Part shown: one piece after another, positions 1-64,000 of the stretch
Numbering within the stretch: position 1 is the first letter of the stretch
Layout of the letters: each line of letters begins with the position of its first letter
Virus record (IMG/VR): IMGVR_UViG_3300049988_000286
Coordinates: 352,001-416,000 of that record
From: a virus
Lineage: Duplodnaviria > Caudoviricetes
Length of the DNA stretch: 64,000 nt
Strand: one strand, 5' to 3'
Translations under genes and position numbers: made by a program
Notes under the pieces: model-generated
Told to the model about the DNA's origin: nothing
Database searches by the model: none
The model's input: only the letters and a program-made list of their open reading frames with translations

Positions 1-1
1 G

Positions 2-376
2 GTAAATTCATCAGAAAATAATATTGGCGGCGGTGCTTATATCTTCTACATGACGGTCATGAGCGATCCTATAGCATTGGAAATGTCTGAAGGCTTTGTC
101 CTTGAGGTATTGTACATAGCATTGATAGAGTGGAAGGTTCCACTACCCTCGATTTCGAGGAGCCTTCCTGTGCATTCATCGTCAAAGTTCGACGGCGAGC
201 AGGAAGCACTTTGGCAGCAAATTATAATGGACCCTCGATTTAGCCAGTTGCTTTTCGCGAACGAACCAGTGGTTTCAATCAGCGCACGCAACATTGTAAT
301 GAGCAATGCGCAAATCGGTATAGAGCCGTTTATTAAGGCTTATGCTGATTATCTAGTAGTGGTCGGTTCTTCGTAG
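2..376 (+). CDS. hypothetical protein, 5'-truncated by the window edge
   Basis: Frame is open from nt 2 to TAG at 374-376; the other + frames hit stops early. Confidence 0.4.
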   Translation, partial: VNSSENNIGGGAYIFYMTVMSDPIALEMSEGFVLEVLYIALIEWKVPLPSISRSLPVHSSSKFDGEQEALWQQIIMDPRFSQLLFANEPVVSISARNIVMSNAQIGIEPFIKAYADYLVVVGSS

Positions 377-379
377 AGC

Positions 380-465
380 GCGGGCATGATGAAAAGGTAG
401 CCGTGGGGGACTTAAAATCCTCCGCTCGAAAGAGCGTCCCGGTTCGATTCCGGGTGCCCGCACCA
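380..465 (+). tRNA. tRNA-Leu(UAA)
   Basis: GCGGGCA/TGCCCGC acceptor stem, CTTAAAA anticodon loop, GCTC-GAAA-GAGC variable arm, GGTTCGATTCC T-arm, encoded CCA. Confidence 0.95.
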
Positions 466-1017
466 CTAAATCGCTTTGACGAACGATCCATCTGGCACCA
501 CGGCGGAGACGCTCCCCGCATCCTCGCCTTCATTGTCGTAGTAGCATCCCCGATCAGCCGTTCCCATGGCTTTCTGTTTGATCATCCAGCGATTGGCGTG
601 ATCGTCAGTAAGGGGATTATTGGGTTTGTTCTTCATCGCGCCGACGATGTGGTAACCTTGGATCGACGGTCGAGCAGTCAGGGCGACTTGTTCCCGGTTA
701 CTAAAGACGGCGCGCTCAAGGCCGTTCTCGGGCAGGAAATCTTCTACTGGGAGCCGCGCGTTGAACCCAGTGGCCCATCTTCCCAAGCGTTTGAGGGTCT
801 GGCTACCGGCGAGCATGGTCTTGCCATACTCGGAACCACCGTCCCAATCGTGACCATCGGCCCTTACGCCGATGCGTGCTTCGAGGGCTTCCCGTGCCGC
901 GTCCCGTGATCCGAGATGGAGGCCGTAATGGGAGCCGCGAAGATCACCCGATGGTGAGCCATGCCAGAACACGATCGGGACGGAGGCTTCGCAGATGAGG
1001 TCGATGAGGTAGCGCAT
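466..1017 (-). CDS. late gene with internal-protein-like N-terminus and possible ADP-ribosyltransferase-like core
   Basis: Starts MRYLIDLICEA, 4 nt after TAAATA; VFWHGS and LHLGS motifs. Confidence 0.7.
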   Translation of the reverse strand: MRYLIDLICEASVPIVFWHGSPSGDLRGSHYGLHLGSRDAAREALEARIGVRADGHDWDGGSEYGKTMLAGSQTLKRLGRWATGFNARLPVEDFLPENGLERAVFSNREQVALTARPSIQGYHIVGAMKNKPNNPLTDDHANRWMIKQKAMGTADRGCYYDNEGEDAGSVSAVVPDGSFVKAI

Positions 1018-1021
1018 CGGA

Positions 1022-1027
1022 TATTTA
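1022..1027 (-). promoter_or_regulatory. late promoter TAAATA
   Basis: TAAATA-4 nt-ATG(1017). Confidence 0.75.
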
Positions 1028-1031
1028 GCGC

Positions 1032-1060
1032 TTGACCGAACTCTGCTAATCAATTATAGC
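1032..1060 (+). promoter_or_regulatory. sigma70-type early promoter containing CGAACT
   Basis: TTGACC-17 nt-TATAGC. Confidence 0.7.
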
Positions 1061-1083
1061 GGTGGTCGAAACGGAGACACCCC

Positions 1084-1278
1084 ATGCTCGCAGTCAACGA
1101 TCTCGTCCACGCCACCATTATCGAGAACGGCTACTGGAAGGATTCCTGCAAGGGGAAGATCGTCGGCGAGACCGCCAACTTCTGGATTGTCGAGAGCCAT
1201 CACTGGCGCTTCAACAACAAGACCAAGCGTTTCGCCAAGGAGGGCGGCAACCTCTCCAAGCGCGAGCCGAAGGTTTAA
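1084..1278 (+). CDS. hypothetical protein
   Basis: GGAG SD, lies downstream of a promoter. Confidence 0.7.
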   Translation: MLAVNDLVHATIIENGYWKDSCKGKIVGETANFWIVESHHWRFNNKTKRFAKEGGNLSKREPKV

Positions 1279-1490
1279 CCCCTCCACGCCAGCCAATACA
1301 TCAGTGCGTCGGCTTCATCGCGAAACACTATTCTCCCCTCCGACACATGGACGAGCGACGAAGTATTGTCCGCGCACCATGCTATCGCCGCCCGCGCCTC
1401 TTGCGACCATCTACCGAAGGGGTGATCGACCTCGATCACCCACTCCTTGACGAGGGTCCGATACATCCGGGCAGCGCGAGGCGGGGTCAT
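1275..1490 (-). CDS. paralog family A small protein
   Basis: C-terminal IVFRDEADALMYWLAW. Confidence 0.7.
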   Translation of the reverse strand: MTPPRAARMYRTLVKEWVIEVDHPFGRWSQEARAAIAWCADNTSSLVHVSEGRIVFRDEADALMYWLAWRG

Positions 1491-1530
1491 GCGGGTTCGT
1501 TAGATCACGCGAGGTCGAGAAAGCAAATAG

Positions 1531-2721
1531 CTATTTCTTGATGCGCGTGAGGAACAGTTCCTCCCTCCATCCCTCGCGGGGCTCTCCTTGCTTCAAGGTC
1601 ACCTGATCGACAGGAACAAGAACCCACGAATCCGGTAGGTCCATCTTGCGCGCAGTCGAGACGCCTTCGATGCCCTTGTCCTCGAAGAAACCGGTCCACG
1701 AGAGGATTGACGATCGTGCGTTACCCTCGTTGGCGTATTTCTTCGCGGACTTGAACGTATCGACCATGCGGACATGATCCTTCCGATCCGTGTAGTCATA
1801 GTCGAACCCGGCGAAATACTTCCCGTCCTCGCCGTCGCGAAGGACATAGACGATCGACTCCGGTATCGAGATTGCCTCAACGGCATCCTCGATCTGTCGA
1901 TAAGAAAGAGTGAAGCCGTTCTGCCACCAAGGATTTTCGCCCCAATACTCCCACGAGGGAACACCCCTGCCACCCGATGAACCATCCGGACGCGTGTGCT
2001 TGATGTGATACTCGATCTGGCTCTCATCGAGATCGACGCGGATGGCGCGGCCGGAGTCCTTTTGCCGGTCCGCGCTGGTCTTCTTGTCCGACGATACAGT
2101 GAATTCGAGACCCGCCGGTACCGTGAAGATCGGCATCTCATGCGCGTGCTCATACGGGTTGTCGTAATTGTATGGCTTTCCCGCCGCGCGCCAAGCATCC
2201 GCCTCCGCGACGAGGCGATGATCACGCTCTGGATAGACCCACGCAGTAATGGTCACCGGCCGGGTAAAGCGCCAGCGCGAGCCCTTGACCATCTCCTTCA
2301 GCTTGGAAACCTTGGCCTCCTTTGCTACTGGCGGGTCGATCTTGGTTACGGCCCCGATGTGGGCAACCGATGATCCCCAGACGACGAACCGCAAGTCGCC
2401 GCCGAAGCGATCGATGACCCGCTGTTCAGCCGCCGCCGCTTCTGGGAACCGTTTTTTGATCGCACTCCATTGCCCATCGAACAGGCGGTAGCTCTCACCC
2501 CATGTCTTCCAAAGGTCATGCCCGGCGAGTTCTCGCAGCACCACATGCTCTTCTTCCGGGATGAGGTCTTCAAGCGAATGCGGTCTCGTGATCTGCGTGA
2601 CGCGCCCCTTTGTGGCGCGCTTCGAAGGCTGGCAGAACCGTTCCGAGAGCACAAACCCCGCCGAATAGATGGGGGTGCCCTTGGGTGCGCTCACGTAGTC
2701 GCCAATTTTGATATCGCTCAT
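1531..2721 (-). CDS. hypothetical protein
   Basis: Long ORF starting MSDIKIG, TTGACC promoter upstream. Confidence 0.8.
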   Translation of the reverse strand: MSDIKIGDYVSAPKGTPIYSAGFVLSERFCQPSKRATKGRVTQITRPHSLEDLIPEEEHVVLRELAGHDLWKTWGESYRLFDGQWSAIKKRFPEAAAAEQRVIDRFGGDLRFVVWGSSVAHIGAVTKIDPPVAKEAKVSKLKEMVKGSRWRFTRPVTITAWVYPERDHRLVAEADAWRAAGKPYNYDNPYEHAHEMPIFTVPAGLEFTVSSDKKTSADRQKDSGRAIRVDLDESQIEYHIKHTRPDGSSGGRGVPSWEYWGENPWWQNGFTLSYRQIEDAVEAISIPESIVYVLRDGEDGKYFAGFDYDYTDRKDHVRMVDTFKSAKKYANEGNARSSILSWTGFFEDKGIEGVSTARKMDLPDSWVLVPVDQVTLKQGEPREGWREELFLTRIKK

Positions 2722-2820
2722 GCCTAGATGGTAGCCTTCAACTCGCAAGCGGTCAACGGTTTATAGTTCGTGCTTGACTCACCCGTGATAATCGATTACC
2801 GACGCGGCGAGGAGATCACT

Positions 2821-3534
2821 ATGCCCCTGCCTGAAATCGAGCATTCGCCCCATGGCTACTGGATCGATCTCGACCGATCGATCCACCCGCTCGCAGAGCC
2901 GCAGTCTCACGCCCGGCATCCGATCCTCGATCGTTTCTCCGGCGAGGGCCTTGCCCGAATGCAAGCCGGGCTGGACGAGGGTCTCGTCGCGGTATCGATC
3001 TTCGACAACAGCTTCTCGGTTCGATCGCGCGCAGGGGCGGTTCCCGCACCCGTCATCGCTTCTCTTGCCAGAGTCGTCGCGCTTCACACGCCCGAGGCGA
3101 TCACTACGGATCATCACGGCGCTGGTCCCACCAAGACGATCATGCGCGGTCTTCGGTTGACGACTACTCGCACGGTTCCATCGTTCCCCGACAGTGAGCC
3201 GCAGTTCGCATCGCCGTGGGAGGAGATCGCGCATCTCAAGCTCGCTCTCTCCGTGGTGGAAGGTGAACGTGACGCCTATTCCGCCATGGCGTCACAGAGT
3301 GAGGCCCAGACGGCGCTCAAGCATTTCTTCAAGCGCTTCGACGACATCAGAGCGCAGCTTGACCTTGTTCGCCGTTACTACAAGAAGGGCGAGGATATCT
3401 CAATCGACTCATCGCTCGACGATAAGGCGAAGCTGGACAAGCTTGGCTTCTACATCTTCCATGAGATGAACCGTAGCCTGTGGTACGTGGGTGTGCTCGT
3501 CAAGGAGTTGTTCGCGACCAAGGCCGACGACTGA
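2821..3534 (+). CDS. hypothetical protein
   Basis: GAGGAG SD before ATG 2821. Confidence 0.75.
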   Translation: MPLPEIEHSPHGYWIDLDRSIHPLAEPQSHARHPILDRFSGEGLARMQAGLDEGLVAVSIFDNSFSVRSRAGAVPAPVIASLARVVALHTPEAITTDHHGAGPTKTIMRGLRLTTTRTVPSFPDSEPQFASPWEEIAHLKLALSVVEGERDAYSAMASQSEAQTALKHFFKRFDDIRAQLDLVRRYYKKGEDISIDSSLDDKAKLDKLGFYIFHEMNRSLWYVGVLVKELFATKADD

Positions 3535-4113
3535 TCACTCCCCTCCCGTTTCAACAACCCTCGCCTGTGCCGCCATCGTTTTGGACACGATCACCTCGTC
3601 GTCGTTACCACCGTCGAGGTAGAGGAGGATGTCGCGGAGCGGCAGGGTGAGTTCAACGATCCACCACGCTCCCTTGCGTTTCGGGAGGACATAACCGCGT
3701 GTCGCATGGGTGCCATCGTAGGTGGTGAAGGTCGCGCAACGATCCCGCCGGGCGGTGAACGATACCCAGTCGCGGTTCTGGCGGTCGATGTGCTGGGGGT
3801 CGTACACGCCTCCGCCGCCGCGCCAAAGCTTGATCGGTGTATCGAGGGCAGCTTCGAACATCTCCGGAGTGGCGAAGGGTGTGGCCCAATTCTGGACTTT
3901 CATGATTTCGTTTGCGAAGAAGACGATCCGGGATGAGGTCTGGAACTTGCGGTTCCTCGATGCCCGGTTGATGCACGTCACGGCGTTGCGGTTGATCCAT
4001 GGCAGCACGGCGTCGTGGAAGCGTAAGCGGGCTTCTTCCGCCTTGTAGTGATTGAGCAAATCCCAGATCGAGAGAAGGTCTTGGTCTTCGCAGAGGTTGA
4101 TCCACTCACGCAT
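3535..4113 (-). CDS. late gene with internal-protein-like N-terminus, R-S-E type ADP-ribosyltransferase-like
   Basis: MREWINLCED start; LWRG, WVSFT and DDEVIV motifs in ART order. Confidence 0.65.
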   Translation of the reverse strand: MREWINLCEDQDLLSIWDLLNHYKAEEARLRFHDAVLPWINRNAVTCINRASRNRKFQTSSRIVFFANEIMKVQNWATPFATPEMFEAALDTPIKLWRGGGGVYDPQHIDRQNRDWVSFTARRDRCATFTTYDGTHATRGYVLPKRKGAWWIVELTLPLRDILLYLDGGNDDEVIVSKTMAAQARVVETGGE

Positions 4114-4543
4114 GTTCGTCCCTCACGAAAATCCTCGATCTGTCTGCCTTAATCGCCAACATGCCGATGCGCTTCAATCCCGCGAAACGATCGGCGAGAC
4201 TTTCGAGGTGATCCCCGATCCCCATCACGAAGCATCCGCACCCTGCTGCATAGATGGTAGCGGCGCAAGTCCAGTCGGTTTCTTGTTCGATACCGGAGAT
4301 CGACGTGCCGATGATCATCGGGTAGCCGAGGTTGCCGAGATCACGGTGCGGGGCATCATCGGCGTTCCAGACTAGCAGATCATCAGAGTAGCCGCCCCGG
4401 AGCGTCTGATGCGGTGCTGCCTTGAGGGCGCGCATGATCTCTCTCGCAGAGGGGTTGCGGTAGAGCATGATTTCGCGACCCTTACTGATGGGGAAGACTT
4501 CCCGCTTCTCCATGAGGGCGATGGTATCGATGAGGTCTCGCAT
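4106..4543 (-). CDS. late gene with internal-protein-like N-terminus
   Basis: MRDLIDTIALME start; middle gene of a TAAATA-driven triplet. Confidence 0.75.
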   Translation of the reverse strand: MRDLIDTIALMEKREVFPISKGREIMLYRNPSAREIMRALKAAPHQTLRGGYSDDLLVWNADDAPHRDLGNLGYPMIIGTSISGIEQETDWTCAATIYAAGCGCFVMGIGDHLESLADRFAGLKRIGMLAIKADRSRIFVRDEHA

Positions 4544-4544
4544 A

Positions 4545-4982
4545 TTAGGCAAATTTCACGCGAAATTGTGTTGTATCATCGTCTTCGAAGTCGCCGAATG
4601 TGACTTGCCCATTATATTGTGCCGCGAGCTTCTTTGCTAGTTTCTCGTAGACGGACGCTCTGGCGGTATTGTCATGCCTCGGTGTGGTGAAATATATCTC
4701 CTTCGGAGAGAACTTATCGTGTAAGTCTTTGACGATGGTGATCACCGTAGCGAACACCGCAAACGGAGTTGCTTCATTAGTCGGTTTGAGGGAGAACTTG
4801 GTGCCCCCTACCATATTTCCAAATTGGATATCCCATACTTTGTTATGCGCGCGAGCGACGAAGGCGTATGGTTTATTCTTGATCTCGAATTTGGCCAAAG
4901 CGTATTCGTGATCGATGTCCTCCCAACGCCATACCTGCTGTGAATCAAAGGCTTCTCTGATGATGTTGATTAGGTCTCGCAT
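4545..4982 (-). CDS. late gene with internal-protein-like N-terminus, possibly GNAT-like; paralog of 14203-14748
   Basis: MRDLINIIREA 4 nt after TAAATA; FATVITIV and RASVYEKL motifs. Confidence 0.75.
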   Translation of the reverse strand: MRDLINIIREAFDSQQVWRWEDIDHEYALAKFEIKNKPYAFVARAHNKVWDIQFGNMVGGTKFSLKPTNEATPFAVFATVITIVKDLHDKFSPKEIYFTTPRHDNTARASVYEKLAKKLAAQYNGQVTFGDFEDDDTTQFRVKFA

Positions 4983-4986
4983 TGCG

Positions 4987-4992
4987 TATTTA
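4987..4992 (-). promoter_or_regulatory. late promoter TAAATA
   Basis: TAAATA-4 nt-ATG(4982). Confidence 0.75.
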
Positions 4993-5030
4993 GGCTTGCG
5001 AACCAGACTTGGACGAACTATAGCAGAGCG

Positions 5031-5255
5031 ATGGACCGCCGCAAATCTGCCCGCCTCTACTCCGCCTCCGCCCACGCTATCATGCGCGAGCGCGCCGAAG
5101 TGGCTCGAAAACGTGCAGAAATTTGGGGCGATCATCTCCCGCAGCACCTCGCCGTTGAGCGTCGTGAGACTTTCCTTCGCTGGCTTTGGATCGCTGTGTT
5201 GGTCGGGTGTCTGGTGCTCGGTGTGGGCTTCCTCGTTACCCAGACGGTGCAGTGA
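5031..5255 (+). CDS. small membrane protein, probably leaderless
   Basis: C-terminal hydrophobic helix; TTGCGA-17 nt-TATAGC ends 6 nt before the ATG. Confidence 0.65.
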   Translation: MDRRKSARLYSASAHAIMRERAEVARKRAEIWGDHLPQHLAVERRETFLRWLWIAVLVGCLVLGVGFLVTQTVQ

Positions 5256-5470
5256 TGGGCAAGCTTTCGCGCCATGATCTTCTCCGCCGCGAGTTGGAGA
5301 GTCGGCATTTCACCAAGGCGTCGCACCCCGATCGTGAGACCCTTGATGCAATGTGGAGTCATGCCGTCGATCACAACGGCGAAGCGTGGGACTGGAATAC
5401 GCAGGAGAAGCCGGGGATCACCACCGCATACGCTTTCCTCGTCTCGCTGCTCAAGCATCCGGTGCCATGA
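5255..5470 (+). CDS. hypothetical protein
   Basis: TGATG coupling to the upstream gene. Confidence 0.65.
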   Translation: MGKLSRHDLLRRELESRHFTKASHPDRETLDAMWSHAVDHNGEAWDWNTQEKPGITTAYAFLVSLLKHPVP

Positions 5471-5521
5471 GGTGTTGACAGTTCGGTAAATCAAACCCAT
5501 GGAGCGGAAAGGAGAACAATC

Positions 5522-5848
5522 ATGGACCTTTTTCGTATCGCGGCCCAGCGCGGCATCACGCTCCCGACCGCGAAGGTCGTCCCGCAGAAAAGAGCGACGA
5601 GTCAGCCAATCACCCGCAATCAGCCTGTAGAGGTTCGACTGCTGGTTCGCGGCGATCTACCGGTCCAATACACGCGAGCCGGCAAAGTGGCCAAGCGACA
5701 GCCAGCGCCGATGCTACCCGGTGAAACGGCTTGGGCGAAGCTGCGCTATACCGGTGAGGTGAACCTGTATCCATTCGAGATGGCGGGCGAGGGCTATGAA
5801 CTTGTCTCCGACGCCGAAGAGGGCGTGCATTACGAGTTCGTCGAATGA
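5522..5848 (+). CDS. hypothetical protein
   Basis: AAGGAG SD; TTGACA promoter at 5475. Confidence 0.75.
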   Translation: MDLFRIAAQRGITLPTAKVVPQKRATSQPITRNQPVEVRLLVRGDLPVQYTRAGKVAKRQPAPMLPGETAWAKLRYTGEVNLYPFEMAGEGYELVSDAEEGVHYEFVE

Positions 5849-6063
5849 AGACGCGTATCCTCTGTATCCTCACTATCACGGGCTTCTTCTGCTTCGCTTC
5901 AGCGCTCCTGATGACCCTCGTGCTCGACATGAGGAACTTCTTCGACGCCCTTCCTGCCGCGCGCCTCTATGTCTTAATGGTGGAGGGTGCGCTATTCTCC
6001 GCCACAATGACCAGTGCCTTCGCGGCTCGCTGGTATGTCTTGCGCTGGCGGTGCGATCTGTGA
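5845..6063 (+). CDS. small membrane protein
   Basis: ATGA overlap; two hydrophobic segments. Confidence 0.65.
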   Translation: MKTRILCILTITGFFCFASALLMTLVLDMRNFFDALPAARLYVLMVEGALFSATMTSAFAARWYVLRWRCDL

Positions 6064-6377
6064 AGAAAACCGTTTTGCGCATACAAGCGAAAGGCGGTCG
6101 AGCGCCCGTGGTGGCGATGATGGAGGCGATGATCCGGGCGGGCATCCCCTTCGTCATGGCGAACAGCGTCTCGCATCCCGGATCACGCGCTACCTTGCGC
6201 GATTGGGGCGAGAACTCCGACCTCCTCTTCGCTCTTGTTCGTGACAGTGATGTGGCGATGATCAGATTGATCAACACGGAATGCACGATCAGAGATAATA
6301 ATCACGTGTGGTGGAGCTACGCGTCGCGGCCGAAGACCGAATCGGACCGGCCCGCCATACGCTTGCGGCCTTGGTGA
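6060..6377 (+). CDS. paralog family B protein
   Basis: GTGA overlap; RAGIPF and LVRDSDVAMIRL motifs. Confidence 0.65.
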   Translation: MKKTVLRIQAKGGRAPVVAMMEAMIRAGIPFVMANSVSHPGSRATLRDWGENSDLLFALVRDSDVAMIRLINTECTIRDNNHVWWSYASRPKTESDRPAIRLRPW

Positions 6378-6381
6378 CGAC

Positions 6382-6387
6382 TAAATA
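6382..6387 (+). promoter_or_regulatory. late promoter TAAATA with SD-containing leader
   Basis: 21 nt to ATG 6409, AAGGAG in the leader. Confidence 0.7.
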
Positions 6388-6408
6388 GGGGAAAGGAGAC
6401 CTCCCCTC

Positions 6409-6903
6409 ATGCGCACCTACATCGACATCATCAACGAAGCACAGGAGCAACTCAACGAGTTGTTCGGCCTCTCCTCGAAGGAGAAGGCTGCGAAAAGCTT
6501 GGCTGCGACGGGTGACGAGATCAAGGCAGCTATGCAGATCAGACACACGATCGAGAGCGCGAAAGCCGTTGATGCTCTCGCAGTCAAGGCGCTGGGTCAA
6601 GGCGCTGATGCTGCGTTCTTCCAGAAGCTGGGTTTCGAATCGCGGATCAATCCACAGGAAGCACAGGGCACCTTCTATGTCCCCGATGTGTGGACCGATA
6701 TGAAGTCGGTGCATGAGTTCCAGACCGTCTACGGCGTTGAGCGCCTCGCTGGTCCGGTGAGTCAGCAGAACAAGATCGACGAATTCTCGATCGAGCGTCG
6801 CTACCCGGATCGCACCAACAAATGGGTGCCTCGTCGTGCATTTCAGGCGTGGATCAGCCGAGCGGACGGCAATCACGAGAAGCTGATCTTCCGCCTCAAA
6901 TAA
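6409..6903 (+). CDS. late gene with internal-protein-like N-terminus
   Basis: MRTYIDIINEA start. Confidence 0.8.
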   Translation: MRTYIDIINEAQEQLNELFGLSSKEKAAKSLAATGDEIKAAMQIRHTIESAKAVDALAVKALGQGADAAFFQKLGFESRINPQEAQGTFYVPDVWTDMKSVHEFQTVYGVERLAGPVSQQNKIDEFSIERRYPDRTNKWVPRRAFQAWISRADGNHEKLIFRLK

Positions 6904-6961
6904 AGAGTTCGTGCTTGACCCCTGCCGCTAATCGTTTATACACGCGGTTCAGGAGACGATC

Positions 6962-7492
6962 ATGACCCGCACTTACATCGGCCATTACAAGCGCTTCGGT
7001 CAGCCCAACCACCACATGGCGGTCTATCGTCTCGAAGATGGCCGCACGGTCAATGATCAGAATGTTGAGATCAGCCTCGACAAGCGCGTTCTGGTCAGCG
7101 GTCCCGAAGATGGCGGTGAGGTTTGCGGTTGCGCGTTGTGTCAGCGTAAGGCTCGCCTCGCTCCGCCCAAGGGTTTCGACGGTTGCACGTGCACCGAGTT
7201 CACCCTCCATTTCCATCTCTGCCAGTGCGGCGTGCGCCAGCGTGTCCTCGAAGCCGAGGCGGAAGCCATCGTCCCGATGCTATCGGACGAGCAAGTCTCC
7301 GCGATGGTTGAGGTCACTGGCGCGATCGAGCAGCGCAAGGCAGACAATCTCGGCTACGGCTTGAAGAAACTTCAGTTAAGCACGGGATGGTCGCGTAGCG
7401 GAGACAATGCGGTTATCTTGACCGATCTGGGTAAAATTGTTCAGGACCGGTTGCGCAAACATCTCGAAGTAGTCAAAGTCCTCTCGACGTAA
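6962..7492 (+). CDS. hypothetical Cys-rich protein, possibly zinc-binding
   Basis: AGGAG SD; CGCALC, CTC and CQC motifs. Confidence 0.7.
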   Translation: MTRTYIGHYKRFGQPNHHMAVYRLEDGRTVNDQNVEISLDKRVLVSGPEDGGEVCGCALCQRKARLAPPKGFDGCTCTEFTLHFHLCQCGVRQRVLEAEAEAIVPMLSDEQVSAMVEVTGAIEQRKADNLGYGLKKLQLSTGWSRSGDNAVILTDLGKIVQDRLRKHLEVVKVLST

Positions 7493-7609
7493 TCTTATAA
7501 TCTTTATTGTCCCTTGGTTGGAATGTTGCTATAGTTCGGCAACATTCCTGTCATGATTGACAGCGCGGATGATCGCGCTACCATCGTGGCACTATATAGG
7601 GAGTCAATC

Positions 7610-7738
7610 ATGAGCGACCTTCTCGCAGCCCTCCTCTTCCTCATGGGCCTTGGTCCCAATCCCGATCTTCCGCCCGATCCTGCGGTTCACACGTTGGGTG
7701 GTGGTATCCCGACGACGCCCCCGACGCGCGTGGACTAA
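7610..7738 (+). CDS. 42-aa peptide with hydrophobic N-terminus and Pro/Gly-rich tail
   Basis: GGAG SD; MSDLLAALLFLMGLG...GGGIPTTPPTRVD. Confidence 0.6.
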   Translation: MSDLLAALLFLMGLGPNPDLPPDPAVHTLGGGIPTTPPTRVD

Positions 7739-7740
7739 AG

Positions 7741-8232
7741 ATGCCGGTTGAGATACTCCTCTACGGAGTCTTGTGCTCGATCTCGGCACTGTGTGGCATC
7801 CCGGCTTTGATGAACCGTGATGATGGCGTCTACGCTCTTGTTGGCGGGATGATCATGTCGCTGTTCTGGTGCGCGAATGCCATGTTGTGGATGAGCAATG
7901 GCGTAGAGTTGTTCGCATTCGTCGATGGTGGTTTCTTTGTCGCTACGGTGATCCTGTGGTGGTTCACGCGACTACGTTGGGTGGGTTTACTCGCGCTGCT
8001 CTTCTTGGGCAACCTTGGCCTTGATGCTCTTTTCCTCAAGGCGTTCGGTATCAATGTCGGTATGACCTATCCGTGGTTCTCGCGAGCCTCCAACCTGTTG
8101 TTCATCAGTGAACTCGCCACGGTGGCTTGGGTAGGGTGGTCGCAGATGCAAGCAAGGATGAAGATCGCTACAGCGACGCTCGGTGGCACGATCACGGTCG
8201 CGCTGGGGTTGATCTCTTTCGGTATCTTCTAA
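7741..8232 (+). CDS. multi-pass membrane protein
   Basis: About 5-6 hydrophobic segments; begins 2 nt after the peptide gene. Confidence 0.75.
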   Translation: MPVEILLYGVLCSISALCGIPALMNRDDGVYALVGGMIMSLFWCANAMLWMSNGVELFAFVDGGFFVATVILWWFTRLRWVGLLALLFLGNLGLDALFLKAFGINVGMTYPWFSRASNLLFISELATVAWVGWSQMQARMKIATATLGGTITVALGLISFGIF

Positions 8233-8288
8233 AGAGGTGTTGACAGTTCGCTGATAATCGATTAGAGGTCGGTCCAAGGAGAAAACTG

Positions 8289-9215
8289 ATGCCCAAGGCC
8301 ACCTTCACGATCGACAACCCCCTCAACGCGAACCCGCCCGAGAGCAAGGTATGGTTCCACGTCACCGTGACGGACGGTCGGGTGACGGCGGTCGAGGAGC
8401 ACACCGGCTACGCGGGTGGCCCGATCACTGGAACGCTGGAGACGTTGAGCGAGCGTGTCGCTGCTCGCGGCGGCAGTCAGGATGCCCTTGCCGCGTTCCT
8501 GATGTCGCTCGGTGTCATGGGCACGGTGGATCGTTCGGGCTCGATGAGCAAGGAGATGCTGCGGGCGATCTCCGATGAGGTCAAAGGCATCATGGCCAAC
8601 ACCGACGCGCTCGATATGCTCGACTTCCAGATCGATGGCGTGCTCGTCCGCGAGACGAACCTCGACCAGTTCCTGACCGAAGTCGCGCTGCGGGACTGGC
8701 GTCGGCGAGTGGTTCAGGTTTGGGCCACGATCTCGGGCAAGCAGAACGAGTTCGATGACGATCGCCTCGACATGCTCGATCAACTCGACGATCTCATCGG
8801 CGAACGTATCACGGCTATGCGCCAAGCGGCGGAGGCCCGCATGATGTCGATCGCCCCGCGCCGTCTCGACATGGTGGTGGTGCAGCAGAACGATGACCGC
8901 GACGCGGTGATGAACTGGTCGATGGGCGGCATGAAGGTTTCGGAGATCGAGGGTTGCCTCGATGCATTCGAGCGCGCGGAGCAGATGACCTCGTTCGAAT
9001 TCGACGCCTACGAGACGTTTGGTCAGGCGGCGTGCAACGCGGAGGGCATCGAGACCCTGCACGATCTGTTCGGCACGCGCTTCGCCGAGGCGTTCTTCCT
9101 GCGCAAGAAGTTCCTCATCCTCGACGCAGATCGTCGTGATGCTGTCGTGGAAGTCGCGTTGGCGCAATTGCGCCTCGACCGCATCGAGGCAAAGATCACG
9201 GAGTTGATGGCATGA
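8289..9215 (+). CDS. hypothetical protein
   Basis: AAGGAG SD, strong GC3 bias, TTGACA promoter at 8240. Confidence 0.85.
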   Translation: MPKATFTIDNPLNANPPESKVWFHVTVTDGRVTAVEEHTGYAGGPITGTLETLSERVAARGGSQDALAAFLMSLGVMGTVDRSGSMSKEMLRAISDEVKGIMANTDALDMLDFQIDGVLVRETNLDQFLTEVALRDWRRRVVQVWATISGKQNEFDDDRLDMLDQLDDLIGERITAMRQAAEARMMSIAPRRLDMVVVQQNDDRDAVMNWSMGGMKVSEIEGCLDAFERAEQMTSFEFDAYETFGQAACNAEGIETLHDLFGTRFAEAFFLRKKFLILDADRRDAVVEVALAQLRLDRIEAKITELMA

Positions 9216-9394
9216 TCGCCATCGGGCTCGTCATCCTGTTCATCATCCTGACGGTGGTCTGCTTCTTCGCGTGGGTGGCTGCCATTCCCGGCACCACCGC
9301 CCCCACCCCCGAACTCACCGTCATTCGGATCGCCATCACCGCAGTCTGGATAGCGGGCACGGCGGGCCTGATCTTCGTCGAGACCTTGATCTAG
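9212..9394 (+). CDS. small membrane protein
   Basis: ATGA overlap, two hydrophobic helices. Confidence 0.7.
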   Translation: MIAIGLVILFIILTVVCFFAWVAAIPGTTAPTPELTVIRIAITAVWIAGTAGLIFVETLI

Positions 9395-9697
9395 GTGGCT
9401 CGCGGCATCACGCGCGTGCACATCTGCTTTCCCTGCCGGAAGGTGGGTAAGGGGCAGATGCGGCGGGGGCGACGGATCAAGCCCCGTTGTTCCGCGTGTC
9501 GCGCAGAGATGGTCCGCAATCCACAGAGCAGTAACACGCCGTCGCCGAACGATGACCGGGCATGGAAGGCGTTCGAACAGGATTGCGTGCGCCTCGTTAG
9601 AGACCTCGTAGAGCTATACAACGACTCTACCCTTCATCGTCACTGGCACGATTGGGCGAGAAGCCCTTGCGCTCCGGTGGCGCTACGCGATATCTGA
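9395..9697 (+). CDS. zinc-ribbon hypothetical protein
   Basis: CFPC and CSAC pairs; tight gene packing. Confidence 0.6.
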   Translation: MARGITRVHICFPCRKVGKGQMRRGRRIKPRCSACRAEMVRNPQSSNTPSPNDDRAWKAFEQDCVRLVRDLVELYNDSTLHRHWHDWARSPCAPVALRDI

Positions 9698-10359
9698 TGT
9701 CACGACGACAGGGGGAATTGTTGAAGAGCAGTCCGGTGGCGTGGGTCAATCATCTGTATGATCTTCCCGGCGACGCGCCTGTGCGCCTCTACAGCTATCA
9801 GGGCGAGGATGCATGGGCGCTCGCGGAGGAGCGCGGCTACTGGACCGGCAGTCCCCACATCTGGGACGAGGACGGCGACTACGGCTTTGGTCCCGCCTAT
9901 GATTGGATGCGCGATCAGATGCGCGCGAGGATCACTCATTTCTCCGGTGACTATCCGATGTGGGGCTGGATCAAGCGCCCCTCGACGAAGCCGAAGCCGC
10001 GCCGTTATCGCGGTCTTAGTGAACGGATCAGGCTCACCGTTGAGGTGCCGAGATCGCGCATCCTCTTCTCCGACTATGAGACGTGGCACTCGGTGCTCAA
10101 TCGTTCTCTCCTTGCACGCACAGAGGAAGAATGGGAGCAACACTGCGTGGCCTATCCCGAGCATTGGTCGATGCTCGATGCCGATTATACGGCACGCTAC
10201 CTCGCGTCGATCGAGCCAAGCTGGCACCGCTGTCTCGGATTCATCCATGACCCCGATCCCCTTGTGAGATACTGGCAGGGGCGGACTGACCGGTTCATCG
10301 TTCAAGCATGTGTGGACCGTTTTGAGTGGAGCGAGGTTAAGGCAGTGCGGCGGTTCTAG
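9697..10359 (+). CDS. DUF3841-family protein
   Basis: AYDWMRDQM, YPMWGW and ILFSDYETWHSVLN motifs. Confidence 0.75.
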   Translation: MSRRQGELLKSSPVAWVNHLYDLPGDAPVRLYSYQGEDAWALAEERGYWTGSPHIWDEDGDYGFGPAYDWMRDQMRARITHFSGDYPMWGWIKRPSTKPKPRRYRGLSERIRLTVEVPRSRILFSDYETWHSVLNRSLLARTEEEWEQHCVAYPEHWSMLDADYTARYLASIEPSWHRCLGFIHDPDPLVRYWQGRTDRFIVQACVDRFEWSEVKAVRRF

Positions 10360-10883
10360 TCGAACAGGTCCATGATTGATTTCATCGAAGTGGACTGTGC
10401 CTTCGTCACACTGGCGGAGCGTTCCGGCTTACGCAACGCCTCGATGGTGTGCTGTCTAACTATCTCGATCAATTCACCGCTAAGGTTGAAGTGATCATCA
10501 GTCAGGCGGGTGATCAGTTGATTGGGGATCATGACCTTCCTGTTGAGCAAGACGGCGTTGAAGGCCTCTGTGGCGCTGCTACCGTGCTGGATCAGCACCG
10601 CGATCATCAATGCGGCACTTCTACTCTGCCCCGCAAAACAATGGATAACAAGGCGATCATCATCGGTCATATCGCGGGTGTGATCAAACATACGGTGGAG
10701 ATCATCCATTGTCGCTGCCCCGTCTTGCTCGACATGGACATCAGCGATCGGAAGGATAAGATGATGAGACCCGCGCGCCTTGAGACCGATCTCCGGTGAA
10801 ACTGCGGAAACAATCTTTGTCGGCCAGTTGCGATCAAACTCCAATTCAGCCTCCGAGAGACCAAGAACCTTAAATCCAAACAT
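10356..10883 (-). CDS. dual-specificity/tyrosine phosphatase-family protein
   Basis: HCFAGQSRS CX5R P-loop. Confidence 0.85.
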   Translation of the reverse strand: MFGFKVLGLSEAELEFDRNWPTKIVSAVSPEIGLKARGSHHLILPIADVHVEQDGAATMDDLHRMFDHTRDMTDDDRLVIHCFAGQSRSAALMIAVLIQHGSSATEAFNAVLLNRKVMIPNQLITRLTDDHFNLSGELIEIVRQHTIEALRKPERSASVTKAQSTSMKSIMDLFD

Positions 10884-10927
10884 GCTTCTTTATAGCACAA
10901 TAGCGACCTTGTTGTTATAAACTACAA

Positions 10928-11377
10928 GTGATCTATTATATTGATACGGAGTTCAACTCTTTTGAGGGTGACCTCATCTCCATCGCGCTCATCCCGGAGA
11001 ACCATGACCATCCCTATTTCTATGGGGCGGTTCCGTGCAACGATCCCCATCCTTGGGTAGCCGAGCACGTCATGCCGGTGCTCCACATCACGCCCGAACC
11101 TCTGGCGCAGCTTCGTCAACGCCTAACCGCCTATCTGATCGCTGATTCCGATATCACGATCGTTGCGGATTGGCCCGAAGACATCCAGCATTTTACTCGC
11201 CTCCTCATTGTGGGACCGGGGCGCATGATCCCGATTGCGAGTATGAAGTTCGAGTATCGCAACTATCCGGAATTTAATAGTGCGAGGGTGAGCGCCATTC
11301 CCCATAATGCGGTCGCGGATGCTCGGGCGCTTCGCGATTACGCGATGCTGCACGAATTGCGAAAGGATGCGCGATGA
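10928..11377 (+). CDS. DEDDh 3'-5' exonuclease (RNase AS/Rv2179c-like)
   Basis: IDTEF, WPEDIQHF and PHNAVADA motifs. Confidence 0.8.
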   Translation: MIYYIDTEFNSFEGDLISIALIPENHDHPYFYGAVPCNDPHPWVAEHVMPVLHITPEPLAQLRQRLTAYLIADSDITIVADWPEDIQHFTRLLIVGPGRMIPIASMKFEYRNYPEFNSARVSAIPHNAVADARALRDYAMLHELRKDAR

Positions 11378-11772
11378 CTCTCAATATTGGACTGGCGGCG
11401 GAGATGCGGTGCCTCAACGTCGCGGCAGAGAAGAGACTAGAGCAAGAGGCGGAGGAAAGGCTCGTGCTCGCAAAGCAGAAAGCAGTTGAGGAACGAGAAC
11501 TCGCGACTGTATGGGCACTGTCCCAACTAAAGACGCTGGAAAGGGAGCTTCGTGCCAAAGCAGAGAAGGGTGCGAAGTATATGTTGTTCCCGATCGCGAC
11601 CTTCGAGAGCGAGCGAAGCCATACGACTGATCTGCGCGTCAACGCCTTGACGATCCTCTTGGAAGCAGAGGGCTTCGAGGTATTGGCCGAATATGATCGC
11701 GAGGAGCCTTGTGGTAGCGACTCTATGTTCCACCATACAGTTCACTCGACATCCGTGCGTATCTCGTGGTAG
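11374..11772 (+). CDS. hypothetical protein
   Basis: ATGA overlap. Confidence 0.65.
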   Translation: MTLNIGLAAEMRCLNVAAEKRLEQEAEERLVLAKQKAVEERELATVWALSQLKTLERELRAKAEKGAKYMLFPIATFESERSHTTDLRVNALTILLEAEGFEVLAEYDREEPCGSDSMFHHTVHSTSVRISW

Positions 11773-11781
11773 CGCTCGATC

Positions 11782-12039
11782 ATGCATCGGATTGACCCCC
11801 TGACCCACGCAGACCCTGCGTGCGAGAAAAGCATCCAGCAGTGTCGTCTGCTTGCTTCCATGGATGTGGACGGCGAGGATTTGGAATGGTTTATAGGCAA
11901 AGTCCTTCAATACCAAAACCATGGTGTGCGGCGTAGTCGAGAAGCGTTCCAGCGAGATCACGACTTCGCGGAATGGGACGAGACATGGACGCAGATGTGG
12001 CGCATCCATTCCGGATACCTCGTTGCTGCGGTGGATTGA
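11782..12039 (+). CDS. hypothetical protein
   Basis: ORF fits the operon spacing. Confidence 0.55.
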   Translation: MHRIDPLTHADPACEKSIQQCRLLASMDVDGEDLEWFIGKVLQYQNHGVRRSREAFQRDHDFAEWDETWTQMWRIHSGYLVAAVD

Positions 12040-12070
12040 CATAGTTCGGTCAATGCTCTAATAGAGCAAC

Positions 12071-12217
12071 ATGACCAAAGACGATCGCCGCTTCCTCGCT
12101 GACCAGTCCCGTATCTTGCGGGGTTGGGAGCAGTATGGCGACAAGTTTCCGCTCGATATCACCGTAGAGGATTTGCGACGCTTGATCTCGCTTGCCCAAG
12201 CGCGTGATGCCGCGTAG
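12071..12217 (+). CDS. hypothetical 48-aa protein
   Basis: MTKDDRRFL..., downstream of the TTGACA promoter at 12036. Confidence 0.6.
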   Translation: MTKDDRRFLADQSRILRGWEQYGDKFPLDITVEDLRRLISLAQARDAA

Positions 12218-12226
12218 ACGACGGGG

Positions 12227-12772
12227 ATGCGTAACATATCCGCTATGCGACTGCCCAACAGCGGCACCCGTACCCTCTCCGAATCTGTCATGTCTCCGGA
12301 GGTCAATCTCGCCATTAGGGATTGGGTTCGATCAGCAAATCCGAGCGGCGTTCTGATCGGTGGTCTTGCGTTGAGCTTCTACGCTCGACCTCGTTACACT
12401 CAAGATGTTGATATCCTCTACTTGACTGTAGAGGAAGTTCCCGAAACGGTGGAGGGGTTCAGGCGTCATCGCCAGCACGCCTTCGAGCATCGCCAGACCG
12501 GCGTCGAGATCGAGATCGTTACACCCGAGCATGTCGGCGTCCCCGTAGAGACGATTCAGACGATCATCTCTACGGCTGTCGAACGAGATGGCGTCAGGAT
12601 CGCCTCTCCTGTTGGACTGGTTGTGTCGAAGCTGTTCCGCTTCAATATGCGAGATCGAGCCGACATCATCGATCTGATGAAAAGCAGCGACATCGACGTG
12701 GGTGCTTTCCATCTTCCACCCCCGCAGCTTGAGCGCTACATCGTTGCGCTAGCCGATGCGGAGAACGAATGA
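12227..12772 (+). CDS. nucleotidyltransferase, AbiEii/DUF1814 (MenT-like) superfamily
   Basis: LIGGLAL, RPRYTQDVD, KL and RDRADI motifs; start may be 12245. Confidence 0.75.
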   Translation: MRNISAMRLPNSGTRTLSESVMSPEVNLAIRDWVRSANPSGVLIGGLALSFYARPRYTQDVDILYLTVEEVPETVEGFRRHRQHAFEHRQTGVEIEIVTPEHVGVPVETIQTIISTAVERDGVRIASPVGLVVSKLFRFNMRDRADIIDLMKSSDIDVGAFHLPPPQLERYIVALADAENE

Positions 12773-13089
12773 TGCGTAACTTGTCTCGATATCCGGTAAC
12801 CAAGCAGGAGATGCTCGACGCGATCGACGCTGCTGCACCCTCGCTCGATAGCGATCGGGTTGGCGACATCGCGCCTGTGGCGCTACAGCGGGTTAGGGAG
12901 ATCATCGAGGCCCGGCACGAGGGTACGCGTGAGACAATGACTCGTAATGAGCGCATTATTGAACTCCTTGAGCGACAGTCGGAGAAACTACTGGCGCAGG
13001 GGCCGGAAGCGTGTCGCGACTACCTGATCAGTCTCGGCATTTACGACGACAATGGTGACCTCACCCCTGAATATGGCGGCAAGTCATGA
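12769..13089 (+). CDS. hypothetical protein
   Basis: ATGA overlap. Confidence 0.65.
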   Translation: MMRNLSRYPVTKQEMLDAIDAAAPSLDSDRVGDIAPVALQRVREIIEARHEGTRETMTRNERIIELLERQSEKLLAQGPEACRDYLISLGIYDDNGDLTPEYGGKS

Positions 13090-13268
13090 TCGAAATCCTC
13101 GACCACCGCTTCGTCAATCATAAGTCCGTGGAAATGATTTGCTGGCAGTGCGGCTACGTGATTTGGCGCTGCAAGGACAGTGAAGAAGTCGATGAAGCAA
13201 TTCAGACATTGGCTGGCACAAGGCTGCGCTGCGGCAAGGCGTGGCACGTCACGATCCCTGTGCCTTGA
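13086..13268 (+). CDS. small Cys-containing protein
   Basis: ATGA overlap; CWQC motif. Confidence 0.6.
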   Translation: MIEILDHRFVNHKSVEMICWQCGYVIWRCKDSEEVDEAIQTLAGTRLRCGKAWHVTIPVP

Positions 13269-13534
13269 ACCATGTCATTCCCTTGGGTGAGCGGCCCAAC
13301 TCCTTCTGGCAGGAAGTGATTGAATGGTCGCGCGACAATGGCATTGCGGTGCTTTTCGTGCGCCGCTGTATGAGGATGTCAAGGCGGGCATTTTCCACTG
13401 CGACCCGTGATCTCACCGTGTTGCGGTTTGGTGGAATGACCCTTGGGAAGATCGTCGCCGCGAGTGTCATCATTCGTCAGCGCGACGTTGCGCTATTCCA
13501 TATCCGGTTCGGTATAGCCAACAGTAAGGGTTGA
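13241..13534 (+). CDS. paralog family B protein
   Basis: EWSRDNGIAV and IIRQRDVALF motifs; start may be TTG 13265. Confidence 0.6.
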   Translation: MARHDPCALNHVIPLGERPNSFWQEVIEWSRDNGIAVLFVRRCMRMSRRAFSTATRDLTVLRFGGMTLGKIVAASVIIRQRDVALFHIRFGIANSKG

Positions 13535-14170
13535 GGTCAATTCGCCATTGTCGAAGTGATCGTGGTAAAACTCTAGCTGGTAGTCGTAGCCTTGACGGTT
13601 CTCGGGATCAGGCACACCGAGATGGCAGATCGGAACCGCCTCGCCGATGCGATCGTCCATGCGGGGGCTGCTCGGATGGATGATCGGCACCGCACCGCTG
13701 ATGTCTAGGATGAGCGTCCAGCGACCATTGATGATGTCAACTCGCATCACCTTGTCGTGAATGCTGAACACGCGGCCATATAGATCACCATTGCCGAGAA
13801 TGAGGTGATCTCCCACACTGACTTCACCCACAGCGGTGGCGAAGATGGGTTGCTGGACTTCTACTGCTTTGTGCTTCACGGTAAAGGCGCGCACAGTTTT
13901 GCGCTCGACGATCTCCCGCTCTGTGATCTCTTCGTAGATGCGGATATCGCGGATGCCCTGATACTTGATCATGTCGCGGAGATAGCCGTGGCTGATTGCT
14001 TCTCTCGCCTGTTCGAAAGTCTTGTACGTGTCGGTGATCGTAGGCTTCCATTCGGTCCACGACCAACCCTCGTGTGGATACATTGGGCAATGCTGCTGAT
14101 CGCTATAGCCCTCGACGATCCAGACGGTCTTCGTCGTCGGGTAGCTGCGCTGGAATGATCCGGTCTTCAT
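13493..14170 (-). CDS. hypothetical protein
   Basis: Long ORF with phage-like codon bias. Confidence 0.75.
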   Translation of the reverse strand: MKTGSFQRSYPTTKTVWIVEGYSDQQHCPMYPHEGWSWTEWKPTITDTYKTFEQAREAISHGYLRDMIKYQGIRDIRIYEEITEREIVERKTVRAFTVKHKAVEVQQPIFATAVGEVSVGDHLILGNGDLYGRVFSIHDKVMRVDIINGRWTLILDISGAVPIIHPSSPRMDDRIGEAVPICHLGVPDPENRQGYDYQLEFYHDHFDNGELTSTLTVGYTEPDME

Positions 14171-14202
14171 CCCTCATCGTTAGCGAGCCGTGCTCCCGAG
14201 CG

Positions 14203-14748
14203 TCAATTTCTTTTCAGGTCAGCGAGCATCGCCTCGATGTCGTTCCACTCCTCGTCGGTCATCGGTGTAACGGGTTCGTTCGAGGAAGGGGCAGGGGTGG
14301 GCGCGACATAGGCCTTGGCGGGCCGTTCGAGGTCGTAGGTCGTGTAGGTGCGTGACTTCTTCGGCTCTCCCGCCATGTATTGAGGGAATTCCTGCATGAG
14401 GCGCATCATGAGCTTCGGGTATAGACGATTACGCGATCCCTCGTCGTTCTTGGCCGCGTAGGTGATCCAACGCGGCTCCTGCGCAGCGATGAACTCGCGA
14501 GTGATCTGCATCACAGTGGCGAGCACGGTGGCGGCGGAACCGGTGCCGGTGAGATCAAGCGTGCCGTTGCGATAGAAGGAGAGTTCCCACCGCTGGCGCT
14601 CGTAATACTTCTCCTTGAACAAGACTTTGAACAGACCGTCGCCGATCTGGAACTCTGCCATGATCTCTTGGGCAGTCTCATCCTCCCAATGTGTCCAGTG
14701 GAAGGGTTGAACTTGATTGAAGGCCTCCGTGATCTCGTGATATCTCAT
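14203..14748 (-). CDS. late gene with internal-protein-like N-terminus, possibly GNAT-like; paralog of 4545-4982
   Basis: MRYHEITEA start; LATVMQIT and RNRLYPKL motifs. Confidence 0.75.
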   Translation of the reverse strand: MRYHEITEAFNQVQPFHWTHWEDETAQEIMAEFQIGDGLFKVLFKEKYYERQRWELSFYRNGTLDLTGTGSAATVLATVMQITREFIAAQEPRWITYAAKNDEGSRNRLYPKLMMRLMQEFPQYMAGEPKKSRTYTTYDLERPAKAYVAPTPAPSSNEPVTPMTDEEWNDIEAMLADLKRN

Positions 14749-15551
14749 GTTGTCACCATAGGAGCGGAGGATTTGAAAGGATGTCCGGATGGCAGCGAGG
14801 CAGTAGTCCCCCAACGATGCGCGAGATAGCCCTCCAGCTTTTGCCTATCAGTCGTGCCGAGCAGATAGTCGAACAGTAATAGCTCTTGAAGCCCCTGAAC
14901 GGGCGGGTTCGGGGTGTAGTAGGGCATCTGCCCGATGGTGACTCGCGCTCCCGTTGGCGAGGATCGGAAGTTGTCCCCGCCATTGACACCATTGGCCCAC
15001 ACGCTTGTGACCTGCGCGCCGTCTTGCTGCACGGTGAAGCCAACGATCTGGGGGACTGCGACGGACGCTCCAGTGCCCTGAAAGCGTGATCCTCCAGCGA
15101 AGTCGATAGCGGCAGTACCGTTACGGATGACCAACGTGCGGACATCCTGTGTGGCATCGGTGGCGCGCCCAGTCGCGGCGACGATCGCTTCGCCGCCCGT
15201 GTTGTCGCGAGCGACTGCGAACATCGAACTAGAAAACGCTCCCTGATTGGTGGCGAGATCAATCGTTAGTGGGTTCGAACCCAACAGAATAGCGGGTTTG
15301 TTGTTGTCACTAGCACTGGTGCTTGATCTCGTTGGCTGCCCGGAATCCGTGGTAGTCTGTGCCTGACCGCCTTTGTAACCCTTGTTGGTCCATACGGCGT
15401 ATGAACTACGAAAGCCGCCCACCGTTGTGAATGACGATGCGTCCATTGCATCGAACCATCCTGCCGGGGGTTGAGCGAGGTTGGCTGGAGTCCAGAGGGT
15501 TTGAACCAGCGCCACAAGGGTTTGCGCCGCAACACTACCAAGGAGCATCAT
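14745..15551 (-). CDS. virion structural protein with a LamG-like beta domain
   Basis: WFDAMD and DRQKLEGYLAHRWG...LPSGHPFK motifs; G/S/T-rich; late operon. Confidence 0.7.
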   Translation of the reverse strand: MMLLGSVAAQTLVALVQTLWTPANLAQPPAGWFDAMDASSFTTVGGFRSSYAVWTNKGYKGGQAQTTTDSGQPTRSSTSASDNNKPAILLGSNPLTIDLATNQGAFSSSMFAVARDNTGGEAIVAATGRATDATQDVRTLVIRNGTAAIDFAGGSRFQGTGASVAVPQIVGFTVQQDGAQVTSVWANGVNGGDNFRSSPTGARVTIGQMPYYTPNPPVQGLQELLLFDYLLGTTDRQKLEGYLAHRWGTTASLPSGHPFKSSAPMVTT

Positions 15552-15955
15552 GCGACCAAAGCTCCCACGAGCGCCCACGTGTCAGTCGCGACCTTGACCA
15601 GCGTTGCCGCCGCATATTGCCCCTTCATCTTGACGTAAGCGGTATCGCTTTGAAGCGTCACGCCCGCAGCGGCGACGAAACTGGTTTGCCCCGCCCCAAC
15701 CTGCTGCACATCGATGCGTGTGCCGATCGCCAGCGCAACAGAGGCATTGGTGGGAACGGTGTAGGTGTTGGGAGTGGCGACATCCATGCGCACGAAGGCT
15801 TCCGCATCCCCGGCCGCGATTGTGGTCGATGCCGTGTAGGTGTTGACGACGGTCTTGCGCGGCAGCAGGGTGAGGACATTCGACAGAAGGGCATTGAGGG
15901 TATCGCGAACATCTTTGCCGGTCGAACCGTTGAGAATGCTGGTCAGGATGGTCAT
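15548..15955 (-). CDS. virion/tail-associated structural protein
   Basis: TVPTNASVALAIGTRI...QYAAATLVKVATDTWALVG; TAAATA 4 nt upstream. Confidence 0.75.
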   Translation of the reverse strand: MTILTSILNGSTGKDVRDTLNALLSNVLTLLPRKTVVNTYTASTTIAAGDAEAFVRMDVATPNTYTVPTNASVALAIGTRIDVQQVGAGQTSFVAAAGVTLQSDTAYVKMKGQYAAATLVKVATDTWALVGALVA

Positions 15956-15959
15956 GCCG

Positions 15960-15965
15960 TATTTA
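15960..15965 (-). promoter_or_regulatory. late promoter TAAATA
   Basis: TAAATA-4 nt-ATG(15955). Confidence 0.75.
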
Positions 15966-16003
15966 GCGTTGCGGAAAGGGCAGTTCCCCGCTACCTCACT
16001 GGT

Positions 16004-16291
16004 ATGAACGTGCGACACGAGGTCACTTTGACCTTCCCCCAACTAAAAGCGCTGATGGCGAGTGCTCGACGGAACAACATCCCCATTACGCAGACATTCG
16101 GAATATGTTGTTCGGATGGCGAAGGGGTTTACAGCGAATGGAAGGAGTATCGGGGTTCGCGTGTCTACACCAAGGCTCGCAATTGTGTTGATCCCCATAT
16201 CTATCCCTTCTACGAGGATGCGCGTGATCCTTGTCCCGCCACACTGCTCGTTCGTGACCGCGACTATGAACTCTTTCGATTGATGATCTGA
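16004..16291 (+). CDS. paralog family B protein
   Basis: RRNNIPI and LLVRDRDYELFRLMI motifs. Confidence 0.65.
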   Translation: MNVRHEVTLTFPQLKALMASARRNNIPITQTFGICCSDGEGVYSEWKEYRGSRVYTKARNCVDPHIYPFYEDARDPCPATLLVRDRDYELFRLMI

Positions 16292-16818
16292 TGCCATTGA
16301 CTGTCGATAACGTGATTGAAATGCGGGCGCGTGCCCGCGAAACAAAGCGCCTTGATCTGCGTGGCAATGCTGCGCGATACGGGGTCAGCCATCCCACGAT
16401 CTATCTCGCTATGACGGGGCGGACCTTCAAACTCGTTCCCGGTCCGTTGTCGAAGGATGAGTATGAGGTCACCAACGGGCGTACCCACAAGATGACCGCC
16501 GAGGACATCGCCGCAATCGTGGAGTTGCGCGAGAGCAACCCCGGTCTATGGACCTATGCGACGCTTGCCCAGCGGTGCAATCGGATGCATGGAATGCACT
16601 ACGGGCCGAGTAACGTTCAGCGATTGATCGAGAAGGCTGCGGGCAAGAGGATCAAGCGACCGATGAGCGACACGGCAACACCGCGTAAGAAACGCGAGAA
16701 GAAGCCCACGGTGGCCAAGCCGATCGCCGCCCCGGCGGGAATGAAGACGATTGATACCTCGTCGGCGGAGGCCCGTCGCGCTCTGGCGGCGAGGTTGATT
16801 GCGGGTCGTGGGAAATGA
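16291..16818 (+). CDS. helix-turn-helix DNA-binding protein
   Basis: AARYGVSHPTIYLAM HTH, a second HTH-like unit and a basic tail. Confidence 0.65.
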   Translation: MPLTVDNVIEMRARARETKRLDLRGNAARYGVSHPTIYLAMTGRTFKLVPGPLSKDEYEVTNGRTHKMTAEDIAAIVELRESNPGLWTYATLAQRCNRMHGMHYGPSNVQRLIEKAAGKRIKRPMSDTATPRKKREKKPTVAKPIAAPAGMKTIDTSSAEARRALAARLIAGRGK

Positions 16819-17030
16819 TCGAGGAACTGCTCCTCGATCAGCCCATTGGTGGTGAACCGCTCAACCTTGCCGATGACACCATCACGGAGGAGACGCTTCG
16901 CGCCGCGATGCGTCATGCCTTCAAGGAATCGCTCAACACCTTCATCTCGCCCGCTGCGGCGGGGCTGTTAGCTGATCGAGCCCGTGTCTACCAGAAGATG
17001 CTGCTCGACTTTGCGCAGAGCGGCGGTTGA
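16815..17030 (+). CDS. hypothetical protein
   Basis: ATGA overlap. Confidence 0.65.
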   Translation: MIEELLLDQPIGGEPLNLADDTITEETLRAAMRHAFKESLNTFISPAAAGLLADRARVYQKMLLDFAQSGG

Positions 17031-17287
17031 TGACGCGCTGTCGCATCAAGATGCCCGATGGAGAAACGCTACTCGCGAGCGTCATCTTGCTGCAATCTCA
17101 CCACCGCGTGCTGGCGCTCACCGATGTCGATGAAGAGAATTGGGCATGTGTGGTAATGGGAATACGCGAGGAGGGCGACCCCGCTGATCTATTCAGGGTT
17201 CGGACGAGGAGTGCCCTCTTCCCGATCGAGAGCCTCAAATTCGACGCCGATCACTTCCTCGACATGTGGGCGCTCGGAAAGAAATGA
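17027..17287 (+). CDS. hypothetical protein
   Basis: Stop/start overlap with neighbours. Confidence 0.6.
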   Translation: MMTRCRIKMPDGETLLASVILLQSHHRVLALTDVDEENWACVVMGIREEGDPADLFRVRTRSALFPIESLKFDADHFLDMWALGKK

Positions 17288-17730
17288 CTGACACCAGTGA
17301 TATCGTTTATCGTCTCCGCAAACGCGCGGAGATCAGGCGCAGCATTGTGACGCGGAAATCAGTTCAAGAAGGGCAGCCCGATCGGATAGCCCTTCTCCTC
17401 GACGAAGCCGCCGACGAGATCACCCGCCTTCGTGCCACGGTGGTGGAGAGTTGGCACATCCTCATCGATGACTGGGACGATGATCTCGTCTATGCGCGTG
17501 CTAAGTCGTTGAAGAACGAGGATAAAGCCGAATATGAGGCAGAGATTGCCCGCGATAAGTTTGACGGCATAGAGTTACTACGCGGCCTCATCCTGTGCAT
17601 GACACTTTGGAGTGATGAGCGCGTGACCTTCGAGACTATCCCACGTCGCGCCGAGGACATCCAGCGTAGTGAGTCACAGGCCGAGCAACTCTGCGCTCTG
17701 CTGGATCAGATACGCGATGACGAGGAATAG
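17284..17730 (+). CDS. hypothetical phage protein
   Basis: DIVYRLRKRAEIRR...DRIALLLDEAADEI motif recalled from phage proteins. Confidence 0.7.
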   Translation: MTDTSDIVYRLRKRAEIRRSIVTRKSVQEGQPDRIALLLDEAADEITRLRATVVESWHILIDDWDDDLVYARAKSLKNEDKAEYEAEIARDKFDGIELLRGLILCMTLWSDERVTFETIPRRAEDIQRSESQAEQLCALLDQIRDDEE

Positions 17731-18470
17731 AGGGCAACGATCTCGGGTTTGCTGATGCTCGGATTACCCGCCGTGTCGTGCTTGACGCCCTCGTAGTCGA
17801 GCGTCTCGAAGCGCTTCCTTACATCCTCGCCACCTCGAATGAAGTAGTGGCTCGCGTCCGCGATCTTGTCGCTGATTGTTTTTACCGCCCCGGCCCGAGC
17901 GCCCACGCGTTGCACAGCGAAGTCCCCTTCTCCGCGCTTCACGAACGCAAAATCGTCATGCTGGCTTGGTGCTGTGATCCGCAGTCGCTGGTAGTCGCGG
18001 CGTTCCCAAATCTGAAAGCAGCACGGCACATCGTAGGGCTGTCCCTCGAACACGAAGGAGAATGGCGCGAGCGTCTCGTCGCTGACAAGATGGTAGGCGG
18101 GGTCGAGACGATTGATCACGCTGGGCTTGCGAAAGGTTCGAGGCACGATCATGGCGATGATGCGCGCGCCCGCGCAGTGGTTGAAGAAACGGACTGCGAG
18201 ACTGGCATTCTTTCCGAAGGGAGGGTTTCCGACGACGACAAGATCACCCGCTGGGATAGATTGTTCAAGAAAGTTACCTTCAATGACCCCATGATGACGG
18301 GGGTCGAGATCAAAGCCTAGACGGCGGTCAGCGGGCATGAGGGAGAAGAACGCCCCCGTGCCAGCACTAGGTTCCAACCATGTCGTCATCTTGGTGTCGT
18401 AGCGAAGACAATACTGGAATAAGCGGGTAGCTACAGCATCGTGGGTGTAAAACTGATCTAGACTCTTCAC
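17706..18470 (-). CDS. SAM-dependent amino (N6-A/N4-C) DNA methyltransferase
   Basis: DQFYT, LEPSAGTGAF and GNPPF motifs. Confidence 0.85.
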   Translation of the reverse strand: MKSLDQFYTHDAVATRLFQYCLRYDTKMTTWLEPSAGTGAFFSLMPADRRLGFDLDPRHHGVIEGNFLEQSIPAGDLVVVGNPPFGKNASLAVRFFNHCAGARIIAMIVPRTFRKPSVINRLDPAYHLVSDETLAPFSFVFEGQPYDVPCCFQIWERRDYQRLRITAPSQHDDFAFVKRGEGDFAVQRVGARAGAVKTISDKIADASHYFIRGGEDVRKRFETLDYEGVKHDTAGNPSISKPEIVALYSSSSRI

Positions 18471-18554
18471 TCCCCGAGTATATCTTTACGATCAGCTTCG
18501 TGCCTTATTGATCGTTTTTGTTCTTGCGTGACCGACGAACTATGCTAGAACGGT

Positions 18555-18761
18555 GTGATGAAATTCTTTCTCGCCACCTTCCAGCTTGAGACGGTTCGTC
18601 GCGATGACGGTACCACGCACGAGCGGGTAACACGGCTCATCATCGTCGATGACGATCAGGATCAGGGCGACGCGAGGGACAAGCTCTATGCCACCTATCC
18701 GGAAGACTATTACTCCTACCACGACATCACCGAACTGGTGATCACGGAGGCGATCCAGTGA
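18555..18761 (+). CDS. hypothetical protein
   Basis: Directly downstream of a promoter. Confidence 0.7.
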   Translation: MMKFFLATFQLETVRRDDGTTHERVTRLIIVDDDQDQGDARDKLYATYPEDYYSYHDITELVITEAIQ

Positions 18762-19429
18762 AGATCATTCGTGGCCACGACTATTACGACTCGGCTGCCC
18801 AATACGGCATCGACGAGACGGTCAAGTTCGTGCGGGAAGCGCGAGACATGAAGGAGCGGTTCTTCCCGCCGCAGATTCGCGTTCCCAGCGAAGGTCGTAA
18901 CTGGCGTGCCCCCGAATATTCAATCATCTGGGTGGCGGTGGGACCGAGGCTCTATCGCGGCGTCAAATACCAGCCGGATGCGTGGACGGAAACGGAAAGC
19001 TATTGCTGGTCGGAAACCGCCTATCGTGCACTGCGCGCCAAGAACGGTAACCCGGTAGGCGAAGAAACGCGACGACGCTATTACGCTAAACGCGACGTGG
19101 CGGTCGAAACCGTGGAGGGATATTTCAAGGTCATCGACACCCCGAAGGACATGCTCGACTGCATGGTTCGGGAGGGCATGGCGATCCTCCGCTGGGAGCG
19201 CATCGGCGAGCGTGATTTCCTGACCGGTAATCCTGAAAATCTGCGCCGAAACGAGTTCTTCAAGGCACTCGATGCCTTCACGATCCATCAGGAGATCGAG
19301 ATGTTCGTCTCTGGAGTGTTGGCGGGTCAGAGTCCCGCCACGGTGGAAATCACAGACAACCGTGTCAAGATCGAGAAGCATGGCTTCGACTTCAAGACTT
19401 CTTTTAGAAAATCAAAGCAAGGGGAATAA
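18758..19429 (+). CDS. conserved phage hypothetical protein
   Basis: MKII..HDYYDS start; KIEKHGFD.KTSFR end. Confidence 0.8.
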   Translation: MKIIRGHDYYDSAAQYGIDETVKFVREARDMKERFFPPQIRVPSEGRNWRAPEYSIIWVAVGPRLYRGVKYQPDAWTETESYCWSETAYRALRAKNGNPVGEETRRRYYAKRDVAVETVEGYFKVIDTPKDMLDCMVREGMAILRWERIGERDFLTGNPENLRRNEFFKALDAFTIHQEIEMFVSGVLAGQSPATVEITDNRVKIEKHGFDFKTSFRKSKQGE

Positions 19430-20007
19430 TGATGGGCTACGCAATTGGAATTCTCATCGGTTTCGGCGTCCTCGCCGCCGCCGTGGTGTGGCTGATCTTG
19501 TCGGCAACGACGGCATCGCGAACGGTGCGCGCGACGGTCTCGCTCGCCGCGTTCCTGATCGTCGGTGCGCTGTCCTTCTGGATCGCGCGCCCGTGGGCGT
19601 TCATCGACAACTACGAACTCGGCTACGTGTATAATCGGGTCGATGGTAGGATCACTGTCGCGCCGCACACCGGCTACATCGCGCGCGTACCGTTCTTCGA
19701 GAACGTCCACATGATCGATCTGCGTCCGCGACAGGTCTGCATCAACGTCGGTGGCAACTCCAACGGCTCGTTCTCGATCAATCAGCGCGTCCTCAACTGC
19801 AAGCTGGTGTCCTTCAACCCGGCGGGTCTCAACACCTTCGTCGCGTGGCATGGTCGCAACGACTACGAAGGCGAGACGCTCAATGATCTGCTCAAGATTT
19901 ACGCCTATGATCCCGGCGGTCGCACCTTCCCGTTCCTCACCGTGAGCGACGAGACGCGAGCGGTAGCGACGGGTTCGACGCCGATCGGCGCGCCGGTGAC
20001 CCAGTGA
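19429..20007 (+). CDS. membrane protein with an SPFH/band-7-like N-terminal module
   Basis: Two TM helices followed by IDNYELG, TGY and IDLRP motifs. Confidence 0.65.
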   Translation: MMGYAIGILIGFGVLAAAVVWLILSATTASRTVRATVSLAAFLIVGALSFWIARPWAFIDNYELGYVYNRVDGRITVAPHTGYIARVPFFENVHMIDLRPRQVCINVGGNSNGSFSINQRVLNCKLVSFNPAGLNTFVAWHGRNDYEGETLNDLLKIYAYDPGGRTFPFLTVSDETRAVATGSTPIGAPVTQ

Positions 20008-20432
20008 GGGCGTGGATCGCAGGACTGGTCGTGGGAGGGTTGGCAATTCTCGCCCTCCTGCTGACCGTCAATCATGTCGAGCCCGGTGAGGCCGGGCTGG
20101 CGTGGAACCCGTTTCGTGGAACGGTCGTGGTGCAGACGCCGGGATATTACGTCACCCCGCCATGGGAGCGGGTGGCTTCGATCGACATCCGCCCACAGCG
20201 ACTGTGCCTCACCTCCTCCGCGCACGCGGCACCCAATTGCCGACTCGCGCAGTTCAGGATCGAGCGCGTCAACGACTTCATCGCGGTAGAGGGCTGGCGT
20301 TACTACTGGCTCGCCAATCGGCTATCGTTCAACTCCGGACACGCAGAAACGTATCGGGGCTGGCGTGATGTGATGCGCGGTTACGCGTTCGCGCACAAGC
20401 CGGTGTCATTCATCGACGTTCAGGAACAGTAA
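20004..20432 (+). CDS. membrane protein, tandem paralog of 19429-20007
   Basis: TM helix followed by VEPGEAG, PGYYVTPPW and IDIRP motifs. Confidence 0.65.
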   Translation: MRAWIAGLVVGGLAILALLLTVNHVEPGEAGLAWNPFRGTVVVQTPGYYVTPPWERVASIDIRPQRLCLTSSAHAAPNCRLAQFRIERVNDFIAVEGWRYYWLANRLSFNSGHAETYRGWRDVMRGYAFAHKPVSFIDVQEQ

Positions 20433-20966
20433 TTACTCTCCCGCCTCGCGAGCGACGATCATGACGTTCTCGGGGCGGAAGACCACGATCTGACCTCTGA
20501 TCTGGCTCGACGCGTCATAACCCCCTACGAAGTCCGTGTAGGCAAGGAAGCGATTGAAGTCGGTCATACGCTTCGCCATGTCGAGGAAGTCGTCATAGTC
20601 ATAGCGGCTGTTTGTGTCAGGACCGAAGGTGTCATCCATGAACAGGCAATGGCCCTCATAGGCGGCGCGCATCTTTGCTTCGCGGTCACCGAGATCGAGT
20701 AGCGGACCCTTCTTGATGTAGCAGGAAAGGACGAAGCCTTTGGACCTCGCCCATGTGTTGGCGAGCCATTTCACATCGGTGACATAGACGCCCTGACCGA
20801 GTTCATCATAGCCTCGTGTCTTCGGCAGCCGAAAACCAGTGAAGCGGCGGTTGGTGCCGTGGTAGAGGATACGGGTGGTATCGAAGCCTTGTGCCTCTGC
20901 TTCGGCTTGCATTTTGGGAGAGATCGTCTTCATGATCCGCTCGCAGAGAATTTCATCGAAACGCAT
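20433..20966 (-). CDS. late gene with internal-protein-like N-terminus, H-clade ADP-ribosyltransferase-like (ART-PolyVal-like)
   Basis: MRFDEILCE start; LYHGT, GQGVYVT and QIVVF motifs. Confidence 0.75.
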   Translation of the reverse strand: MRFDEILCERIMKTISPKMQAEAEAQGFDTTRILYHGTNRRFTGFRLPKTRGYDELGQGVYVTDVKWLANTWARSKGFVLSCYIKKGPLLDLGDREAKMRAAYEGHCLFMDDTFGPDTNSRYDYDDFLDMAKRMTDFNRFLAYTDFVGGYDASSQIRGQIVVFRPENVMIVAREAGE

Positions 20967-20970
20967 CCGC

Positions 20971-20976
20971 TATTTA
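20971..20976 (-). promoter_or_regulatory. late promoter TAAATA
   Basis: TAAATA-4 nt-ATG(20966). Confidence 0.75.
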
Positions 20977-21037
20977 ATCAAATAGTCCTTGACCGTTTGG
21001 CGAACTATGGTGTAGATGGTCGCCAAGGAGCAATGCT

Positions 21038-21259
21038 ATGCAGATCAAGACCCCCGTCGCCTACGCGGATCGTCGCGATGTCGTCCTCTCGAACGTCAAG
21101 GCGGGCTCCGTCGCGCGCGGACGCGAGAACATCCTCTACGCGCAGGTGCATGACCTCGATGGTGAACTCATCATGTCGGCGACGCTGGGGGATATCCTCG
21201 CCGCCGCTGCGGAGCGGGGCTACAACTTCGTCTCCCCGCGCTCGGATAACGCACGGTGA
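21038..21259 (+). CDS. hypothetical protein
   Basis: AAGGAG SD; TTGACC promoter at 20989. Confidence 0.75.
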   Translation: MQIKTPVAYADRRDVVLSNVKAGSVARGRENILYAQVHDLDGELIMSATLGDILAAAAERGYNFVSPRSDNAR

Positions 21260-21900
21260 CCCTCGTTGCCAAAGCGGAAAACCGCGTGGAGACTCTGACT
21301 GCCGAGGTCGCCGATCTCAAGGACGATATCTCTTGGGGGATGTACTCCAAGGACAATGAGGGCCAGCGCAAGCTGCGCGACAAACAGGAGGAGTTGCGTT
21401 CTGCCGAGCGTGCCCTCACCGCCGCGAAGTATGATAGCGCCGTCGCGCCCGGTATCTCGGTTGATCGTCTCGATCGTCTCGCCGCCGAGCGTCGGCACAT
21501 CTATGGCACGATCGAGGCGATGGCTCGCCGTATCGCCGTAATGCGGAACAAGTGCGTGCGGGGGTTCAACTTCAAGTCGGTCGAACGCCACGAGATCAAC
21601 GACTTCGATCGCGACGAGTGGGAATATCGGACCGACAAGGACTCGACCGAGGAATTCCTCCACGTCACCTTCATGCGCTACTACATGTGCGACGGCGAGT
21701 CGGCGGAGATCAGCTTCCCGCTCACCTACCTCGACGATCCCGACTGGGAGAAGACGGAGGCGGATGTGCTGCGCGCCAAGGAAGAGGCACGCCTCGAAGC
21801 CTTGACGGCTAGCTGTCGGTTGGGCGAGGAACAGCGCATCCTCGATGAGCGCGCCCAATACGAGCGCTTGTCCAAGATTTACGGACCGAAGCCGGACTGA
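21256..21900 (+). CDS. hypothetical coiled-coil protein
   Basis: GTGA overlap; charged heptad pattern. Confidence 0.75.
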   Translation: MTLVAKAENRVETLTAEVADLKDDISWGMYSKDNEGQRKLRDKQEELRSAERALTAAKYDSAVAPGISVDRLDRLAAERRHIYGTIEAMARRIAVMRNKCVRGFNFKSVERHEINDFDRDEWEYRTDKDSTEEFLHVTFMRYYMCDGESAEISFPLTYLDDPDWEKTEADVLRAKEEARLEALTASCRLGEEQRILDERAQYERLSKIYGPKPD

Positions 21901-22157
21901 TGCTAGTCGAGATTGAGTTTTACGGCACGGAAGCGCAGATCGCCGCCGATCTGAACGCACTGCGCCGCAATGGCGTCCCGTTCATCGGTGTTTCGCGGGA
22001 TCGTTCCGATCGGCTATATCATAGCTCTCGCACCATAATTGTGAATTTCAAGAACGACGGGTCTTTGCCGTACCATTGGGCCACGCATGTGCGTTCTCGT
22101 GACATCGATCTCGTGAAATTGATTACTCAACACGTCGTAGGTGTCTTGACAAGATAG
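21900..22157 (+). CDS. paralog family B protein
   Basis: RRNGVPF and VRSRDIDLVKL motifs. Confidence 0.65.
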   Translation: MLVEIEFYGTEAQIAADLNALRRNGVPFIGVSRDRSDRLYHSSRTIIVNFKNDGSLPYHWATHVRSRDIDLVKLITQHVVGVLTR

Positions 22158-22178
22158 TTCGGTGTGCTATTAGGGCGG
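22154..22178 (+). repeat. 25-bp promoter repeat, copy 1
   Basis: ATAGTTCGGTGTGCTATTAGGGCGG, identical to 22682-22706; downstream of TTGACA. Confidence 0.9.
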
Positions 22179-22197
22179 CTCGAAAGGACACCTGAAG

Positions 22198-22638
22198 ATG
22201 AAGATCGAAACCATCCGTTCGCAGATCGAAAACAGCGTGATTGAGACCATCGTGGTCGATGAGGCGATTGTTCGAGATTTTAACGGCATGATGCCGCTTC
22301 AATACAGTCGCTTGGATTTTCTCAAACTGATGCGCGGCAATGGCGAATCTGGAGTTTATCTCGAAAGGTGGGACACCTATCCCACGGGAGCAGCTATCCG
22401 ACCAACCATCGTCGGCGTCGGCGTTTACGGTTACAAGATTACGTTGAACAAGCACACCTTCGGTCTGACGCTGAACGAATTCACGGCTGGGGTTGGTCAC
22501 ACGGTTCAGCCCACAGCGTTGCTTGATGAGCTTGCACCGGGTGGTTGGACGACGTGGGGTGGCATCTTGTTCTTTACGGAATCCGTTGATGCCCAGCGTG
22601 TTCGAAATCACTTCAACACCGCTTCAAACGCGTTCTGA
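22198..22638 (+). CDS. hypothetical protein with family A-like C-terminus
   Basis: AAGGA SD; ILFFTESVDA motif. Confidence 0.7.
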   Translation: MKIETIRSQIENSVIETIVVDEAIVRDFNGMMPLQYSRLDFLKLMRGNGESGVYLERWDTYPTGAAIRPTIVGVGVYGYKITLNKHTFGLTLNEFTAGVGHTVQPTALLDELAPGGWTTWGGILFFTESVDAQRVRNHFNTASNAF

Positions 22639-22681
22639 TACTTCAGATTCCGTTCGCTTCATGTAAAAAGCACTTGACGAC

Positions 22682-22706
22682 ATAGTTCGGTGTGCTATTA
22701 GGGCGG
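22682..22706 (+). repeat. 25-bp promoter repeat, copy 2
   Basis: Identical to 22154-22178; downstream of TTGACG. Confidence 0.9.
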
Positions 22707-22719
22707 GGAGGAGAACACA

Positions 22720-23172
22720 ATGACTTACCCCGCTCTTACCGCTCACACGGACAATTTCACCTCGGTGCAGGTTTCGGTCCTGAACGTGAATGCGTCGGGG
22801 GTCGTCCTCATGGTCCACCAGTTGAGCGACGATACCGTCGTGGGCACCGCGATGCTGCCCGAGGAAGTGCTGGCGCGGACCGACTGGATCGTTCAGTCGT
22901 GCGTCCACCCGCTCGGTAGCGAAATTCCCGCAACGTCGTTCAACGATTCGCGCAAGCCCTTCAATGACTTGAAGGCCATCTCGGATGAGTTGGCGAGGCT
23001 TCGCGACGAGTATTGGATGAGCAACGGCGAGCGCTTCCGGGAACTCGACGGCCCGCATGGCTTGGTGCAACTCACCTCGCACCGCGTCACCTTGCTGCGA
23101 TTCATCGCGCTGGTGTCGTTCGTGGCAATGACGGGCATGTGGCCCAAAGATTTCGACCGTCTCGGACTTTGA
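22720..23172 (+). CDS. hypothetical protein
   Basis: GAGGAG SD. Confidence 0.75.
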   Translation: MTYPALTAHTDNFTSVQVSVLNVNASGVVLMVHQLSDDTVVGTAMLPEEVLARTDWIVQSCVHPLGSEIPATSFNDSRKPFNDLKAISDELARLRDEYWMSNGERFRELDGPHGLVQLTSHRVTLLRFIALVSFVAMTGMWPKDFDRLGL

Positions 23173-23180
23173 GGATAGAC

Positions 23181-23438
23181 ATGGCACAGCGTGATCGCAA
23201 GGACTACCAGATCATGGTAGAGGGCAAGGCCGTGAAACTCGTTGATGCAACGCGCGAGCAGATCGAACTTGCCCTCATGACGGCGCTCGATGTCGTGCAT
23301 GCCGTTGAGACCGATCTGCGTCGGCGACCATCGCTCTCCCTCTTGGACGCGTTCATCACGGGACGTGATACGGAAACGGAGAAGCTTTTGGAGAAGATCG
23401 ATGGTGAAGATGGTGAAGGGTGTGACGTTCGACTTTAA
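23181..23438 (+). CDS. hypothetical protein
   Basis: GAGGA SD before ATG 23181. Confidence 0.7.
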   Translation: MAQRDRKDYQIMVEGKAVKLVDATREQIELALMTALDVVHAVETDLRRRPSLSLLDAFITGRDTETEKLLEKIDGEDGEGCDVRL

Positions 23439-23919
23439 GTGTCGGGAGTGCGACCGCGAATTTGGTAGCAGAGAGGCCCTTGGTCAGCACGTGCGCGACA
23501 AGCACACGGAAGCAGCCGTGGAGGATGGGTTCGTCTCTGCCGAGCAGCGCGAGGTCTTTGAGGTAGATCGTAGCTACCTCCGCACCTCTCATGGCGTTCA
23601 GCGCCTTTCCGTGCTGATGACCTTCGACGCTGATACGGAAAAACTCTACCACCGCGATCTTCGCGTTGCCGCCGCCTATCTCCTCGACATTGCGACGCGG
23701 TATGAGGGTGCGTTTTTGGAGGAGCACTGGACCGGCTACGAGACGATGGAGATGCGCTTCGGTCTCTACCGTGAGGAAACCGACGAGGAATATCGTGATC
23801 GGCTCGAAACGGAAGCAGCACGCGAGGCAGAGCAGCGGTCCAAGATCGCGCGGGAGAGGGAGCGTGCGAACATCGACAAGGCTATCGCGGGTCTTCAGCA
23901 GAAGCGCGCTCGCCTCTAA
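23410..23919 (+). CDS. protein with an N-terminal C2H2 zinc finger
   Basis: CRECDREFGSREALGQHVRDKH. Confidence 0.7.
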   Translation: MVKGVTFDFKCRECDREFGSREALGQHVRDKHTEAAVEDGFVSAEQREVFEVDRSYLRTSHGVQRLSVLMTFDADTEKLYHRDLRVAAAYLLDIATRYEGAFLEEHWTGYETMEMRFGLYREETDEEYRDRLETEAAREAEQRSKIARERERANIDKAIAGLQQKRARL

Positions 23920-23922
23920 ATA
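23917..23922 (+). promoter_or_regulatory. late promoter TAAATA
   Basis: Overlaps the upstream stop; 4 nt to ATG 23927. Confidence 0.7.
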
Positions 23923-23926
23923 GATG

Positions 23927-24361
23927 ATGGATATCAAGCGGCTAATAGATGAGGCGGGGTTCGACGAATACGATCACGACACGGGGACTTCCGGCTTATG
24001 CGCGATGTTCGCACTTGCCCTATACCGCGTCGCGATCAAGGACCGTCCCCGCCTCATTCTATTAGGCTCAATCCGAGACGGTAAGCCCGCAATGGATCGC
24101 CGGGGCGGTATCTACTGGTCCCACGCTGCCGTAGAGATTGCGGGGCGCTTCTACGACATCGAAGGTGAGCAGCAGCGCGAGTGGATGATCGGCAATTACC
24201 TGTGGGGACTGCCACGAAATGCTACACCCGCCTTGCACGAATTGGCCCCGCCGGAATTCATTTCACAGATCAGGGGGACGCCCGCTGCGGTCGATTGGCC
24301 CTTCTACATTTCTTGCCGTGATCGTTTGATTAAAGCTGCGGGGACGATCTCCCAGCATTAA
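23927..24361 (+). CDS. late gene with internal-protein-like N-terminus and papain/transglutaminase-like Cys-His-Asp triad
   Basis: MDIKRLIDEA start; GLCAMFA, WSHAAV and FYDIEG motifs. Confidence 0.7.
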   Translation: MDIKRLIDEAGFDEYDHDTGTSGLCAMFALALYRVAIKDRPRLILLGSIRDGKPAMDRRGGIYWSHAAVEIAGRFYDIEGEQQREWMIGNYLWGLPRNATPALHELAPPEFISQIRGTPAAVDWPFYISCRDRLIKAAGTISQH

Positions 24362-24364
24362 ATA
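24359..24364 (+). promoter_or_regulatory. late promoter TAAATA
   Basis: 5 nt to ATG 24370. Confidence 0.7.
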
Positions 24365-24369
24365 CAGGT

Positions 24370-24609
24370 ATGACACAGCCTGTATCCATGGAAGAAATCA
24401 CCGCCCTCTACCGTGAACTCGAAGCGTGGTCCTACCTCCGCGACGGCATCTACGCCTTCGTCGATTTCGGTCTGATATCACAGCGTGCCGGGTTCGACTG
24501 TCTCGCCGATATGCAAACGATGATCACTCAAGGTTGGTCGGAACTGATCGATGAGCATCGTACCGCCGTTGAGGCGCTGCTAGCCCAGCATGGTCACCGA
24601 TTCTCCTGA
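24370..24609 (+). CDS. late hypothetical protein
   Basis: Follows TAAATA. Confidence 0.7.
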   Translation: MTQPVSMEEITALYRELEAWSYLRDGIYAFVDFGLISQRAGFDCLADMQTMITQGWSELIDEHRTAVEALLAQHGHRFS

Positions 24610-24797
24610 CGATCGTCGATCTCTGGTCTCTCGACGTTGAGTTTGATCAGGAAGAACAGCAGGATGGGCCAAAGCAGGATGCCGAACGCGAAGATGATCC
24701 CGAGATCAGCCTTTGCCTTGGTATCAACGGGGAGCCACCGGATCGTGTAAAGGGCTGCCATCACGGTGACGAGCGCACCAATGTCGTAATAGGTCAT
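24594..24797 (-). CDS. small membrane protein
   Basis: Two hydrophobic helices, LLWPILL motif. Confidence 0.65.
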   Translation of the reverse strand: MTYYDIGALVTVMAALYTIRWLPVDTKAKADLGIIFAFGILLWPILLFFLIKLNVERPEIDDRQENR

Positions 24798-24835
24798 TCA
24801 ACGATGATGCGCCCGGCGTTGCCCTCGGTGCAATA

Positions 24836-25363
24836 TTACAGATACATCGCTGACCGGTCGAAGCCCTTCTCTGCGGCGAGTTCGACCATCTCCTCCGCTG
24901 TCATCTTCTGACGCCCGACGACATATTCATTGGCGAGGCTTTTGTGCTCAATGACGCGACTGTAGACCGGTCGATAGCCGCGTTCACGCAGAAAGCGAGC
25001 AGCGGCGGGAGCAACGCCGGGAGCGGCCGAAACGGTGATGGTCCGGTTGTAGGGCACGTTGCCACCCAAGCGTCCGCGCGCCGTTTGTGGCCGCACGCCC
25101 GTCAGGCGAGCCCAGCGCAGGATCGTGGTCTCCCCCATGCCGTATTTCTTCGCCAGTTCGGTAGTGGTGGAGGTGCGCGCGGACTGAACAAAATCCTCCG
25201 GAGGGGGGAGGCTCTCGCGCTTCGGTTTGATCACCAGCCCGGCATTTTTCCGCATACGCTGCACCACTTTGCGCGAAAGCCCATAGCGATTTGCCAGTTG
25301 GTTATCGCTCTCGATCGGCGCGTATTGGGCAAAATCCTCTGGGATATCATCCGACTTCGACAT
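24836..25363 (-). CDS. tandem HTH DNA-binding protein
   Basis: Two PEDF...LAxxYG...RW/RM repeats; AAGGA SD. Confidence 0.7.
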   Translation of the reverse strand: MSKSDDIPEDFAQYAPIESDNQLANRYGLSRKVVQRMRKNAGLVIKPKRESLPPPEDFVQSARTSTTTELAKKYGMGETTILRWARLTGVRPQTARGRLGGNVPYNRTITVSAAPGVAPAAARFLRERGYRPVYSRVIEHKSLANEYVVGRQKMTAEEMVELAAEKGFDRSAMYL

Positions 25364-25520
25364 GCTGTTTCCTTCCTGCCCGCCGTGTGGCGGATTCCTT
25401 CCTTGATTGCAAGTTCGTGCTTGCGAATTCTTCGCCATTGAGGTAAACCATCATCTCTTCGTGACGAAGATGACTGCTCGGGGGCGGGGTCGAATTCACC
25501 CACAAGCAGGAGTTAGAGTT

Positions 25521-26051
25521 ATGAAGAAGATCAAGACTGTGTTCGCCATTGATCGTGCCACGCATCGCGCTACCGACGAGGTGATCGCGCAGTGGGTCAT
25601 GGATGGCGAGGGGGTGGCGACTATCAAGGTCGATGGCACATCCTGCGCAATCCGGGGTGGAAAGCTGTTTCGTCGCTACGATGCGAAGAACGGCAAGACG
25701 CCGCCGGAGGGCTGGGAGCCCTGTGAAGCCGCTCCCGATCCCCATACCGGCCATTGGCCGGGATGGCTGCCTGTCGAGGGTGACCCGGCGGGCAAGTACC
25801 ACCGGGAGGCGTTTGACGCCCTACTCCCCGATGGCACTTACGAGCTTGTCGGCCCCAAGGTTCAAGGAAACCGATACGGGCTCGACCGTCACGAACTTCG
25901 CCCGCATGGCGCGCAGATCGTAGAGGTTGCGAGGACTCGTGAGGCTCTCCTTGATTGGCTCACGAGCCATGAAGAGGAGGGACTGGTCTTTCACCGCGCA
26001 AATGGTGACATGGCCAAGCTTCGGCGCAAGGACTTCGGTCTGCGCTGGTGA
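25521..26051 (+). CDS. DUF5565 / RNA-ligase-like nucleotidyltransferase
   Basis: TIKVDGT (KxDG), GTYELVGPKVQGN, EGLVF and AKLRRKDF motifs. Confidence 0.75.
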   Translation: MKKIKTVFAIDRATHRATDEVIAQWVMDGEGVATIKVDGTSCAIRGGKLFRRYDAKNGKTPPEGWEPCEAAPDPHTGHWPGWLPVEGDPAGKYHREAFDALLPDGTYELVGPKVQGNRYGLDRHELRPHGAQIVEVARTREALLDWLTSHEEEGLVFHRANGDMAKLRRKDFGLRW

Positions 26052-26055
26052 CAGA

Positions 26056-26080
26056 GGAGAGGGGCGACCCTCTCCTTTTT
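26056..26080 (+). terminator. rho-independent terminator
   Basis: GGAGAGGG-GCGA-CCCTCTCC followed by TTTTT. Confidence 0.8.
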
Positions 26081-26129
26081 CATTTCCTCCTTCGAACTAT
26101 CGTGCTACGCCACGCAGGAGGAGACTGGG

Positions 26130-26525
26130 ATGACAATTTTCTATATCGACGAAGCCGCCGAGCAGGAACTCCGCGCCTTGGCGGAACGCGCTGCGGCAAA
26201 GGTCATCCCGCTGACCTCGCTCATACATGCCGTTGAGATGATGAAGGCGGGAACGCCGATCCGTCTCGTTCCCGCCGATCAAACCATCATGCTCCCCACC
26301 GGCTTCCTCGTCACCTATTCGGTTGAGGAGCAACCGGGCGGCAAGATGCGCCACCTCTCGATGTCCTCGCCCGCTAGCGGCAGGGCACCGATCGAGGCCG
26401 CGTGCGAGATGGTGATGGAGCATCTTGGGTTCCGGACGCGAATGCGATCCTGTCAGGTTTGGCTCGAAGACCTCCCTGACGGCGAGAAGGCCATCAACAT
26501 CCTTGGGCCGTGGCTGGTTCATTGA
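26130..26525 (+). CDS. hypothetical protein
   Basis: GGAG SD; MRHLSMS motif. Confidence 0.75.
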   Translation: MTIFYIDEAAEQELRALAERAAAKVIPLTSLIHAVEMMKAGTPIRLVPADQTIMLPTGFLVTYSVEEQPGGKMRHLSMSSPASGRAPIEAACEMVMEHLGFRTRMRSCQVWLEDLPDGEKAINILGPWLVH

Positions 26526-26872
26526 GCCGCCGTTACGCACTGTCGATACGCTTCTACGACATGGATGAATACGTGGATTGGATGAGGGATCAAGGGATGC
26601 CCTTCCTCTTGAAGCTCTCGCAACAGAATGCTTGGACGGTCTCCCGGCGCGTGAGCGTATTCAAGAAACCCTCACGCGTAGTCATAACAGCAGCGATTAA
26701 TCCAGAGGTGGTTGTTGATATCCGGATGCGCGAGAGCGATCACACGCTCTTGCGCCTTCGCCTTCAGCACGGCAGGTTCGTCTCGTCGCGTGTCAAGAAA
26801 CGCCCCTATCCGATCGGCAAGAGCCATGCTGCTGTTCACAAGTGGCTGTCCAAGAAAATAGTGCAGCCATGA
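26522..26872 (+). CDS. paralog family B protein
   Basis: WMRDQGMPF and IRMRESDHTLLRL motifs. Confidence 0.65.
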   Translation: MSRRYALSIRFYDMDEYVDWMRDQGMPFLLKLSQQNAWTVSRRVSVFKKPSRVVITAAINPEVVVDIRMRESDHTLLRLRLQHGRFVSSRVKKRPYPIGKSHAAVHKWLSKKIVQP

Positions 26873-26894
26873 TCCCGACGAGGTAAACACCCCC

Positions 26895-27191
26895 ATGCTC
26901 ACTCTTCCTCTCCTCTTTTATTGGTGGACCATCGCCCTCATTGGCGCGGGCCTCGGTATCTGGAACGCAATCCGCATCCCGAAGCGCCGCTGGGCTTGGT
27001 TGCTGTTCGGCTATCTCATCGTTGGCCTGTTCTCGCTCGCTTTGCCGATGAAAGCCGCACTACCTGCGACTAGCCTTGTCGGTGTCGTATTCCTGACACT
27101 CATCTGGCCATTCTGGTTCCTGCAATCACTCGGCTATAGCATTCCCGAACTATTGCCGCTATGGTTTCAGGCAATGCTCTTCAACGTATAA
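26895..27191 (+). CDS. membrane protein
   Basis: Three hydrophobic segments. Confidence 0.7.
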   Translation: MLTLPLLFYWWTIALIGAGLGIWNAIRIPKRRWAWLLFGYLIVGLFSLALPMKAALPATSLVGVVFLTLIWPFWFLQSLGYSIPELLPLWFQAMLFNV

Positions 27192-27199
27192 GAGGTCAC

Positions 27200-27511
27200 A
27201 TGTCCGCTTTCGATCAAGCCAAGCGTGTTGTCATTGTCGCGGCAATCCTTGTTCTCGCGCTCACCTTCGCGGCGTGCCTCTTCATGGCGGGGATCAACCT
27301 CATCGCCATGGTGTTCTCCGCCGTCTGGCTGTTCGTCAAGGCCACCCTTTGGTTGATCGCGGGCGCGGCGGCGATCGGGCTTGCGGCATGGCTGAACAAT
27401 TTGCTCCCACGCAAGCGGTATGAAGCACCGCCAAGCGTCGAGGTATTCGCCCCAGATGCCCCGCTACCGGTCCGCCGCCCTGCCTTCACGGTGGTGAGCA
27501 ACGATGAGTGA
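27200..27511 (+). CDS. membrane protein
   Basis: GAGG SD; long hydrophobic hairpin. Confidence 0.7.
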   Translation: MSAFDQAKRVVIVAAILVLALTFAACLFMAGINLIAMVFSAVWLFVKATLWLIAGAAAIGLAAWLNNLLPRKRYEAPPSVEVFAPDAPLPVRRPAFTVVSNDE

Positions 27512-27710
27512 ACCGAAGAAGGGCGAGCGCGACGGTCTGTGTAATCGTCGCGCCTGTCAGGCACCGCTTGCGGGCCAAGAGCAGTGGGTCATGGGACCGC
27601 CGTTCACCTCTGGGGAGAAACTCCATTATTGCGCGAAATGCGCCCAACAGTTTATCGAGGACGATCGCAAATTCGGTGACCCCATTCGGGTAACTTTGGT
27701 CGAAGACTGA
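27504..27710 (+). CDS. small zinc-binding protein
   Basis: GLCNRRAC and YCAKCA motifs. Confidence 0.7.
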   Translation: MSEPKKGERDGLCNRRACQAPLAGQEQWVMGPPFTSGEKLHYCAKCAQQFIEDDRKFGDPIRVTLVED

Positions 27711-27964
27711 TGTCGGTCCTAGTTCACGTTAACCGATCCCACATAGCGATGAACGCCAAGGATGGCGGCAATCGACCCGTCTATACTGTGAAGATGAAGG
27801 GGCGCACGCGTTACGCGCGTGAGGTGATCATCCATGGTCCTTCTCGGATGGTCTACGATGGCACGCAATTGAGTTGCGGGGCACGGGCTTGGTTGATCAG
27901 TGATGCAGAGGTCACGCTCGTGGATGAAATGTCTTTCCAAGAGGCCAGACTTGCCGTAGAGTAG
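27710..27964 (+). CDS. conserved phage hypothetical protein
   Basis: VHVNRSHI...GPSRMVY...LSCGARAW. Confidence 0.75.
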   Translation: MSVLVHVNRSHIAMNAKDGGNRPVYTVKMKGRTRYAREVIIHGPSRMVYDGTQLSCGARAWLISDAEVTLVDEMSFQEARLAVE

Positions 27965-27981
27965 TGGGGAAAGGTTCTCTG

Positions 27982-30717
27982 ATGGTTGATTATCGCCCCA
28001 CCGTGACTGTTCCGAAGACGCCGCTGCCCACGAAGGCGCGGATCGCCGATGAGCCTCGTCAGGTCGAGGCGTGGGCGGGTCTCCATGATCGCCTCGCTGC
28101 GAAGAACGAGGGTCGCCCAACTTACCTCCTCCACGACGGCCCCCCGTACGCGAACGGCAACATCCACATGGGGCACGCGCTCAACAAGGTGCTCAAGGAC
28201 GTGATCTGCCGGGGGCAGCGCGCTCTCGGCTTCGATGCTCGTCTGCACGCGGGGTGGGACTGTCGTGGTCTTCCAATCGAGTGGAAGGTCGAAGAGGATT
28301 GGCGCAAGCAGAAGCGTGACAAGAATGCCGAGCCGGAAGCATTTCGGCAGGATTGCCGCGACTATGCGGCACGGTGGGTGGATGTCCAGAAGGAGCAGTT
28401 CAAGCGGCTGGGGATCGTCGCCGACTGGGAGTCCGCGCCCTACGGTCATGGTTACCGCACGATGTCGCCCGAGATGTCGAGCCTGATCGTTTACCGCTTT
28501 CACCGCATGGTGGAGCGCGGCGATGTGTATTCGGCCAAGAAGCCGGTGTTGTGGAGTCATGTCGAGCGCACCGCTATGGCGGAGGCGGAGACCGTGGATC
28601 GCGAGCATCAGGTCGAACAGGCGTGGGTGACCTTCCGGATGTTCGCAGGGCCGCTCAAGGGCGACGATCTCCTTGTCTGGACCACCACGCCTTGGAGCCT
28701 TCCGAGCAATGTCGCGGTCGCGTACAACCCTGACATCGCCTACGGGCTTTACGAACAGCGCGGACGCCGGTTCGTGGTTGCCGACAGTTGTGTGGAACGC
28801 GCGCTGCAAAATGATTATCAGCGCCTCCGCGACATCGATCCGAAGACGGACTTCCCGCGCCATGCAGAGCATCCCCTGAACGATCTCGGCTACCCGGTTG
28901 GTGAGGACTGCGTGTCGCGGATCATGCCGGCATCCTTCGTCCGCGACAGTGCGGGAACGGGTCTTGTCCATGTCGCCCCCAGTCATTCCCGTGATGACTG
29001 GGAGGCTTGGAAGGCGCTCGATCACACGTTGACCTTCCCGACGACGATCAACGAGGATGGGCGCTACCACGACAGCCTTCCGCTGTTCGGCGGCACGGCG
29101 GTGGTCAAGGGCAAACGCCTCGGTCCCGCGAACGAGATGGTGCTCGATGCCATGGCGGAGCGTGGTACGCTCTACCGGCGCGAGACTGCTCCCCTGACCT
29201 TGCAGCACTCTTGGCGCAGCGACGCGGTTCTCCTCACGCTCGCCACTGATCAGTGGTTCATCCGCGTCACCGGGGAGGGCGGCGTGGTTGAACGTGTGCT
29301 TGCGGGATTGGCGGAGGTTGAGTTCTCCCCATCCAGCGGCGGCACGCGCATGGCCTCGATGCTGCGCGATCGTCCCGATTGGCTGGTGTCTCGTCAGCGC
29401 CTGTGGGGCACCCCCATGGCCATCTTGGCGCATCGTCGCACCGGCGAGCCCTGCCGTGATCCGGCCGTCTTGGGAGCGATCCATCAAGAGTTGATGGATC
29501 GTGGGGCGGATGCGTGGTGGAGCGAGTTCTCGGTTGAGGACATGTTCGCAGCGATCGGTCGCCCCGACGAGGCCAAGGACTGGCGGCGCGTCGATGACGT
29601 GCTCGATGTCTGGTTCGATTCTGCGTGTGTGCACGCCATCACTGGTGAGCGTGCCGATCTTGTCGTCGAGGGGAGTGATCAGAGCCGTGGCTGGTTCCAG
29701 AGCAGCGCTCTCGAAGGCATGGCCAACGATGGCGTGCTCCCGTACCGGGAAGTGCTCACCCACGGTTTCGTCCTTGACGGATCGGGGCGCAAGATGTCGA
29801 AGTCGGAGGGGAACGTCATTGATCCCATGACGGTGGTAGATCGTCTTGGCGCGGATGCGGTTCGTGTCTGGGTAGCTGCCACCGACGTTCGCGAAGACCT
29901 TCGTGTCAGTGATGCGGTGTTAGCCACCCATGCCGAGACGGTTCGCAAGGTCCGTATCACGCTTCGCTACCTCGTCGCGGCGCTGGCGGGTGTTACCGTT
30001 ACGCACGATCGGGTGATCGTCGATCCCCTCAACCGCTATGTGCTCAATCGTGTCGCGCATACCAGTGACGCGTTGTTCGCCATGCTGGCGGAGAAGGACT
30101 TCACCCGCTACGTGGCGACGATCGCGAATTTCTGCGCCAATGATCTCTCCGCCCTGCTGTTCGATGCCCGCAAGGACATCCTCTACTGCGACGGGCCGAG
30201 TGCGCGACGGGATGATTATCTCGCAACGCTCTCGGAGGTGTTTGAGCATCTGGTTCGCTGGGCGGCTCCCGTGATGGTTTTCGCGGCGGAGGAGATGTGG
30301 CAAGCCCTCCATCCAGAATCGAGCGTGCACGAGCAAGACTGGCTCCATCCCCACTGGTTGTGGAACGACGAGCGGTTGATGGAACGGTGGGCGAAGGTGC
30401 TCGATTATCGCTCGGAGATGTTGGGCAAGATTGAGGAAGTGCGTGCGGCGGGTGCGGTGAAGTCTAGCCTTGAATGCCATCTCACTGTCTTCGCCGATCC
30501 AGCGGCACGCCAGCACATGCTTGGGATCGATATGGCGGAACTCACCCTCACGGCTGGGGTGGATATCCGCTCCTTGGAGGGGCGCTTTACCGCACCGACC
30601 AACACTGTGGTGGAGCGTGTCACCACGCCGCGCTGTGACCGGTGCTGGCGGCACGTCGAGGTCGAGGCTGTCGAGGACTCGCATCTCTGTGATCGGTGCG
30701 CGGAGGTTGTGGCGTGA
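27982..30717 (+). CDS. ileS: isoleucyl-tRNA synthetase, type 1
   Basis: PYANGNIHMGH, WTTTPW and GTGLVH editing motifs, SRQR, KMSKS, C-terminal CDRC..CDRC zinc finger. Confidence 0.95.
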   Translation: MVDYRPTVTVPKTPLPTKARIADEPRQVEAWAGLHDRLAAKNEGRPTYLLHDGPPYANGNIHMGHALNKVLKDVICRGQRALGFDARLHAGWDCRGLPIEWKVEEDWRKQKRDKNAEPEAFRQDCRDYAARWVDVQKEQFKRLGIVADWESAPYGHGYRTMSPEMSSLIVYRFHRMVERGDVYSAKKPVLWSHVERTAMAEAETVDREHQVEQAWVTFRMFAGPLKGDDLLVWTTTPWSLPSNVAVAYNPDIAYGLYEQRGRRFVVADSCVERALQNDYQRLRDIDPKTDFPRHAEHPLNDLGYPVGEDCVSRIMPASFVRDSAGTGLVHVAPSHSRDDWEAWKALDHTLTFPTTINEDGRYHDSLPLFGGTAVVKGKRLGPANEMVLDAMAERGTLYRRETAPLTLQHSWRSDAVLLTLATDQWFIRVTGEGGVVERVLAGLAEVEFSPSSGGTRMASMLRDRPDWLVSRQRLWGTPMAILAHRRTGEPCRDPAVLGAIHQELMDRGADAWWSEFSVEDMFAAIGRPDEAKDWRRVDDVLDVWFDSACVHAITGERADLVVEGSDQSRGWFQSSALEGMANDGVLPYREVLTHGFVLDGSGRKMSKSEGNVIDPMTVVDRLGADAVRVWVAATDVREDLRVSDAVLATHAETVRKVRITLRYLVAALAGVTVTHDRVIVDPLNRYVLNRVAHTSDALFAMLAEKDFTRYVATIANFCANDLSALLFDARKDILYCDGPSARRDDYLATLSEVFEHLVRWAAPVMVFAAEEMWQALHPESSVHEQDWLHPHWLWNDERLMERWAKVLDYRSEMLGKIEEVRAAGAVKSSLECHLTVFADPAARQHMLGIDMAELTLTAGVDIRSLEGRFTAPTNTVVERVTTPRCDRCWRHVEVEAVEDSHLCDRCAEVVA

Positions 30718-30905
30718 GCCGCATCCTCCCCGAACCCACAGCGGAAGAGGTCCGCGCAATGCGAGATCAGAATGGGTGGGGGCTTGCCGAGTGTAAATCG
30801 ATTTTACTCAAGCTGCGAGCCAAGTCTCATGTCGCCATCCTGCGTGAGCACGACGATCGCGAGGTGCTCGCTGATGTGCTCGACTATCTAATCTCTCGCC
30901 GATAA
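30714..30905 (+). CDS. small protein resembling the EF-Ts N-terminal UBA-like domain
   Basis: TAEEVRAMRDQNGWGLAECKSIL versus EF-Ts TAxxVKELRExTGAGMMDCKKAL; GTGA overlap with ileS. Confidence 0.55.
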   Translation: MSRILPEPTAEEVRAMRDQNGWGLAECKSILLKLRAKSHVAILREHDDREVLADVLDYLISRR

Positions 30906-31159
30906 GGATACGCCATGCTCGGTGAAGCGCGGGGCGAGGACGCCCGCCGGGTGTTGGTCGGGCTCTATCCCCCGCATCGGTGATGTGGTAAAATCGGGTG
31001 TGCGACGGATCGTCGATCAGGACGCTGATCACGGATTATCCGAAGTGCGACGGGGCCTTGTCGATGGGCCTTCTCGCTTGCGAGGAAACGATCGAACGGC
31101 GGCAGGGCGTCGGAGTTGGGTCGGTCGAGAGGCCGAAACAGCCCGGTCCCAGCACAGGA

Positions 31160-31195
31160 AGAGCCGGTGACTCGTGTCACCGGCTCTCTTTGTTT
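31160..31195 (+). terminator. hairpin terminator between convergent units
   Basis: AGAGCCGGTGAC-TCGT-GTCACCGGCTCT followed by a T-rich tail. Confidence 0.75.
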
Positions 31196-31425
31196 CACGC
31201 GTAGGTGAACGACGTGTTCGCGAGTGCGTCAAGGATGGCCTGACGCTTTTTGTTGGGACGAGAGTGACCCCGACGATATGTCTGGATCATGTCAGGGGAG
31301 ACCCCGAGCGACCGCGCGATACGGCTGGTGGTCATCGCGGACCGATCGCAGAAGAGATCGAACTCCCGGCCGAAAGCGGGATAGCGGGGCGGTCGTGCAC
31401 CACCGGGGACGAAATGAATGCTCAT
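31195..31425 (-). CDS. XRE-like HTH protein
   Basis: SRIARSLGVSPDMIQTYRRGHSRP. Confidence 0.75.
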   Translation of the reverse strand: MSIHFVPGGARPPRYPAFGREFDLFCDRSAMTTSRIARSLGVSPDMIQTYRRGHSRPNKKRQAILDALANTSFTYA

Positions 31426-31754
31426 CGAGCGTTCCTCCGAAGGATGGTGACATAGCCCAGCTTGCGCAACGCGGCGACGTGCTCGCGAGCGGCAGCGGAG
31501 ACTTCCTTGTCGTTCTTCGGCTCGTCGAGCGTGAACTGCACCTTGAGCAAACGCTCCAGCGCGATAGCATTCGTGGTGGTGGGACGCGCAAAGCCGCGTC
31601 GGTAACCGCGAACAACTTCGTGGCTGACCTTCATCTCGCGCGCGATGTCGGAGATGGTGAGCGGGCTTGCGTCGAACGCTTCCGCGCACTCGCGACCAAA
31701 GGTCGGCCAAACGCAGCGGTGATGGAGAGGGTCGAATGGTTCCAACGGTCTCAT
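31422..31754 (-). CDS. XRE-like HTH protein, tandem paralog
   Basis: SDIAREMKVSHEVVRGYRRGFARP. Confidence 0.75.
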   Translation of the reverse strand: MRPLEPFDPLHHRCVWPTFGRECAEAFDASPLTISDIAREMKVSHEVVRGYRRGFARPTTTNAIALERLLKVQFTLDEPKNDKEVSAAAREHVAALRKLGYVTILRRNAR

Positions 31755-31811
31755 CGAGTTTCCTTTCAGGAAAGCGCCTTGGGATGATCCCCGTGGCGTG
31801 GCTCCTATCTA

Positions 31812-31853
31812 GAAACTCATGAAACTCTTGTCAAACAGGAAACTCATGAAACT
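31812..31853. promoter_or_regulatory. two identical 15-bp operator-like repeats flanking a -35 box
   Basis: GAAACTCATGAAACT at 31812-31826 and 31839-31853; minus-strand TTGACA(31834-31829)-17 nt-TAGATA. Confidence 0.7.
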
Positions 31854-32028
31854 AGCAGATTGCGAACTGCGGGACGTGCAGAGCGATCATCGCCTCGATC
31901 GCGCAAGGGCGGCAATATGGGGACCGCTTGGCCCCCACGTCCTCTTTGCGGCAATTCCTACACTGGAACAGATACCAGCCGGGTGCCCACCCGAACGGAG
32001 ACAAGAAACCGCTTGCCCTGTCGGGCAT
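31852..32028 (-). CDS. small zinc-finger protein
   Basis: GWAPGWYLFQCRNC...KRSPYCRPCA. Confidence 0.65.
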   Translation of the reverse strand: MPDRASGFLSPFGWAPGWYLFQCRNCRKEDVGAKRSPYCRPCAIEAMIALHVPQFAIC

Positions 32029-32032
32029 GGGT

Positions 32033-32218
32033 TTATTCGTCGGAATCTTCACTGCTCGCTCCGAGAAGAAGCGCGATGAGGAGGATGCCGCCAACGAGCG
32101 TCATGTACGATCCTCCCTCGCGCAAACCGAAATCTTGCAGGAAGCCACCACCGATCAGCAGCGCGGCTCCCGCGACAAAGATTTTCCCCATGGCGCGGTG
32201 ACGGGCCGAATCAGGCAT
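32033..32218 (-). CDS. small membrane protein
   Basis: Two hydrophobic helices; the true start may be internal. Confidence 0.55.
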   Translation of the reverse strand: MPDSARHRAMGKIFVAGAALLIGGGFLQDFGLREGGSYMTLVGGILLIALLLGASSEDSDE

Positions 32219-32444
32219 CGGGCGTGACCTTGACGCTGCTCGCGGGCACCCAACGACCGTTGACCTGTAGCTGGCACGAGTAAGTCACCCATGTATCGGT
32301 TCCATTGGCGACTACCCGCCACTGAAAGCCGCTCTCGCCCCAATCAGTCCGACAGGCGGCAGCCGCCCGCTTCCTTGAGTATTCGATCTCCTCCTTTGTC
32401 AGAGAACACCCCGAGAGGAGGAGGAGCGTGAGGAGATACCTCAC
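32211..32444 (-). CDS. putative lipoprotein
   Basis: MRYLLTLLLLSGC lipobox. Confidence 0.7.
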   Translation of the reverse strand: MRYLLTLLLLSGCSLTKEEIEYSRKRAAAACRTDWGESGFQWRVVANGTDTWVTYSCQLQVNGRWVPASSVKVTPDA

Positions 32445-34582
32445 GCCACCCCTTCCTCGATCAGGACTGCGGCATCGGCGAGATCGAATACACGATCCGC
32501 CTCTTCCCGCGTCCCCACCACCTCACCGCGCGCCCGCGCATGGAGCATCGCGACATCATAGGCGGTGGGCTTTCGCTCATTGAGCGTCATCACCGCCTCC
32601 GTGATGGCTTTCTGCTTCTCGTTCTGACCCACCACCGCACCGTAGCGCGAGGTGCCGCCCGAGATGTCGGCGAAGATCACCTTTCGCTCCACGAGGTCGA
32701 AGAACAGCGGCATGTGAGCCGTCACCGGGGCGTTGACCTCAAACTTGAGAGCAACGCTCTCCGGCTCATAGGTCTTGCCCGACGCCACCGCGTCACGCTC
32801 CATGAATCCTGCGTGGCAGGGGAAAGTGCTGAACTTCTGTCCCGTGAAGGAATTGATGTTCATCGCCACATAGCGGGCCGTCGATTTCAGCTTGCCGAGA
32901 TCGATATCGATGAACTCCGACGCCCCGTTGGGGGCATCCTGAATATCACCCGAGTGGACAACGGCACGATCACCCGAATACAGGTTAGTGTAGGCGACAT
33001 GGCCGCGCGGCGCGAACTCCTCATCCAAGTACACAGCCGAGAGATCGACATCGACGCGACCCGCCCCGCCATTCTCCCAGTAGATGAACAGGCGCACGAC
33101 ATCACCCGAGAAGGCGAAACGCGATCCCTTGTTGACCATCACGGATGCCGAAGAGTCGCCGCGACGGTTGAAGGGCAGGATGATGTCCTTGAGCGCGGGA
33201 TCGACGAATACGCGACCCAATGCCTCGCGATCACGGACACGGGACTGCAACTCCTCGTCGATGGTGACGAGAAGACGAACCTTCGCATCGGTGGGCAGCG
33301 GCGGACGCGTCTCCGCAACGATCTGCGCTTTGTTGACCTGACCCTTGGGGAAGAACACGCGCTGCTTGAGGGCGTCGCGCGATTCGAGATACTTGCGAAG
33401 CTCGAACAACATCTTCTCGGTAAGGCGCGGGGCCACCTGCTTGAACCCCGTGGTGACGATGCGGGAATCGTCCGCGCTGCGGAGCATGAAGTCCAGCTTG
33501 CGCGCAAATTCACCGGGGCGCTCCGCCATCAGGCGAACGAAATCGAAATCGATCGCGCGGGCACGAATCCCCTCCTCCATCTGACGCGTGAACGTCACGA
33601 TGTTCTTGGGATCGTTGCGCAGACGATCGAAGGCACGCGCCACATTGGGGAACGCCTTGCGGTTCTTCGCCGTGCCGGGATTGAGACGCTCACCAAGGCG
33701 CAGCCAGCGCTCGCGGCTGCGCATCATGTCTTCGGCGAGATTGGCGAGCGGCTCCAAGAGCGTGAGCATTCCACGACGCTGCGAGGTCGAAAGCTTGAAC
33801 TTGACGTTCGCCTTCAACGACAGATCGGCCTTGTCATCGCTCAAGAAGGTAGCGATGCGCATGACATCGGTGGCTCCGGAGAGACCATCCCGCACCGCGT
33901 CTGCGCCGAACAACTGGTAGGCGAACGGCAGCGTCTCCTTGAAAAGCGGACCCTCGAAGCGCAGCGCGACCTTGCGCGATACAAGATCACGCAGAACTGC
34001 CTTCTCGTCCTCGGACAACGATGACTGGCGTGCCAGCATCGCGTTGCCCTCCGTAGCGAAACCATCGCGCGACAGGCCAAGCGGCTTGAGCGGCGTCACC
34101 GCCGAGAAAGCCACACGCTCGGTCTCCGGCGAACCCAGTTCGGGCACCGCGCGCTGACAGATCGGGCACGCACCGAAATCCGACACATCGAAGAGCGCGG
34201 AGTCGATCACGTGGCCGCACGACAATGCCGTGAGTGTGTTGCCGCCAAGACGGATGTCGAGCGCCGATGCCATCCAGCCGATCACGCGCTTCTCCATGTA
34301 GTCGCGCTGATCCGGGGTATCGTAGGGGAAGCCGTTGAACAGCTTGGTGCGCTTCTTATCCGCGCCAGAGATGACCGAGAGATCGGAGACGATCTGGTCG
34401 CGCAGCGCGCGAAAACCGTTATTCCCCAGTCCACGCATGGCGTCGAGTAGCGGCGCGTCGGGGGCATAGCCCAACATGGCGACTTCGAGTGTGAAAGCGC
34501 TAACCAGACGCTCATCGGTCTTGGCTTCGATCGCGGGCTGCGTGACTGCAACCTTACCGTAAAGCTTGAGCGTCTCGATCAT
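32441..34582 (-). CDS. large TerD-domain stress-response protein
   Basis: C-terminal VDVDLSAV...HSGDIQDAPNGASEFIDIDL TerD motifs after a helical region. Confidence 0.8.
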   Translation of the reverse strand: MIETLKLYGKVAVTQPAIEAKTDERLVSAFTLEVAMLGYAPDAPLLDAMRGLGNNGFRALRDQIVSDLSVISGADKKRTKLFNGFPYDTPDQRDYMEKRVIGWMASALDIRLGGNTLTALSCGHVIDSALFDVSDFGACPICQRAVPELGSPETERVAFSAVTPLKPLGLSRDGFATEGNAMLARQSSLSEDEKAVLRDLVSRKVALRFEGPLFKETLPFAYQLFGADAVRDGLSGATDVMRIATFLSDDKADLSLKANVKFKLSTSQRRGMLTLLEPLANLAEDMMRSRERWLRLGERLNPGTAKNRKAFPNVARAFDRLRNDPKNIVTFTRQMEEGIRARAIDFDFVRLMAERPGEFARKLDFMLRSADDSRIVTTGFKQVAPRLTEKMLFELRKYLESRDALKQRVFFPKGQVNKAQIVAETRPPLPTDAKVRLLVTIDEELQSRVRDREALGRVFVDPALKDIILPFNRRGDSSASVMVNKGSRFAFSGDVVRLFIYWENGGAGRVDVDLSAVYLDEEFAPRGHVAYTNLYSGDRAVVHSGDIQDAPNGASEFIDIDLGKLKSTARYVAMNINSFTGQKFSTFPCHAGFMERDAVASGKTYEPESVALKFEVNAPVTAHMPLFFDLVERKVIFADISGGTSRYGAVVGQNEKQKAITEAVMTLNERKPTAYDVAMLHARARGEVVGTREEADRVFDLADAAVLIEEGVA

Positions 34583-34603
34583 TGCTGTTCCCCAAATAAA
34601 GGC

Positions 34604-34666
34604 GTCGGGCAAATCCGGCAGCTATTCAGTGCAGAGAAGAGAAGGAAGCGCACCGATGCGCCCGAC
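34604..34666 (-). promoter_or_regulatory. structured 5' leader of the TerD-domain gene
   Basis: Outer stem GTCGGGC/GCCCGAC; inner stem TCGGTGCG/TGCACTGA closing a 15-nt all-pyrimidine loop; TTGACG-17 nt-TAGAGA just upstream. Confidence 0.55.
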
Positions 34667-34698
34667 AGTTGTGTCTCTAGCCCGAGTTCGCTCTGGCG

Positions 34699-34953
34699 TC
34701 AATTGAATTCCGCAAGTCGCTCGCGCAGGAATGCCACGGATTCCCGCGTAGGCACGGTGGCTCGAATCACACCGGGGTGGTGGATGGCGAAATGCACCAC
34801 ATCACCGAAGATGCGGATGATACCATGGCCGGGAAATCTCCCCCGCCCTGCGATCCTGTTATTCCAACGGTTTCGCCGCCCCCATGGGAAGGGCTGTCCC
34901 TCATGCTGGGTGCCCAGCAACGCGGCAAATTCCGCGTAAAGATCATTTTCCAT
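34699..34953 (-). CDS. hypothetical protein
   Basis: RWNNRIAGRGRFPGHGIIR motif. Confidence 0.65.
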   Translation of the reverse strand: MENDLYAEFAALLGTQHEGQPFPWGRRNRWNNRIAGRGRFPGHGIIRIFGDVVHFAIHHPGVIRATVPTRESVAFLRERLAEFN

Positions 34954-35042
34954 ATCGGGAGATTGTAGCGTAGTTCACTTTCACTTGTCCACCCCTGTGA
35001 GGATTATTGTCCCGAGCAGTTAGTTGCAAGTATTCTTGAGTA

Positions 35043-35777
35043 ATGTTCAACCAATCCATTCAAGAATTCGTCGAAGCAGTCAGTCCCCAGATGAATATCT
35101 GGCACAACACTACACGGAAGGGTGATACCGGCGCGGGACATACCTGTGAGACAATTATCTTCGGGAAGGAAGAAGACAACAAATCTCTCGCGGACTTCAT
35201 GGGTTTCGAGTGCAAGTCGGTCCTCGCCACATCGAAGAACGCGCGAGTCCGATTGCTCAATTTCGCAGGAGGGGCGGAGGCAGAATTGTGTAAGCGTTTT
35301 GGGAAGGTGAGCCCCACGCGAGGTTACAATTCCTTTACCCGCCAACTACGATGCAACAAGCCGATCCGGGCGAACGGCTCCTCGATTGCCCTCGTCATCG
35401 AAGATAATGAACTCTCCCTACTCGTCGATGGACAAGAGCGCGTCGGAGAATGGCTTGTTGATGCGCCGGGGCGCAGTATTGCAACCAAGGTCGCTGACAA
35501 GATCGCCGATATGGCGCTGATCCGCTACGAGAAGCGCATCCAAGATGGTTTGCAGCAATATCGCTATACGGGGGTGGACTTCCACACCGGTTTGTCTCTT
35601 CCGCGCCTCATCACCGCTTTCGGCGCACAACACATTGCGGTAGAATTCCGCTACACGGACAAGAAGGACTATGGCACGAGTTTCAACATGTCCATGCGCC
35701 ACATGGAGGGATACTGGCCCCATCATACGACGGTAACGTGGGGCGATGGTCCGCCGAGACTCACTGCTAGGCGATAA
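35043..35777 (+). CDS. MvaI/BcnI-family endonuclease-like protein
   Basis: GAGHTCE...EDN...ADFMGFECKS (PD-D/ExK type). Confidence 0.7.
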   Translation: MFNQSIQEFVEAVSPQMNIWHNTTRKGDTGAGHTCETIIFGKEEDNKSLADFMGFECKSVLATSKNARVRLLNFAGGAEAELCKRFGKVSPTRGYNSFTRQLRCNKPIRANGSSIALVIEDNELSLLVDGQERVGEWLVDAPGRSIATKVADKIADMALIRYEKRIQDGLQQYRYTGVDFHTGLSLPRLITAFGAQHIAVEFRYTDKKDYGTSFNMSMRHMEGYWPHHTTVTWGDGPPRLTARR

Positions 35778-35780
35778 ATA
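35775..35780 (+). promoter_or_regulatory. late promoter TAAATA
   Basis: 5 nt to ATG 35786. Confidence 0.7.
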
Positions 35781-35785
35781 GCAGT

Positions 35786-36421
35786 ATGAGCACCGTCGAG
35801 TTTCGCAAGATCATCTTTCGCCAAGGGCCTACCCTCGACCTTCCCGGCGAGCCGTTGCGCCTCCTCCCGGCGATCTACCATTCACCGCTCGACATCGCCG
35901 AGATCGCTTTTGGAAATGATCAGGGCCGCATCTTTATCGGCCCTGATCTCTCCGCCAAGTTACCGCAAAGCGTTCGTGTTGCCTTTCCCTACCAGAACAT
36001 CGAGATCGTGGGTGAAAACAGCCGCGACGCCTTCGCCAACATGCACGGCGATCGTTTGCGCGAGGACGATGCGCGCGACCATTACGCCGCCGTCCTCGAT
36101 CCGAGCGCCAGCCTTGCGCCGGTGCTGGTCAACATGAACCCGTACGTGATCCCGGTTGCTCACACATGGAGTCAAATCGATTATCTGATCACTGATGAGA
36201 AACGCGTTGCACTTCGACAAGGACGTCTCACCGTGGTGCGAACCCCTGTCGCCACCACTGTCACGGACAATGCCCGGTTACCACGCGGAGCCGGAACGCT
36301 ACCCACGACGGCGTTCGCCGAGTATCGACTGACCGTCAACAACTCCGGCATGTTGGTCTATCGGAGCCTTGGCCTCAAGCCCGTCCTGCTGTGGTTCCGG
36401 CGATCGTCAGGCAAGCGCTAG
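35786..36421 (+). CDS. late protein, probably structural
   Basis: RKIIFRQG...LPGE...D...IFIG N-terminus; TAAATA promoter. Confidence 0.7.
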   Translation: MSTVEFRKIIFRQGPTLDLPGEPLRLLPAIYHSPLDIAEIAFGNDQGRIFIGPDLSAKLPQSVRVAFPYQNIEIVGENSRDAFANMHGDRLREDDARDHYAAVLDPSASLAPVLVNMNPYVIPVAHTWSQIDYLITDEKRVALRQGRLTVVRTPVATTVTDNARLPRGAGTLPTTAFAEYRLTVNNSGMLVYRSLGLKPVLLWFRRSSGKR

Positions 36422-37071
36422 ATCGCGTAGTAGCGGATACGGTCGCTGTCATGGGCGAGGCGAATCATCATGGCCTCAACCTCATCCTCGAAGAACGTCC
36501 AGCCCGGCGCGCCCATAACGGACATAATAGGCTCCTCGTTGTGGAAGCCAAGTTTTAGCGGATAGAAAGAGCCGCGCTGGAGCTTCGGTAACCCGCACAT
36601 CACCGCCCGGTATTTGTCATCGAAGAACTCGCGCGAATAATAGGCGAGACGCTCCTCGATCGGTGCGACGCAGAGCGCGGGTAAACCGGCACGCTTGAGC
36701 GCCTCTCCGGTAAGATGCATGGCACCACCGGGTTCAGGACGCAGCATCGTGGTCTGGAAACCATGGATATCGTGAAGACCGAGATGGATGCGGATGGTGT
36801 TAAAATCGGCTTCCCCGATCTCCCTCGATCCTGCCTTCTTCAACATCCCTGCTACCTGACTACGGGGCGGCAGCGGACGATGAATGATTTCGCCCCCATA
36901 GTTGAGCGCGATCTCGATGTTCAATGACCTCGGGAGAGGTGTAGCTTCGCTCAAGAAACACGCCGCTCCGCGACGATAGGTTGAGAGCAGTGGGGAGCGG
37001 CGAGGATCACTCCGTCGCTGTGCCATCTGTCCAGAGACAAACACAGACATGATCTTCTCGGCTTTTTCCAT
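36418..37071 (-). CDS. hypothetical protein with family A C-terminus
   Basis: WTFFEDEVEAMMIRLAHD. Confidence 0.7.
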   Translation of the reverse strand: MEKAEKIMSVFVSGQMAQRRSDPRRSPLLSTYRRGAACFLSEATPLPRSLNIEIALNYGGEIIHRPLPPRSQVAGMLKKAGSREIGEADFNTIRIHLGLHDIHGFQTTMLRPEPGGAMHLTGEALKRAGLPALCVAPIEERLAYYSREFFDDKYRAVMCGLPKLQRGSFYPLKLGFHNEEPIMSVMGAPGWTFFEDEVEAMMIRLAHDSDRIRYYAI

Positions 37072-37124
37072 TCCCTCCCCCTATTCGATTAAGCCACAGG
37101 AGTCAATCAAAACCCCAGAGTGAC

Positions 37125-37130
37125 TAAATA
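37125..37130 (+). promoter_or_regulatory. late promoter TAAATA with SD-containing leader
   Basis: 30 nt to ATG 37161; GAGG SD. Confidence 0.65.
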
Positions 37131-37160
37131 GCAGGTAATCTTTTATCGAGGTCGTTCAAC

Positions 37161-37538
37161 ATGCATCCCATTAACAAGAAGAATTTCGGCGCTGGCAAGA
37201 TCAAGGTCTGGTTCCACAACGGTACCGCTCTGGTCACGGGCTACATCGTGAAGCAGCTTGGCGTGTCGAAGTATGTTGTCACGGATGGCGCTGTCACCAA
37301 GACGCTCACCCTCGCTCCGACTGCGGCGCTGGCCGACATCCTCACCGGTGTTCAGGCGATCGACGCCACCCACACTGTTGCGATGATCGCCGATTATTGC
37401 ACCACCACCGTTACGGTTGGTGCGACCGCCCACTACGCGAAGCGCATCTTGAGCAAGACCGTGATCACCGTTGGTGGCACCACCTTCTCTTGGACGCTCG
37501 GTACGCCCGCTGGTACCGTGTACGCCATCGCGAAGTAA
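37161..37538 (+). CDS. late virion structural protein
   Basis: T/A/G/V-rich, highly biased codons, own promoter and terminator. Confidence 0.8.
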   Translation: MHPINKKNFGAGKIKVWFHNGTALVTGYIVKQLGVSKYVVTDGAVTKTLTLAPTAALADILTGVQAIDATHTVAMIADYCTTTVTVGATAHYAKRILSKTVITVGGTTFSWTLGTPAGTVYAIAK

Positions 37539-37561
37539 GACGACCCGAACGACTTATTGGA

Positions 37562-37591
37562 GGGGTCTGGCCGCAGGGTCAGGCCCCTTTT
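37562..37591 (+). terminator. rho-independent terminator
   Basis: GGGGTCTGGCC-GCAG-GGTCAGGCCCC followed by TTTT. Confidence 0.8.
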
Positions 37592-38089
37592 CTACATGGC
37601 GAGCGTGAAGAGCGTCCGGTCATGTTCGGTCTCGAACATGAGATCGATATCATCTTCTACCATCCAAGATTTATCAGTGGGCCGTTGGTTGATACCCAGT
37701 ATGTCCTCGACACCGGCGGCTTCCATAATATCGATGGTGACCAGAGATGGTACGATCGGGGTGAACGTCGCATCAAACTGGAACGGCGCAGAGTGGAAGT
37801 TGCCGTAACCCAAGGCACGATCCACCTTGAGGGCGTATCCCCGCGTGATCGGGAAGTGCACTGAACCTGTCGCGCAGAACAGCACACGCTCGCAGCTACG
37901 TGTCCCGGTCGTTCGAGCGATCATCAATGCCTCCCAGCAGCGCTCCATTTCTCGCAGCACGTTAGTGGTCACCCAAGGATCAACCTCGACATAGTAGAAG
38001 CGGTTCTCCGCTTTGACGCGCTTGAGCGGCAGCCCCTTCATCGGACCGTCGTGGTGAAGACGCCGCAAGTCATTGATGGAAAACTTCAT
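37592..38089 (-). CDS. paralog family A protein (extended)
   Basis: LMFETEHDRTLFTLAM. Confidence 0.7.
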   Translation of the reverse strand: MKFSINDLRRLHHDGPMKGLPLKRVKAENRFYYVEVDPWVTTNVLREMERCWEALMIARTTGTRSCERVLFCATGSVHFPITRGYALKVDRALGYGNFHSAPFQFDATFTPIVPSLVTIDIMEAAGVEDILGINQRPTDKSWMVEDDIDLMFETEHDRTLFTLAM

Positions 38090-38352
38090 GCGTGAGCCAG
38101 TAGGAACATGGTGAGATCATGTCGAGTAAGGAAATAGACCTCGAATCCGTAGGCCCCCAAGGGATTGCAGAAGTAATTTCTCGTGCAGTTGGTTGCCAAC
38201 CATTCTTCGACGCGAGCGGGATCGGGTCGCACCGAGTCCGACAGGTACGGTAGTTCGGCTACGTTGAGCAACATCGTGGCAAAAATGTTAGTACCACGAA
38301 TCGATTGCCAATCATCATTGGAGAGGCCGAGCCGATGAACGAACCCACTCAT
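38086..38352 (-). CDS. paralog family A protein
   Basis: EWLATNC and VYFLTRHDLTMFLLA motifs. Confidence 0.7.
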   Translation of the reverse strand: MSGFVHRLGLSNDDWQSIRGTNIFATMLLNVAELPYLSDSVRPDPARVEEWLATNCTRNYFCNPLGAYGFEVYFLTRHDLTMFLLAHA

Positions 38353-38693
38353 AGCCGCAGGAACTTGATATCACGGGGATGGATGGCGCGAATCGCCGAC
38401 ATCTCTTGGTTGAAGTCCTTCACTGACGTGAACGCTCCATTATCGAGGCTGGGATCGGCCTCGAAGATGATGTACCGAAGAACACCTTGCTGGTCGCAGT
38501 GCTCGAAATACACGCTACCCGTCTTGGCATCGATCACGACGGGGCTGTAGACTTCGTTGTCGATGTCGAAAAGGAGGTAACCCTCCTGCTGCATGGCGAT
38601 CATCCGATGCGCGACGCGGTGTGCGTTGCGGAGCCGCGCCTGATAGAGGCGCTCGCCTACATGGGGCATTTTCTCACCTTTGGGCATTATCAT
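38349..38693 (-). CDS. hypothetical protein
   Basis: ATGA overlaps on both sides. Confidence 0.7.
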   Translation of the reverse strand: MIMPKGEKMPHVGERLYQARLRNAHRVAHRMIAMQQEGYLLFDIDNEVYSPVVIDAKTGSVYFEHCDQQGVLRYIIFEADPSLDNGAFTSVKDFNQEMSAIRAIHPRDIKFLRL

Positions 38694-38899
38694 CGTCCCG
38701 CAAAAATAAGGAAGAATTCGAGCGAGGATTGCTCATCCGGAAAGCCGTAGCGCCCGCCTTTGAACGCACAATTCAGCATGGTGGGATCACCGAAATACAG
38801 CCCAAGTTCAGCGACGTTGCGCGCCATCTCCGAGAAGGAGAGGCAGACGATCCACTCGCCGGGTGGATCATCCACCTCACCACCGGGGCGGCGTGTCAC
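38690..38899 (-). CDS. paralog family A protein
   Basis: YGFPDEQSSLEFFLIF. Confidence 0.6.
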   Translation of the reverse strand: MTRRPGGEVDDPPGEWIVCLSFSEMARNVAELGLYFGDPTMLNCAFKGGRYGFPDEQSSLEFFLIFAGR

Positions 38900-39384
38900 G
38901 CGTAATAGCGCCGCGTCTCGAAACCTTCGGCTTCCATCATCCAGTGCCGCGCGGCGGTATCGAGCAACTGATGTGCGCGTTTGCCACCCTCGATATCGCC
39001 CTTGAGGAAGAGAACGGCGATCTTATGATGATCCACCGCATCCTCCTTATAGGTTCGGCTCAACTCCCCCTCCCCCTCATCGGCGCATTGGCTGCTCTCT
39101 TCGAGGAGGGTGTCGCGCGCCTTCTCGGCAAATCGCGCAAGTTCTTCGGCCGTATAGGGGATGGGCGGCGCACGCTGCACGTCGAACGCCCACGTGAAGA
39201 AGCGCTCGAACTTGTCGAGATCGGTGCCGCCGGTGGAGACGGTCCTGTCCTCGTTGATCTTGCGCGCCAGTACCGTCGTGAACACCGACATGAAGGCGGC
39301 GGGATGCGGGGCGTTGTCGCCTTGGAGCACCGCGAGCATTTCGAGCGCATTGTCACGCTCCAAGATTTCCTTCTCGTCTCGCAT
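38896..39384 (-). CDS. hypothetical protein
   Basis: GGAG SD; promoter at about 39405-39432. Confidence 0.75.
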   Translation of the reverse strand: MRDEKEILERDNALEMLAVLQGDNAPHPAAFMSVFTTVLARKINEDRTVSTGGTDLDKFERFFTWAFDVQRAPPIPYTAEELARFAEKARDTLLEESSQCADEGEGELSRTYKEDAVDHHKIAVLFLKGDIEGGKRAHQLLDTAARHWMMEAEGFETRRYYA

Positions 39385-39432
39385 CGCTAATCTCCTCCGC
39401 GCCTCAATAGCACAGTTCGATCACCGATCAAG

Positions 39433-39438
39433 TAAATA
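39433..39438 (+). promoter_or_regulatory. late promoter TAAATA
   Basis: 4 nt to ATG 39443. Confidence 0.75.
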
Positions 39439-39442
39439 TCGA

Positions 39443-39691
39443 ATGCGAGACTTCATCGACATCATCGAGAACATGGCGCAGAGCGAGCGTGGTCCCTACT
39501 TCGACCGCGTATGGTCCGCGTATGAGAAAGTGCGCGACCGCTCGCAACCTGATGCGGTGGCGCTCCTAGACCCCAAGACGATCGAGCACGTTCGCCGTCG
39601 CCATCACATCAGCTCGAACCAGCGTCAGCGCGCCCGTTTGAAGACCGATACCGATACGGATAATTCGGTCTTCGATGGCGGACAGGATTAG
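39443..39691 (+). CDS. late gene with internal-protein-like N-terminus
   Basis: MRDFIDIIEN start. Confidence 0.75.
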   Translation: MRDFIDIIENMAQSERGPYFDRVWSAYEKVRDRSQPDAVALLDPKTIEHVRRRHHISSNQRQRARLKTDTDTDNSVFDGGQD

Positions 39692-39957
39692 AGCCAGACC
39701 TTCCGCCCCCGGCAATCCGCGCTATGCTCCACCGCTGCGATCTTGAACAAGGCGGCGTTGCCGTCGTCGCGGAAGTATAACAAGGCGGCGTTATTACGAT
39801 CAACGACGTGCCTCATATACTGGTCTTCGGGCACGTTCTCTTCACACCATGCCAATACAGCCTCGATCTTCTCCGCGATATTGTCTGGATAGCGGAGCCG
39901 GTGGAAGACGAATTTGGTCCACTCCTCGCCGGTGAGGAGTTCCCGTCGATACCTCAC
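39688..39957 (-). CDS. paralog family A protein
   Basis: AWCEENV and LYFRDDGNAALFKI motifs. Confidence 0.7.
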   Translation of the reverse strand: MRYRRELLTGEEWTKFVFHRLRYPDNIAEKIEAVLAWCEENVPEDQYMRHVVDRNNAALLYFRDDGNAALFKIAAVEHSADCRGRKVWL

Positions 39958-40532
39958 GTCAGGGTCCGCAAACCCGTGACATCCTCGTCGAGATCGATCT
40001 CGTGAACGGGACCAAGACCAAGACAGGTGATCGTCGGCTTCGGGCTGCCGTCATCGTTCTTGAAGACCGTCAGACCCGCGTCCTTGACCAACGAGACGCC
40101 GCAACGCTCGCGATACTTGGCTTCCAAGGCGATCAACTCCGCCTCCGTGGGGACCACCAGCGTGATCTTGAAGGCGCGCTGACTACCCCGATACGAGGCT
40201 GCCACGAGGGGGAAACGCAGAAGGCTGTCCCAATACGCATGGACGTACCCGTGCCCCCCTTGCGTGATCATCTTGCCCCGCACCCCCTTCATCTGGTCCA
40301 AGGCTTCTTTGGAAAAGATGCAATATTGCTTCAGTTTGACGCCCCGATAGCGAGCCATCCACGCCCGTTGCAGCCGCCAGCGATCCATTCCATAGTAGAG
40401 GACGCCCCCTACGGCGAGCAGAATACCACCGAGATGGGAGAAATTGTCCCCGACGAGCGCGCCGGTGATGACGAGGCCAAGTAGCCACACCTGACCGCGC
40501 TTGCGCTGTTCCTGAAATTCACCTGCCATCAT
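39954..40532 (-). CDS. peptidyl-tRNA hydrolase type 2 with an N-terminal membrane segment
   Basis: GKMITQGGHG, FKITL, DAGLT and TCLGLGP Pth2 motifs. Confidence 0.8.
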   Translation of the reverse strand: MMAGEFQEQRKRGQVWLLGLVITGALVGDNFSHLGGILLAVGGVLYYGMDRWRLQRAWMARYRGVKLKQYCIFSKEALDQMKGVRGKMITQGGHGYVHAYWDSLLRFPLVAASYRGSQRAFKITLVVPTEAELIALEAKYRERCGVSLVKDAGLTVFKNDDGSPKPTITCLGLGPVHEIDLDEDVTGLRTLT

Positions 40533-40536
40533 CGCC

Positions 40537-41019
40537 CTACCTTGTGAAATTTAGATCAAAGAGCACCCGGTCGCCATCATCGGCGAAGGAGAACATCTCC
40601 GCGACGATCCACCTACCCGATATCTGCTCGCAGCACCACCAATAAGCGTCGATGCAACGCTGATCGAAATAGTGGATAAAGTCGCTCGTGAACCAAGTGC
40701 CGGTCTTGAGATGCGAGTCGAAGTGCTCGGGATCGTAGAGGCCCATGCGGTCCAGCAGTGCACGGCTTGAACGATCTTGCTGCGCCTCGCTGAACCCGCG
40801 CCGCCATTCTTCATTATTGAGTCGCGTCGCCGCGCAGTAGCGGACCCAATCAGGGTCGGTGATACGTCCCGGCTGTTGCACATAGGGTCCGCCGGGATTG
40901 TAGTCCTTGGTCCATTTCTCGCCAGTCTTGTAGCCCTGCTCCCAGCTTTGCCGAGCCGTCACCTTGTAGCGACGGAACGGCGCATCCCGCGAGATCATGT
41001 TGGGCGACTTCAATGGCAT
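40537..41019 (-). CDS. paralog family A protein (extended)
   Basis: WCCEQISGRW and FSFADDGDRVLFDLNF motifs. Confidence 0.7.
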   Translation of the reverse strand: MPLKSPNMISRDAPFRRYKVTARQSWEQGYKTGEKWTKDYNPGGPYVQQPGRITDPDWVRYCAATRLNNEEWRRGFSEAQQDRSSRALLDRMGLYDPEHFDSHLKTGTWFTSDFIHYFDQRCIDAYWWCCEQISGRWIVAEMFSFADDGDRVLFDLNFTR

Positions 41020-41054
41020 TCGGGGGAGGTATCATCGATAGTTCGATGAGTCAA

Positions 41055-41149
41055 TGGTACGCCCGGAGGGATTCGAACCCCCAACCGTTCCGCGATCTGC
41101 GGATCATGAGGTATAAGCTCACCGCTCTAACCAATTGAGCTACGGGCGC
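41055..41149 (-). tRNA. tRNA-Ile(UAU) with a long variable region (95 nt)
   Basis: GCGCCCG/CGGGCGT acceptor, canonical D-arm, GTGAG-CTTATAC-CTCAT anticodon arm, 23-nt variable region, TTCGAAT T-loop, CCA. Confidence 0.85.
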
Positions 41150-41206
41150 ACGAGAGCCTTGTGGCTCGATCGTCGTCGTAGCTTCATATCAACTGGTGCA
41201 TGTCTC

Positions 41207-41212
41207 TATTTA
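41207..41212 (-). promoter_or_regulatory. late promoter TAAATA upstream of tRNA-Ile(UAU)
   Basis: Overlaps the upstream stop codon; 57 nt before the tRNA 5' end. Confidence 0.6.
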
Positions 41213-41572
41213 GCGCAACGCCGCGTGGCGCGCAATAAGGATCGAGGGTAACCCCCGGCCGCGCTGCTGGCATGACCAATCCCCATACCCATCATAAGTG
41301 AGCGCGGGTTCGAGAAGTTGCAGCAAGGGTACATCGCTCTCGTCAGCGACGAACGCGAGGAAATGATTGTGCTCGACGCCGTAGCGGAACATCGCCTCTT
41401 CGCTATTCAGCCGAAGCCAAGTATCTACCTTCTCGGCCATCAGGTAGAAGGGCGGCATATCGGCGACGCTCACCGTCTTCTTTTCGTTCCAGCCCCGAAT
41501 GTAGTAGGACAAACGATGCCAACTCCGGTTGATCAACCGAGTATAGGAAAAGCGTGTCGTATCTCGGTTCAT
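41210..41572 (-). CDS. paralog family A-like protein
   Basis: DTWLRLN and AFVADESDVPLL motifs; ATGA overlap. Confidence 0.65.
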   Translation of the reverse strand: MNRDTTRFSYTRLINRSWHRLSYYIRGWNEKKTVSVADMPPFYLMAEKVDTWLRLNSEEAMFRYGVEHNHFLAFVADESDVPLLQLLEPALTYDGYGDWSCQQRGRGLPSILIARHAALR

Positions 41573-41781
41573 GCAAAACGCATGTAGCACAGACGAGCGT
41601 CATCTTCACGCAGGAATTTGGCATCATGAGCACCGACCATGAAGTCCGTGCCATAACTCCCCTCTACGTTGTCGCGCATCCAATATTCGATCGTGCGAGC
41701 AAATGCTGGATCATCGATTAACATCTCGGTGAAGATCACTCGCCATTCAGTCCAAAACTGCCCGACAGCGATTGCCCTCAT
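41569..41781 (-). CDS. paralog family A protein
   Basis: WMRDNVEG and FLREDDARLCYMRFA motifs. Confidence 0.7.
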   Translation of the reverse strand: MRAIAVGQFWTEWRVIFTEMLIDDPAFARTIEYWMRDNVEGSYGTDFMVGAHDAKFLREDDARLCYMRFA

Positions 41782-41963
41782 GAAGCCAAGATGCACAGTT
41801 GAGCATCCCCCTCCTGTGAGAAGTGAACAAACCTCGCACCGTTGGATGTTGACCGCAAGTCGATATCGGCACCGTTAGCCTCTGACCAACAACGCACCCA
41901 ATCCTCCTCATACCCTGATCGTAATCGCAGATAAGTGCGGCCTTTTCTCTTCTCTATCTTCAT
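41778..41963 (-). CDS. paralog family A protein
   Basis: VHFSQEGDAQLCILA. Confidence 0.7.
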   Translation of the reverse strand: MKIEKRKGRTYLRLRSGYEEDWVRCWSEANGADIDLRSTSNGARFVHFSQEGDAQLCILAS

Positions 41964-42166
41964 CTGTGAGCCATATAGCAGAGGTCGGCGTCGATACGGT
42001 CTTGAAAGACGATCATATCCTGTGTGCGGATGATCCGCCAGCCTGATTGACAATTTTCCGCCAGCCACTGGGTAAGGACGCGACGATCTCGCGAATAGAG
42101 GATGAAGGAAGCATCGAAAGTCAATTGCCATCCATCCACCCCCGCTTCCATTGCGGAGACCTTCAT
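41960..42166 (-). CDS. paralog family A protein
   Basis: WLAENCQSGW and IVFQDRIDADLCYMAHR motifs. Confidence 0.7.
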   Translation of the reverse strand: MKVSAMEAGVDGWQLTFDASFILYSRDRRVLTQWLAENCQSGWRIIRTQDMIVFQDRIDADLCYMAHR

Positions 42167-42393
42167 CGATGCGCCATGTAGGCGAGCAGCGCATCGCCTT
42201 CTTGCTCGAACATCACAACAGTGAAACGGAGCAATCGCTCTTCCACGAACCCTCCTGCCATGTTGGCGTGCAGCCACTCCGAGAATGCTCGACTAGCCCT
42301 CGTGGGCCATCCACCTTCTATCGGTGTCACGAAGCTGACACGCCAGCGGTATCGATCGAGGAATTGACCTTCGTCAATCCGCCGTGCCTTCAA
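42163..42393 (-). CDS. paralog family A protein
   Basis: EWLHANMAG and MFEQEGDALLAYMAHR motifs. Confidence 0.7.
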   Translation of the reverse strand: MKARRIDEGQFLDRYRWRVSFVTPIEGGWPTRASRAFSEWLHANMAGGFVEERLLRFTVVMFEQEGDALLAYMAHR

Positions 42394-42541
42394 CCGCGAT
42401 CGGTATCAAGTCCGCCTCCGAGCGCGAGCACGAACAGGGCGGGGACGATGAGCGCCATCGAGAGCGCCAATTTAATTCTCTCCATACGATCCTCCACGAA
42501 TATGAGGTATCGTAGCCGTGCCGATCGTCTTTGTGCAATAT

Positions 42542-42829
42542 CTATGAGAAGGCTAGATAGCAGAGTTCCGCATCGACGGGATCGGCGAAGCAAAGTAGAT
42601 TATGCGATCTGCCGTGTTGCCGCCAAAGCCCCGAATTGCTCGCACACCACTCGTGCACGCGCGTCGGCATACCGTCAAAGAGCACCTGTGTCCAAACCGT
42701 ATGCCCGGCGTGGACGCGTTGCGGTATGACTGCCAAGGCCTTGTATGTTCTTGGCTGGAGGAGGTCGATAGGACGCCACCCCCTCATTGCCGCTTTCGAT
42801 AGCCACGGCAACGGCATCAACTTCGTCAC
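42542..42829 (-). CDS. paralog family A protein
   Basis: EWCASNSGLW and CFADPVDAELCYLAF motifs. Confidence 0.7.
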   Translation of the reverse strand: MTKLMPLPWLSKAAMRGWRPIDLLQPRTYKALAVIPQRVHAGHTVWTQVLFDGMPTRVHEWCASNSGLWRQHGRSHNLLCFADPVDAELCYLAFS

Positions 42830-43032
42830 GAAACCGAAACCGTCTCCATGAAGACACGGAGCGCCGCATCGTAACTGTCCGCGTCCATCACGGCGAGACG
42901 CATCTCGGTGATGTCCTGCTGGCTCACCCCACCGCGCCTCATCGCTTCCGCGACCCTCCCCATCAGCGCGCCGGTGTTGCCGCTCGTGCCGGAGAGTTGC
43001 ACCTCAATGTCAGGGAAGCGGGGTTCCTTCAT
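42826..43032 (-). CDS. conserved small phage protein
   Basis: VQLSGTSGNTGALMGRV...SYDAALRVFMETVSV. Confidence 0.7.
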   Translation of the reverse strand: MKEPRFPDIEVQLSGTSGNTGALMGRVAEAMRRGGVSQQDITEMRLAVMDADSYDAALRVFMETVSVS

Positions 43033-43385
43033 AGTCTCCACTCTCGCTCAAAAGCCTTGTTCTTGATCTGGTTGCGCCGATTCCCGGATCGCGTCAATGC
43101 TATTCCAAGCAACCCGGCGAGCAATCCCACAACGCCGATAATGTAGATGCGATCATGATGCACCCCGTAGCGATAGGCCGCGTATGCCATCATCGCGGCT
43201 GCCCCGAAGCCATAGAGCATCAGGACAAAGCCTAGCATCGTCAGGGGATGAGCGCCCGTGTTGCGCCGACGAGCAACATCATAGACGCTCTTCGCCTCCC
43301 AACCGCGCTGGAAGCTCTGCTGATCAACGGTAGCGTCGTTGAGACGCTCGTAGGCGCGCTGCAAGGCTTGCTGTTCGATGCTCAT
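43029..43385 (-). CDS. membrane protein
   Basis: Two C-terminal TM helices; start MSIEQQ. Confidence 0.65.
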   Translation of the reverse strand: MSIEQQALQRAYERLNDATVDQQSFQRGWEAKSVYDVARRRNTGAHPLTMLGFVLMLYGFGAAAMMAYAAYRYGVHHDRIYIIGVVGLLAGLLGIALTRSGNRRNQIKNKAFEREWRL

Positions 43386-43389
43386 GTGA

Positions 43390-43917
43390 TCACCCCACCG
43401 CGAATTGAAGTTCATCGTGAAGGCCGTCCTGTAGCTGCCGTGTCGATATCGTTCCTTCAGCCCACGGCTGAATCGATCCCGTCCATAGCGGCTGTTGCTG
43501 TACGTAGACACGATGATCGTACGTCAATTGTGTGAGCAATATTTTAAGCGTATCCCGATTTGTAATGCTGACAAACTCAACACGGTTCGACTCACCGTTA
43601 GAGACTAGGGACCATATCGAAAATGCTTTGATTGCGTCCTTGTGCCAGAATGGGAACCGCAGGGTCGCTACCAGCTTGAACGGTGGCTTCTTTGGTTTCT
43701 CTGGCTTCCGCCGCGATTGCGCGTCTCGTTGCAGCCGATCGTTCTTCAACTTATAGCGGCGCGCGATCTGGAGCAGCACCTCGCGCTCGTACTTTACCGT
43801 GGGATCAGGGAAGAGACGGTTGAGCACCCAGTCTGCGATACGGTCCCAGCGCGTCAACTGCACTGCGATCTCCTCGCCCGCCTCTGGTGCTGAACCGAAT
43901 TTTCCAAACGACATCAT
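43390..43917 (-). CDS. hypothetical protein
   Basis: AGGAG SD before MMSFGKFG. Confidence 0.65.
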   Translation of the reverse strand: MMSFGKFGSAPEAGEEIAVQLTRWDRIADWVLNRLFPDPTVKYEREVLLQIARRYKLKNDRLQRDAQSRRKPEKPKKPPFKLVATLRFPFWHKDAIKAFSIWSLVSNGESNRVEFVSITNRDTLKILLTQLTYDHRVYVQQQPLWTGSIQPWAEGTISTRQLQDGLHDELQFAVG

Positions 43918-43966
43918 GCCTGATCTCCTATCACGCCAGTGCCATAGTTCGCTATAAGCTGCAAGG

Positions 43967-44293
43967 CTATAACCAACCCACGCTCTGTTTCCAGAAGTAC
44001 CCCCACCCCTTCGTGAGACCGCCATGCTGGATGGCTGCGAGAACGAAGTCGCTTTCGCGCATCAACAACGCGTGCCTGATCTCGCGACCACGTAGTTGCG
44101 ATGCTGCCAAGGATTCGCAGATCGCGAGCATCGATCTGGAACCTCGACGCTCCACCACGGCGAGTTCACACGAGGCTGTCATATCGAGTTCACAACGCAC
44201 GACAGGTATGCGTTGATCTCTAGTCCAAAGGAGGAATTCACGACAATGGCGAAAATCGCGATGCAGGGCAGTGACCCCAATGGAGCCCCTCAT
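43967..44293 (-). CDS. paralog family B protein
   Basis: WTRDQRIPV and LLMRESDFVL motifs. Confidence 0.65.
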   Translation of the reverse strand: MRGSIGVTALHRDFRHCREFLLWTRDQRIPVVRCELDMTASCELAVVERRGSRSMLAICESLAASQLRGREIRHALLMRESDFVLAAIQHGGLTKGWGYFWKQSVGWL

Positions 44294-44463
44294 CGATCCG
44301 CTGTTGCTGATAGCTCAATTTGGCGGCGACCTTCCTTAATCTCCCGCGCCACCATTTCGGCGAATAGTTGTTTCAGGTGAATGCCACGGAAACGGGCGAT
44401 CTCCCGCAAGGCACGATTGTCGTCGCCGGAGACATAGAACTGCTTGGAGACGATCTCGCTCAT
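44290..44463 (-). CDS. 57-aa ribbon-helix-helix-like protein (not in the supplied ORF track)
   Basis: MSEIVSKQFYVSGDDNRALREIARFRGIHLKQLFAEMVAREI; ATGA overlaps at both ends. Confidence 0.6.
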   Translation of the reverse strand: MSEIVSKQFYVSGDDNRALREIARFRGIHLKQLFAEMVAREIKEGRRQIELSATADR

Positions 44464-44957
44464 CGGGGCATCTCCGCAAATACCCGGTCACATGCCCGCA
44501 ACAGCGCGTTGACGCGGCGGAACGGCACATCGGGGTTGATGATGTCGGCACAGGGACTTGGACGATACGCCGCCATCGAGGCGCGGCTGATCTCCTCGTT
44601 ACAGAGGCGTCGAAGACCATCAACGGCGTCGCGCAGCCCGGTTTGCTCCGACCGGTTGATCTCCTCGATCTTCTTCGCAATTCCCCGCATGAGGATCATG
44701 CAATCCATTGCGGGATCAAGGGCTCCGATCTCTACGTTGTGCTCACCCTCTTTGGTGATGCTCGTCATCACTCGCGCGAGGATCGCTGTGACCTCATGCG
44801 CGGGCGTCCCCACTGGTGTTATGCAGAGCGATCGGTCTTCGCTGCTCCGCGTCAGCGCCTCTGCGCTTTCGGCCTCTACCTCCTGATCGGCGATAACGCC
44901 ATAGTGGTTCGCAGTGATGTGCCGCAGCCGCATGATCTTCTCCTCGCGCCCGTCCAT
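44460..44957 (-). CDS. hypothetical protein
   Basis: Start uncertain within a longer ORF. Confidence 0.5.
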   Translation of the reverse strand: MDGREEKIMRLRHITANHYGVIADQEVEAESAEALTRSSEDRSLCITPVGTPAHEVTAILARVMTSITKEGEHNVEIGALDPAMDCMILMRGIAKKIEEINRSEQTGLRDAVDGLRRLCNEEISRASMAAYRPSPCADIINPDVPFRRVNALLRACDRVFAEMPR

Positions 44958-45282
44958 GAAGGCAAAGCGGATTTTGGTCAACCCGCGCTTGACTCCATAG
45001 TCAATCGGCGGTAGCTCTACTGTATTCCGCCACCGAGCCGTTCCCGCGATGGGGAGTCTCCGGCAACGAAGCGGATACAAGATAGATGAGACAGGGGGAG
45101 AGACACCCTGACGCCAAGAAGACTTGGAGTGTTTCATCAGGGCTTTGCGGGGTATGCAGAACCCCGGCGGCATTCTAAAGCCGTGCGCAAGCCATTGGGG
45201 TTGGATTCCCCGGCCTGTGTTCTTGGGTACCACAGTGGGGTGGCGAATAGAGGCATGACCTCAACCTCGCCGCCCCACAGTA

Positions 45283-45495
45283 TTAACCCGCGTGAGCAAG
45301 ATAGCAGAGTTGCGCATCCTCGACGCTGGTAAAATAGATATAGCGGGTGAAGCTATAAATCGGCGCGAGCGAGTGATCGTGCGCCCACGCGAGCACTGCC
45401 TCGAAGTTATCCGCAACCGTTACATGAGCTTTGACGGCTACCCGGCCATGACCGATCGTGTTTAACTCACGTTCTTCGATGTAGAGGCGTGTCAT
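45283..45495 (-). CDS. paralog family A protein
   Basis: IYFTSVEDAQLCYLAH. Confidence 0.7.
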   Translation of the reverse strand: MTRLYIEERELNTIGHGRVAVKAHVTVADNFEAVLAWAHDHSLAPIYSFTRYIYFTSVEDAQLCYLAHAG

Positions 45496-45515
45496 AGAAT
45501 AAGGACGAGGCCTAT

Positions 45516-45544
45516 AAAAGAGGCCCGGAATTGCTTCCGGGCCT
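45516..45544 (-). terminator. rho-independent terminator
   Basis: AGGCCCGGAA-GCAA-TTCCGGGCCT followed by CTTTT. Confidence 0.8.
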
Positions 45545-45550
45545 AGCTGG

Positions 45551-45670
45551 TTATTCGGCGGGCCGGGGCTGCGGGGCGATCCTCGACGCCTCGGTGACGG
45601 GCAGACCCGCCTCCGTGGGGACGTAGATCAGCGTCGCCTTGCTGTTCTCGATCGCCTGAATCTCGCTCCA
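45551..45670 (-). pseudogene. C-terminal remnant of an SPFH/membrane-protease-subunit-like gene
   Basis: Start-less 39-codon frame ...AIENSKATLIYVPTEAGLPVTEASR behind an in-frame TAG. Confidence 0.45.
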
Positions 45671-45741
45671 CTAGCCCTCGTCTCTTTGGATATCGACCAT
45701 GAACCAGTTGATCTCCAAACAATCACCGCACAGACGATCGC

Positions 45742-46107
45742 TTAATCGTCCATCAGCGACATGCCAAGTCCGAGTAGCCCCACCGTCGTCGCGGTCCCGA
45801 GGACCGTTCCCGCCGCACCGGCGAAGAGATCATCGGTGGTGCCCCGTGATGGCTGCTGCATGATCTGGATGGCAGCCAACACCGCGTAGGGATTGTGGGG
45901 CGCGGGTTCACCACGCTGGGCTCGCTTCTCCTCCTCGATGAGCCGCCGCCCCCATGCGATGAGCTTCTCGTTCTGGATGCGGCGTTCCTCGTCGGTCATC
46001 GGCACCGGTTCGGGTCGGGGTTCGACTTTCGGCGAACGCAGACCGAAGTAGAGCATGACGCCAACGCAACCGAGAAACGCGAGTGTGAACCAGTGTAGAA
46101 GGGACAT
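45742..46107 (-). CDS. membrane-anchored hypothetical protein
   Basis: AGGAG SD; N-terminal TM helix. Confidence 0.7.
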   Translation of the reverse strand: MSLLHWFTLAFLGCVGVMLYFGLRSPKVEPRPEPVPMTDEERRIQNEKLIAWGRRLIEEEKRAQRGEPAPHNPYAVLAAIQIMQQPSRGTTDDLFAGAAGTVLGTATTVGLLGLGMSLMDD

Positions 46108-46150
46108 AATCTTCTCCTTTACGTCCCTTTACACCATCGTTATAGTTCGG

Positions 46151-46408
46151 TCAACGCCAATCGCCCATGTCGAACACGCGACCGAGATAGATACGGACAA
46201 TCTCGTAATCACGCTCACGGATGATCACGCAATAAAGACCGGGCGCGTTTCCGAGATCATCATCCCGAAGCTTTCCTAGAATCGCACGACTGCCCTTGAG
46301 CCAAGATGGTAGACCGCCTTTCCACAACATCCCAACATCGTTGGCGCGGCACCATCGGGCGAACGGGACGATCCCCGCCTTGATCATGATTCTTCGGTTC
46401 ACACGCAC
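46151..46408 (-). CDS. paralog family B protein
   Basis: RWCRANDV and IIRERDYEIVRIYLG motifs. Confidence 0.7.
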   Translation of the reverse strand: MRVNRRIMIKAGIVPFARWCRANDVGMLWKGGLPSWLKGSRAILGKLRDDDLGNAPGLYCVIIRERDYEIVRIYLGRVFDMGDWR

Positions 46409-46638
46409 ACCAGATTGCCACCAAGGTATTCCCGCACGGCTTTGAGGTCACGATCCCGGATGATATAAGCACGGATGAGCAACACGTGACCCGCAAATTC
46501 GTAACCGTGCCAGCGACGCGATCCTACGCGGGTCACCACGAACGGATCAAGGGTTTTATATTCCCAGAGGATTGGTATGCGCATCGCCCGGCACCAAACC
46601 ATCAAGGACGGTGGCCGCGCTTGCGTGATGACCCTCAT
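46399..46638 (-). CDS. paralog family B protein
   Basis: VWCRAMRIPI and IIRDRDLKAVREYLG motifs. Confidence 0.7.
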   Translation of the reverse strand: MRVITQARPPSLMVWCRAMRIPILWEYKTLDPFVVTRVGSRRWHGYEFAGHVLLIRAYIIRDRDLKAVREYLGGNLVCV

Positions 46639-46665
46639 CGAAGCACCCTCAAATTACACAGATAG

Positions 46666-46758
46666 AGGGTAAGGAGGTCGATCCGTGATTGCCTTGAATT
46701 ATATTGCACCGAAGAGGAGGATGCGGCACTGATCAAGCTGGCTTTCGAGGGTATGTAA
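46666..46758 (+). pseudogene. start-less family A C-terminal remnant
   Basis: ...ELYCTEEEDAALIKLAFEGM* after an in-frame TAG. Confidence 0.4.
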
Positions 46759-46858
46759 TGTTCTGGGTTCTTTGCGAGAACGACGACGATCAGGACGACC
46801 CGAACGTCGTGTTCGACACAGATGGCAGTTTGGCTGTCTTTACAGATGCGGAGGCCTG

Positions 46859-46996
46859 ATGAAGCTATGTTGGATGGGGATTCATCGCTACATGACATGG
46901 TGGCCCCCATATCTAGATCATAAGGTTGTTCAGCAGCCACAATGGACTTCATGTCGTTATTGCGGCAAATGGAAAAGACGCTACACGGTAAAGTGA
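46859..46996 (+). CDS. 45-aa Cys/His zinc-binding peptide
   Basis: MKLCWMGIH...CRYCGK; GGAGG SD. Confidence 0.55.
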   Translation: MKLCWMGIHRYMTWWPPYLDHKVVQQPQWTSCRYCGKWKRRYTVK

Positions 46997-47178
46997 ACGG
47001 CATGGCGTCAAAGCCGTCCCCACCACCGCCCTCCTTTGTCATGCGATTGTTCTGTGAATACGCGAAAAATCTCCATTGATGTGCTGTCCCGCTCGCACAA
47101 TCATGCAGATGGGAACTGCATTACGCCGCCCCCATTCGAGCACATCTATGAGCGAACAATCGACTTCGATGATCCGGT

Positions 47179-47430
47179 TCATCGCACCACCTCCACTGAT
47201 CCCACATACAGGGTAAGTAGGTCGAAGTCACGATCGCGGACGATGATCCGGTAGGAACGTGATATCCGCGAGAACTTACTATAGCGAGCGAGGATGCGCC
47301 GCGACCCAATCGTCTTCAATTCCGGATTATAATTTAGACGCGGCACATAGAGCAATGCCGGAACGCCAGCGCTGCGGCACCATTCCATCAGGGTGACGAG
47401 GGGAGCGTGGACCTTGATGAGACGGTTCAT
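47179..47430 (-). CDS. paralog family B protein
   Basis: EWCRSAGVPA and IIVRDRDFDLLTLYVG motifs. Confidence 0.7.
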   Translation of the reverse strand: MNRLIKVHAPLVTLMEWCRSAGVPALLYVPRLNYNPELKTIGSRRILARYSKFSRISRSYRIIVRDRDFDLLTLYVGSVEVVR

Positions 47431-47666
47431 CCATCCATCCCGTTCAACCGTAGAGCGACCTCCTCCGGGGTTCCCAACACGTTGTAGTCCTCCCCCACCT
47501 CCATGACGATCTGGGTAACGCCCGCATCGTATTCCAAGATGGATACGACATGCCGGGGATTGACCCAAACGTTGCCCACGCCCTGCCACGCACCCCACTG
47601 CGCACCGGCCTGCGGCAGTGTAGTGGGGAGACGCTGACGAGCGGCTCGTATGAACGGTATGAACAT
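47427..47666 (-). CDS. small FlbD-like protein
   Basis: WVNPRHVVSI...TQIVM..GEDYNV..TPEEV. Confidence 0.55.
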   Translation of the reverse strand: MFIPFIRAARQRLPTTLPQAGAQWGAWQGVGNVWVNPRHVVSILEYDAGVTQIVMEVGEDYNVLGTPEEVALRLNGMDG

Positions 47667-47735
47667 CCCCCGTGTATGCGCGCGCGGAGACGGGGGTGCA
47701 ATAAAGGCTTCCGGGGATCGATAGTTTGGGGAGGG

Positions 47736-47811
47736 TGGTGCCCACTGACCGACTTGCACGGTCCATCTCCGGGTTACAAATCCGGCACAGCGCTATCTCT
47801 GTTTAGCGGGC
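47736..47811 (-). tRNA. tRNA-Thr(UGU), atypical elbow
   Basis: GCCCGCT/AGTGGGC acceptor, TTTGTAA loop, T-loop TGCAAGT, D-loop lacks GG, CCA. Confidence 0.8.
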
Positions 47812-47819
47812 AGAAGCAA

Positions 47820-47907
47820 TGGCGGGCGAGGTGGGATTCGAACCCACGGAACCTTGCGGTTCGTCACGTTAGCAGTGTGGTGGTTTCGGCCTCTCACCCA
47901 CTCGCCC
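47820..47907 (-). tRNA. tRNA-Ser(GCU)
   Basis: CTGCTAA loop, long variable arm, TTCGAAT T-loop, CCA; weak anticodon stem. Confidence 0.85.
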
Positions 47908-47922
47908 GTATTCTATAGCTGA

Positions 47923-48010
47923 TGGTGGAATCGGTGGGATTCGAACCCACGGAACCTTGCGGTTCACTCGCTTTCCAAGCGAGCCCGATCGGCCACTCTG
48001 GCACGATTCC
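47923..48010 (-). tRNA. tRNA-Ser(GGA)
   Basis: CTCGC-TTGGAAA-GCGAG anticodon arm, long variable arm, CCA. Confidence 0.95.
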
Positions 48011-48023
48011 ATATCAGAAACTC

Positions 48024-48113
48024 TGGAGGAGCCGACCCGATTCGAACGGGTGAGACCTTGCGGTCTGCTCGTTTTCAAGACGAGTGCGTTAAACCGGGCT
48101 CCGCCACGGCTCC
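48024..48113 (-). tRNA. tRNA-Ser(UGA)
   Basis: CTCGT-CTTGAAA-ACGAG anticodon arm, long variable arm, CCA. Confidence 0.95.
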
Positions 48114-48114
48114 T

Positions 48115-48483
48115 TTATGTCAGACCAAGTTCCTGCATGTCAACCGAAGGAACGGTCCAATTCTTTATCCTTTTACCCCAGATGGCCTTCATCCTCGGTA
48201 AAGTGAGGGGCTCGATCCGAAGAGCGCCGCAATCAGCACCCAAGTAGTCCGCAAGAAACTCATCTCGCGACTGGCGTAATCCTCGTGCATCACCGAAAAC
48301 ATCCTCGCCGAACATGACACCAACATGTCGCGGAACAGTGTCCCAAACATCGTCGAAGATTCCTACTAGGGTTCCGCCATGAAGATCGTGCAGCGTCGCC
48401 GCCATCACCATGCATTCACCGCGTTGATAACGCTCTAGCGCCGACCTGTCATCATCGAAAGCGTCGATCTCAAAAATTCGCAT
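48115..48483 (-). CDS. late gene with papain/transglutaminase-like triad; paralog of 23927-24361
   Basis: MRIFEI start; GECMVMA, PRHVGV and FGDARG motifs. Confidence 0.7.
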   Translation of the reverse strand: MRIFEIDAFDDDRSALERYQRGECMVMAATLHDLHGGTLVGIFDDVWDTVPRHVGVMFGEDVFGDARGLRQSRDEFLADYLGADCGALRIEPLTLPRMKAIWGKRIKNWTVPSVDMQELGLT

Positions 48484-48487
48484 CTGG

Positions 48488-48493
48488 TATTTA
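48488..48493 (-). promoter_or_regulatory. late promoter TAAATA
   Basis: 4 nt to ATG 48483. Confidence 0.75.
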
Positions 48494-48582
48494 GTGGTGC
48501 CCTCGGAAGGAATCAAACCTTACGTTTCCGACGTACCAAGTCGGCGTTCTATCATTGAACTACGAGGGCGTAGTTGTTAAAC

Positions 48583-48741
48583 CTATAAATCGATTGAAGG
48601 GTCGATCGTCCCCGCACGGGCGAGCAGATCATCTACCCACCGTCGCTCCTCAATCTCACGCTTGATCTCTTCGATCGCTACGCGTGCGGTCTCGGCATCC
48701 ATGTCGCCGACATCGATGTAATGGATTGTGCGCTCGGTCAC
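48583..48741 (-). CDS. 52-aa protein (not in the supplied ORF track)
   Basis: GTG start overlaps the upstream stop; MTERTIHYIDVGDMDAETA... Confidence 0.55.
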   Translation of the reverse strand: MTERTIHYIDVGDMDAETARVAIEEIKREIEERRWVDDLLARAGTIDPSIDL

Positions 48742-48941
48742 GGGTTCTTCTTCAACTGGCGCTGCAACTGTTCGCCGATGCCGCGAATGGTATCCGCGCC
48801 GGAATAGAGGATCGTCGTCTGCTCACCATTGCTGTGCAGCCAAGTCACCAGTGTAGAGTCCTCGGTGACGAAGTTGGCGTTCTCGATGTAGGCGTCTTCC
48901 AGCGCCTCGAAGACGGTCTTGGTAGGGGCGATATTTGTCAT
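48738..48941 (-). CDS. hypothetical protein
   Basis: AAGGGGG SD. Confidence 0.65.
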   Translation of the reverse strand: MTNIAPTKTVFEALEDAYIENANFVTEDSTLVTWLHSNGEQTTILYSGADTIRGIGEQLQRQLKKNP

Positions 48942-48978
48942 CCCCCCTTATACCTCGACGGGTCGCCGCGCGGCAATA

Positions 48979-49281
48979 TTAAGCCGTGGTGCGACCAGCG
49001 AACATCGTTGAGCAGAGGACGAAACCGGTCTCGTCATCCAGCATAACGGCGATGCGATCATGCTCAACCACAACGACCGAGTGGAAGATCGCATTCTCGT
49101 GGCACCACCGCTCCATCTCTACGGAGAGGGGCGTGGCACCATCGCCAGTAAGGCCGATCATCAGGCGCTCCGCGTTGAACGTGATCTCGACCGACAGAGG
49201 AGTGTAGAAAGCCCTTGCCGACAACATCTTGTTGATCACCGCATCGACGCTTTGATTCCAGAGATGCGCTTTCGATTTCAT
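48979..49281 (-). CDS. paralog family A-like protein
   Basis: RWCHEN and VMLDDETGFVLCSTMF motifs; TTGACA promoter. Confidence 0.65.
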   Translation of the reverse strand: MKSKAHLWNQSVDAVINKMLSARAFYTPLSVEITFNAERLMIGLTGDGATPLSVEMERWCHENAIFHSVVVVEHDRIAVMLDDETGFVLCSTMFAGRTTA

Positions 49282-49305
49282 CCCCGGTTGGTAATCATGC
49301 GCGAA

Positions 49306-49803
49306 CTATTTGTCAAGGTTTTTCCGGCGGTGCCAATGCTCCTCCATGTGGCAAGTTGGACAAAGGAATTCGAGGTTTGCCATTTCATCAGAACCACCCT
49401 TCGATCGCTCTACAATGTGGTGAACCTGAACAATCTCCGGAATCTTCTCATAGGAACAACGTTCGCATCGTTCCGCACCTTTGAACTCAATCAGCCTAGA
49501 CCTTATTGAGGCGTGTTTTACAACGGCGCTCTTCAGGGGTTTACCTGTCTGTTTATAGTTTATACCGGCACGATGTTTGTTTGAACAGCGTTTGGAGCAG
49601 GTGACACGACTAGCCGCCCCCATGAAGGTCTCTTGGCACACAGGGCAGAGTTTTGGCTTTGAACAGTGTTGTCCAAAGCACGCTCGACTACAGAATACAC
49701 CCACTTTGTCGGTGCCCATACGAGATGGTCGGCGATAAATCGCTTTGCTGCAAACAGAACATTCCGTGTTTGGTGGCGATATGTAACCGGGCTTACTAGG
49801 CAT
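49306..49803 (-). CDS. HNH homing endonuclease
   Basis: CERC...VHHI...GG...NL..LCPTCH plus N-terminal CxxC/CSxxC repeats. Confidence 0.85.
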   Translation of the reverse strand: MPSKPGYISPPNTECSVCSKAIYRRPSRMGTDKVGVFCSRACFGQHCSKPKLCPVCQETFMGAASRVTCSKRCSNKHRAGINYKQTGKPLKSAVVKHASIRSRLIEFKGAERCERCSYEKIPEIVQVHHIVERSKGGSDEMANLEFLCPTCHMEEHWHRRKNLDK

Positions 49804-49851
49804 ACTCTGCAAGGTATGCTAATTTCGCCCGGCAGAGCGATATTAAAATGA

Positions 49852-49941
49852 TGGCGGAGGGCCGAGGACATGCTCCCCACACGATTGCCCGTGCGTTCGG
49901 TTTTCGAGGCCGACCCAGCGCGCTTGTCTGGTTGACCCTCC
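49852..49941 (-). tRNA. tRNA-Ser(CGA), atypical elbow
   Basis: GGAGGGT/GCCCTCC acceptor, CTCGAAA loop, long variable arm, T-loop AGCATGT, CCA. Confidence 0.75.
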
Positions 49942-49954
49942 GTAACTGTAATCT

Positions 49955-50305
49955 CTATGCCATATTCGGCAAGTTAGGCGCAATCGGGCACCGCGATATC
50001 CTTACCAGAAAGTATCGCGCAGCCACCAAAGCTTTGAGCCGAACCTTGATCGGGACATCCGTCTTCTTGGCGACGCGGAGGCATCGAGCCACGAAATGAA
50101 TATCGGCGATATGTTGGCGACGACGCTTGTCCGCTGCATCGCCGCGATAACTCTTGTCATACTCGCAGTCATGCTTGAAGCACGCTTTGTCGAGTTCATC
50201 GATGGGAGCGCCGCCGCAATTACCCGGCCCGCAATAGTTGCCATGGAAGCGGATGAAGCGCTTCGTTGGTGCTAATGGGGCTTCGAACAGATGGCGGCTG
50301 CGCAT
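49955..50305 (-). CDS. phospholipase A2-like late protein with internal-protein-like N-terminus
   Basis: MRSRHLFEA start; YCGPGN Ca-loop, DKACFKHDCEY (HD) and ADIHF motifs. Confidence 0.8.
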   Translation of the reverse strand: MRSRHLFEAPLAPTKRFIRFHGNYCGPGNCGGAPIDELDKACFKHDCEYDKSYRGDAADKRRRQHIADIHFVARCLRVAKKTDVPIKVRLKALVAARYFLVRISRCPIAPNLPNMA

Positions 50306-50309
50306 CTGT

Positions 50310-50315
50310 TATTTA
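50310..50315 (-). promoter_or_regulatory. late promoter TAAATA
   Basis: 4 nt to ATG 50305. Confidence 0.75.
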
Positions 50316-50413
50316 CACTGGCTTGACGGAGTTTGCACCGCAAGGTGTTGGCGTACCGTGGCACCCAGATCGTCGTGAAGAGACCTCCTCTTACCGGAGC
50401 CGACGATCAACCA

Positions 50414-50590
50414 TTACATTTCGTATAGGACTACCGTCCAATCTCGATCATCGAAGTGGTAGCGGCGGTAGTGGACTTGTCCGAAGAGTCCATCGATCCC
50501 GTCGATGTAATCACCGCTATTGGGAACGGTGGGCATGTCGCGCTCACCAAGTATGCGATTGTCGGCATCGCGGAAGATGACGCGGTTCAA
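50414..50590 (-). CDS. 58-aa protein coupled to rpsU (not in the supplied ORF track)
   Basis: TTG start overlaps the rpsU TGA; MNRVIFRDADNRILG... Confidence 0.55.
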   Translation of the reverse strand: MNRVIFRDADNRILGERDMPTVPNSGDYIDGIDGLFGQVHYRRYHFDDRDWTVVLYEM

Positions 50591-50787
50591 CGATCGCGTT
50601 CCGCTCGCTGACGATCGGCTTTCCTCGATCGCTTGACCGCAGCGGCGCGAGCCTTGGCCTTAACTTCGCTGGGCTTCATGTAGTGGGCGCGCTGTTTCAT
50701 TTCACGCAGGATGCCCTCGCGCTGCATCTTGCGCTTCAAGACCTTCAAGGCCTTGTCCATATTCCCGTCCTGAACCGCTACCCGCAT
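50587..50787 (-). CDS. rpsU: ribosomal protein bS21
   Basis: DKALKVLKRKMQREGILREMKQRAHYMKPSE matches alphaproteobacterial bS21; AAGGA SD. Confidence 0.9.
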   Translation of the reverse strand: MRVAVQDGNMDKALKVLKRKMQREGILREMKQRAHYMKPSEVKAKARAAAVKRSRKADRQRAERDR

Positions 50788-50844
50788 TGTGTGATCCTTT
50801 CGGAGACGGGCTAGCTGGGAGTTCGGACGAGGGCAAGAGGGAAG

Positions 50845-50920
50845 TGGAGCCCGAGGTCGGGATTGAACCGACGACCTGTCCCTTACGAGGGGACTGCAAC
50901 TACCACTGTGCTACTCGGGC
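50845..50920 (-). tRNA. tRNA-Thr(CGU)
   Basis: GTCCC-CTCGTAA-GGGAC anticodon arm, TTCAAT T-loop, CCA. Confidence 0.9.
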
Positions 50921-50969
50921 GTGTGAAGGGTTGACAGGGGCTATGCCCCTAGAAGAAAAAATCGGTGAC

Positions 50970-51045
50970 TGGCAGGAGCGCCGAGACTCGAACTCGGAAC
51001 CTACGGGATTGGAAGCCGGTGCTCTACCAATTGAGCTACACTCCT
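50970..51045 (-). tRNA. tRNA-Trp(CCA)
   Basis: A1-U72 and G73 identity elements, TTCCAAT loop; anticodon stem has only 3 pairs. Confidence 0.75.
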
Positions 51046-51052
51046 ACAGTCA

Positions 51053-51126
51053 TGGTTGGCACGGGTGGTAATGCTCCACCGTCTCGGCTTTATCAGAACC
51101 TTGCTCTACTTTTGAGCTACGCGCCA
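51053..51126 (-). tRNA. tRNA-Ile(GAU), atypical elbow
   Basis: CTGATAA loop, T-loop AGCATTA, D-loop AAAAGTA, CCA. Confidence 0.8.
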
Positions 51127-51156
51127 TCAGTGACAGACAACCGGTCTGTCAGCGGG

Positions 51157-51232
51157 TGGTGGTGACGGCTGGGCTCGAACCAGCGACATACGCGTCATCA
51201 ACACGTCGTTCTTCCAACTGAACTACGCCACC
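51157..51232 (-). tRNA. tRNA-Ile(GAU) with G37
   Basis: ACGTG-TTGATGA-CGCGT anticodon arm, canonical D and T arms, CCA. Confidence 0.85.
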
Positions 51233-51237
51233 ACATT

Positions 51238-51525
51238 GAGCGTCGCCCGAGACTCATCGACGATGTGCGCACCGCTCCCGTGGGATGTGCGATCTCGTCG
51301 GGTCGTACGTCGGGCGACGACTCCAAACTATCAATCCGGGGAAGCTGCTTCCAAGCGCGTGCTTCATGTCAAAGAGCCCCTGTGGAGGGCGCTTCGGCAG
51401 ATGTTGCTTGGAGAAGGGGACTTCAGGTGTCCCGAACCTCAACCAATACCCGCCTAGAACGGGTATGGCAAACCACCCCGCTCACCCGAAGGTGATCGAC
51501 CAACTAATCGTGGTTGAGGAGGTTG
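51238..51525 (-). ncRNA. candidate multi-domain structured RNA at the head of the tRNA operon
   Basis: Three nested inverted-repeat domains and a cUUCGg tetraloop on the minus strand; no credible ORF. Confidence 0.55.
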
Positions 51526-51540
51526 TCGTGTTCATGCTTT

Positions 51541-51572
51541 TATTTATACCGAAGGGGTCGCCGGGCTGTCAA
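51541..51572 (-). promoter_or_regulatory. overlapping sigma70 (TTGACA...TATAAA) and T4-type late (TATAAATA) promoter
   Basis: TTGACA at 51572-51567; TATAAATA at 51548-51541. Confidence 0.75.
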
Positions 51573-51576
51573 CACC

Positions 51577-51582
51577 TAAATA
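51577..51582 (+). promoter_or_regulatory. late promoter TAAATA
   Basis: 4 nt to ATG 51587. Confidence 0.75.
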
Positions 51583-51586
51583 CAGC

Positions 51587-52909
51587 ATGGCTAGAAAAAT
51601 CACCGACCTTCCGCAGTCTACCCTTTCGGCGACCGATCTCGGTGCTGCCTCCATCCCCGTTTCCAATGTGGGCAGCAACGCCTCGGTGCTGGAACGCGTG
51701 TTGGCGCGCGACTTCATGTCGTTGCTCGGTGGGAGCTATCGCGGCACGTGGAGCGCGTCGCCTTCGCGGCCGTATAACTTCGGCGACATCGTGACTGTCC
51801 TCTCAATCATCACTCCAATCTACTATGTCTGCCTTATCGCGGGCACTACCTCCAATCCCTCTGCGAACACGGGCTGGCAACTGATCAATTCCGTGGTGCG
51901 TGGTACCGATGCTGGACCACCTACAGTCGGGGTAGATGGCCAATTGATCATTCAGGATGGCTTGCTGTATTTCAATAGCAACGGCGCGCGTATTCCGCTG
52001 CTTCGTGGCGACGCCCCGCTATTGTCGAACCAGATCGCGCGTGAGCCGGGGACGATCAACATTCTGGATGATCCAACCTTCGCCAGTGGAAGCACATGGA
52101 CGGTGGTGGGTTTCAATCGGGTGGCGTCAACTAATGACTTCGGTAACGGTTTTGCCTATCAGACTAGCGGCACGGGCAGTTTCAGCCTCAAGTCGAAAAT
52201 GACCATCCCTTACACAAGCGGAGAGCAACAGTACGTACGTTATTTTATAACGAAGACCGCTGATTTCGCGGGTACGATCTCGCTCACGTACATAAAGGCT
52301 AATAAAGACGGCAGCAATGCATCAGCGCAGACGGCTGCCACGATCAACCCGACAACGCTTAATACTTTTAGCTTCGGGCTAGATACTAACTTTTCCAACT
52401 TTGGAAGTGGTAACATTACTGCTTTCGGTGTAGAGGCGACGGTTACGGCAGGATCGATCACCGTATTGAGGCTAGAATATTACAAACCTCTAAATCTCCG
52501 GTATCTACCTACGACGACATCCACGTCGGTGTTCTACTACGGTAACAGCACTTTGCTTACGCCACCGGACACGCTGATCAACGCCAGTAAACCCACTGAT
52601 ATGGGTAGTCTTTCTGGCAACATCACGCTCAACTTCTATGCCTATCGAAGTGCAAATTTCACGCTCACTGGCAACAGCACATTGGTCAATCCATCTGGCG
52701 TCGCGTTCTCCGGTTTCGGTGGACGCATCCGCATTACTCAAGACCCTGCTAACTCTGGCGCGCCTTACACTCTAGCCTATGGGTCGGCGTGGAAGTTTCC
52801 CGGCGGCGCGCCGACGCTCTCTACGACACCGGGGGCGGTTGATCTCTTGGTCTATTTCGTCAACACCGACCTGACCTTTGAGTGCACGCTCGTCAAGGAT
52901 GTGAAGTAA
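51587..52909 (+). CDS. tail fibre / receptor-binding-type structural protein
   Basis: ARKITDLP N-terminus; C-terminal FTLTGNSTLVNP...ITQD...WKFPGG.PTLSTTPGAVDLL module. Confidence 0.75.
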   Translation: MARKITDLPQSTLSATDLGAASIPVSNVGSNASVLERVLARDFMSLLGGSYRGTWSASPSRPYNFGDIVTVLSIITPIYYVCLIAGTTSNPSANTGWQLINSVVRGTDAGPPTVGVDGQLIIQDGLLYFNSNGARIPLLRGDAPLLSNQIAREPGTINILDDPTFASGSTWTVVGFNRVASTNDFGNGFAYQTSGTGSFSLKSKMTIPYTSGEQQYVRYFITKTADFAGTISLTYIKANKDGSNASAQTAATINPTTLNTFSFGLDTNFSNFGSGNITAFGVEATVTAGSITVLRLEYYKPLNLRYLPTTTSTSVFYYGNSTLLTPPDTLINASKPTDMGSLSGNITLNFYAYRSANFTLTGNSTLVNPSGVAFSGFGGRIRITQDPANSGAPYTLAYGSAWKFPGGAPTLSTTPGAVDLLVYFVNTDLTFECTLVKDVK

Positions 52910-53427
52910 TGTTCTTCGTCCATCCTTTGTTTGGGAAAGGCGGGGTGTCGCTCAATCCAATTGTGAGCCCCACCGTTGTCGAATCCTCCAATAGTTGGAT
53001 AAACCCCGGCAACGGTCTTTCGCCCAACGGAACCTACACCACCTATAATAGCAATGGCGGGACTACCAATTATTCGGCGGGTAGCTTCCCTGCGACGATT
53101 GTTCCCACTGGAAGTGCCATTAAGGGTATTGAGTTGTACGTTACTGGATACTCAAGCACAGCGAATGTCTGGACGACCGGTCAAATCTATCTTGGTAAAA
53201 CACCGGGAACACGCACAGGGAACAACAAGGGTGATAATGGTTCGGGAGGCAACTTCTGGTCCACGACACCCGAGACGAAAATATTCGGTGGCCCGACCGA
53301 TCTTTGGGGAGAGACGTGGACCGTGGCGGAAGTTCGGGCGCTTTCCATATTTACCGCACCCTCGAACTACCCGTTCGTCAGCGCAACTTTCTACCTCGAT
53401 GGTTACGCGGTTCGCGTTTATACATGA
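52909..53427 (+). CDS. tail-fibre-associated protein
   Basis: TAATG coupling; FGGPTDLWG.TWT motif. Confidence 0.7.
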   Translation: MFFVHPLFGKGGVSLNPIVSPTVVESSNSWINPGNGLSPNGTYTTYNSNGGTTNYSAGSFPATIVPTGSAIKGIELYVTGYSSTANVWTTGQIYLGKTPGTRTGNNKGDNGSGGNFWSTTPETKIFGGPTDLWGETWTVAEVRALSIFTAPSNYPFVSATFYLDGYAVRVYT

Positions 53428-53457
53428 TTGTGCTCGATTGCTGTCGATCAACTAATC

Positions 53458-53463
53458 TAAATA
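53458..53463 (+). promoter_or_regulatory. late promoter TAAATA
   Basis: 4 nt to ATG 53468. Confidence 0.75.
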
Positions 53464-53467
53464 CCGT

Positions 53468-54163
53468 ATGATCTACGCGCGCAAAATTGACGACCAATGG
53501 GTCGAACTCTACGGTGGCTTCGAAGCTGATCGCGACTACGAGGTTGAGGTCGAGTACGAGAACGAAGACGGTCGTCCAATGACGCGCACGGAGACGCGCC
53601 GCGACACCTTCCAATATCCCGCCAACTGGTGCGAGGCTGCGACAGAGGAAGAGCGTACCGCACTCGGCATCTTCCCCGTCGTGGACGCCCCCTATCCCAC
53701 GGGGCGCTACGCCTCGATCGTGCCCGCACTCGACGATACGGCCGATCGTCCCCTCCGCATCTACACGACGATGCCCTATAGCGCAGAAGAAGCAGCGGAG
53801 ATGGTGTGGCGCGAGATCAAGCAGCATCGCCTCGTAGTTCTTGCGATCGGTGCCCCTACCCCGAGCGGGCTCGCGGATTGCGACGATGCTGCGCGTATCA
53901 ACGTCGCGGGTGGTGTCCAGATGGCCACGATTGCCAAGATGAACCAGCAACCCTTCGAAGTGCCGTGGACGATGCGCGACAATTCAGTAGTGATGCTGAC
54001 CGCCGACGCCATGATCGCCATGGGGTTGGCGGTAGGGCAGCACACCTCACGGGTGTTCGGCTATTCGCAGTATCTCCGCAACGCCGTGGCCGATCTGGTA
54101 GCAGATGGTGCGAGCAGCGAAGCCATCTTCGCTCTCGACATCAAGCAGGGCTGGCCCTCATAA
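53468..54163 (+). CDS. DUF4376-like tail-fibre assembly protein
   Basis: WTMRDNSVVMLTADAMIAMG...GWP C-terminus. Confidence 0.7.
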   Translation: MIYARKIDDQWVELYGGFEADRDYEVEVEYENEDGRPMTRTETRRDTFQYPANWCEAATEEERTALGIFPVVDAPYPTGRYASIVPALDDTADRPLRIYTTMPYSAEEAAEMVWREIKQHRLVVLAIGAPTPSGLADCDDAARINVAGGVQMATIAKMNQQPFEVPWTMRDNSVVMLTADAMIAMGLAVGQHTSRVFGYSQYLRNAVADLVADGASSEAIFALDIKQGWPS

Positions 54164-54898
54164 CAGATAGGGGATGCGCTGCTTGAAGCCGTTAACCCTC
54201 CGGGTATCGGCGATGTAATCGTACAGGGTGTCGAGCAGCACCGGATCATGGGCGCTTGGCCGGATTGTCGAGCGGAGGATTTGGTCGATGACCTCGATGT
54301 TCGCGGACGCGATCTCGTCCCGGCCGCAGAGACAGTCGGGGAGACGCGCGTTCTCGACCGCGATTTCCGGGACACCCAGATGCTCGCATAGCGCGATGAT
54401 CTCTGATTTCCAGAAGGTCTGGACGAGTTGAACGCTCACCGCATTGGCGAGCATCGAGTAGGTGCCGAGTGCCTTCTCGGTCGCATTGACGGTGCCACAC
54501 AGCCAGTAGTTCTCACCCTCTGCGTAGAGGGGGCCGGGCTTGCCATCGATGATCGGGTGCAGGGCTCGCGTATGGAGATCGCCCCAGCGCTGCTGATCGT
54601 TGTTGCCACCAAGGGCAGACTCGACAAGGATCGTCGCGGAGGGGGCGGCAGCGCGCAGCCACGGGATCATATGCTCTTCGAACCAACCTTTGCGGCGGCG
54701 CTCTGGATGGACATAGTGAATGCCCAGCAGACGATCGGCCATGCCCATCTTGGCCAACGCCGCCTTGGTGAGCAAGAAGGCCACGGTGGAATCGGTGCCG
54801 CTCAACCCCATGATGAAGCCCGGCACCCTCGCCTGTGACAATCCCATCTTGGCGACGAGGCGGTCCACGGTCGAATTGAATTTGCTCTCGATAGCCAC
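54158..54898 (-). CDS. NadE-like ATP pyrophosphatase
   Basis: IMGLSGTDS PP-loop; GTVNATEKALGTYS and WKSEI motifs. Confidence 0.7.
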   Translation of the reverse strand: MAIESKFNSTVDRLVAKMGLSQARVPGFIMGLSGTDSTVAFLLTKAALAKMGMADRLLGIHYVHPERRRKGWFEEHMIPWLRAAAPSATILVESALGGNNDQQRWGDLHTRALHPIIDGKPGPLYAEGENYWLCGTVNATEKALGTYSMLANAVSVQLVQTFWKSEIIALCEHLGVPEIAVENARLPDCLCGRDEIASANIEVIDQILRSTIRPSAHDPVLLDTLYDYIADTRRVNGFKQRIPYLL

Positions 54899-54986
54899 AC
54901 TGCTTTCCCTTCACCCATCCCTCTAGCGACATCGGGATAGAAAGACAACGATTGACTTGCCGAACTACTCTCCATATAGGCCGGGC

Positions 54987-55412
54987 ATGAAAGACACCCT
55001 CGTAGATTATGTCCGTGATGCCATCGCTGACGGCAAGCTGGATTCCTCGATCGATTTTTTGATCAGCGAGCGCGACAGTATGCGCGACATCGAGCCCCGC
55101 TATGGCGAGGAAGCCGATCAATCGCGAGAGTTGATCCGCGTCTGGCGAGAAGAACGTGCGCGTCGCGTGGCGGAAGGACCGTCCTTTGAGGTGGGCCAGC
55201 GCGTTAAGGTGATCGAGGTGGTGCCGATGGGCTACCGGGGTATCGCCGAACCTGAACTCGGGACCACCGGCGTCGTAGTCGGTGACGGACACGAGGACGG
55301 CCTTCTCATGGTGCAAATCCACATGCATGATCTGGGCTACGATGCCGATCCCGCTGATGAGGATGATGTTCGTGCCCTACCGCTGTTCAACTACGCCTTG
55401 GAAGCCTTGTGA
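54987..55412 (+). CDS. hypothetical protein, probably leaderless
   Basis: TTGACT-17 nt-TATAGG ends 6 nt before the ATG; FEVGQRVKV motif. Confidence 0.7.
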   Translation: MKDTLVDYVRDAIADGKLDSSIDFLISERDSMRDIEPRYGEEADQSRELIRVWREERARRVAEGPSFEVGQRVKVIEVVPMGYRGIAEPELGTTGVVVGDGHEDGLLMVQIHMHDLGYDADPADEDDVRALPLFNYALEAL

Positions 55413-55672
55413 TCTTCTACACCATCATCGTAGCCCTGATCATCGATGCGGCCCTCCTGCTTGGTGATCGATCCGTGCTCCTCACCATCATGGGTGTGGT
55501 CGCCGGATCGGCAGTCGTCGTAGGAACCATCGTCGCGATGTGGTTGTCGCGCGCTCTCGGGGGCAAGTTGCAGTGGACGGAATGGTTTACCGTCACGGTC
55601 CTATCCCTCCTCGGAGGCTCTACCATCTATCTGGCGCTTACCCACTCGCCGGTGGAACTAATTATCAGATAA
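55409..55672 (+). CDS. membrane protein
   Basis: Three hydrophobic helices; GTGA overlap. Confidence 0.7.
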   Translation: MIFYTIIVALIIDAALLLGDRSVLLTIMGVVAGSAVVVGTIVAMWLSRALGGKLQWTEWFTVTVLSLLGGSTIYLALTHSPVELIIR

Positions 55673-55740
55673 CGCCGTCGAATTAAGATTGACACGTCTG
55701 ACCGAACTCGCTCTACAGAGTTCGATTGAAGGAAGAGCTT

Positions 55741-55920
55741 ATGACGACTTGGCTTTGCATCATCTTTACGCTCATGGTGGGCGATGGCGGCTATGCGTTG
55801 GATGGGGTATCTTCGTCCACCGTCGTCACCGTGAAGACCCGCGCGGATTGCATCCGTGTCATGCGTCAGGTGACGGCTGTCAAGTATGTGAAGGCCCGTT
55901 GCGTCGAGGTTAGCCGGTGA
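55741..55920 (+). CDS. small secreted or membrane peptide
   Basis: AAGGA SD; hydrophobic N-terminus, C..C pair. Confidence 0.6.
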   Translation: MTTWLCIIFTLMVGDGGYALDGVSSSTVVTVKTRADCIRVMRQVTAVKYVKARCVEVSR

Positions 55921-56417
55921 GCGTTTACGAACGGACGCGCTCGGAAGACGGGCGGCTGTTCGCGACGCTCTGCTACATGTTCGCTCCGCAGATATTCGCA
56001 GAGTGGGAGAGCAATGGCGAGTACGTCTATGACGCTTCATTCCAGCATGATGATGCCCCGCACGTCACTGCGGTGTTGCAAGTCGAAGGAGCGAGAGCGC
56101 AAATCGCTTTCGAGATCAACCACCCCGATGGTAAATGGGAGTTGGGCGGTCGTGTCCTGATGAATAAGGATCGCGATGCAGACGAGGGTATTCGCTTCCT
56201 CATTCGCGAGCAGGGGTTCGGCCTCCTCGCCGAATACTGCACCTACATGGAGGAGCAGGACTTCGATCGTTACGGCGAGGCCGCTCTTGAGGACGATGCC
56301 GCGTTCGATCGCGCCTATGATGAATGGGAACGCGACGATGCAGCTAGGCAGGTTCGCCTTGCTGCATGGATGAAACAAATCGACGAGGCGGGTGTCCTTG
56401 CTCGCCTCGCCATATAG
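55917..56417 (+). CDS. hypothetical protein
   Basis: GTGA overlap. Confidence 0.7.
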   Translation: MSVYERTRSEDGRLFATLCYMFAPQIFAEWESNGEYVYDASFQHDDAPHVTAVLQVEGARAQIAFEINHPDGKWELGGRVLMNKDRDADEGIRFLIREQGFGLLAEYCTYMEEQDFDRYGEAALEDDAAFDRAYDEWERDDAARQVRLAAWMKQIDEAGVLARLAI

Positions 56418-56426
56418 GAGAATAGC

Positions 56427-57098
56427 ATGAAGCACTTTTCGTTCGACTTCTGGAACACGATCGGCAAGCCCAACAAGGATTACGCGCGCGGTCGCGCCGC
56501 TTTGCTTGCCGATGTTTTCGGCACCGATACCGCCACCGCGAAGGCACGCTACACTTCGGTCAAGAACGCGCTCGATCATGCCGCCGAAACGGAGGGTTGC
56601 GACCATGGTCGCGACTACAATCTGGCTCGTCTCTGCGAAGCGTTCGAACGCGAGGACGATCGCGACTTCCGGGATACGCTGGGGCGGCATCTCGACGATC
56701 TGTTCGCCGAGCATCCGCCGATGATCGACCCTGCGCTCCGGGAGCAGCTTCACCGCGCGCATGATCAGGGCATCACGCTCTCGATCGGCTCCAACACCAA
56801 TTTCATCACCGGTCGTGTCATCATGGAGCACGCGATTGGTCGGCTTCCCTTTGCCTTCACGGTGTTCTCTGATGAAGTCGCGTCCTCGAAGCCCAATCCG
56901 GCGTTCTTCGCGATCATCGCGGAGAAGGCACGCGCGGCAAACCCACTCGTCATGGAGAATACCGATATCGTCCATATCGGCGATAGCCGCGCGTGCGACA
57001 TCGCGGGCGGGGCGCGCGCGGGGATGCAGGTCCACTACACCACGAACGCGGACGCTACTGCGGCAGAAGTCGCGGTGTTGCTCGGAGGGCAAGTCTGA
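56427..57098 (+). CDS. HAD-superfamily hydrolase
   Basis: FDFWNTI, GSNTN, KPNP and HIGDS..CD motifs. Confidence 0.85.
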   Translation: MKHFSFDFWNTIGKPNKDYARGRAALLADVFGTDTATAKARYTSVKNALDHAAETEGCDHGRDYNLARLCEAFEREDDRDFRDTLGRHLDDLFAEHPPMIDPALREQLHRAHDQGITLSIGSNTNFITGRVIMEHAIGRLPFAFTVFSDEVASSKPNPAFFAIIAEKARAANPLVMENTDIVHIGDSRACDIAGGARAGMQVHYTTNADATAAEVAVLLGGQV

Positions 57099-57298
57099 TG
57101 GCTGACGAAACACCCCTCGCCGACTCCCTCGATCTGTTTCTCGGCAAGACGATCAAGAAGATGGACGCTAGTGCGTGCAACAACATCGTCTTCCTGTTCA
57201 CCGATGGCAGCAAGGTGGCACTCCACATCGAGATGGATGCCATCGGGCTGCCGGATGTCCTCGCTTGCACACATTGTGCGGAGATCACCAATGATTGA
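57098..57298 (+). CDS. hypothetical protein
   Basis: TGATG coupling. Confidence 0.7.
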   Translation: MADETPLADSLDLFLGKTIKKMDASACNNIVFLFTDGSKVALHIEMDAIGLPDVLACTHCAEITND

Positions 57299-58127
57299 CC
57301 ACGCCATCATCACCGCCAAGCACTGCTTCACCGCGCAGGACTTCGACGATCGTCGTCTGCCCTTCGAGCCTAACGAATACGCCCGGCTCAAATACGGTGA
57401 CGACAGCATCGCGCGCAAGTTCGGCTTCGAACTCGCGGATCACTTCTTCGCGCAGCACCACGGTGCGCTGCTCGTGGAATCGGTGGTGGTCATTCCCTCG
57501 CCGTACAACTACGTCGAGAACGCCGCGACGATCATGAGCCGTCATTTCGTGCGGCGGCTCAACCATCTGCTCGTCGGCGCATCGGGGCTTCACGTCGATT
57601 TCGCTACCATCCAGCGCAAGGTCAACTACACCGGTGACTTCGGCCTCCTCGACGCAAAGGCGCGTCGCGAGTTGATCGGCGGCGATGTCTTCTACGTCCA
57701 CGAGGGATATTTCGAGGGCAGGACGATGCTGTTCCTCGACGACATTCGCATCACCGGCGCGCACGAGCATCGCCTCATGGGGCTGATGGCGGAGCGGCCC
57801 AAGCTCGCAGGGGCGAACATCCATTTCCTCTACTATGGGCAGCTTTGCGGGGACGAGACGCGAAGCGACGTGGAGGCCTACCTCAACTCGGCAGAGATGA
57901 CGCTCGATCAATATCTCGGCATGTTGCGCGATTCCGATAACCATGTCATTGTCCGCCCGATCAAGTGGCTGATGCGGATGGCTCCGGAGGAGTTCGAACG
58001 CTTCCTCCGGGAAGCGGACTATCGCTCCATCTGGCGTCTCTACGATGGCTGCCTCGGCGAGGGCTATTACAAGGTTCCCGATTATCTCGTGAACTTCCTC
58101 GCCTTGAAGAAGAAAATCGACGGCTGA
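57291..58127 (+). CDS. phosphoribosyltransferase, ComF-related Ter-associated type (PRTase_3-like)
   Basis: YARLKYGD, SPY and LFLDDIRITGAHE PRPP-loop motifs. Confidence 0.75.
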   Translation: MIDHAIITAKHCFTAQDFDDRRLPFEPNEYARLKYGDDSIARKFGFELADHFFAQHHGALLVESVVVIPSPYNYVENAATIMSRHFVRRLNHLLVGASGLHVDFATIQRKVNYTGDFGLLDAKARRELIGGDVFYVHEGYFEGRTMLFLDDIRITGAHEHRLMGLMAERPKLAGANIHFLYYGQLCGDETRSDVEAYLNSAEMTLDQYLGMLRDSDNHVIVRPIKWLMRMAPEEFERFLREADYRSIWRLYDGCLGEGYYKVPDYLVNFLALKKKIDG

Positions 58128-58153
58128 ACAGCGGGAGTGCTAGCACAGTGGAT

Positions 58154-58951
58154 ATGAAAGTAGTCTTTGCTAGCGACCTCCACGCTGATTTCAACCAACC
58201 CAAGATTGAGTGGCCCGCCGGTGATGTATGTGTCATCGGCGGCGACACAGGTAATTCCATCGGCACCGAGTTGAAGGTCTTGGGTAAGCTGGCGAAGAAG
58301 TATCGCCACGTCGTCACCACGGATGGCAACCACACCCATTACTCCAATGCGCCACAGAAGCGGACCGTCGAGGAGACGATTCGTCGCATCCGTGCGCAGC
58401 TTCCGGCAAACGTCCATTTCCTCGGTCACGGCAATCCCTCTGTGGAGATCGAGGGTGTGTGGTTCGTCGGTTGCATGGGCTGGTATAGCTTCGATGTTGT
58501 TGGCGATGTGGAGACCAACAAACAGCGCTGGCGGCGCGTCATGAACGATTGTCGCTGGATCGGTTTCGACGAGATCGAGCAGCGCCAGCCGTGGGATCGT
58601 GCCCGTGATGATGCCGATTTGGTGCGTGACACGCTCCGAGACATCAAGGCGAAGGCTGGTGCAACCTTGCCGCCCATCGTCGTTATGACCCACACCGCCC
58701 CGCATCGCGACATGATCACGTGGAAGGACCACGATCCCGAGTGGAACGCCAGCAACCCCTTCTACGTCAACTCCCATATGCAAGCCGTGCTGGAAAGCCC
58801 GGATGCTCAAGGCGTGACGATCTGGGTCAACGGCCACACCCACCACCGGCGCGAGAAGATGATCAATGGCATCTACTGTATCTGCAATCCTCGCGGCTAT
58901 CCGAGCGAGAATCCCGGTTGGGAGCCGGTCGTTCTTCCAGTCATTCTTTGA
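58154..58951 (+). CDS. calcineurin-like metallophosphoesterase
   Basis: SDLH, GGD, GNH, TH.AP, GHTH and NPRGY motifs. Confidence 0.9.
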   Translation: MKVVFASDLHADFNQPKIEWPAGDVCVIGGDTGNSIGTELKVLGKLAKKYRHVVTTDGNHTHYSNAPQKRTVEETIRRIRAQLPANVHFLGHGNPSVEIEGVWFVGCMGWYSFDVVGDVETNKQRWRRVMNDCRWIGFDEIEQRQPWDRARDDADLVRDTLRDIKAKAGATLPPIVVMTHTAPHRDMITWKDHDPEWNASNPFYVNSHMQAVLESPDAQGVTIWVNGHTHHRREKMINGIYCICNPRGYPSENPGWEPVVLPVIL

Positions 58952-58961
58952 AGGATCAGAC

Positions 58962-59285
58962 ATGAACCGCATCACCATCAATGGCGTGACAATCGAGGGC
59001 GGACGCGATATCCGCGTCGTTGGACGAAGCGTGCTCATCGACGGGCAGAAAATCGATATCGGCTCGATCGAGGGCTCAACACTCCGCGTCGTCGTAGAGG
59101 GCGATCTCGCCTCACTGACCTGTGATGGATCGGCAGAAGTCACGGGCGGGGTTCAGGGGAGCGTCTCGGCTGGTGGGAGTGTCAAGTGCGGTGACATCAC
59201 GGGCGCGGTTAATGCGGGAGGCTCGGTCAAAGGCGCGGCGATCTCCGGACCCGTTAATGCCGGGGGATCAGTCAAGTTGCGTTGA
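58962..59285 (+). CDS. beta-helix repeat protein
   Basis: Repeated GxVxAGGSV units. Confidence 0.75.
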   Translation: MNRITINGVTIEGGRDIRVVGRSVLIDGQKIDIGSIEGSTLRVVVEGDLASLTCDGSAEVTGGVQGSVSAGGSVKCGDITGAVNAGGSVKGAAISGPVNAGGSVKLR

Positions 59286-59316
59286 CGCCTTGGTAGAGTT
59301 CGGATAGATGTAGGGG

Positions 59317-59895
59317 ATGATCGATACTTCGTTCTCCACCATAGCCGGGCTGGCGCTTCGCGTCATGGCCGATTACGCGGAGCAACCGGGTATGAGCGGC
59401 GCGACCGGATACACGTTGCACCAAGCGTTATTCAAGGTGTGCGAGACCCGCGAGAGCATCACTTCGGCGAGTGACAACTACCCCTCCTATATCTGGTGGT
59501 ACCTTGGCACCGACGAACACGGTGAGGTCATTCCCATTCTCGATCTTGGCAAGCTGGCGTGCGTGCCCTTGCGCGATCAACCCCGCCGCCATCGCTATGT
59601 ATGGCCGCGTGAGATCAATGATGATGATGGTCCATGGGCGGTTGCTGTTTCAGAACCACCGTGGTCTATCCTCTATCCCAGTGCCACCTATGCGATGATG
59701 ACCATGGGGATCAGCATTGGCACGCGCGTCTGCACGAGGCTTGTAGCGGAGCATTACCGGTGCAGTTACGAGTATGACGACTGGGACACCCGCATCGAGC
59801 ACGAGATAGTCTTCATCGATCGCAGCCCGGTGATCGATGTTCCGCTCACGTTCGAGAACCGAGGTCCAGAATTCCGAGGATTGCGTTTTGAATAA
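59317..59895 (+). CDS. hypothetical protein
   Basis: TTGACG-17 nt-TAGATG promoter upstream. Confidence 0.65.
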   Translation: MIDTSFSTIAGLALRVMADYAEQPGMSGATGYTLHQALFKVCETRESITSASDNYPSYIWWYLGTDEHGEVIPILDLGKLACVPLRDQPRRHRYVWPREINDDDGPWAVAVSEPPWSILYPSATYAMMTMGISIGTRVCTRLVAEHYRCSYEYDDWDTRIEHEIVFIDRSPVIDVPLTFENRGPEFRGLRFE

Positions 59896-60385
59896 GATCG
59901 TGTCGCACCTTGATGGTGATACCTTCCGGATCGAGGTTCCGGAGGATTTCCTCGTGCTCAAAGGCATCGATTGCGAGGTGGGCAAATATACGGGGTCACC
60001 GAGAACAACTACGCCGACTTATCAGTTGTCGGCGTTCATGGAGGACTATCTCCGGACTCTACTCAATCACATACCTCCGATGAGCTTCGACAAGGGTGCG
60101 ATCTCTAGCGACGCCACGACGGTGGAGGCATTGTTGGAGATCATGGGCTACAACCATACGGTGCGAGTCAAGGCGCGCCCGAGCGACGACGATCTCGGGG
60201 AGATCGGTGATGACGTAGAGATGCTCTGGCCGCACATGAACCAATTCGTGCTTAAATGTCGATCAGAGGAGACCGCCATGTTGCTCGCGGTGCGCTTCGA
60301 TATGATTGATGGCGGGGCGGCTCGTCGCAGCGTCAACGATATGATCGAACTCGCCGCAGAGATACACCGGGCACGGAGCCGTTAG
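59888..60385 (+). CDS. hypothetical protein with family A-like motif
   Basis: LKCRSEETAMLLAVRF. Confidence 0.6.
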   Translation: MNKIVSHLDGDTFRIEVPEDFLVLKGIDCEVGKYTGSPRTTTPTYQLSAFMEDYLRTLLNHIPPMSFDKGAISSDATTVEALLEIMGYNHTVRVKARPSDDDLGEIGDDVEMLWPHMNQFVLKCRSEETAMLLAVRFDMIDGGAARRSVNDMIELAAEIHRARSR

Positions 60386-61143
60386 CCGGAGCGATCGAGA
60401 CTATTGAGGTAATCGCAGTAGAGAGCGTCGAGTGACTTATCGCTGCGAAGATGCTTTGAACCGTTTGCCTTACGATCGATGATCCGAAGGTTCGTCCAAT
60501 GTCCTACAAGGCTGGCTGGAAGAGAGAGACGCCATCCGTCGTAAACACTGAAAATGTGGTCGATCGGTGTTTCAGCAGAACGTGTCTGATTCGGTGCAAA
60601 TATATGGCCGTGCTCGCGATAGTTTCGTAGTGTATATCTCATAACATCGGCTCGATAGCGCCGCATCGCCGACCGATCTCTTCCGTCAACGTTCAGTTTG
60701 GCATCCCAAGTAGCTTTGATCTTGGCGTGCCACTCCAAGCTTCGTTTATAACCTCGTTGTGGCGCGGCATTTCGCTTTTCGGCAATTTGTGCACGAACCT
60801 CTGGGTTGCTTGACCAGTGACCAAGGTGTCCAGTCCTATCCTCGTACGTCTTTTGCATCCTCATTTGTACCTCGGGGCATCGACGCTGCGCAGATAAGGA
60901 CGAGTAAGTAAGGTAACGATTCTCAAACCATCGGACCGGAACATGGTCAACTGGGCATTGAGGAACAGACCACACATCGTTCAAAATATGCCAGCATCGT
61001 TGCTTCGGAACGGCATCGGAGGGGAGAAAAGAAGTAGCCGACACAATGTCAGCCCACAGTGATGGCTCACGGTTACATAGCCACCGGCAGTTGTTCCTTG
61101 GATCGGGATATCGCTGAAGGTATTCTTGAAGGAGAGTTTTCAT
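60382..61143 (-). CDS. HNH-type homing endonuclease-like protein
   Basis: IDHIFS...NLRII...NGSK; AT-richer than its flanks; TAAATA 4 nt upstream. Confidence 0.7.
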   Translation of the reverse strand: MKTLLQEYLQRYPDPRNNCRWLCNREPSLWADIVSATSFLPSDAVPKQRCWHILNDVWSVPQCPVDHVPVRWFENRYLTYSSLSAQRRCPEVQMRMQKTYEDRTGHLGHWSSNPEVRAQIAEKRNAAPQRGYKRSLEWHAKIKATWDAKLNVDGRDRSAMRRYRADVMRYTLRNYREHGHIFAPNQTRSAETPIDHIFSVYDGWRLSLPASLVGHWTNLRIIDRKANGSKHLRSDKSLDALYCDYLNSLDRSG

Positions 61144-61147
61144 CTCC

Positions 61148-61153
61148 TATTTA
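61148..61153 (-). promoter_or_regulatory. late promoter TAAATA
   Basis: 4 nt to ATG 61143. Confidence 0.7.
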
Positions 61154-61175
61154 GCTAGCCAATACTAAAGCCGAA

Positions 61176-61952
61176 TCAACCGATACAGAATCCTAGTCCC
61201 ATCGAGGCTTCAACACCGTCCTTCAATTCCTGCAACAGCTTCTCGATCTCGGTAGCGGCTTCCTGCTTCAACTCTGCGCCGTTAAGGGTGACACCACCCT
61301 GCGGACCAGCCAATGCGGAGAACTTGCCGCGACCCTGACCGAGCATCTGCTTGCACTGCGCGGTGGCCATCTCCTCGATCCACGGGCGAGCGTAGGGATC
61401 GATGCAGAGGCTTTCCTCGGAGCGCGCAACATAGACGTGGAGGCCGATCTCCTCACCGCCTATGAACCGACGATGGAAGGTGATGCGCTTGGTCGCGGGA
61501 TCGAAGGTGAACTGGATATCGCGACCGAACATGCGCCCAGTCAGCTTCTGAAAGCCCATGGCGAGATCGTAGGTGGCAAGGGTGCCCACACCGCTACCAG
61601 AGAGACCGCTACCGCCGGTGTTCTGGAGCATGAAGATGTTGTTGGTGAACGACATCGAGAAGGGGTCGATGCCGCCGCCGCCCAACCCCGTGCTTGACAT
61701 GCTCTGCCGATATACGGCGCGCACTTCCTGAACCTCTTGCGGGAGCGAGTAGGTGGGAACATCGGCCTGAACCTCCAAGAAGGCGAAGCCTTCGAGTTGC
61801 GCGTTGGTGGAACGCTGACGATAGTAGCGCACAGCGATATTGACGGCAGCCGAATAATGCTCGGGATCGAGTTCGACATCGACCATTCCGTAGCCGAGAC
61901 GAAGCTTGATCTCGTCGATCATCTCGGCGCGATGGGTGGTCACGTCGCTCAT
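61176..61952 (-). CDS. neck / head-completion protein, T4 gp13-like
   Basis: IKLRLG..MVDVEL...AV.YY...YSLP.EV; GGVTLNG..L..EA..EI..L. Confidence 0.8.
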   Translation of the reverse strand: MSDVTTHRAEMIDEIKLRLGYGMVDVELDPEHYSAAVNIAVRYYRQRSTNAQLEGFAFLEVQADVPTYSLPQEVQEVRAVYRQSMSSTGLGGGGIDPFSMSFTNNIFMLQNTGGSGLSGSGVGTLATYDLAMGFQKLTGRMFGRDIQFTFDPATKRITFHRRFIGGEEIGLHVYVARSEESLCIDPYARPWIEEMATAQCKQMLGQGRGKFSALAGPQGGVTLNGAELKQEAATEIEKLLQELKDGVEASMGLGFCIG

Positions 61953-62302
61953 TTCATGTTCACCGCTTTCTTAGCTTGCGCCGTTGCCTTGTCGCTGATC
62001 TTCTTCTCTTGCTTCTCCTTGGTCTCGGGGTTTGATTTACTCGTCATCGCAGCAGCAACGTTGAGGTAAATCTTGTCCCCCTCGACTTTCTTGATCAGCT
62101 TCATTTTCGTGGGATCGAGGATTTGCATGATGAGTCCACGGTCAACCGACAGGCCGGTGCGATAGCTGCGCACCGCCTGTTCGATATCCTGAATCGGCAC
62201 GGAGTCCTGATCCCGAGAAACCATCGGGGTCAAATAATCCATGATCTGCTGACGCAGATCATCGATCATGTCTCCGGAACCGAACAACTCACACAGCAAC
62301 AT
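61949..62302 (-). CDS. conserved late hypothetical protein
   Basis: In the head-morphogenesis operon; ATGA overlap. Confidence 0.75.
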   Translation of the reverse strand: MLLCELFGSGDMIDDLRQQIMDYLTPMVSRDQDSVPIQDIEQAVRSYRTGLSVDRGLIMQILDPTKMKLIKKVEGDKIYLNVAAAMTSKSNPETKEKQEKKISDKATAQAKKAVNMK

Positions 62303-62306
62303 CGTC

Positions 62307-62984
62307 TTACTTCTTCTGCGAGGTAACGATATCGATGAGGGTGTCGAGCGAGAGGCCGTAGGTCTCCGTCAAGGCCGTGGCGGCAACCAGCGGCAGTGCG
62401 CCTTCGCGGATCATGCGGACATACTCACCAGCGATGATACGGTCAGGATCGAAGCCTTCCAGCATCGGTTTGCGAATCTCGACACTTTCCTTGCGAGCGC
62501 GGCCAGCCGCCTTCGTGTCAGCGTCGCCCATCTGATCGGCATCAAAGCGCGGGGCGGGAGCAGCAGGGGCCTCGGTGGGCTCCTCGTCAGCCGCAGGAGC
62601 ATCAAGGTTGAGGTCGGGCATATTCTCGCCATCGCTGCCCTCACTGGCGTCGAGAGCATCGTCGTCCATGGTAGCGAGATCGTTGGTGGGCGTTCCGTCC
62701 AACTCACCCTGCATACGGGCGATCTCATCGCTGATCGCGTTCTTCGTCGCGCTCAAAGTGGCGGTGAGTTCGCGCAGCTTGCCCGCGACCGCTTCCGCAA
62801 AGGCAGCGGCGGCATCAGGACCGAAGTGCTCACGGATCGGATCGTTGAGCGGCATCACGTCCTCTGCTTCCATCTTAGCGGCAGTCTCTGCCATCTTCTG
62901 AATAGCGTCGGTGATCGACTTGGCGGCAAGAACGACTTCTGCCTTCTCCAACTCACCCTCGATCAAGTATGAAAGACCCTTCAT
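62307..62984 (-). CDS. conserved late protein, scaffold/core-like
   Basis: LIEGELEKAEVVLAAK; acidic A/P/D-rich linker ending in KES. Confidence 0.75.
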   Translation of the reverse strand: MKGLSYLIEGELEKAEVVLAAKSITDAIQKMAETAAKMEAEDVMPLNDPIREHFGPDAAAAFAEAVAGKLRELTATLSATKNAISDEIARMQGELDGTPTNDLATMDDDALDASEGSDGENMPDLNLDAPAADEEPTEAPAAPAPRFDADQMGDADTKAAGRARKESVEIRKPMLEGFDPDRIIAGEYVRMIREGALPLVAATALTETYGLSLDTLIDIVTSQKK

Positions 62985-63244
62985 TGTACTCCCTTCTTCT
63001 TTTTGGTTCGCTTCGGAGCAATCTCACGAAGGATCATCAACGCAGCTTCTGAAATCAGATAAGCTTTGTTGTATTGCAGAGATGACGACATGACGCTCTC
63101 ACCGAGATGCTGACGCAGGTTCTTCTGCTGCGCGCGATAGTGCTCAACGACGGCGCGCAGATGCTCATGATCCAACGACCCTTCGAGCAAGTCGATGTCG
63201 TAACGATCAATCAGTATCTGGTTCAGTTGTTGGTATGATTTCAT
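62981..63244 (-). CDS. conserved late hypothetical protein
   Basis: AAGGA SD; follows TAAATA. Confidence 0.75.
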   Translation of the reverse strand: MKSYQQLNQILIDRYDIDLLEGSLDHEHLRAVVEHYRAQQKNLRQHLGESVMSSSLQYNKAYLISEAALMILREIAPKRTKKKKGVQ

Positions 63245-63271
63245 GTCTTGCCGTATCCTTACACGCAAGAC

Positions 63272-63277
63272 TATTTA
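63272..63277 (-). promoter_or_regulatory. late promoter TAAATA with SD-containing leader
   Basis: 27 nt to ATG 63244. Confidence 0.65.
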
Positions 63278-63283
63278 GTCAAC

Positions 63284-63862
63284 CTAGAAGAGATCATTCA
63301 CAGCGTTGAGGGCCTTCTTCGCCTGAATGGCTTTACGCTTGGCTTCGGAGTAGCGCGCCTCGGCGATATCGCGCTGTGCACCCTCCGTCATCTTGACGCG
63401 AGCCGCGAACCCCACCGCGTCGGTGAGCGCACGGGCATAGTCGCCCTCGATGTTGAGGATCGTCTTCACCTTCATCGACGTGATCCCCTGACCTTCGTTC
63501 AAGGCATTGACCAAGGTCAGTGCCGCCTCATAGAGGCGGAGGTCGGAAGCGATCGGTTCGTTGGTCAACGCGTGCACGACATCGTAGAACTTGCCCGCGC
63601 CATCGACATCTCGTAGGTCGATCTTCCACGAACCAACGCGCGTCCCCGTCGAAGTCACCTCGGTGACCAGCGCTTTCTTCAATTCCGGGTAGGCATCTGT
63701 GTGAGAGACCAAATCCTCCGACATCGAGGAGAAGGCCTCCATGATCTTCGACATCGATCCAGTGTCGGCGGTCTTCGGTGCCACGGGCACCGCACCAGCA
63801 ACACCCTCGTTGAACAGCGACATGATGTCGCCCATTGCTTGTCCCTGCTCCGGCGTGATCAT
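63284..63862 (-). CDS. conserved late hypothetical protein
   Basis: FYDVV...IASDLRLYEAA..LV..LN motif. Confidence 0.8.
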   Translation of the reverse strand: MITPEQGQAMGDIMSLFNEGVAGAVPVAPKTADTGSMSKIMEAFSSMSEDLVSHTDAYPELKKALVTEVTSTGTRVGSWKIDLRDVDGAGKFYDVVHALTNEPIASDLRLYEAALTLVNALNEGQGITSMKVKTILNIEGDYARALTDAVGFAARVKMTEGAQRDIAEARYSEAKRKAIQAKKALNAVNDLF

Positions 63863-63864
63863 GA

Positions 63865-64000
63865 TCAATCTCTCTCAAGTTTCTGTTTGTTAAGCCGGAA
63901 GAAGACCTTCTTCTCGGCATCAGTGCGTCTGACGAGCAAACCTCGCGTTACCATCTGGCGAGCCACTTCCTGATCCCGTTCGTCCAGCGTAGACCGATAC
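63865..64000 (-). CDS. hypothetical protein, 5'-truncated by the window edge
   Basis: ...LDERDQEVARQMVTRGLL...LERD*. Confidence 0.65.
   Translation of the reverse strand, partial: YRSTLDERDQEVARQMVTRGLLVRRTDAEKKVFFRLNKQKLERD

Follow-up and report, generated by a model that had tools for sequence, protein, structure and literature searches.

A predicted T4-type capsid-targeting propeptide on about 60 late proteins of an uncultured phage

A short N-terminal tag was found on 61 ATG-started frames in the 499,572-bp genome of an uncultured, T4-related phage, to which the stretch of 64,000 nucleotides analysed here (the window) belongs. On the sequence evidence the tag is probably a T4-type capsid-targeting propeptide, and we assign this reading a probability of roughly 0.68. 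Since this tag, built like that of T4, is found on some 60 late proteins, most of them unrelated to one another, the phage probably brings a protein cargo into its host that is unusually large and predictable from sequence. Capsid targeting had been proposed in an earlier note from 11 N-termini of the window, which make up only about one-fifth of the genome-wide set. The tests possible from sequence (head machinery, form of the tag, portability, and late box) support that proposal.

Form, distribution, and selection of the tag

The tag was counted in a six-frame, genome-wide scan in which gene calls were ignored; the same scan of the reversed genome yielded 0 matches. Three variants were distinguished, M[RK]xx[ILVM]x[LI]hE (class 1), MLLxDLFE (class 2), and MRxx[EQ][IL]xE (class 3). 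All of them end in [LI]-x-Glu with the Glu at residue 8-10, and the residue that follows is mostly A, R, D, G, or S. In the general layout, residue 2 is basic, those at about 4/5 and 7/8 are hydrophobic, and residue 6 is acidic or an amide. At residue 2 the strict class-1 pattern occurred 31 times; its frequency at internal positions would predict 0.25 occurrences, and shuffled N-termini gave 0.35. Among leaderless late genes, [LI]xE with the Glu at residue 8, 9, or 10 was present in 17, 19, and 7 genes, respectively, where about 1 was expected at each position.

The tag is strongly linked to the late promoter. Leaderless late starts (TAAATA-N4/5-ATG) number 103 in the genome, and 42 of these are tagged (odds ratio 27, p = 2e-16); the TAAATA box is common to tagged genes and head genes. 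Structural-looking genes are found among the 61 leaderless starts that carry no tag, and where the N-terminus of a leaderless late gene resembled those of tail-fibre or baseplate proteins, as judged by eye rather than by family search, the tag was absent. The location of 42 of the 61 tag matches directly behind TAAATA-N4/5, together with the stereotyped promoter surroundings (a C precedes the box and a G precedes the ATG), would also fit a nucleic-acid feature, either a downstream element of leaderless mRNAs or a mobile promoter-plus-start cassette, with the peptide as a by-product. This explanation is very unlikely given the free synonymous sites of the tag. Since Arg2 uses both CGN and AGA codons (CGC, CGA, AGA, and CGT), selection acts on the protein and not on the DNA. 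The same codon was used at 0.52 of matched tag positions compared with 0.46 expected from genome codon usage, and substitutions within the tag are conservative in amino acids. The large untagged fraction of leaderless starts also argues against a nucleic-acid feature, as do the 8 of 31 strict tags on genes without an N4/5 box, most of them RBS-led, and the tags of related phages that have no TAAATA leaderless promoter. On these sequence data, the tag is under protein-level selection and can be attached to unrelated bodies in different phages.

By BLASTP the tagged proteins fall into about 40 mutually unrelated groups, and five different tag variants occur within one paralogous family. The view that the bodies are unrelated is thus mostly true, with the exception of the paralogues 4545-4982 and 14203-14748 (DUF6934 / phrog_16075) and of 466-1017 and 20433-20966, which are both ART-like. 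These paralogies, and an ART-type [FYW]HG[ST] motif located just behind the tag in six tagged proteins, could indicate that the N-termini are functionless remnants of one old family whose bodies diverged past recognition. Such an origin is hardly credible, as the bodies belong to different folds and families, homologues of one body have different leaders or none, and one would not expect a neutral relic to be better conserved than any other part of 60 proteins. Genome-wide, the body types identified are ART-fold proteins, a PLA2, T7 0.7-like kinases, GNATs, and DUF6934. GNAT-like enzymes had been suspected in the window; GNATs do occur among the tagged genes, but elsewhere in the genome. T7 0.7-type kinases and ARTs serve in host takeover, yet here they are expressed late, a timing that would be understandable for packaged enzymes.

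Tagged genes in the window

All 11 N-termini listed in the earlier note translate as written there, with the same positions and strands (the start at 39443 lies on the plus strand). They had been described as belonging without exception to TAAATA-driven units. This is correct, because direct boxes or operon membership cover all 11 genes: the box lies exactly 4 nt before the ATG at 1017, 4982, 20966, 23927, 39443, 48483, and 50305, it lies 21 nt upstream at 6409, and 4543, 4113, and 14748 are reached by operon. Their location on the opposite strand is only mildly enriched.

At least two tagged proteins in the window are ART-like. The gene at 466..1017 (minus strand, 183 aa, MRYLIDLICE/AS, where the slash marks the predicted cut) is leaderless behind the box at 1022..1027 (minus) and encodes a body of ART-like fold in which a His, a Tyr, and a Glu are invariant. 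In its AF2 model (pLDDT 92) the tag forms a separate helix (residues 2-10) and the body begins at residue 17; a structure search listed mostly ART-fold proteins (best Z 5.5). In other phages, homologues of this body carry varied tags or none or are embedded in long ORFs, the last at 34 of 80 related viral loci. The leaderless gene at 20433..20966 (minus, 177 aa, MRFDEILCE/R; box 20971..20976, minus) has an ART-PolyVal / DUF3990-like body, for which the Pfam ART-PolyVal match (E = 1.4e-6, 29.5 bits) is under the curated cut-off of 31.2. A phospholipase A2-like body is encoded by the leaderless gene at 49955..50305 (minus, 116 aa, MRSRHLFE/AP; box 50310..50315, minus), which matched PF08398 with 30.8 bits against a cut-off of 23.9 and has the YCGPG calcium loop and the CxxHDC active-site motif. 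The ART and PLA2 assignments made earlier therefore hold.

The box at 4987..4992 (minus) drives three tagged genes. The first, at 4545..4982 (minus, 145 aa, MRDLINIIRE/AF), is leaderless and has a DUF6934 / phrog_16075-like body; the second, at 4106..4543 (minus, 145 aa), has the longer variant MRDLIDTIALME/K; and the third is located at 3535..4113 (minus, 192 aa, MREWINLCE/DQ). The paralogue of the first gene, at 14203..14748 (minus, 181 aa, MRYHEITE/AF), carries a class 3 tag and is the last in the operon 15955 > 15551 > 14748 headed by the box at 15960..15965 (minus). At 6409..6903 (plus, 164 aa) the tag MRTYIDIINE/AQ has the register of the T4 tag MKTYQEFIAE/A, and a GGAGA RBS lies between the start and the box at 6382..6387 (plus). 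Two further leaderless genes on the plus strand are found at 23927..24361 (144 aa, MDIKRLIDE/AG, a non-MR start, with a weak YunG-like Pfam match; box 23917..23922, plus) and at 39443..39691 (82 aa, MRDFIDIIE/NM; box 39433..39438, plus).

Other members deviate from the consensus. MRIFEI is present at 48483 as listed, but it is a weak, short variant (leaderless gene 48115..48483, minus, 122 aa, MRIFE/IDAF; box 48488..48493, minus); similar starts, MxxFE[IL], occur in the relative G005. A possible further member at 35043..35777 (plus, 244 aa, MFNQSIQEFVE/AV) shows a T4-like QEF[IV]xE and no TAAATA directly upstream. A leaderless late gene of 74 aa that reaches into the window at 63865..64000 (minus), and whose start lies 89 nt past the window end, begins with the weak, class-3-like variant MRYFEITS; it was absent from the earlier list.

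Head machinery and the proposed route into the capsid

The genome encodes a T4-type prohead protease (Peptidase_S77, E = 8e-27) and a gp23-type capsid protein (E = 1e-72). The capsid protein contains RRSLME/AASSG just ahead of its alignment to mature T4 gp23, so its propeptide likely ends in L-M-E/A. The scaffold of the head module, g320, starts with MPKTIEEILNE/T. The tags match the register of the T4 N-termini in AF158101, i.e. ipII/ipIII (MKTYQEFIAE/A), Alt (MELITELFDE/D), and gp22 (MLKEQLIAE/A), and the N-terminus of the scaffold itself is tag-like in both T4 and this phage. [LI]-x-Glu is the cleavage rule of T4 gp21, and the T4 internal proteins are basic. In T4 the capsid-targeting sequence (CTS) is the sole conserved feature of diverse internal proteins and loads these onto the scaffolding core (PMC3012670, PMC5694885).

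By analogy, tagged genes would be transcribed late from T4-style TAAATA promoters alongside the head genes, mostly as leaderless mRNAs in which the Met of the tag is the first codon. The amphipathic tag of 8-10 residues would dock the protein onto the scaffolding core during prohead assembly, and the Peptidase_S77 protease would cut behind the terminal Glu of [LI]-x-E, as it would the capsid protein propeptide and the scaffold. The mature enzyme would be kept inside the DNA-filled head and enter the next host with the DNA, where it could act before any phage gene is expressed. We infer docking, cleavage, packaging, and injection from this likeness.

As in the CTS removed from IPII/IPIII by gp21, the tag occupies about 10 residues at the extreme N-terminus of otherwise unrelated proteins from late genes, where residue 2 is basic, residue 4 hydrophobic or aromatic, residue 6 acidic or an amide, and residues 7/8 hydrophobic, and where the [LI]-x-E ending is followed by a small residue; S77 protease, scaffold, and gp23-type capsid protein are likewise shared. 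Unlike in T4, the consensus is MRxWI[DN]L[IV]E and MLLxDLFE, most tags have 8-9 residues instead of 10, most tagged mRNAs are leaderless, and the genes are dispersed over the 500-kb genome instead of lying in an IP locus. T4 Alt, a head-packaged ADP-ribosyltransferase, offers a parallel for an ART-type enzyme with a short N-terminal [LI]-x-E leader, and its leader is close to the class-2 tag. Compared with the 682-aa Alt, the tagged ARTs are about 180 aa long, of the H-Y-E / PolyVal type, and without sequence homology to it. Several points were counted against a capsid-targeting role, which for this tag is predicted from sequence: about 60 cargo species, roughly ten times the repertoire of T4, are far above its handful; the tagged proteins are no more basic than others (median pI 6.1 versus 5.8); and weak variants occur.

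A portable, late-specific, protein-selected tag with a free amphipathic helix in the AF2 model would fit any sorting signal, and the peptide might address or dock proteins to a destination or partner other than the capsid interior. This could be a different virion part (the neck, or the lumen of tail or baseplate), the membrane, a secretion pathway, or a chaperone of the phage for late proteins. That relatives with the same head genes have no tag expansion agrees with this. It is nevertheless unlikely: [LI]-x-E at a fixed distance from the Met, in the register of the T4 CTS, Alt, and scaffold, is specific to a prohead protease, tail- and baseplate-looking leaderless late genes lack the tag, and the tag showed neither signal-peptide nor transmembrane character. 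The predicted cleavage site and the S77 protease would equally serve a removable inhibitory or timing propeptide that holds potentially toxic enzymes (ART, PLA2, and kinase), which would not be packaged, inactive up to the onset of prohead protease activity late in infection, and many of the bodies are enzymes able to harm the infected cell. We consider this distinctly improbable. A detached helix of 8-10 residues would hardly be able to inhibit some 40 unrelated folds, and in the T4 model the protease should act inside assembled proheads (PMC5694885), so that its substrates must already be inside.

Tags in relatives and other phages

Judged by the capsid protein, the two cultured phages nearest to this one are Phosso (66% identity) and phAPEC6 (61%). 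In both, the tag is not enriched at N-termini, which was also counted against capsid targeting; a phage with similar head machinery can thus do without a large tagged set. Tag-like starts were few among the virion proteins of phAPEC6, gp182c MRFRDLTE (one peptide) and gp162c MKYNQLQE. This phage has an inner body (PMC7247149). In the phiKZ-like giants SPN3US, phiKZ, and 201phi2-1, whose heads contain about 50 protein species, ejection and inner-body proteins bear propeptides, and many head-internal proteins are cut after Glu by a T4-related prohead protease (PMC5694885). Their propeptides differ from the present tag in being mostly >100 residues long and cut at A/S/G-x-E and in having no common short tag, and these giants have no gp22-type scaffold.

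The effector domain types ART-PolyVal and Kinase-PolyVal are shared with the polyvalent proteins of phages and conjugative elements. Polyvalent proteins are thought to be delivered along with DNA. Whereas those are giant fusions, each domain here forms a small protein by itself and bears its own tag.

Relatives with the same protease and capsid protein are tagged: in G002, leaderless TAAATA starts encode MKTYADIIVE and MRNLITLVE, and about 12 tags are clustered in G005. Within one 20-kb stretch of a 563-kb contig, the tag is present at 6 of 8 leaderless starts, and a phage fragment of 45% GC (G001) has MRNWINLLE, MLLTNLFE, and MRAIEFTE on RBS-led genes. Other uncultured jumbo phages have CTS-like candidate sets of their own, MK[ST]LxEFIxE and MSKRYIIDKLFE, which comprise about 5-21 ORFs compared with about 60 here.

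An N-terminal tag on putative late proteins

Genes were predicted with a home-made codon-usage caller, which returned 792 genes. A TAAATA box immediately precedes 95 of these. Because the caller rewards starts behind TAAATA, the key counts were repeated on all six-frame ATGs without gene calls. Many putative late proteins begin with a short tag that ends in [LI]-x-Glu. Starts with MR were found in 39 of the 95 box-led genes compared with 46 of the 697 others. The strict pattern MRxx[ILVM]x[ILMVT]h..E was observed at 31 N-termini, whereas its internal frequency in proteins predicts 0.25 and shuffling of residues 2-12 gave 0.35. Its association with the leaderless promoter (ATG 4 or 5 nt after the box) had an odds ratio of 27 (p = 2e-16). 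The six-frame ATG scan yielded 61 tag matches, 59 of which lie in ORFs of at least 50 aa, and none in the reversed genome. The window that the earlier note was based on contains about one-fifth of this set.

Three classes of tag were distinguished: M[RK]x[WLFY]I[DN][LI]h(x)E (class 1, ~30 genes), MLLxDLFE (class 2, 9 genes) and MRxx[EQ][IL]xE (class 3, ~18 genes). In every class the tag follows the initiator Met directly, occupies residues 1-8/10 and has the terminal [LI]-x-Glu. In leaderless late genes, the Glu of this motif is residue 8 in 17 cases, residue 9 in 19 and residue 10 in 7, compared with about one expected at each position. It is mostly followed by A, R, D, G or S. That the tag is a functionless remnant was considered barely credible.

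The TAAATA hexamer occurs 171 times in the genome, in 102 cases with an ATG 4 or 5 nt downstream. Together with the consensus of the late box, C-TAAATA-NNNG-ATG, this implies about 100 leaderless late mRNAs. The genes for portal, protease, scaffold and capsid protein have a TAAATA box too, but with a 25-45-nt leader and a ribosome-binding site (RBS). Since head genes and leaderless genes have the box in common, the motif is best read as a putative late promoter of the T4 style. It also precedes 42 of the 61 tag matches, and 42 of the 103 TAAATA-N4/5-ATG sites are tagged. In the window, examples of the late box are those at 1022-1027 (minus strand), 39433-39438 (plus) and 51577-51582 (plus). 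The 11 N-termini listed in the earlier note were reproduced exactly on translation, and the assignment of all 11 genes to TAAATA-led units held: seven start 4 nt past the box, the gene starting at 6409 has its box 21 nt upstream together with an RBS, and the genes starting at 4543, 4113 and 14748 are downstream members of box-led operons.

Two further box-led sites in the window were noted. At 51536-51548 (minus), TATAAATA plus 5 nt is followed by a short untagged ORF starting MNTTTSSTTISW, so the late box also heads tagless units. At 60382-61143 (minus), a 253-codon ORF with the start MKTLLQE lies right after TAAATA-N4-ATG (box 61148-61153). Its codon-usage score of -13.8 suggests a recently acquired or non-standard gene.

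Peptide-level signal and portability of the tag

A nucleotide-level origin of the motif was considered, in which the tag would be a promoter or leaderless element or a mobile cassette. Codons were shared among identical residues in 0.52 of pairs compared with 0.46 expected from the codon usage of the genome. Arg2 is encoded by CGC (11), CGA (8), AGA (7) and CGT (3), and Leu7 by CTC, CTA, CTG and TTG. Of the 31 strict tags, eight belong to genes that have no N4/5 box and are mostly RBS-led within operons. Conversely, 61 of the 103 leaderless late starts are tagless, some with N-termini that by eye resemble those of tail fibre or baseplate proteins. In a 64-kb fragment of another phage (45% GC), which is essentially without the promoter architecture, consecutive RBS-led genes start with MLLTNLFE, MRAIEFTE, MRNWINLLE, MRASELLSE and MRIREIME. 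The free synonymous sites, the RBS-led tags and the tags in phages without the TAAATA promoter led us to discard the promoter-element and cassette readings, and make a nucleic-acid constraint on the tag codons highly improbable. The data point to a signal at the peptide level, under selection as protein.

The tag is also portable. In a paralogous family of seven members, characterized by conserved GINPxSxYxTPLGVYAYPL and IHxNEPxQAVFF motifs, often with RSNPxLN right behind the tag, each copy has a different tag variant. Its copies lie outside the window, at genome positions 43826-44968, 176397-178297, 244197-246953, the 301674-3080 region, 454875-456221 and 459812-460981. Starts in the family are MRIVEI, MFLQDLFE, MNTFRELIE, MRYHNLVE, MRAIQIIE and MILLDLME, which argues that the variants are interchangeable. 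No match to this family was found in Pfam or PHROG. Its homologues outside this genome start with MKIYELLE or MHLRHLFE, or have long tagless extensions. A role as a zymogen-type propeptide was judged improbable.

Proteins that carry the tag

Family searches were performed on 60 tagged proteins. BLASTP with the bodies (first 14 residues removed, E < 1e-3) gave few links and mostly singletons, corresponding to ~40 unrelated groups, and the Pfam and PHROG families found among the bodies are distinct. The claim of unrelated enzyme cores therefore holds for the most part, the exceptions being a few paralogues and a diverged theme of ADP-ribosyltransferase (ART)-like proteins. Two GNAT acetyltransferases, in agreement with the GNAT-like enzymes proposed earlier, and two T7 gp0.7-like kinases were identified genome-wide, together with weak matches to Kinase-PolyVal, PFIN and a ParB-like family. 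The proteins at 4545-4982 and 14203-14748 form a paralogous pair of DUF6934/phrog_16075. The proposed phospholipase A2 (49955-50305; PF08398/PF00068) was substantiated: it scored 30.8 bits for PF08398 against a Pfam cut-off of 23.9 and contains both signature motifs, the calcium loop YCGPG (YxGxG) and the active-site motif CFKHDC (CxxHDC, with the catalytic His-Asp). The larger tagged proteins mostly had no match in the Pfam and PHROG searches.

At least two candidates for the proposed ART-like enzymes lie in the window. The protein at 20433-20966 is family-like for ART-PolyVal (PF18760)/DUF3990 (E = 1.4e-6) but, with 29.5 bits, stays below the gathering cut-off of 31.2. For 466-1017 (minus strand), which had no Pfam match, 45 homologues were collected and an AF2 model with a pLDDT of 92 was obtained. 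In the model, residues 2-10 are predicted to form a helix of low confidence, set apart from the globular body, which begins at residue 17. Foldseek gave no significant match in the PDB. Exhaustive structural alignment (VIA-align) returned a list made up mostly of ART folds (RES, ParT, MbcT, PARPs, diphtheria toxin, exotoxin A and Arr), with modest Z values of at most 5.5. Residues H19, Y64/Y160 and E165 are invariant across 43 homologues. An ART-type motif, [FYW]HG[ST], is located just past the tag in 6 of 62 tagged proteins; among the other 730 proteins, 3 have it.

Tagged starts among close homologues of the 466-1017 body are MREFINIILE, MRKFIDIISE, MREYIDILTE and MRQFINIVTE. Others begin at the first residue of the body, so homologues of this body are found both tagged and tagless. 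The domain (FWHGSPSG, ART-like) was surveyed in 80 related viral loci from IMG/VR. It is inside long ORFs in 34 of them, 17 with at least 500 residues upstream, and these ORFs probably encode polyvalent virion proteins. A short leader with [LIVM]xE (e.g. MKTFKQFIYE or MKRLKEIIFE) was present in at least 14 loci and a short tagless leader in 21. One effector domain thus appears in two forms, either built into giant proteins of the polyvalent type or standing alone as a small protein behind an address-like leader. Elsewhere in the window, the phage encodes its own isoleucyl-tRNA synthetase at 27982-30717 (plus; Pfam tRNA-synt_1, E = 3e-107). The product of 32441-34582 (minus), 713 aa long, contains a prokaryotic RING finger.

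Comparison with T4 and with related phages

The 499,572-bp IMG/VR record (57% GC), in which the window spans bases 352001-416000, encodes a T4-type prohead protease (Peptidase_S77, PF03420; Pfam match with E = 8e-27; genome 213874-214494). Its major capsid protein is of the gp23 type (PF07068, E = 1e-72) and shares 61-66% identity with its counterparts in the Sinorhizobium phage Phosso (469 kb) and in the Rak2/Asteriusvirus jumbo phages; together with the two protein types, this identifies the virus as a distant T4-like megaphage. The [LI]xE motif is present in the N-termini of its scaffold (genome 214596-215840), MPKTIEEILNE/T (a slash marks the predicted cut after Glu), and of its capsid protein, ...RRSLME/AASSG, which lies 2 or 3 residues ahead of the segment aligning with mature T4 gp23. 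Just past the window (genome 416556-418865, minus), three genes in a row start with MKVITSLAE, MDTFEQMLNE and MDRKFTSLLDE and may encode extra head-core proteins. The last of these (82 aa, genome 418617-418865) resembles PHROG 11854, 'virion structural protein, head and packaging' (E = 3e-14). Its tag is doubtful, and the match was dropped as support for the tagged set.

In the T4 record, ipII and ipIII start with MKTYQEFIAE/A, Alt with MELITELFDE/D, the gp22 scaffold with MLKEQLIAE/A and gp67 with MEGLIE/A; the gp23 capsid protein contains ...FLTE/AEIGG. The ten-residue tags MRTYIDIINE/A and MRYLIDLICE/A match the T4 register at each position, class 2 resembles the leader of Alt, and the scaffold N-terminus is tag-like in both phages. 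The internal proteins of T4 are diverse and have only the capsid targeting sequence (CTS) in common. The CTS puts them onto the scaffolding core, is removed by gp21 with a cut after Glu, and is sufficient for packaging foreign proteins (PMC3012670; PMC5694885). The principle is thus known from T4. The present genome differs in the consensus, in the scale (~60 genes, 7% of the gene set), in having the tagged genes in dispersed, leaderless units, and in the cargo types, which include a phospholipase A2. A full-text literature search found no paper tying capsid targeting sequences to huge phages beyond the studies of phiKZ-like SPN3US, in which the propeptides are long and dissimilar.

We interpret the tag as a T4-style capsid-targeting propeptide, with a probability of roughly two-thirds. 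Tagged proteins would be made late in infection and dock on the scaffold core through the tag. The S77 protease would then remove the tag by cutting after Glu, and the mature protein would be kept in the head and delivered with the DNA. T7 0.7-like kinases and ARTs belong to enzyme types that usually do their work as soon as infection begins, and their putative late expression fits best with such a route. Against it stand the number of cargo species, which is far above that of T4, the absence of a basic bias (the pI, a hallmark of internal proteins, did not differ between tagged and other proteins) and the lack of an expansion in the nearest cultured relatives, Phosso and phAPEC6. A different sorting function of the tag was regarded as unlikely, though the least so of the alternatives.

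That most of the ~60 tagged proteins (~7% of genes) enter the capsid and are injected is a tentative proposal, at slightly less than even odds. If true, this would be the largest pre-made effector arsenal known for a phage. For a whole clade of uncultured megaphages, the injected proteins could then be predicted from sequence and mined for new host-takeover and anti-defence enzymes. Proteins injected with phage DNA act before phage gene expression; they are prime candidates for these roles and are hard to spot in uncultured phages. A tag that works like the T4 CTS would provide a sequence-readable label for them, with ~60 marked in one genome, mostly without assigned function. Related phages could also be engineered with it as a portable packaging signal, a use for which the T4 CTS is a precedent. 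In that case the tag set would further suggest that megaphages devote some of their additional coding space and head volume to protein cargo.

The tag system was traced in other phages. Two IMG/VR relatives with the same protease contain it: one (58% GC, 22 leaderless TAAATA starts) with the tags MRNLITLVE, MKTYADIIVE, MRRYIDILME and MRFRELFE, the other (38% GC) with a cluster of ~12 M[RK]xxE[IL]xxE genes. A 563-kb JGI metagenome contig encodes a homologue of 466-1017 that begins MREFINIIME if read from TAAATA-N4-ATG, and six of eight leaderless starts in the 20 kb examined are tagged. The public call of this gene (L199, 10001-10582) begins at an ATG overlapping the late promoter (ATGCCTAAATACCGCATG), and translation probably starts at the second, leaderless ATG. 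Tags of this kind may be missed systematically by automatic annotation. The system is thus a clade feature of variable size, hugely expanded in the present genome and probably also in the 563-kb contig. In Phosso, the closest cultured relative, a single TAAATA-N4-ATG site was found; the back-translated class 1 motif had no match, and [LI]xE was not enriched at N-termini.

In the whole genome of phAPEC6, at most a slight excess of tags and no clear expansion was found, which leaves its virion proteome nearly uninformative as a test of packaging. The 62 virion proteins detected by mass spectrometry were matched by mass to the genome. Tag-like starts among them were those of gp182c (MRFRDLTE; one peptide), gp162c (MKYNQLQE), the scaffold and gp228c. 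This phage has a radiation-sensitive inner body (PMC7247149). At positions 1-14200 and 351393-352535 of phAPEC6 (MK817115), eight paralogous RCC1-repeat proteins, all found in the virion by mass spectrometry, have the N-terminus MLPF[AG]RM[IV]KYGN, which may represent a different type of assembly signal.

Follow-up and report, generated by a model that had tools for sequence, protein, structure and literature searches.

Introduction

The late mRNAs of phage T4 carry SD leaders and are initiated approx. 6 nt 3' of the promoter box once DNA replication has begun, and the middle and late transcripts of Thermus phage phiYS40 are reportedly mostly leaderless, with promoters that abut the ORFs; these phiYS40 promoters are said to be extended -10 elements read by the host primary sigma. 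T4 late promoters have a -35-less design (PMC2988020), in which the box TATAAATA occupies positions -13 to -6 and is used by the sigma gp55 together with the co-activator gp33 and the sliding clamp gp45 (PMC2988020, PMC1524935, PMC7892883). Aeromonas phage Aeh1 uses a variant late promoter, CTAAATA, beginning at -12 (PMC1524935). In Bradyrhizobium (Alphaproteobacteria), 192 start sites lie exactly at the start codon (PMC4842269), and a passage of the same paper refers to Sevostyanova et al. 2007 (J Mol Biol 366:420) on the promoters of phage genes without leaders. The distance between the -10 element and the ORF matters experimentally in Deinococcus (PMC12340547). We found no paper that combines T4 late transcription with leaderless translation, each of which is well studied alone.

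The present phage is uncultured and has a genome of 499,572 bp. The window is the whole stretch of 64,000 nt that was analysed; coordinates of the listed sites are those of the window, and genome coordinates are marked "genome". From the arrangement of its TAAATA boxes, it appears likely that a gp55-type box fused to the ATG would produce late leaderless mRNAs at approx. 60% of boxes (103/171 in the genome and 15/19 in the window).

TAAATA boxes in the window

TAAATA occurs 19 times in the window, one more than the 18 counted in the original prediction, compared with 5.4 expected from dinucleotide shuffles (sd 2.25, maximum 11; 0 of 100 shuffles reach 19). An ATG lies 4-5 nt 3' of the box at 15 of the 19. 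These include all 13 sites that had been listed as such, each of which opens an ORF of 79-440 aa, with a gap of 4 nt at 1022, 4987, 15960, 20971, 23917, 39433, 48488, 50310, 51577, 53458, and 61148 and of 5 nt at 24359 and 35775. At the two additional 5-nt sites, 41207(-) and 51541(-), the ATG opens only a mini-ORF (5 aa and 17 aa, respectively), with tRNA genes next. The three sites predicted to have an SD-containing leader (6382, 37125, and 63272) were also borne out. The sites are as follows.

1015..1027, minus strand: cTAAATA, 4 nt, ATG of a 183-aa gene (MRYLIDLICE..., capsid-targeting-like N-terminus)
4980..4992, minus strand: cTAAATA, 4 nt, ATG of a 145-aa gene (MRDLINIIRE...)
6382..6411, plus strand: putative leadered late promoter, cTAAATA, 21-nt leader with AGGAG, ATG of a 164-aa gene
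15953..15965, minus strand: cTAAATA, 4 nt, ATG of a 135-aa gene matching C-terminal families of tail-fibre/virion proteins (phrog_21510 6e-21, phrog_18179, phrog_8780)
20964..20976, minus strand: tTAAATA, 4 nt, ATG of a 177-aa gene
23917..23929, plus strand: cTAAATA, 4 nt, ATG of a 144-aa gene; upstream ORF 23290-23919 ends on the TAA of the box
24359..24372, plus strand: tTAAATA, 5 nt, ATG of a 79-aa gene; the preceding gene terminates at the box TAA
35775..35788, plus strand: aTAAATA, 5 nt, ATG of a 211-aa gene; the box supplies the stop codon (TAA) of ORF 35043-35777
37125..37163, plus strand: putative leadered late promoter, cTAAATA, 30-nt leader with GAGG, ATG of a 125-aa gene
39433..39445, plus strand: gTAAATA, 4 nt, ATG of an 82-aa gene (MRDFIDIIEN...)
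41199..41212, minus strand: cTAAATA, 5 nt, ATG of a 5-codon mini-ORF (MHQLI, last codon ATA)
48481..48493, minus strand: cTAAATA, 4 nt, ATG of a 122-aa gene lying between tRNA-Thr, which it directly follows, and three tRNA-Ser genes
50303..50315, minus strand: gTAAATA, 4 nt, ATG of a 116-aa gene
51533..51572, minus strand: sigma70-type promoter, TTGACA (51567-51572), 18-nt spacer, TATAAATA (51541-51548), 5 nt, ATG
51577..51589, plus strand: cTAAATA, 4 nt, ATG of a 440-aa gene
53348..53353, minus strand: orphan TAAATA with G before the box and no start codon 3'
53458..53470, plus strand: cTAAATA, 4 nt, ATG of a 231-aa tail or tail-fibre protein (phrog_2837 4e-11)
61141..61153, minus strand: cTAAATA, 4 nt, ATG of a 253-aa gene
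63242..63277, minus strand: putative leadered late promoter, cTAAATA, 27-nt leader with AAGGA, ATG of an 87-aa gene

The statement that every site lies at a gene start holds for 18 of the 19; the orphan at 53348(-) is probably a chance occurrence. The mini-ORF MHQLI lies approx. 58 nt ahead of tRNA-Ile(UAU) at 41055-41149. The unit served by 51533..51572(-) begins with a 17-codon leader ORF, followed by tRNA-Ile, an odd tRNA, tRNA-Thr, and a bS21 gene, and stands back to back with the gene at 51577..51589(+), the two ATGs being 51 nt apart. Each gene of the abutting pair at 24359..24372(+) has a separate box.

Spacing and specificity across the genome

The genome-wide histogram of TAAATA-to-ATG distances, proposed as a check in the original prediction, comprises 171 sites and is sharply peaked: the gap is 4 nt at 76 and 5 nt at 27, whereas each gap of 0-3 or 6-12 nt accounts for 0-4 sites. 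TAAATA-N4/5-ATG is thus found at 103 sites, a 26-fold excess, and TAAATA-N4-ATG was the top signal (76 observed, 25.8-fold) in an unbiased scan of every hexamer at every spacing. None of the 18 one-mismatch variants of TAAATA, including the equally AT-rich TAAAAA, TTAATA, and TATATA, is enriched at a gap of 4-5 nt. In the logo of the 103 sites, which reads (C/A)TAAATA nnnG ATG or nnn-g-Y ATG, information is confined to positions -1 to +5 of the box; C precedes the box at 64 of the sites and A at 28, and there is no conservation at -45 to -2, i.e., no -35 element. ORFs of at least 100 aa are opened by 82 of the 103 box-linked ATGs, compared with 18% of random ATGs.

With gene calls from a simple purpose-made caller, the 171 boxes fall into 91 leaderless ATG starts (ORF of at least 60 aa), 4 leaderless GTG starts, 12 short ORFs, 35 starts with a leader and SD, and 29 others for which there is no obvious target gene. 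Among the 91 leaderless genes, 48 share an N-terminal tag of the MR-x-x-I-x-L-x-E type and are therefore not fully independent observations, and the other 43 are diverse. The spacing is bimodal, with 107 sites at 4-5 nt and 35 SD-containing leaders of 18-68 nt, and no SD-led start was found at intermediate spacings among the 171 boxes. Such a distribution of leader lengths fits a promoter rather than a ribosome-binding element.

Properties of the putative leaderless starts

In leaderless mRNAs, the SD is expected to be lacking, AUG to be strongly preferred, and the 5' end to be unstructured. Two of 80 leaderless starts have an SD core; of the 616 other genes, 403 show such a core at one or more candidate starts (background 11.7% per site). 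The ATG:GTG:TTG ratio is 91:4:0 at leaderless starts and 156:37:17 at SD-led starts. The leaderless 5' ends are also weakly structured (MFE of the first 36 nt, -3.2 vs -5.0 kcal/mol, p = 2e-6), a difference that is in part an effect of GC content (50.3% vs 53.5%). The original prediction that late mRNAs begin at or next to the AUG gains from a 4-5-nt spacing that is far from random and conserved in relatives, which suggests a leaderless transcript, or one with a leader of 0-2 nt, as the best reading.

The view that these transcripts are monocistronic is not supported. The box overlaps the stop codon of the upstream ORF on the same strand at a third of sites (TAA at 22/103, TAR at 11/103), and the transcripts therefore probably nest. 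Intergenic spaces are very short, and only 6 of the 171 boxes have a terminator-like hairpin just 5'. These features bear on an explanation at the RNA level, in which TAAATA would be a promoter whose AU-rich RNA copy, UAAAUA 4-5 nt before AUG, also, or even mainly, acts as a non-SD ribosome loader (S1-type or standby) on read-through RNAs that are not leaderless. Given the overlapped stop codons, read-through RNAs with the motif before an internal AUG must exist, and the scarcity of hairpins points in the same direction. Nonetheless, such a loader is unlikely to be the explanation. It would have to be stricter than any known S1/AU-enhancer preference, as equally AU-rich one-mismatch hexamers are not in excess, and the hexamer is also found 18-68 nt 5' of SD-led late genes, both here and in phage Phosso, where it cannot load ribosomes. 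Moreover, in divergent pairs (n = 7), back-to-back ATGs are 20-51 nt apart with the gap filled by the two boxes, and there is no upstream gene to supply read-through. The ATG-only bias and the sharp 4/5-nt spacing also fit coupling to the start of transcription.

A promoter that places the transcript start at the AUG is thus the preferred reading. A translation route peculiar to late genes lacks support, given that certain sigma70-type promoters likewise lie against ATGs (approx. 10 -35/-10 pairs lie 5-8 nt ahead of them). These pairs, and the failure to find phage IF1, IF2, and IF3 in the genome, weaken the originally proposed route distinct from that of SD-led host mRNAs.

Identity of the promoter

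(C/A)TAAATA is most likely the gp55-type late promoter of this phage. A gene for a gp55-family sigma of 290 aa lies at genome 183414-184286(-), adjoining a gp47/SbcD-like gene, as in RaK2. It matches phrog_12791 (5.7e-72), phrog_234, which is the family of T4 gp55 itself (2.7e-24), and T4 gp55 directly (2.5e-5), and the RaK2, PA5oct, and XaC1 homologues carry a late-sigma annotation. The genes behind the boxes include orthologues of late genes: leaderless boxes precede a gp15-like sheath stabiliser, the large terminase, the endolysin, a baseplate wedge protein, virion proteins, and tail fibres, and boxes with a leader and SD precede the portal, prohead protease, and major head (capsid) protein and a virion protein of 3284 aa. 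No phage RNA polymerase was found in the genome with PF00562 and PF00940, and PA5oct, a relative, depends on the host RNA polymerase (PMC7318152). In a search for gp33 and gp45, which diverge fast and may escape T4-family profiles, phrog_254 gave a best E of 0.125, and phrog_223, PF09116, and T4 gp45 had no match.

The T4 octamer cited in the original prediction is not the consensus here: TATAAATA occurs only 11 times in 500 kb, as often as its reversed-pattern control; the consensus is (C/A)TAAATA, of the Aeh1 type. Under T4 numbering, the A of ATG falls at +1 in the 5-nt class alone, and in the dominant 4-nt class +1 falls on the T. In the latter case, the start used by this sigma would need to be either a base nearer the box than that of T4 gp55 or the G that is frequent at position 4.

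The box could also be a true promoter that is not read by gp55, i.e., a -10-only site for the host sigma70 holoenzyme or another phage factor, active at any time, so that transcripts would be leaderless but not specifically late. A sigma70-type subset clearly exists: TTGACA-N17/18-TATAAATA is found ahead of tRNA leader units at genome 25192, 350263, and 403541, in addition to the ten or so pairs mentioned above. The last of the three is the window site 51541(-) (TTGACA-N18-TATAAATA), previously taken for a plain late promoter. In Deinococcus-Thermus bacteria, many genes rely on a lone -10 box adjoining the ORF (PMC12340547), and gp33 and gp45 were not detected with T4-family profiles. However, TAAATA lacks the conserved final T of the sigma70 -10 hexamer, and a -35 element within one mismatch is present at only 11 of the 171 sites. 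The motif is the core recognised by the gp55 family and the Aeh1 variant (PMC1524935), the phage encodes a gp55 homologue, and the targets are virion, lysis, and packaging genes. This alternative is thus very unlikely, and a gp55-type late promoter is the reading retained below.

Conservation in relatives

Orthologous genes of four uncultured relatives of approx. 500 kb (53-61% identity) retain box-N4/5-ATG, with different letters in the spacer. More distant relatives keep the same first methionine, but the box is followed by a leader of 22-27 nt with an SD. These comparisons bear on the possibility that the promoter is correctly identified but the short spacing is a by-product of compaction, or of the duplication of one family together with its upstream region, in which case it would be unselected and many of the starts poorly translated. 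The very short intergenic spaces would agree with compaction, and part of the count could come from expansion of the family with the N-terminal tag (48/91). Nonetheless, the remaining 43 genes have unrelated late functions (terminase, endolysin, baseplate, fibres), and spacer letters vary between sites and orthologues while box, spacing, and ATG are kept in phages of 47-59% GC and 53-61% protein identity. Together with ATG exclusivity and weak 5' structure, which point to selection on translation, this makes a by-product highly improbable and favours selected leaderless starts.

The cultured relatives by gp55 (36-42% identity) are Sinorhizobium phage Phosso (469 kb), PA5oct, RaK2, and XaC1, which have the same gp55 subfamily adjoining a gp47-like gene. 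Phosso resembles the present phage in having TAAATA 5' of portal, scaffold, and baseplate genes, but these boxes have SD leaders of 20-60 nt. The leaderless layout is at chance level in all four (4/141 boxes in Phosso, 20/611 in PA5oct, 5/306 in RaK2, and 6/163 in XaC1); the PA5oct paper describes sigma70-type promoters only (PMC7318152). The fact that leaderless translation is common in Alphaproteobacteria is thus an insufficient rationale for the layout, as Phosso, with its Sinorhizobium host, has the box and almost none of the leaderless arrangement.

Proposed mechanism and significance

Within this context, host RNA polymerase carrying the phage gp55-family sigma would read the -10-like (C/A)TAAATA without a -35 partner, and the first RNA nucleotide would be the A of AUG or lie no more than 1-2 nt from it. 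The resulting leaderless mRNAs, presumably late in infection, would be translated through direct recognition of the 5'-terminal AUG and not through SD/anti-SD pairing. Only the 5'-proximal cistron of such an RNA could use this route, which would explain why each gene of this kind has its own box even where genes abut or the box overlaps a stop codon. The head proteins made in the greatest amounts, i.e., portal, prohead protease, and major capsid protein, would be expressed from the same box through a leader of 18-68 nt with an SD.

A broader joint reading is doubtful as a whole. It supposes that the T4-type late regulon was rebuilt throughout a subclade of approx. 500-kb phages, with some hundred genes each transcribed as a leaderless mRNA from a gp55-type promoter of its own; that the sigma starts one base nearer the box than T4 gp55; and that ribosomes are shifted late towards 5'-AUG initiation, e.g., via two copies of bS21. 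Low-copy late proteins (injected head proteins, fibres, terminase, lysin) would thus be set apart from the SD-led capsid proteins and host mRNAs.

If the 5' ends map as predicted, the phage would offer a natural comparison within one genome and one promoter type, between approx. 95 leaderless and approx. 35 SD-led genes, in which orthologous genes have switched between the two modes during evolution. It would then become possible to test the cost and benefit of leaderless initiation in a proteobacterial host, what sets start-site choice by gp55-type sigmas, and whether protein dosage in phages is tuned through the mode of initiation. Such starts will be misplaced by gene callers that rely on an SD, and the box-N4/5-ATG rule fixes approx. 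100 start codons in this genome.

Comparison with known systems

A related pattern is seen in Pelagibacter phage HTVC008M, a cultured T4-like phage of SAR11, in which TAAATA-N5-ATG recurs, often as TAAATAGTAnnATG. The gap there is 5 nt, which places A at the T4-canonical +1, and not 4 nt; it accounts for 14 of 26 matches to TAAATA-N3-7-ATG, with 15 control matches, and because the genome is AT-rich, the signal is much weaker than in the present phage.

The present phage shares with T4 a short, strict, AT-rich -10-like box with no -35, a phage gp55-family sigma, and the placement of virion, lysis, and packaging genes 3' of the box. It differs in that TATAAATA is not enriched and the consensus is (C/A)TAAATA, whereas T4 has no TAAATA-N4-ATG sites and an N5 count at control level; T4 gp55 also has 185 aa compared with 290 aa for the homologue, and gp33 and gp45 are undetected here with T4-family profiles. 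The 7-nt consensus, with C at -12, is identical to that of Aeh1, but a fixed distance of 4-5 nt to start codons is not described in the Aeh1 paper (PMC1524935).

As in Deinococcus-Thermus and Alphaproteobacteria, a -10 element set a short, constant distance ahead of the start codon would drive leaderless expression, although in those bacteria the promoters are cellular and of the sigma70 type, with no phage late regulon. Finally, phiYS40 is likewise a large lytic myovirus, and the transcripts of its later temporal classes reportedly lack leaders for the most part. However, its host belongs to a phylum in which leaderless transcripts are the norm, whereas the present phage has a gp55-type box and its other genes have a strong AAGGAG SD.

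TAAATA boxes and their spacing to start codons

TAAATA occurs 19 times in the window, compared with 5.4 ± 2.25 expected from dinucleotide shuffling, and a count of 19 was reached in no shuffle. The original prediction had counted 18 and placed every one at a gene start; the recount adds one site, and the placement holds except for an orphan, 53348(-), from which a start codon is absent downstream. All 13 sites said to have an ATG 4-5 nt past the box do have one when each is read on its own strand (the gap is 5 nt at 24359 and 35775 and 4 nt at the other eleven), and these ATGs open ORFs of 79-440 aa. Three leaders of 21-30 nt carrying a Shine-Dalgarno (SD) sequence had likewise been proposed and are borne out, and two further sites precede mini-ORFs:

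6382, leadered site, 21-nt leader with AGGAG
37125, leadered site, 30-nt leader with GAGG
63272, leadered site, 27-nt leader with AAGGA
41207(-), mini-ORF site, ATG after 5 nt, 5-codon ORF ahead of tRNA genes
51541(-), mini-ORF site, ATG after 5 nt, 17-codon ORF ahead of tRNA genes

The window, with nine tRNA genes, spans bases 352001-416000 of a virus record of 499,572 bp (57.2% GC), recovered from leaf samples, that CheckV rates as complete; megablast of 8 kb of the window against cultured phages gave no match, and a near-identical cultured relative is absent. A genome-wide histogram of TAAATA-to-ATG distances, which the original prediction had suggested as a check, places the ATG 4 nt downstream in 76 of 171 boxes and 5 nt downstream in 27, with 0-4 boxes at each other gap from 0 to 12 nt. 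When all 4096 hexamers were scanned at gaps of 0-12 nt before ATG across the genome, TAAATA at gap 4 ranked first (25.8-fold), the next-ranked entries being shifted readings of the same site, and none of its 18 one-mismatch variants was enriched. ORFs of at least 100 aa are opened by 82 of the 103 box-adjacent ATGs, compared with 18% of random ATGs, and 80 of the 103 agree with genes of a codon-usage caller. The logo reads (C/A)TAAATA-nnnG-ATG or (C/A)TAAATA-nnn-g-Y-ATG, and positions 5' of the box carry no information. By class, the 171 boxes comprise 91 with a leaderless ATG (ORF of at least 60 aa), 4 with a leaderless GTG, 12 with a short ORF, 35 followed after 18-68 nt by an SD-led start, and 29 others. 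The leader is thus either absent or long enough for an SD, and such bimodality is what a promoter predicts.

The box as a probable gp55-type late promoter

Sequence evidence strongly supports the reading of the TAAATA box as a promoter. In T4, a late promoter consists of a single 8-bp TATA box, set roughly one helical turn ahead of the start, without a -35 element (PMC2988020); it covers positions -13 to -6, and in Aeh1 the box is CTAAATA, beginning at -12 (PMC1524935). The T4-type consensus originally invoked does not fit, as the full T4 octamer is not enriched in this genome and the consensus here is identical to that of Aeh1. In the phage, a gene next to that of a gp47/SbcD-like nuclease codes for a gp55-family sigma of 290 aa, which scores 5.7e-72 with phrog_12791, 2.7e-24 with phrog_234 (the family of T4 gp55 itself) and 2.5e-5 with T4 gp55 directly. 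Its closest cultured homologues are those of PA5oct and Sinorhizobium phage Phosso (42%), followed by RaK2 and XaC1 (36-38%), and several cultured homologues are annotated as late sigma.

Leaderless targets of the box include the gp15-like sheath stabiliser, large terminase, endolysin, baseplate wedge, virion proteins and tail-fibre-like proteins, and leadered targets include the portal, prohead protease, major head protein and a 3284-aa virion protein. Phosso has this box ahead of its portal, scaffold and baseplate genes, there always with a 20-60-nt leader that carries an SD. Profile searches with PF00562 and PF00940, the latter without a positive control, detected no phage RNA polymerase; PA5oct is reported to depend on the host polymerase, and the promoters listed in its omics paper are of sigma70 type only (PMC7318152). 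Neither gp33, with the T4-family profile (phrog_254), nor gp45, with phrog_223, PF09116 and the T4 protein itself, was found, and no match came from the Pfam models for tail sheath (PF17482) and tail tube (PF06841), nor from a tblastn search that used the sheath protein of an uncultured relative (L044).

Transcript units

Seven box pairs are divergent, with only 20-51 nt from ATG to ATG and both boxes occupying the gap. One lies in the window:

51533/51587, divergent pair, space between the ATGs filled by two boxes

Termination-reinitiation coupling was considered as a general cause of the layout. Of the 103 boxes, 33 do share bases with an upstream stop codon, but this proportion is too low for translational coupling to be the general cause, and together with the seven divergent pairs it rules the explanation out. 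The same overlaps speak against the monocistronic transcripts originally envisaged, as transcripts probably nest. Terminators lie directly upstream of only 6 of the 171 boxes (3.5%, vs 0.9% of random positions), too few to argue for monocistronic units. Same-strand abutting genes each have their own box (e.g., 23927-24361 and 24370-24609 in the window), as expected if a 5'-terminal AUG is the only usable one.

Probable leaderless starts

The leaderless reading of box-adjacent genes is well supported but unproven. The SD of the remaining genes is clear, with AAGGA, AGGAG and GGAGA enriched 4-6-fold upstream of starts, and an SD core is found at 2 of 80 box-adjacent starts vs 403 of 616 other genes (at a candidate start). 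The ATG:GTG:TTG ratio is 91:4:0 at box-adjacent starts vs 156:37:17 at SD-led starts. The first 36 nt of leaderless genes fold more weakly (-3.2 vs -5.0 kcal/mol, p = 2e-6), to which lower GC contributes.

Across the genome, a short N-terminal peptide (of the MRNWINLVE, MRDLINIIRE or MLLRDLFEA type) ending in [LIFVM]-x-E opens 48 of the 91 leaderless genes; weaker 5' folding persists in the 43 leaderless genes without this tag (p = 8e-4). We take the tag to resemble the T4 capsid-targeting sequence with its prohead-protease cleavage site, and a gp21-like prohead protease is present (phrog_207). Tagged genes in the window are:

469-1017(-), N-terminal tag
4548-4982(-), N-terminal tag
6409-6900(+), N-terminal tag
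39443-39688(+), N-terminal tag

Under T4 numbering, the A of the ATG is +1 in the 5-nt class, with a pyrimidine before it in 24 of 27 sites. In the majority 4-nt class the A falls at -1. Initiation would then have to be one base nearer the box than it is in T4, or fall on the G that often precedes the ATG; the latter would mean a 1-nt leader.

Relatives and the probable host

Homologues of the gp15-like protein occur on many 400-570-kb contigs, and a single-sequence scan of viral contigs gave just one distant locus. In 21-kb samples of uncultured relatives, box-N4/5-ATG accounts for 5/10, 5/9, 5/10 and 7/8 boxes in four close relatives (53-61% identity, 47.6-55.1% GC; the third count includes one gap-5 ATG site read directly from sequence), 4/9 and 2/6 in intermediate relatives of mixed layout (47-48% identity), and 1/8 in each of two distant ones (45% and 37%), which have SD leaders. 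In two orthologous genes the first methionine and the next residues align across all sampled relatives, and the upstream region passes from box-N4/5-ATG, with varying spacer letters, to a box followed by a 22-27-nt leader with SD. An aligned methionine beneath a changing upstream architecture shows the box-proximal ATG to be the genuine start, and the varying letters show that spacing is kept rather than spacer sequence. In the cultured relatives and T4, box-N4/5-ATG is at chance level only; the SAR11 phage HTVC008M has a modest excess at the 5-nt gap and is the nearest cultured candidate, this subclade having no cultured member.

In one relative (L041, 1538-1604), a TAA stop comes directly after the box-N4-ATG in front of the virion-protein orthologue, which leaves an ORF of a single codon; the real start is some 50 nt downstream and has no clear SD. 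This may be a decayed leaderless start. Loci L038-L041 also share a conserved tellurite-resistance-like block (TelA, vWA-TerF, TerC, TerD) in the late region, about 3-9 kb upstream of the gp15-like gene.

Both this phage and the ~500-kb relatives keep a full-length MucR/Ros gene (PF05443, 130 bits) close to the gp15-like gene:

299171-299557(+), genome coordinates, MucR/Ros gene of this phage
12738-13241, MucR/Ros in L038
12838-13380, MucR/Ros in L039
12847-13383, MucR/Ros in L040
12767-13297, MucR/Ros in L041

Together with the Sinorhizobium host of Phosso, this gene points to Alphaproteobacteria. Against such a host counts a 99%-identical partial copy of the gp15-like protein (P0001) in NCBI under an Oxalobacteraceae MAG, which reflects either mis-binning of phage sequence or a pointer to the host at odds with the MucR signal. 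The alphaproteobacterial rationale of the original prediction is insufficient alone, as Phosso has such a host but lacks the layout.

Sigma70-type starts and the proposed translation route

Site 51541(-) also belongs to a small consensus sigma70 class, TTGACA-N17/18-TATAAATA, ahead of leader peptides and tRNA clusters, which these promoters are predicted to drive. Some ten further -35/-10 pairs sit 5-8 nt ahead of ATGs across the genome, one of them in the window:

2719-2756(-), sigma70-type pair, TTGACC-N17-TACCAT, 6 nt to the ATG of a 396-aa ORF without SD

This ORF is a candidate leaderless gene that would not be late. Since such pairs also abut ATGs, leaderless expression probably extends beyond late genes, and there is no support for a route of translation specific to them; a route distinct from that of SD-led host mRNAs is speculative. 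Phage IF1, IF2 and IF3 were not detected with PF01176, PF11987 and PF00707, and two bS21 genes were (PF01165, 65 and 62 bits):

50587-50787(-), window, bS21, SD-led (GAAAGGA), directly downstream of a tRNA-Ile/odd tRNA/tRNA-Thr cluster
86981-87136(+), genome coordinates, bS21

The window copy probably belongs to the transcription unit of the sigma70-type promoter 51541-51572. Within its tRNA cluster, ARAGORN places a tRNA with a four-base anticodon (tcca) and without amino-acid assignment at 50970-51045(-), which may be a tRNA with an expanded anticodon or an artefact of prediction. Two mini-ORFs, each starting 5 nt past a box, resemble codon-matched leader peptides, and their own translation would be leaderless:

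51485-51535(-), 17 codons, Thr/Ser/Ile-rich, precedes tRNA-Ile(GAU) and tRNA-Thr
41187-41201(-), MHQLI, final codon ATA, the codon of the following tRNA-Ile(UAU)

Comparison with known systems

No description of gp55-type late promoters fused to start codons was found in the literature searched, and a search for CTAAATA returned primer sequences only. The TAAATA-to-ATG layout is confirmed as observed. For Deinococcus-Thermus, experiments have established a -10 box directly adjoining the ORF (PMC12340547). Leaderless transcripts occur commonly in Bradyrhizobium, and the paper on them cites phiYS40 for promoters of leaderless phage genes (PMC4842269). The gp55-type promoters and leaderless mRNAs are each established, separately.

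What the first reader, a model, noticed from the sequence alone, without database searches (positions are those of the whole stretch)
1037..59302. ANAGTTCG motif inside about 24 sigma70-type promoters, in either orientation
Seen: AGTTCG/CGAACT at 1037, 2765, 5014, 5480, 6906, 7533, 8245, 12043, 18536, 21001, 22156, 22684, 25412, 26093, 34685, 39414, 41040, 43946, 46144, 49302, 50820, 54961, 55703, 55719 and 59297. Almost all are in or next to a -35/-10 spacer. The exact 8-mer ATAGTTCG accounts for 13 of them; a rough estimate at 60% GC expects about 1 per 64 kb on both strands. Longer shared blocks are GAGGTGTTGACAGTTCG (5469, 8234), AGTTCGTGCTTG (2765, 6906, 25412) and the 25-bp repeat at 22154/22682. 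Variable position and orientation suggest a repressor operator or a modification site rather than an activator box. Inference: a phage-wide switch that shuts off early promoters.
Basis: partly seen in the sequence, partly recalled or inferred. Interest (0 to 1): 0.7.

Follow-up and report, generated by a model that had tools for sequence, protein, structure and literature searches.

The report
Phage-wide box inside host-type promoters
A half-megabase phage carries the same short asymmetric DNA word (A-T-AGTTCG) about 150 times between its genes, mostly inside its host-type promoters and in either direction, so it is most likely the landing site of one still unidentified phage protein that controls these promoters together.

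Summary
ATAGTTCG occurs 14 times in the window (1.3 expected) and 53 times in the 499,572-bp phage genome, 45 of them intergenic. A weight matrix (R-Y-AGTTCG-n-T) finds about 150 intergenic sites in 133 regulatory regions, nearly always one per region. 62 of the 150 lie inside the spacer of a TTGAC -35 box (7 expected, P about 3e-41). 41 of 71 promoters with canonical geometry carry the exact core in the spacer, at offsets 4-15, forward 22 and reverse 19. These promoters share nothing else (median 31% identity outside the -35 and the box), so they are not copied cassettes. A directional control word (CTAAATA, late-type promoter) is 35:3 oriented. The distant relative Sinorhizobium phage Phosso lacks this word but has another asymmetric word (TTCCTRT) in its promoter spacers. 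Other relatives have neither, and 401 sampled alphaproteobacterial genomes lack the composite signature. Best reading, at about 50% confidence: an operator for a phage-encoded, probably monomeric, DNA-binding protein that blocks RNA polymerase at host-type promoters. The binder, the sign of regulation and the timing are not shown.

The parts
1037..1044 (-). box AGAGTTCG; lies at +5 of TTGAC 1032 (+ strand promoter of gene 1084) and also in the spacer of TTGAT 1053 (- strand)
2763..2770 (+). box ATAGTTCG, 9 nt upstream of TTGAC 2774 (gene 2821) and next to the back-to-back TTGAC 2756 (- strand)
5014..5021 (-). box ATAGTTCG with no TTGAC nearby; 27 nt upstream of a CTAAATA late-type promoter of gene 4545-4982
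5478..5485 (+). box ACAGTTCG abutting TTGAC 5475 (offset 5, forward); start codon 5522 lies 47 nt from the -35
6904..6911 (+). box AGAGTTCG, 9 nt upstream of TTGAC 6915 (gene 6962)
7531..7538 (+). box ATAGTTCG in the loop of a 10-bp inverted repeat (7521-7548), 24 nt upstream of TTGAC 7557
8243..8250 (+). box ACAGTTCG abutting TTGAC 8240 (offset 5, forward); gene 8289
12041..12048 (+). box ATAGTTCG at offset 7 of TTGAC 12036; start codon 12071 lies 35 nt from the -35 (leaderless geometry)
18536..18543 (-). box ATAGTTCG over the -10/start region of TTGAT 18508 (gene 18558)
21001..21008 (-). box ATAGTTCG, reverse, at offset 12 of TTGAC 20989 (gene 21038)
22154..22161 (+). box ATAGTTCG, forward, at offset 10 of TTGAC 22146 (gene 22198)
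22682..22689 (+). box ATAGTTCG, forward, at offset 10 of TTGAC 22674 (gene 22720); shares a 25-mer with the 22154 promoter
26093..26100 (-). box ATAGTTCG, intergenic, no -35 assigned
34685..34690 (+). core AGTTCG, reverse relative to TTGAC 34702 (- strand), offset 12; the start codon is at a non-canonical distance
39412..39419 (+). box ACAGTTCG, reverse, at offset 12 of TTGAT 39431 (- strand; gene start 39384)
41038..41045 (+). box ATAGTTCG, reverse, at offset 9 of TTGAC 41054 (- strand; start 41019, leaderless geometry)
43944..43951 (+). box ATAGTTCG, reverse, at offset 13 of the -35 variant TTGCA 43964 (- strand; start 43917)
46142..46149 (+). box ATAGTTCG, reverse, abutting TTGAC 46154 (- strand; start 46107)
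49302..49309 (-). box ATAGTTCG, forward, at offset 9 of TTGAC 49316 (- strand; start 49281, leaderless geometry)
54961..54968 (-). box GTAGTTCG, reverse, at offset 9 of TTGAC 54952 (start 54987, leaderless geometry)
55703..55724 (.). inverted pair CGAACTC-N9-GAGTTCG flanking the -10 of TTGAC 55689 (gene 55741)
59295..59302 (+). box AGAGTTCG, forward, at offset 15 of TTGAC 59282 (start 59317, leaderless geometry)

Best explanation
The word R-Y-AGTTCG-n-T is an operator: the binding site of one sequence-specific DNA-binding protein encoded by the phage. The phage has no detectable RNA polymerase, sigma region 2, MotA or AsiA, so it transcribes many genes from host-type promoters (TTGAC, about 17 bp, TA-type -10). 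One copy of the word has been placed inside or against most of these promoters, usually in the spacer between -35 and -10. The site is solitary, asymmetric and works in either direction and at any spacer offset. The protein therefore probably binds as a monomer, or with one specific half, and acts by occupying DNA that RNA polymerase must cover. That would switch about a hundred promoters off together once the protein accumulates. Shown here: the site set, its placement, its freedom of orientation, the independence of the promoters that carry it, and its lineage specificity. Inferred: that a protein binds it, that the protein is phage-encoded, that it represses, and that the promoters are early.
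For: Enrichment: there are 14 copies in the window against 1.3 expected. Genome-wide there are 53, of which 45 fall in the 14% of the genome that is intergenic. It is one of the two most enriched intergenic 8-mers, z about 32. The matrix finds 150 intergenic sites, 6.3 times the coding density. Placement: 62 of 150 boxes lie in a TTGAC spacer against 7.2 expected, P about 3e-41. 41 of 71 promoters with canonical geometry carry the exact core in the spacer, and most of the other 30 have it within about 15 nt of the -35 or over the -10. Only 1 copy lies in a convergent gap. It is not a promoter element: relative to genes it reads forward 38 and reverse 40, while the control CTAAATA reads 35:3. 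Relative to the promoter it reads forward 22 and reverse 19, at offsets 4-15. The promoters are not copied cassettes: median identity outside the -35 and the box is 31%, and 3 of 820 pairs exceed 60%. Sites are solitary: 133 regions carry a box, 13 carry two or more, and no partner spacing is preferred. Phage-specific: five IMG/VR relatives and Phosso show no enrichment. Phosso instead carries TTCCTRT in its own spacers, z 18-23, found by the same unbiased pipeline that gives AGTTCG z 45 here. Not a host regulon in the bacteria sampled: the composite TTGAC-N0-10-ATAGTTCG occurs at most 3 times per genome in 401 alphaproteobacterial genomes, at control level, against 11 forward and 12 reverse in the 0.5-Mb phage with control 0. 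The phage depends on host polymerase and lacks T4's shut-off factor AsiA.
Against: No binding protein was identified. The window's HTH proteins give only weak, generic matches. 30 proteins shared with Phosso but absent from a box-free relative showed no DNA-binding domain. There are no expression or binding data, so the sign of regulation and the timing class are inferred only from position. About a third of the boxes are not next to a recognisable -35. The word is not depleted in coding DNA: about 9 genic copies of the 8-mer, as expected by composition. So there is no sign of selection against stray sites. The Phosso box has a different layout, mostly one orientation in the spacer with an inverted copy downstream, so the two systems may not be homologous.
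Confidence: 0.5

Rival explanations
1. Positive control: a phage protein bound at the box helps host RNA polymerase use these promoters. This would be a middle-mode activator, or a tag that marks phage promoters as the phage's own, rather than a repressor.
For: The same site set fits equally well. T4-type phages are known to reprogram sigma70 with a monomeric factor, MotA, that reads an asymmetric box (established knowledge). About 30 of the 71 canonical promoters lack a spacer box and could form the immediate-early set. The -10 regions of box promoters lack a conserved final T, so they may be weak on their own.
Against: No MotA (MotCF) or AsiA was found. The -35 TTGAC is retained. Box position (offsets 4-15) and orientation (22:19) are free, which is hard to reconcile with a defined contact to polymerase. 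From established knowledge, sites inside a 17-bp spacer are typical of repressors.
Confidence: 0.15
2. A mark in the DNA rather than a protein operator: the word is the target of a phage DNA-modifying or nicking enzyme, and the modified base or nick in the promoter tunes transcription.
For: Short asymmetric words are typical targets of some methyltransferases (established knowledge). The protein at 17706-18470 has a partial match to methyltransferase PHROGs, E 6e-9.
Against: That protein has no Pfam match and no solved relative. A modification target need not sit in promoter spacers, yet 62 of 150 boxes do. Coding copies are at chance level rather than enriched or avoided. The information content extends over about 10 positions.
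Confidence: 0.08
3. A host factor's site: the phage borrows a regulator or nucleoid protein of its host, perhaps a leaf-dwelling alphaproteobacterium, and that factor recognises the word.
For: The promoters are of host type. Phosso, with a different host, uses a different word. The true host is unknown and may not be among the genomes sampled.
Against: None of 401 sampled alphaproteobacterial genomes shows the composite signature above control level. No second GTTC lies at the spacing of the alphaproteobacterial SOS box. I recall no known alphaproteobacterial regulator with this site.
Confidence: 0.07
4. No trans-factor at all: the word is an intrinsic spacer feature, such as DNA shape, or a relic of promoter duplication or recombination cassettes.
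For: A few promoters are clearly related, for example the 25-mer shared at 22154 and 22682 and the 17-mer shared at 5469 and 8234. A duplex-shape property would be independent of orientation.
Against: The carriers are unrelated outside the box, median 31% identity. The offset varies from 4 to 15, which a shape element read by polymerase should not tolerate. The core is almost invariant across about 150 sites. Box-free relatives use TTGAC promoters without it.
Confidence: 0.08

Closest known systems
Operators and stoperators of cluster A mycobacteriophages (L5 gp71, TipsytheTRex repressor; PMC9283540)
   Same: One phage protein binds as a monomer to a short asymmetric site repeated at more than 20 places in the genome, in promoters and in short intergenic gaps.
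   Different: Those sites are 13 bp long, and their orientation follows the direction of transcription and is needed for function (PMC9283540). Here orientation is free (22:19). The sites sit in promoter spacers, number about 150, and the phage is a T4-related giant with no sign of lysogeny examined. No homolog of that repressor was sought.
T4 middle promoters: MotA box with MotA and AsiA (recalled from established knowledge)
   Same: A T4-type phage redirects host sigma70 polymerase through a monomeric protein that reads a short asymmetric box near -30.
   Different: No MotCF or AsiA domain is present. The -35 TTGAC is kept. The box has no fixed position or orientation.
KorB/KorA global regulon of plasmid RK2, and ParB-type regulators (recalled)
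   Same: One DNA-binding protein has its operator in many promoters of a large mobile genome. The phage does encode a ParB/Spo0J-type protein of 291 aa.
   Different: ParB/KorB operators are palindromes read by dimers, whereas this box is solitary and asymmetric. The ParB-like protein better fits the near-palindrome TATAAWCGWTTATA seen in about 12 promoters.
P1 C1 repressor with dispersed asymmetric 17-bp operators (recalled, not checked in a paper here)
   Same: Monomeric recognition of asymmetric operators scattered over a large phage genome, overlapping promoters.
   Different: The operators are longer and far fewer, and P1 is a temperate phage. No homology was tested.
TTCCT(A/G)T box in the GGTTGAC promoters of Sinorhizobium phage Phosso (found here)
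   Same: A distant relative (128 of 787 proteins shared, median identity 39%) also embeds a lineage-specific asymmetric 7-mer in the spacers of its host-type promoters.
   Different: The word is different. It is mostly forward in the spacer (18 copies at one offset), with inverted copies just downstream of the -10, often as arms of long inverted repeats.

Membership tests
Host sigma70-type promoter (the context of the box) | -35 TTGAC, a spacer of about 17 bp and a TA-type -10 | tested here: met
   Column statistics of 71 promoters show T at +23 and A at +24. Single promoters can be read.
Host sigma70-type promoter (the context of the box) | Fixed geometry relative to the gene start | tested here: met
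   The distance from -35 to the start codon has two sharp peaks, at 33-36 nt and 46-49 nt.
Host sigma70-type promoter (the context of the box) | Mapped transcription start sites | not testable with these tools
   No RNA run holds this DNA.
Promoter element (-35 or -10 of any sigma factor) | Fixed orientation and fixed distance relative to the gene | tested here: not met
   Forward 38 and reverse 40 relative to genes, against 35:3 for the control CTAAATA. Offsets range from 4 to 15.
T4 MotA/AsiA middle-promoter system | MotA (MotCF) and AsiA proteins are encoded | tested here: not met
   No match at E up to 1 for PF09158 or PF09010 in the whole genome.
T4 MotA/AsiA middle-promoter system | The box replaces the -35 at a fixed position near -30, in one orientation | tested here: not met
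   TTGAC is retained, and both offset and orientation vary.
Cluster A mycobacteriophage stoperators | An asymmetric site repeated genome-wide and bound by a monomer | tested here: inconclusive
   The site is asymmetric, solitary and repeated about 150 times. Binding stoichiometry cannot be tested here.
Cluster A mycobacteriophage stoperators | Site orientation correlates with the direction of transcription (PMC9283540) | tested here: not met
   38:40 relative to genes and 22:19 relative to promoters.
ParB/KorB-type global regulon | A palindromic operator read by a dimer | tested here: not met
   The matrix shows no dyad, and no inverted partner occurs at a preferred spacing.
ParB/KorB-type global regulon | A ParB-family protein is encoded | tested here: met
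   The 291-aa protein at genome 260016-260891 matches HTH_ParB, phrog_1033 (E 5e-45), and ParB/Spo0J/Noc chains in the PDB.
Alphaproteobacterial LexA (SOS) box | Direct repeat GTTC-N7-GTTC (recalled) | tested here: not met
   There is no T-T-C signal 11 nt downstream of the core and no direct partner at that spacing.
DNA methyltransferase target | A modified base at the word in phage DNA | not testable with these tools
   Only contigs are available, with no kinetic or signal-level data.

The most novel reading that the evidence does not exclude
T4-related giant phages that lack AsiA and MotA may use a different way of reprogramming host polymerase. In this reading, a fast-evolving monomeric factor reads a private word planted in the spacer of about 100 host-type promoters (AGTTCG here, TTCCTRT in Phosso). 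It flips the whole early programme at once, and each lineage's promoter code is unreadable to competing phages.
Probability: 0.25. Interest if true: 0.75.

Novelty: new variant of a known kind. Interest (0 to 1): 0.55.

Why it matters
How phages of 0.4-0.5 Mb that rely on host RNA polymerase schedule hundreds of genes is essentially unstudied. This site set is among the largest single-word regulons I know of in a phage: about 150 sites in 133 regulatory regions. It also has an unusual grammar, being solitary, asymmetric, free in orientation, and located inside the spacer. It gives a concrete handle, because one oligonucleotide could be used to fish out the regulator. The parallel word in the cultured Sinorhizobium phage Phosso makes the idea testable at the bench. 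If the factor is a compact monomer with a 10-bp site that can silence any sigma70 promoter from within the spacer, it would also be a useful synthetic-biology part.

Tried and rejected
1. Relatives. The search for related loci with two window proteins found none in IMG/VR. A 15-mer scan of IMG/VR returned 38 scattered single matches in unrelated contigs, the order expected by chance for so large a collection, and I discarded them. The search for homologous proteins for the 308-aa protein behind promoter 8240 returned only itself. Capsid relatives at 60-75% identity show no excess of the 8-mer.

2. Binder hunt. In a phylogenetic profile, 66 proteins had a Phosso match but none in the complete box-free relative G004. 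I scanned 30 small ones that were also missing from G001 and found no DNA-binding domain. Regions with clustered boxes did not point to a regulator gene.

3. The word as a -10 or -35 of a phage sigma factor: rejected on orientation and geometry. No sigma region 2 is encoded. The only region-4-like match is the ParB-type HTH.

4. Dimer operator or LexA-type repeat: no partner at a preferred spacing.

5. The word as an upstream element of CTAAATA promoters: only about 11 boxes lie 15-45 nt upstream, at no fixed distance, and they are explained by back-to-back divergent promoters.

6. Expression: no RNA holder listed.

7. Micro-evolution. Variant contigs in runs X2 and X3 are about 93-97% identical. 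No listed difference falls in the boxes at 7531-7538 and 8243-8250, while differences lie 20-30 nt away. Only 40 of about 700 differences were printed, so I do not count this as evidence.

8. One call failed on a wrong coordinate and one on a handle rule. Both were corrected.

Full report
WHAT THE WINDOW IS. The window is positions 352,001-416,000 of a 499,572-bp virus record rated complete by CheckV, with 57% G+C. Its major capsid protein is of the T4 gp23 type. The nearest cultured relative is Sinorhizobium phage Phosso (469 kb, 66.5% identity), followed by the 121Q/PBECO4-type giant enterobacterial phages at about 61-63%. Only 128 of 787 predicted proteins have a Phosso homolog, with a median identity of 39%. 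The DNA is held in full by a leaf-metagenome run, which may be its source. The genome has no detectable sigma70 region 2, RNA polymerase beta subunit, MotA or AsiA. It must therefore use the host polymerase, and it lacks T4's known means of switching sigma70 promoters off.

CHECKING THE OBSERVATION. ATAGTTCG occurs 14 times in the window against 1.31 expected, and none of 100 shuffles reaches 14. The bare hexamer occurs 56 times against 36 expected, and the excess is the listed set. The three longer repeats are exact. In the whole genome the 8-mer occurs 53 times against 17 for the reversed control.

GENE MAP AND INTERGENIC STATISTICS. No gene caller is provided, so I wrote one: dicodon log-odds trained on long ORFs, start choice aided by ribosome-binding-site score, and greedy selection. 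It genes covering 86% of the genome. tRNAs were added with ARAGORN. 45 of the 53 copies of the 8-mer are intergenic. Among intergenic 8-mers it is one of the two most enriched, 44 copies against 1.8 expected, z about 32. The other enriched word family is CTAAATA. An iterated weight matrix gives R-Y-AGTTCG-n-T. The core is almost invariant, and AGTTCC is the only recurrent variant. The matrix finds 150 intergenic sites, 6.3 times the density in coding DNA. These sites fall in 133 regulatory regions, and only 13 regions hold two or more, mostly divergent promoter pairs. Boxes occur all along the genome and are rarest in the block of large structural genes.

THE PROMOTERS. Intergenic TTGAC boxes that point at a gene lie at two sharply preferred distances from the start codon. 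One is 33-36 nt, where the ATG sits about 7 nt after the -10, which is leaderless geometry. The other is 46-49 nt, with an AAGGAG Shine-Dalgarno sequence at the 5' end. There is a TA at +23/+24. The -10 lacks a conserved final T, which I recall is also true of the alphaproteobacterial housekeeping consensus. These 71 promoters form a well-defined host-type class.

WHERE THE BOX SITS. Relative to the T of TTGAC, the core hexamer lies almost only at +4 to +15, which is inside the spacer, in both orientations. 62 of 150 boxes are in a TTGAC spacer against 7.2 expected (P about 3e-41). With relaxed -35 variants the count is 92 against 28.6 expected. 41 of the 71 canonical promoters carry the exact core in the spacer. 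Most of the other 30 have it about 9 nt upstream of the -35 (TAGTTCGtgcTTGAC) or over the -10/start region. In the window, 11 of 15 canonical promoters carry it.

ORIENTATION. In unidirectional gaps the hexamer reads toward the gene 38 times and away from it 40 times. Only one copy lies in a convergent gap. The control word CTAAATA reads 35:3. It resembles the ATAAATA late motif predicted for the related phage CBB, which that paper likens to the T4 late promoter TATAAATA (PMC5259590), and it behaves as a directional promoter element should. Relative to the promoter itself, the box is forward 22 times and reverse 19 times (p = 0.76). The box is therefore tied to promoters but is not a promoter element and not an RNA signal.

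INDEPENDENCE. Outside the -35 and the box, the 41 carrier promoters are 31% identical at the median, close to random, and only 3 of 820 pairs exceed 60%. The box is thus maintained on its own, not carried along with duplicated cassettes.

SINGLE SITES. Using a lenient matrix threshold for partners, no spacing or orientation of a second box is preferred. A few promoters have an inverted pair flanking the -10, for example 55703/55719. There is no GTTC at the spacing of the alphaproteobacterial SOS box. Recognition of one asymmetric site of about 10 bp suggests a monomer.

RELATIVES. Phosso and five large IMG/VR relatives show no excess of the 8-mer. I ran one unbiased pipeline on four genomes: call genes, collect the spacers of intergenic TTGAC boxes, and rank 6-mers with strands merged. 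It returns AGTTCG for this phage (55 spacers against 1.4 expected, z 45). It returns TTCCTG/TTCCTA for Phosso (z 23 and 18). It returns nothing comparable (z about 6) for the complete 382-kb relative G004 or the partial G001. In Phosso, TTCCT(A/G)T sits forward in the spacer, with 18 copies at one offset. The inverted copy AYAGGAA lies just downstream of the -10, often as arms of 12-15-bp inverted repeats. Two distant members of this group therefore each plant a private asymmetric word in host-type promoters, with different words and layouts, and other members plant none.

HOST-FACTOR TEST. The composite TTGAC-N0-10-ATAGTTCG occurs 11 times in the phage, the reverse form 12 times, and the controls 0 times. 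In 401 genomes drawn evenly from Alphaproteobacteria it occurs at most 3 times per genome, no more than the reversed control. None of the bacteria sampled builds promoters this way. The true host is unknown and may not have been sampled.

INTERPRETATION. The site has about 13 bits of information. It is kept independently in more than 100 otherwise unrelated promoters, is free in orientation and offset but confined to the DNA that polymerase must occupy, and is specific to one phage lineage. All of this is what an operator for a phage-encoded trans-acting protein looks like. From established knowledge of bacterial regulation, sites between -35 and -10 of promoters with normal 17-bp spacers are typical of repressors. 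Freedom of orientation and helical phase argues against a defined activating contact. The absence of AsiA leaves the phage in need of some way to silence its -35-dependent promoters. I therefore favour a global repressor at about 50%. An activator or licensing factor, a modification or nick site, a host factor, and an intrinsic or relic element remain possible, each at 7-15%.

THE BINDER. I could not identify it. The '17706 MTase' has no Pfam match, no relative in the PDB, and only a partial match to methyltransferase PHROGs. A genuine ParB/Spo0J/Noc-type protein is encoded at genome 260016-260891, but I recall that family reads palindromes. A phylogenetic profile (present in Phosso, absent from G004) followed by Pfam scans of 30 small proteins gave no DNA-binding domain.

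COMPARISON WITH KNOWN SYSTEMS. The closest published analogue is the cluster A mycobacteriophage repressor. It binds as a monomer to 13-bp asymmetric sites at more than 20 places, but the orientation of those sites follows transcription and is required for function (PMC9283540). The T4 MotA box is asymmetric and read by a monomer, but it is fixed in place and replaces the -35. KorB and P1 C1 are further global-operator precedents, recalled from memory. The present case differs by its orientation-free, spacer-embedded, solitary sites and by its scale. The 8-mer appears in the literature only inside primers and aptamers. Follow-ups on other phages have described palindromic promoter-embedded operators.

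LIMITS. Gene calls come from an ad hoc caller, although the sharp geometry peaks support its start calls. No transcription, binding or modification data exist for this uncultured phage. The variant contigs could not be analysed in full.

Noticed in passing
whole genome; in the window e.g. 12036-12073, 41019-41058, 49281-49320, 54952-54989, 59282-59319: 27 TTGAC promoters place the start codon 33-36 nt from the -35, about 7 nt after the -10, so their mRNAs should be leaderless. Another 33 have the start at 46-49 nt, with AAGGAG right at the predicted 5' end.
   Followed up: partly
whole genome; in the window e.g. 4982-5000 (- strand), 1017-1035 (- strand): CTAAATA(C/G) is the other top intergenic word. 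It is strictly oriented toward genes (35:3), and in 38 cases it lies 10-14 nt before the start codon. It looks like a T4-late-type promoter (compare ATAAATA in phage CBB, PMC5259590) that drives leaderless mRNAs. Phosso has TATAAATA instead.
   Followed up: partly
window 2789-2798, 6924-6937, 8254-8263; genome-wide 16 copies: The near-palindrome TATAAWCGWTTATA (core TAAWCGWTTA) occurs 16 times, 12 of them intergenic, mostly at +14/+15 of TTGAC, where it overlaps the upstream edge of the -10. It is a possible second operator for a dimeric protein, perhaps the ParB-like one.
   Followed up: partly
G000:C1:260016-260891 (- strand), outside the window: A 291-aa ParB/Spo0J/Noc-type protein (ParB_N plus HTH_ParB; phrog_1033, E 5e-45) with a very high coding score and no Phosso homolog.
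   Followed up: partly
Phosso PV764938, e.g. record positions 9460-9530, 14680-14750, 44640-44710, 143319-143390: Phosso's early-type promoters are embedded in 12-15-bp inverted repeats whose arms contain TTCCTRT/AYAGGAA, with the -10 in the loop. This is reminiscent of the promoter-stem-loop cassettes of T4-type phages, which I recall from memory.
   Followed up: partly
window 27749-27964 (+): A 71-aa protein just upstream of the phage IleRS is 77% identical to Phosso XYS97710, while the median for shared proteins is 39%. It has no Pfam match and matches only phrog_8676, of unknown function.
   Followed up: partly
window 7521-7548: A perfect 10-bp inverted repeat, GGAATGTTGC ... GCAACATTCC, holds the box TATAGTTCG exactly in its 9-nt loop, between gene 6962-7492 and promoter 7557.
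   Followed up: no
genome-wide, e.g. window 8266-8279: Many leadered promoters have the Shine-Dalgarno sequence in the context GTCAAGGAG. The GTCAA is the reverse complement of the TTGAC -35 about 30 nt upstream, so read-through transcripts could fold over the ribosome-binding site.
   Followed up: no
window 12032: In the related variant of run X2 the contig departs from the window right after 12032 and continues with CTAAATAATGG.... The box-bearing TTGAC promoter at 12036 therefore seems to be replaced there by a CTAAATA-type sequence.
   Followed up: no
window 27982-30717, 39954-40532, 380-465, 41055-51232: The window encodes an isoleucyl-tRNA synthetase (911 aa, only 38% identical to the best bacterial match), a PTH2-type peptidyl-tRNA hydrolase, and ten tRNA genes (nine called by ARAGORN, a tenth at 51056-51126 by Rfam only), including one with an odd four-base anticodon call.
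   Followed up: no
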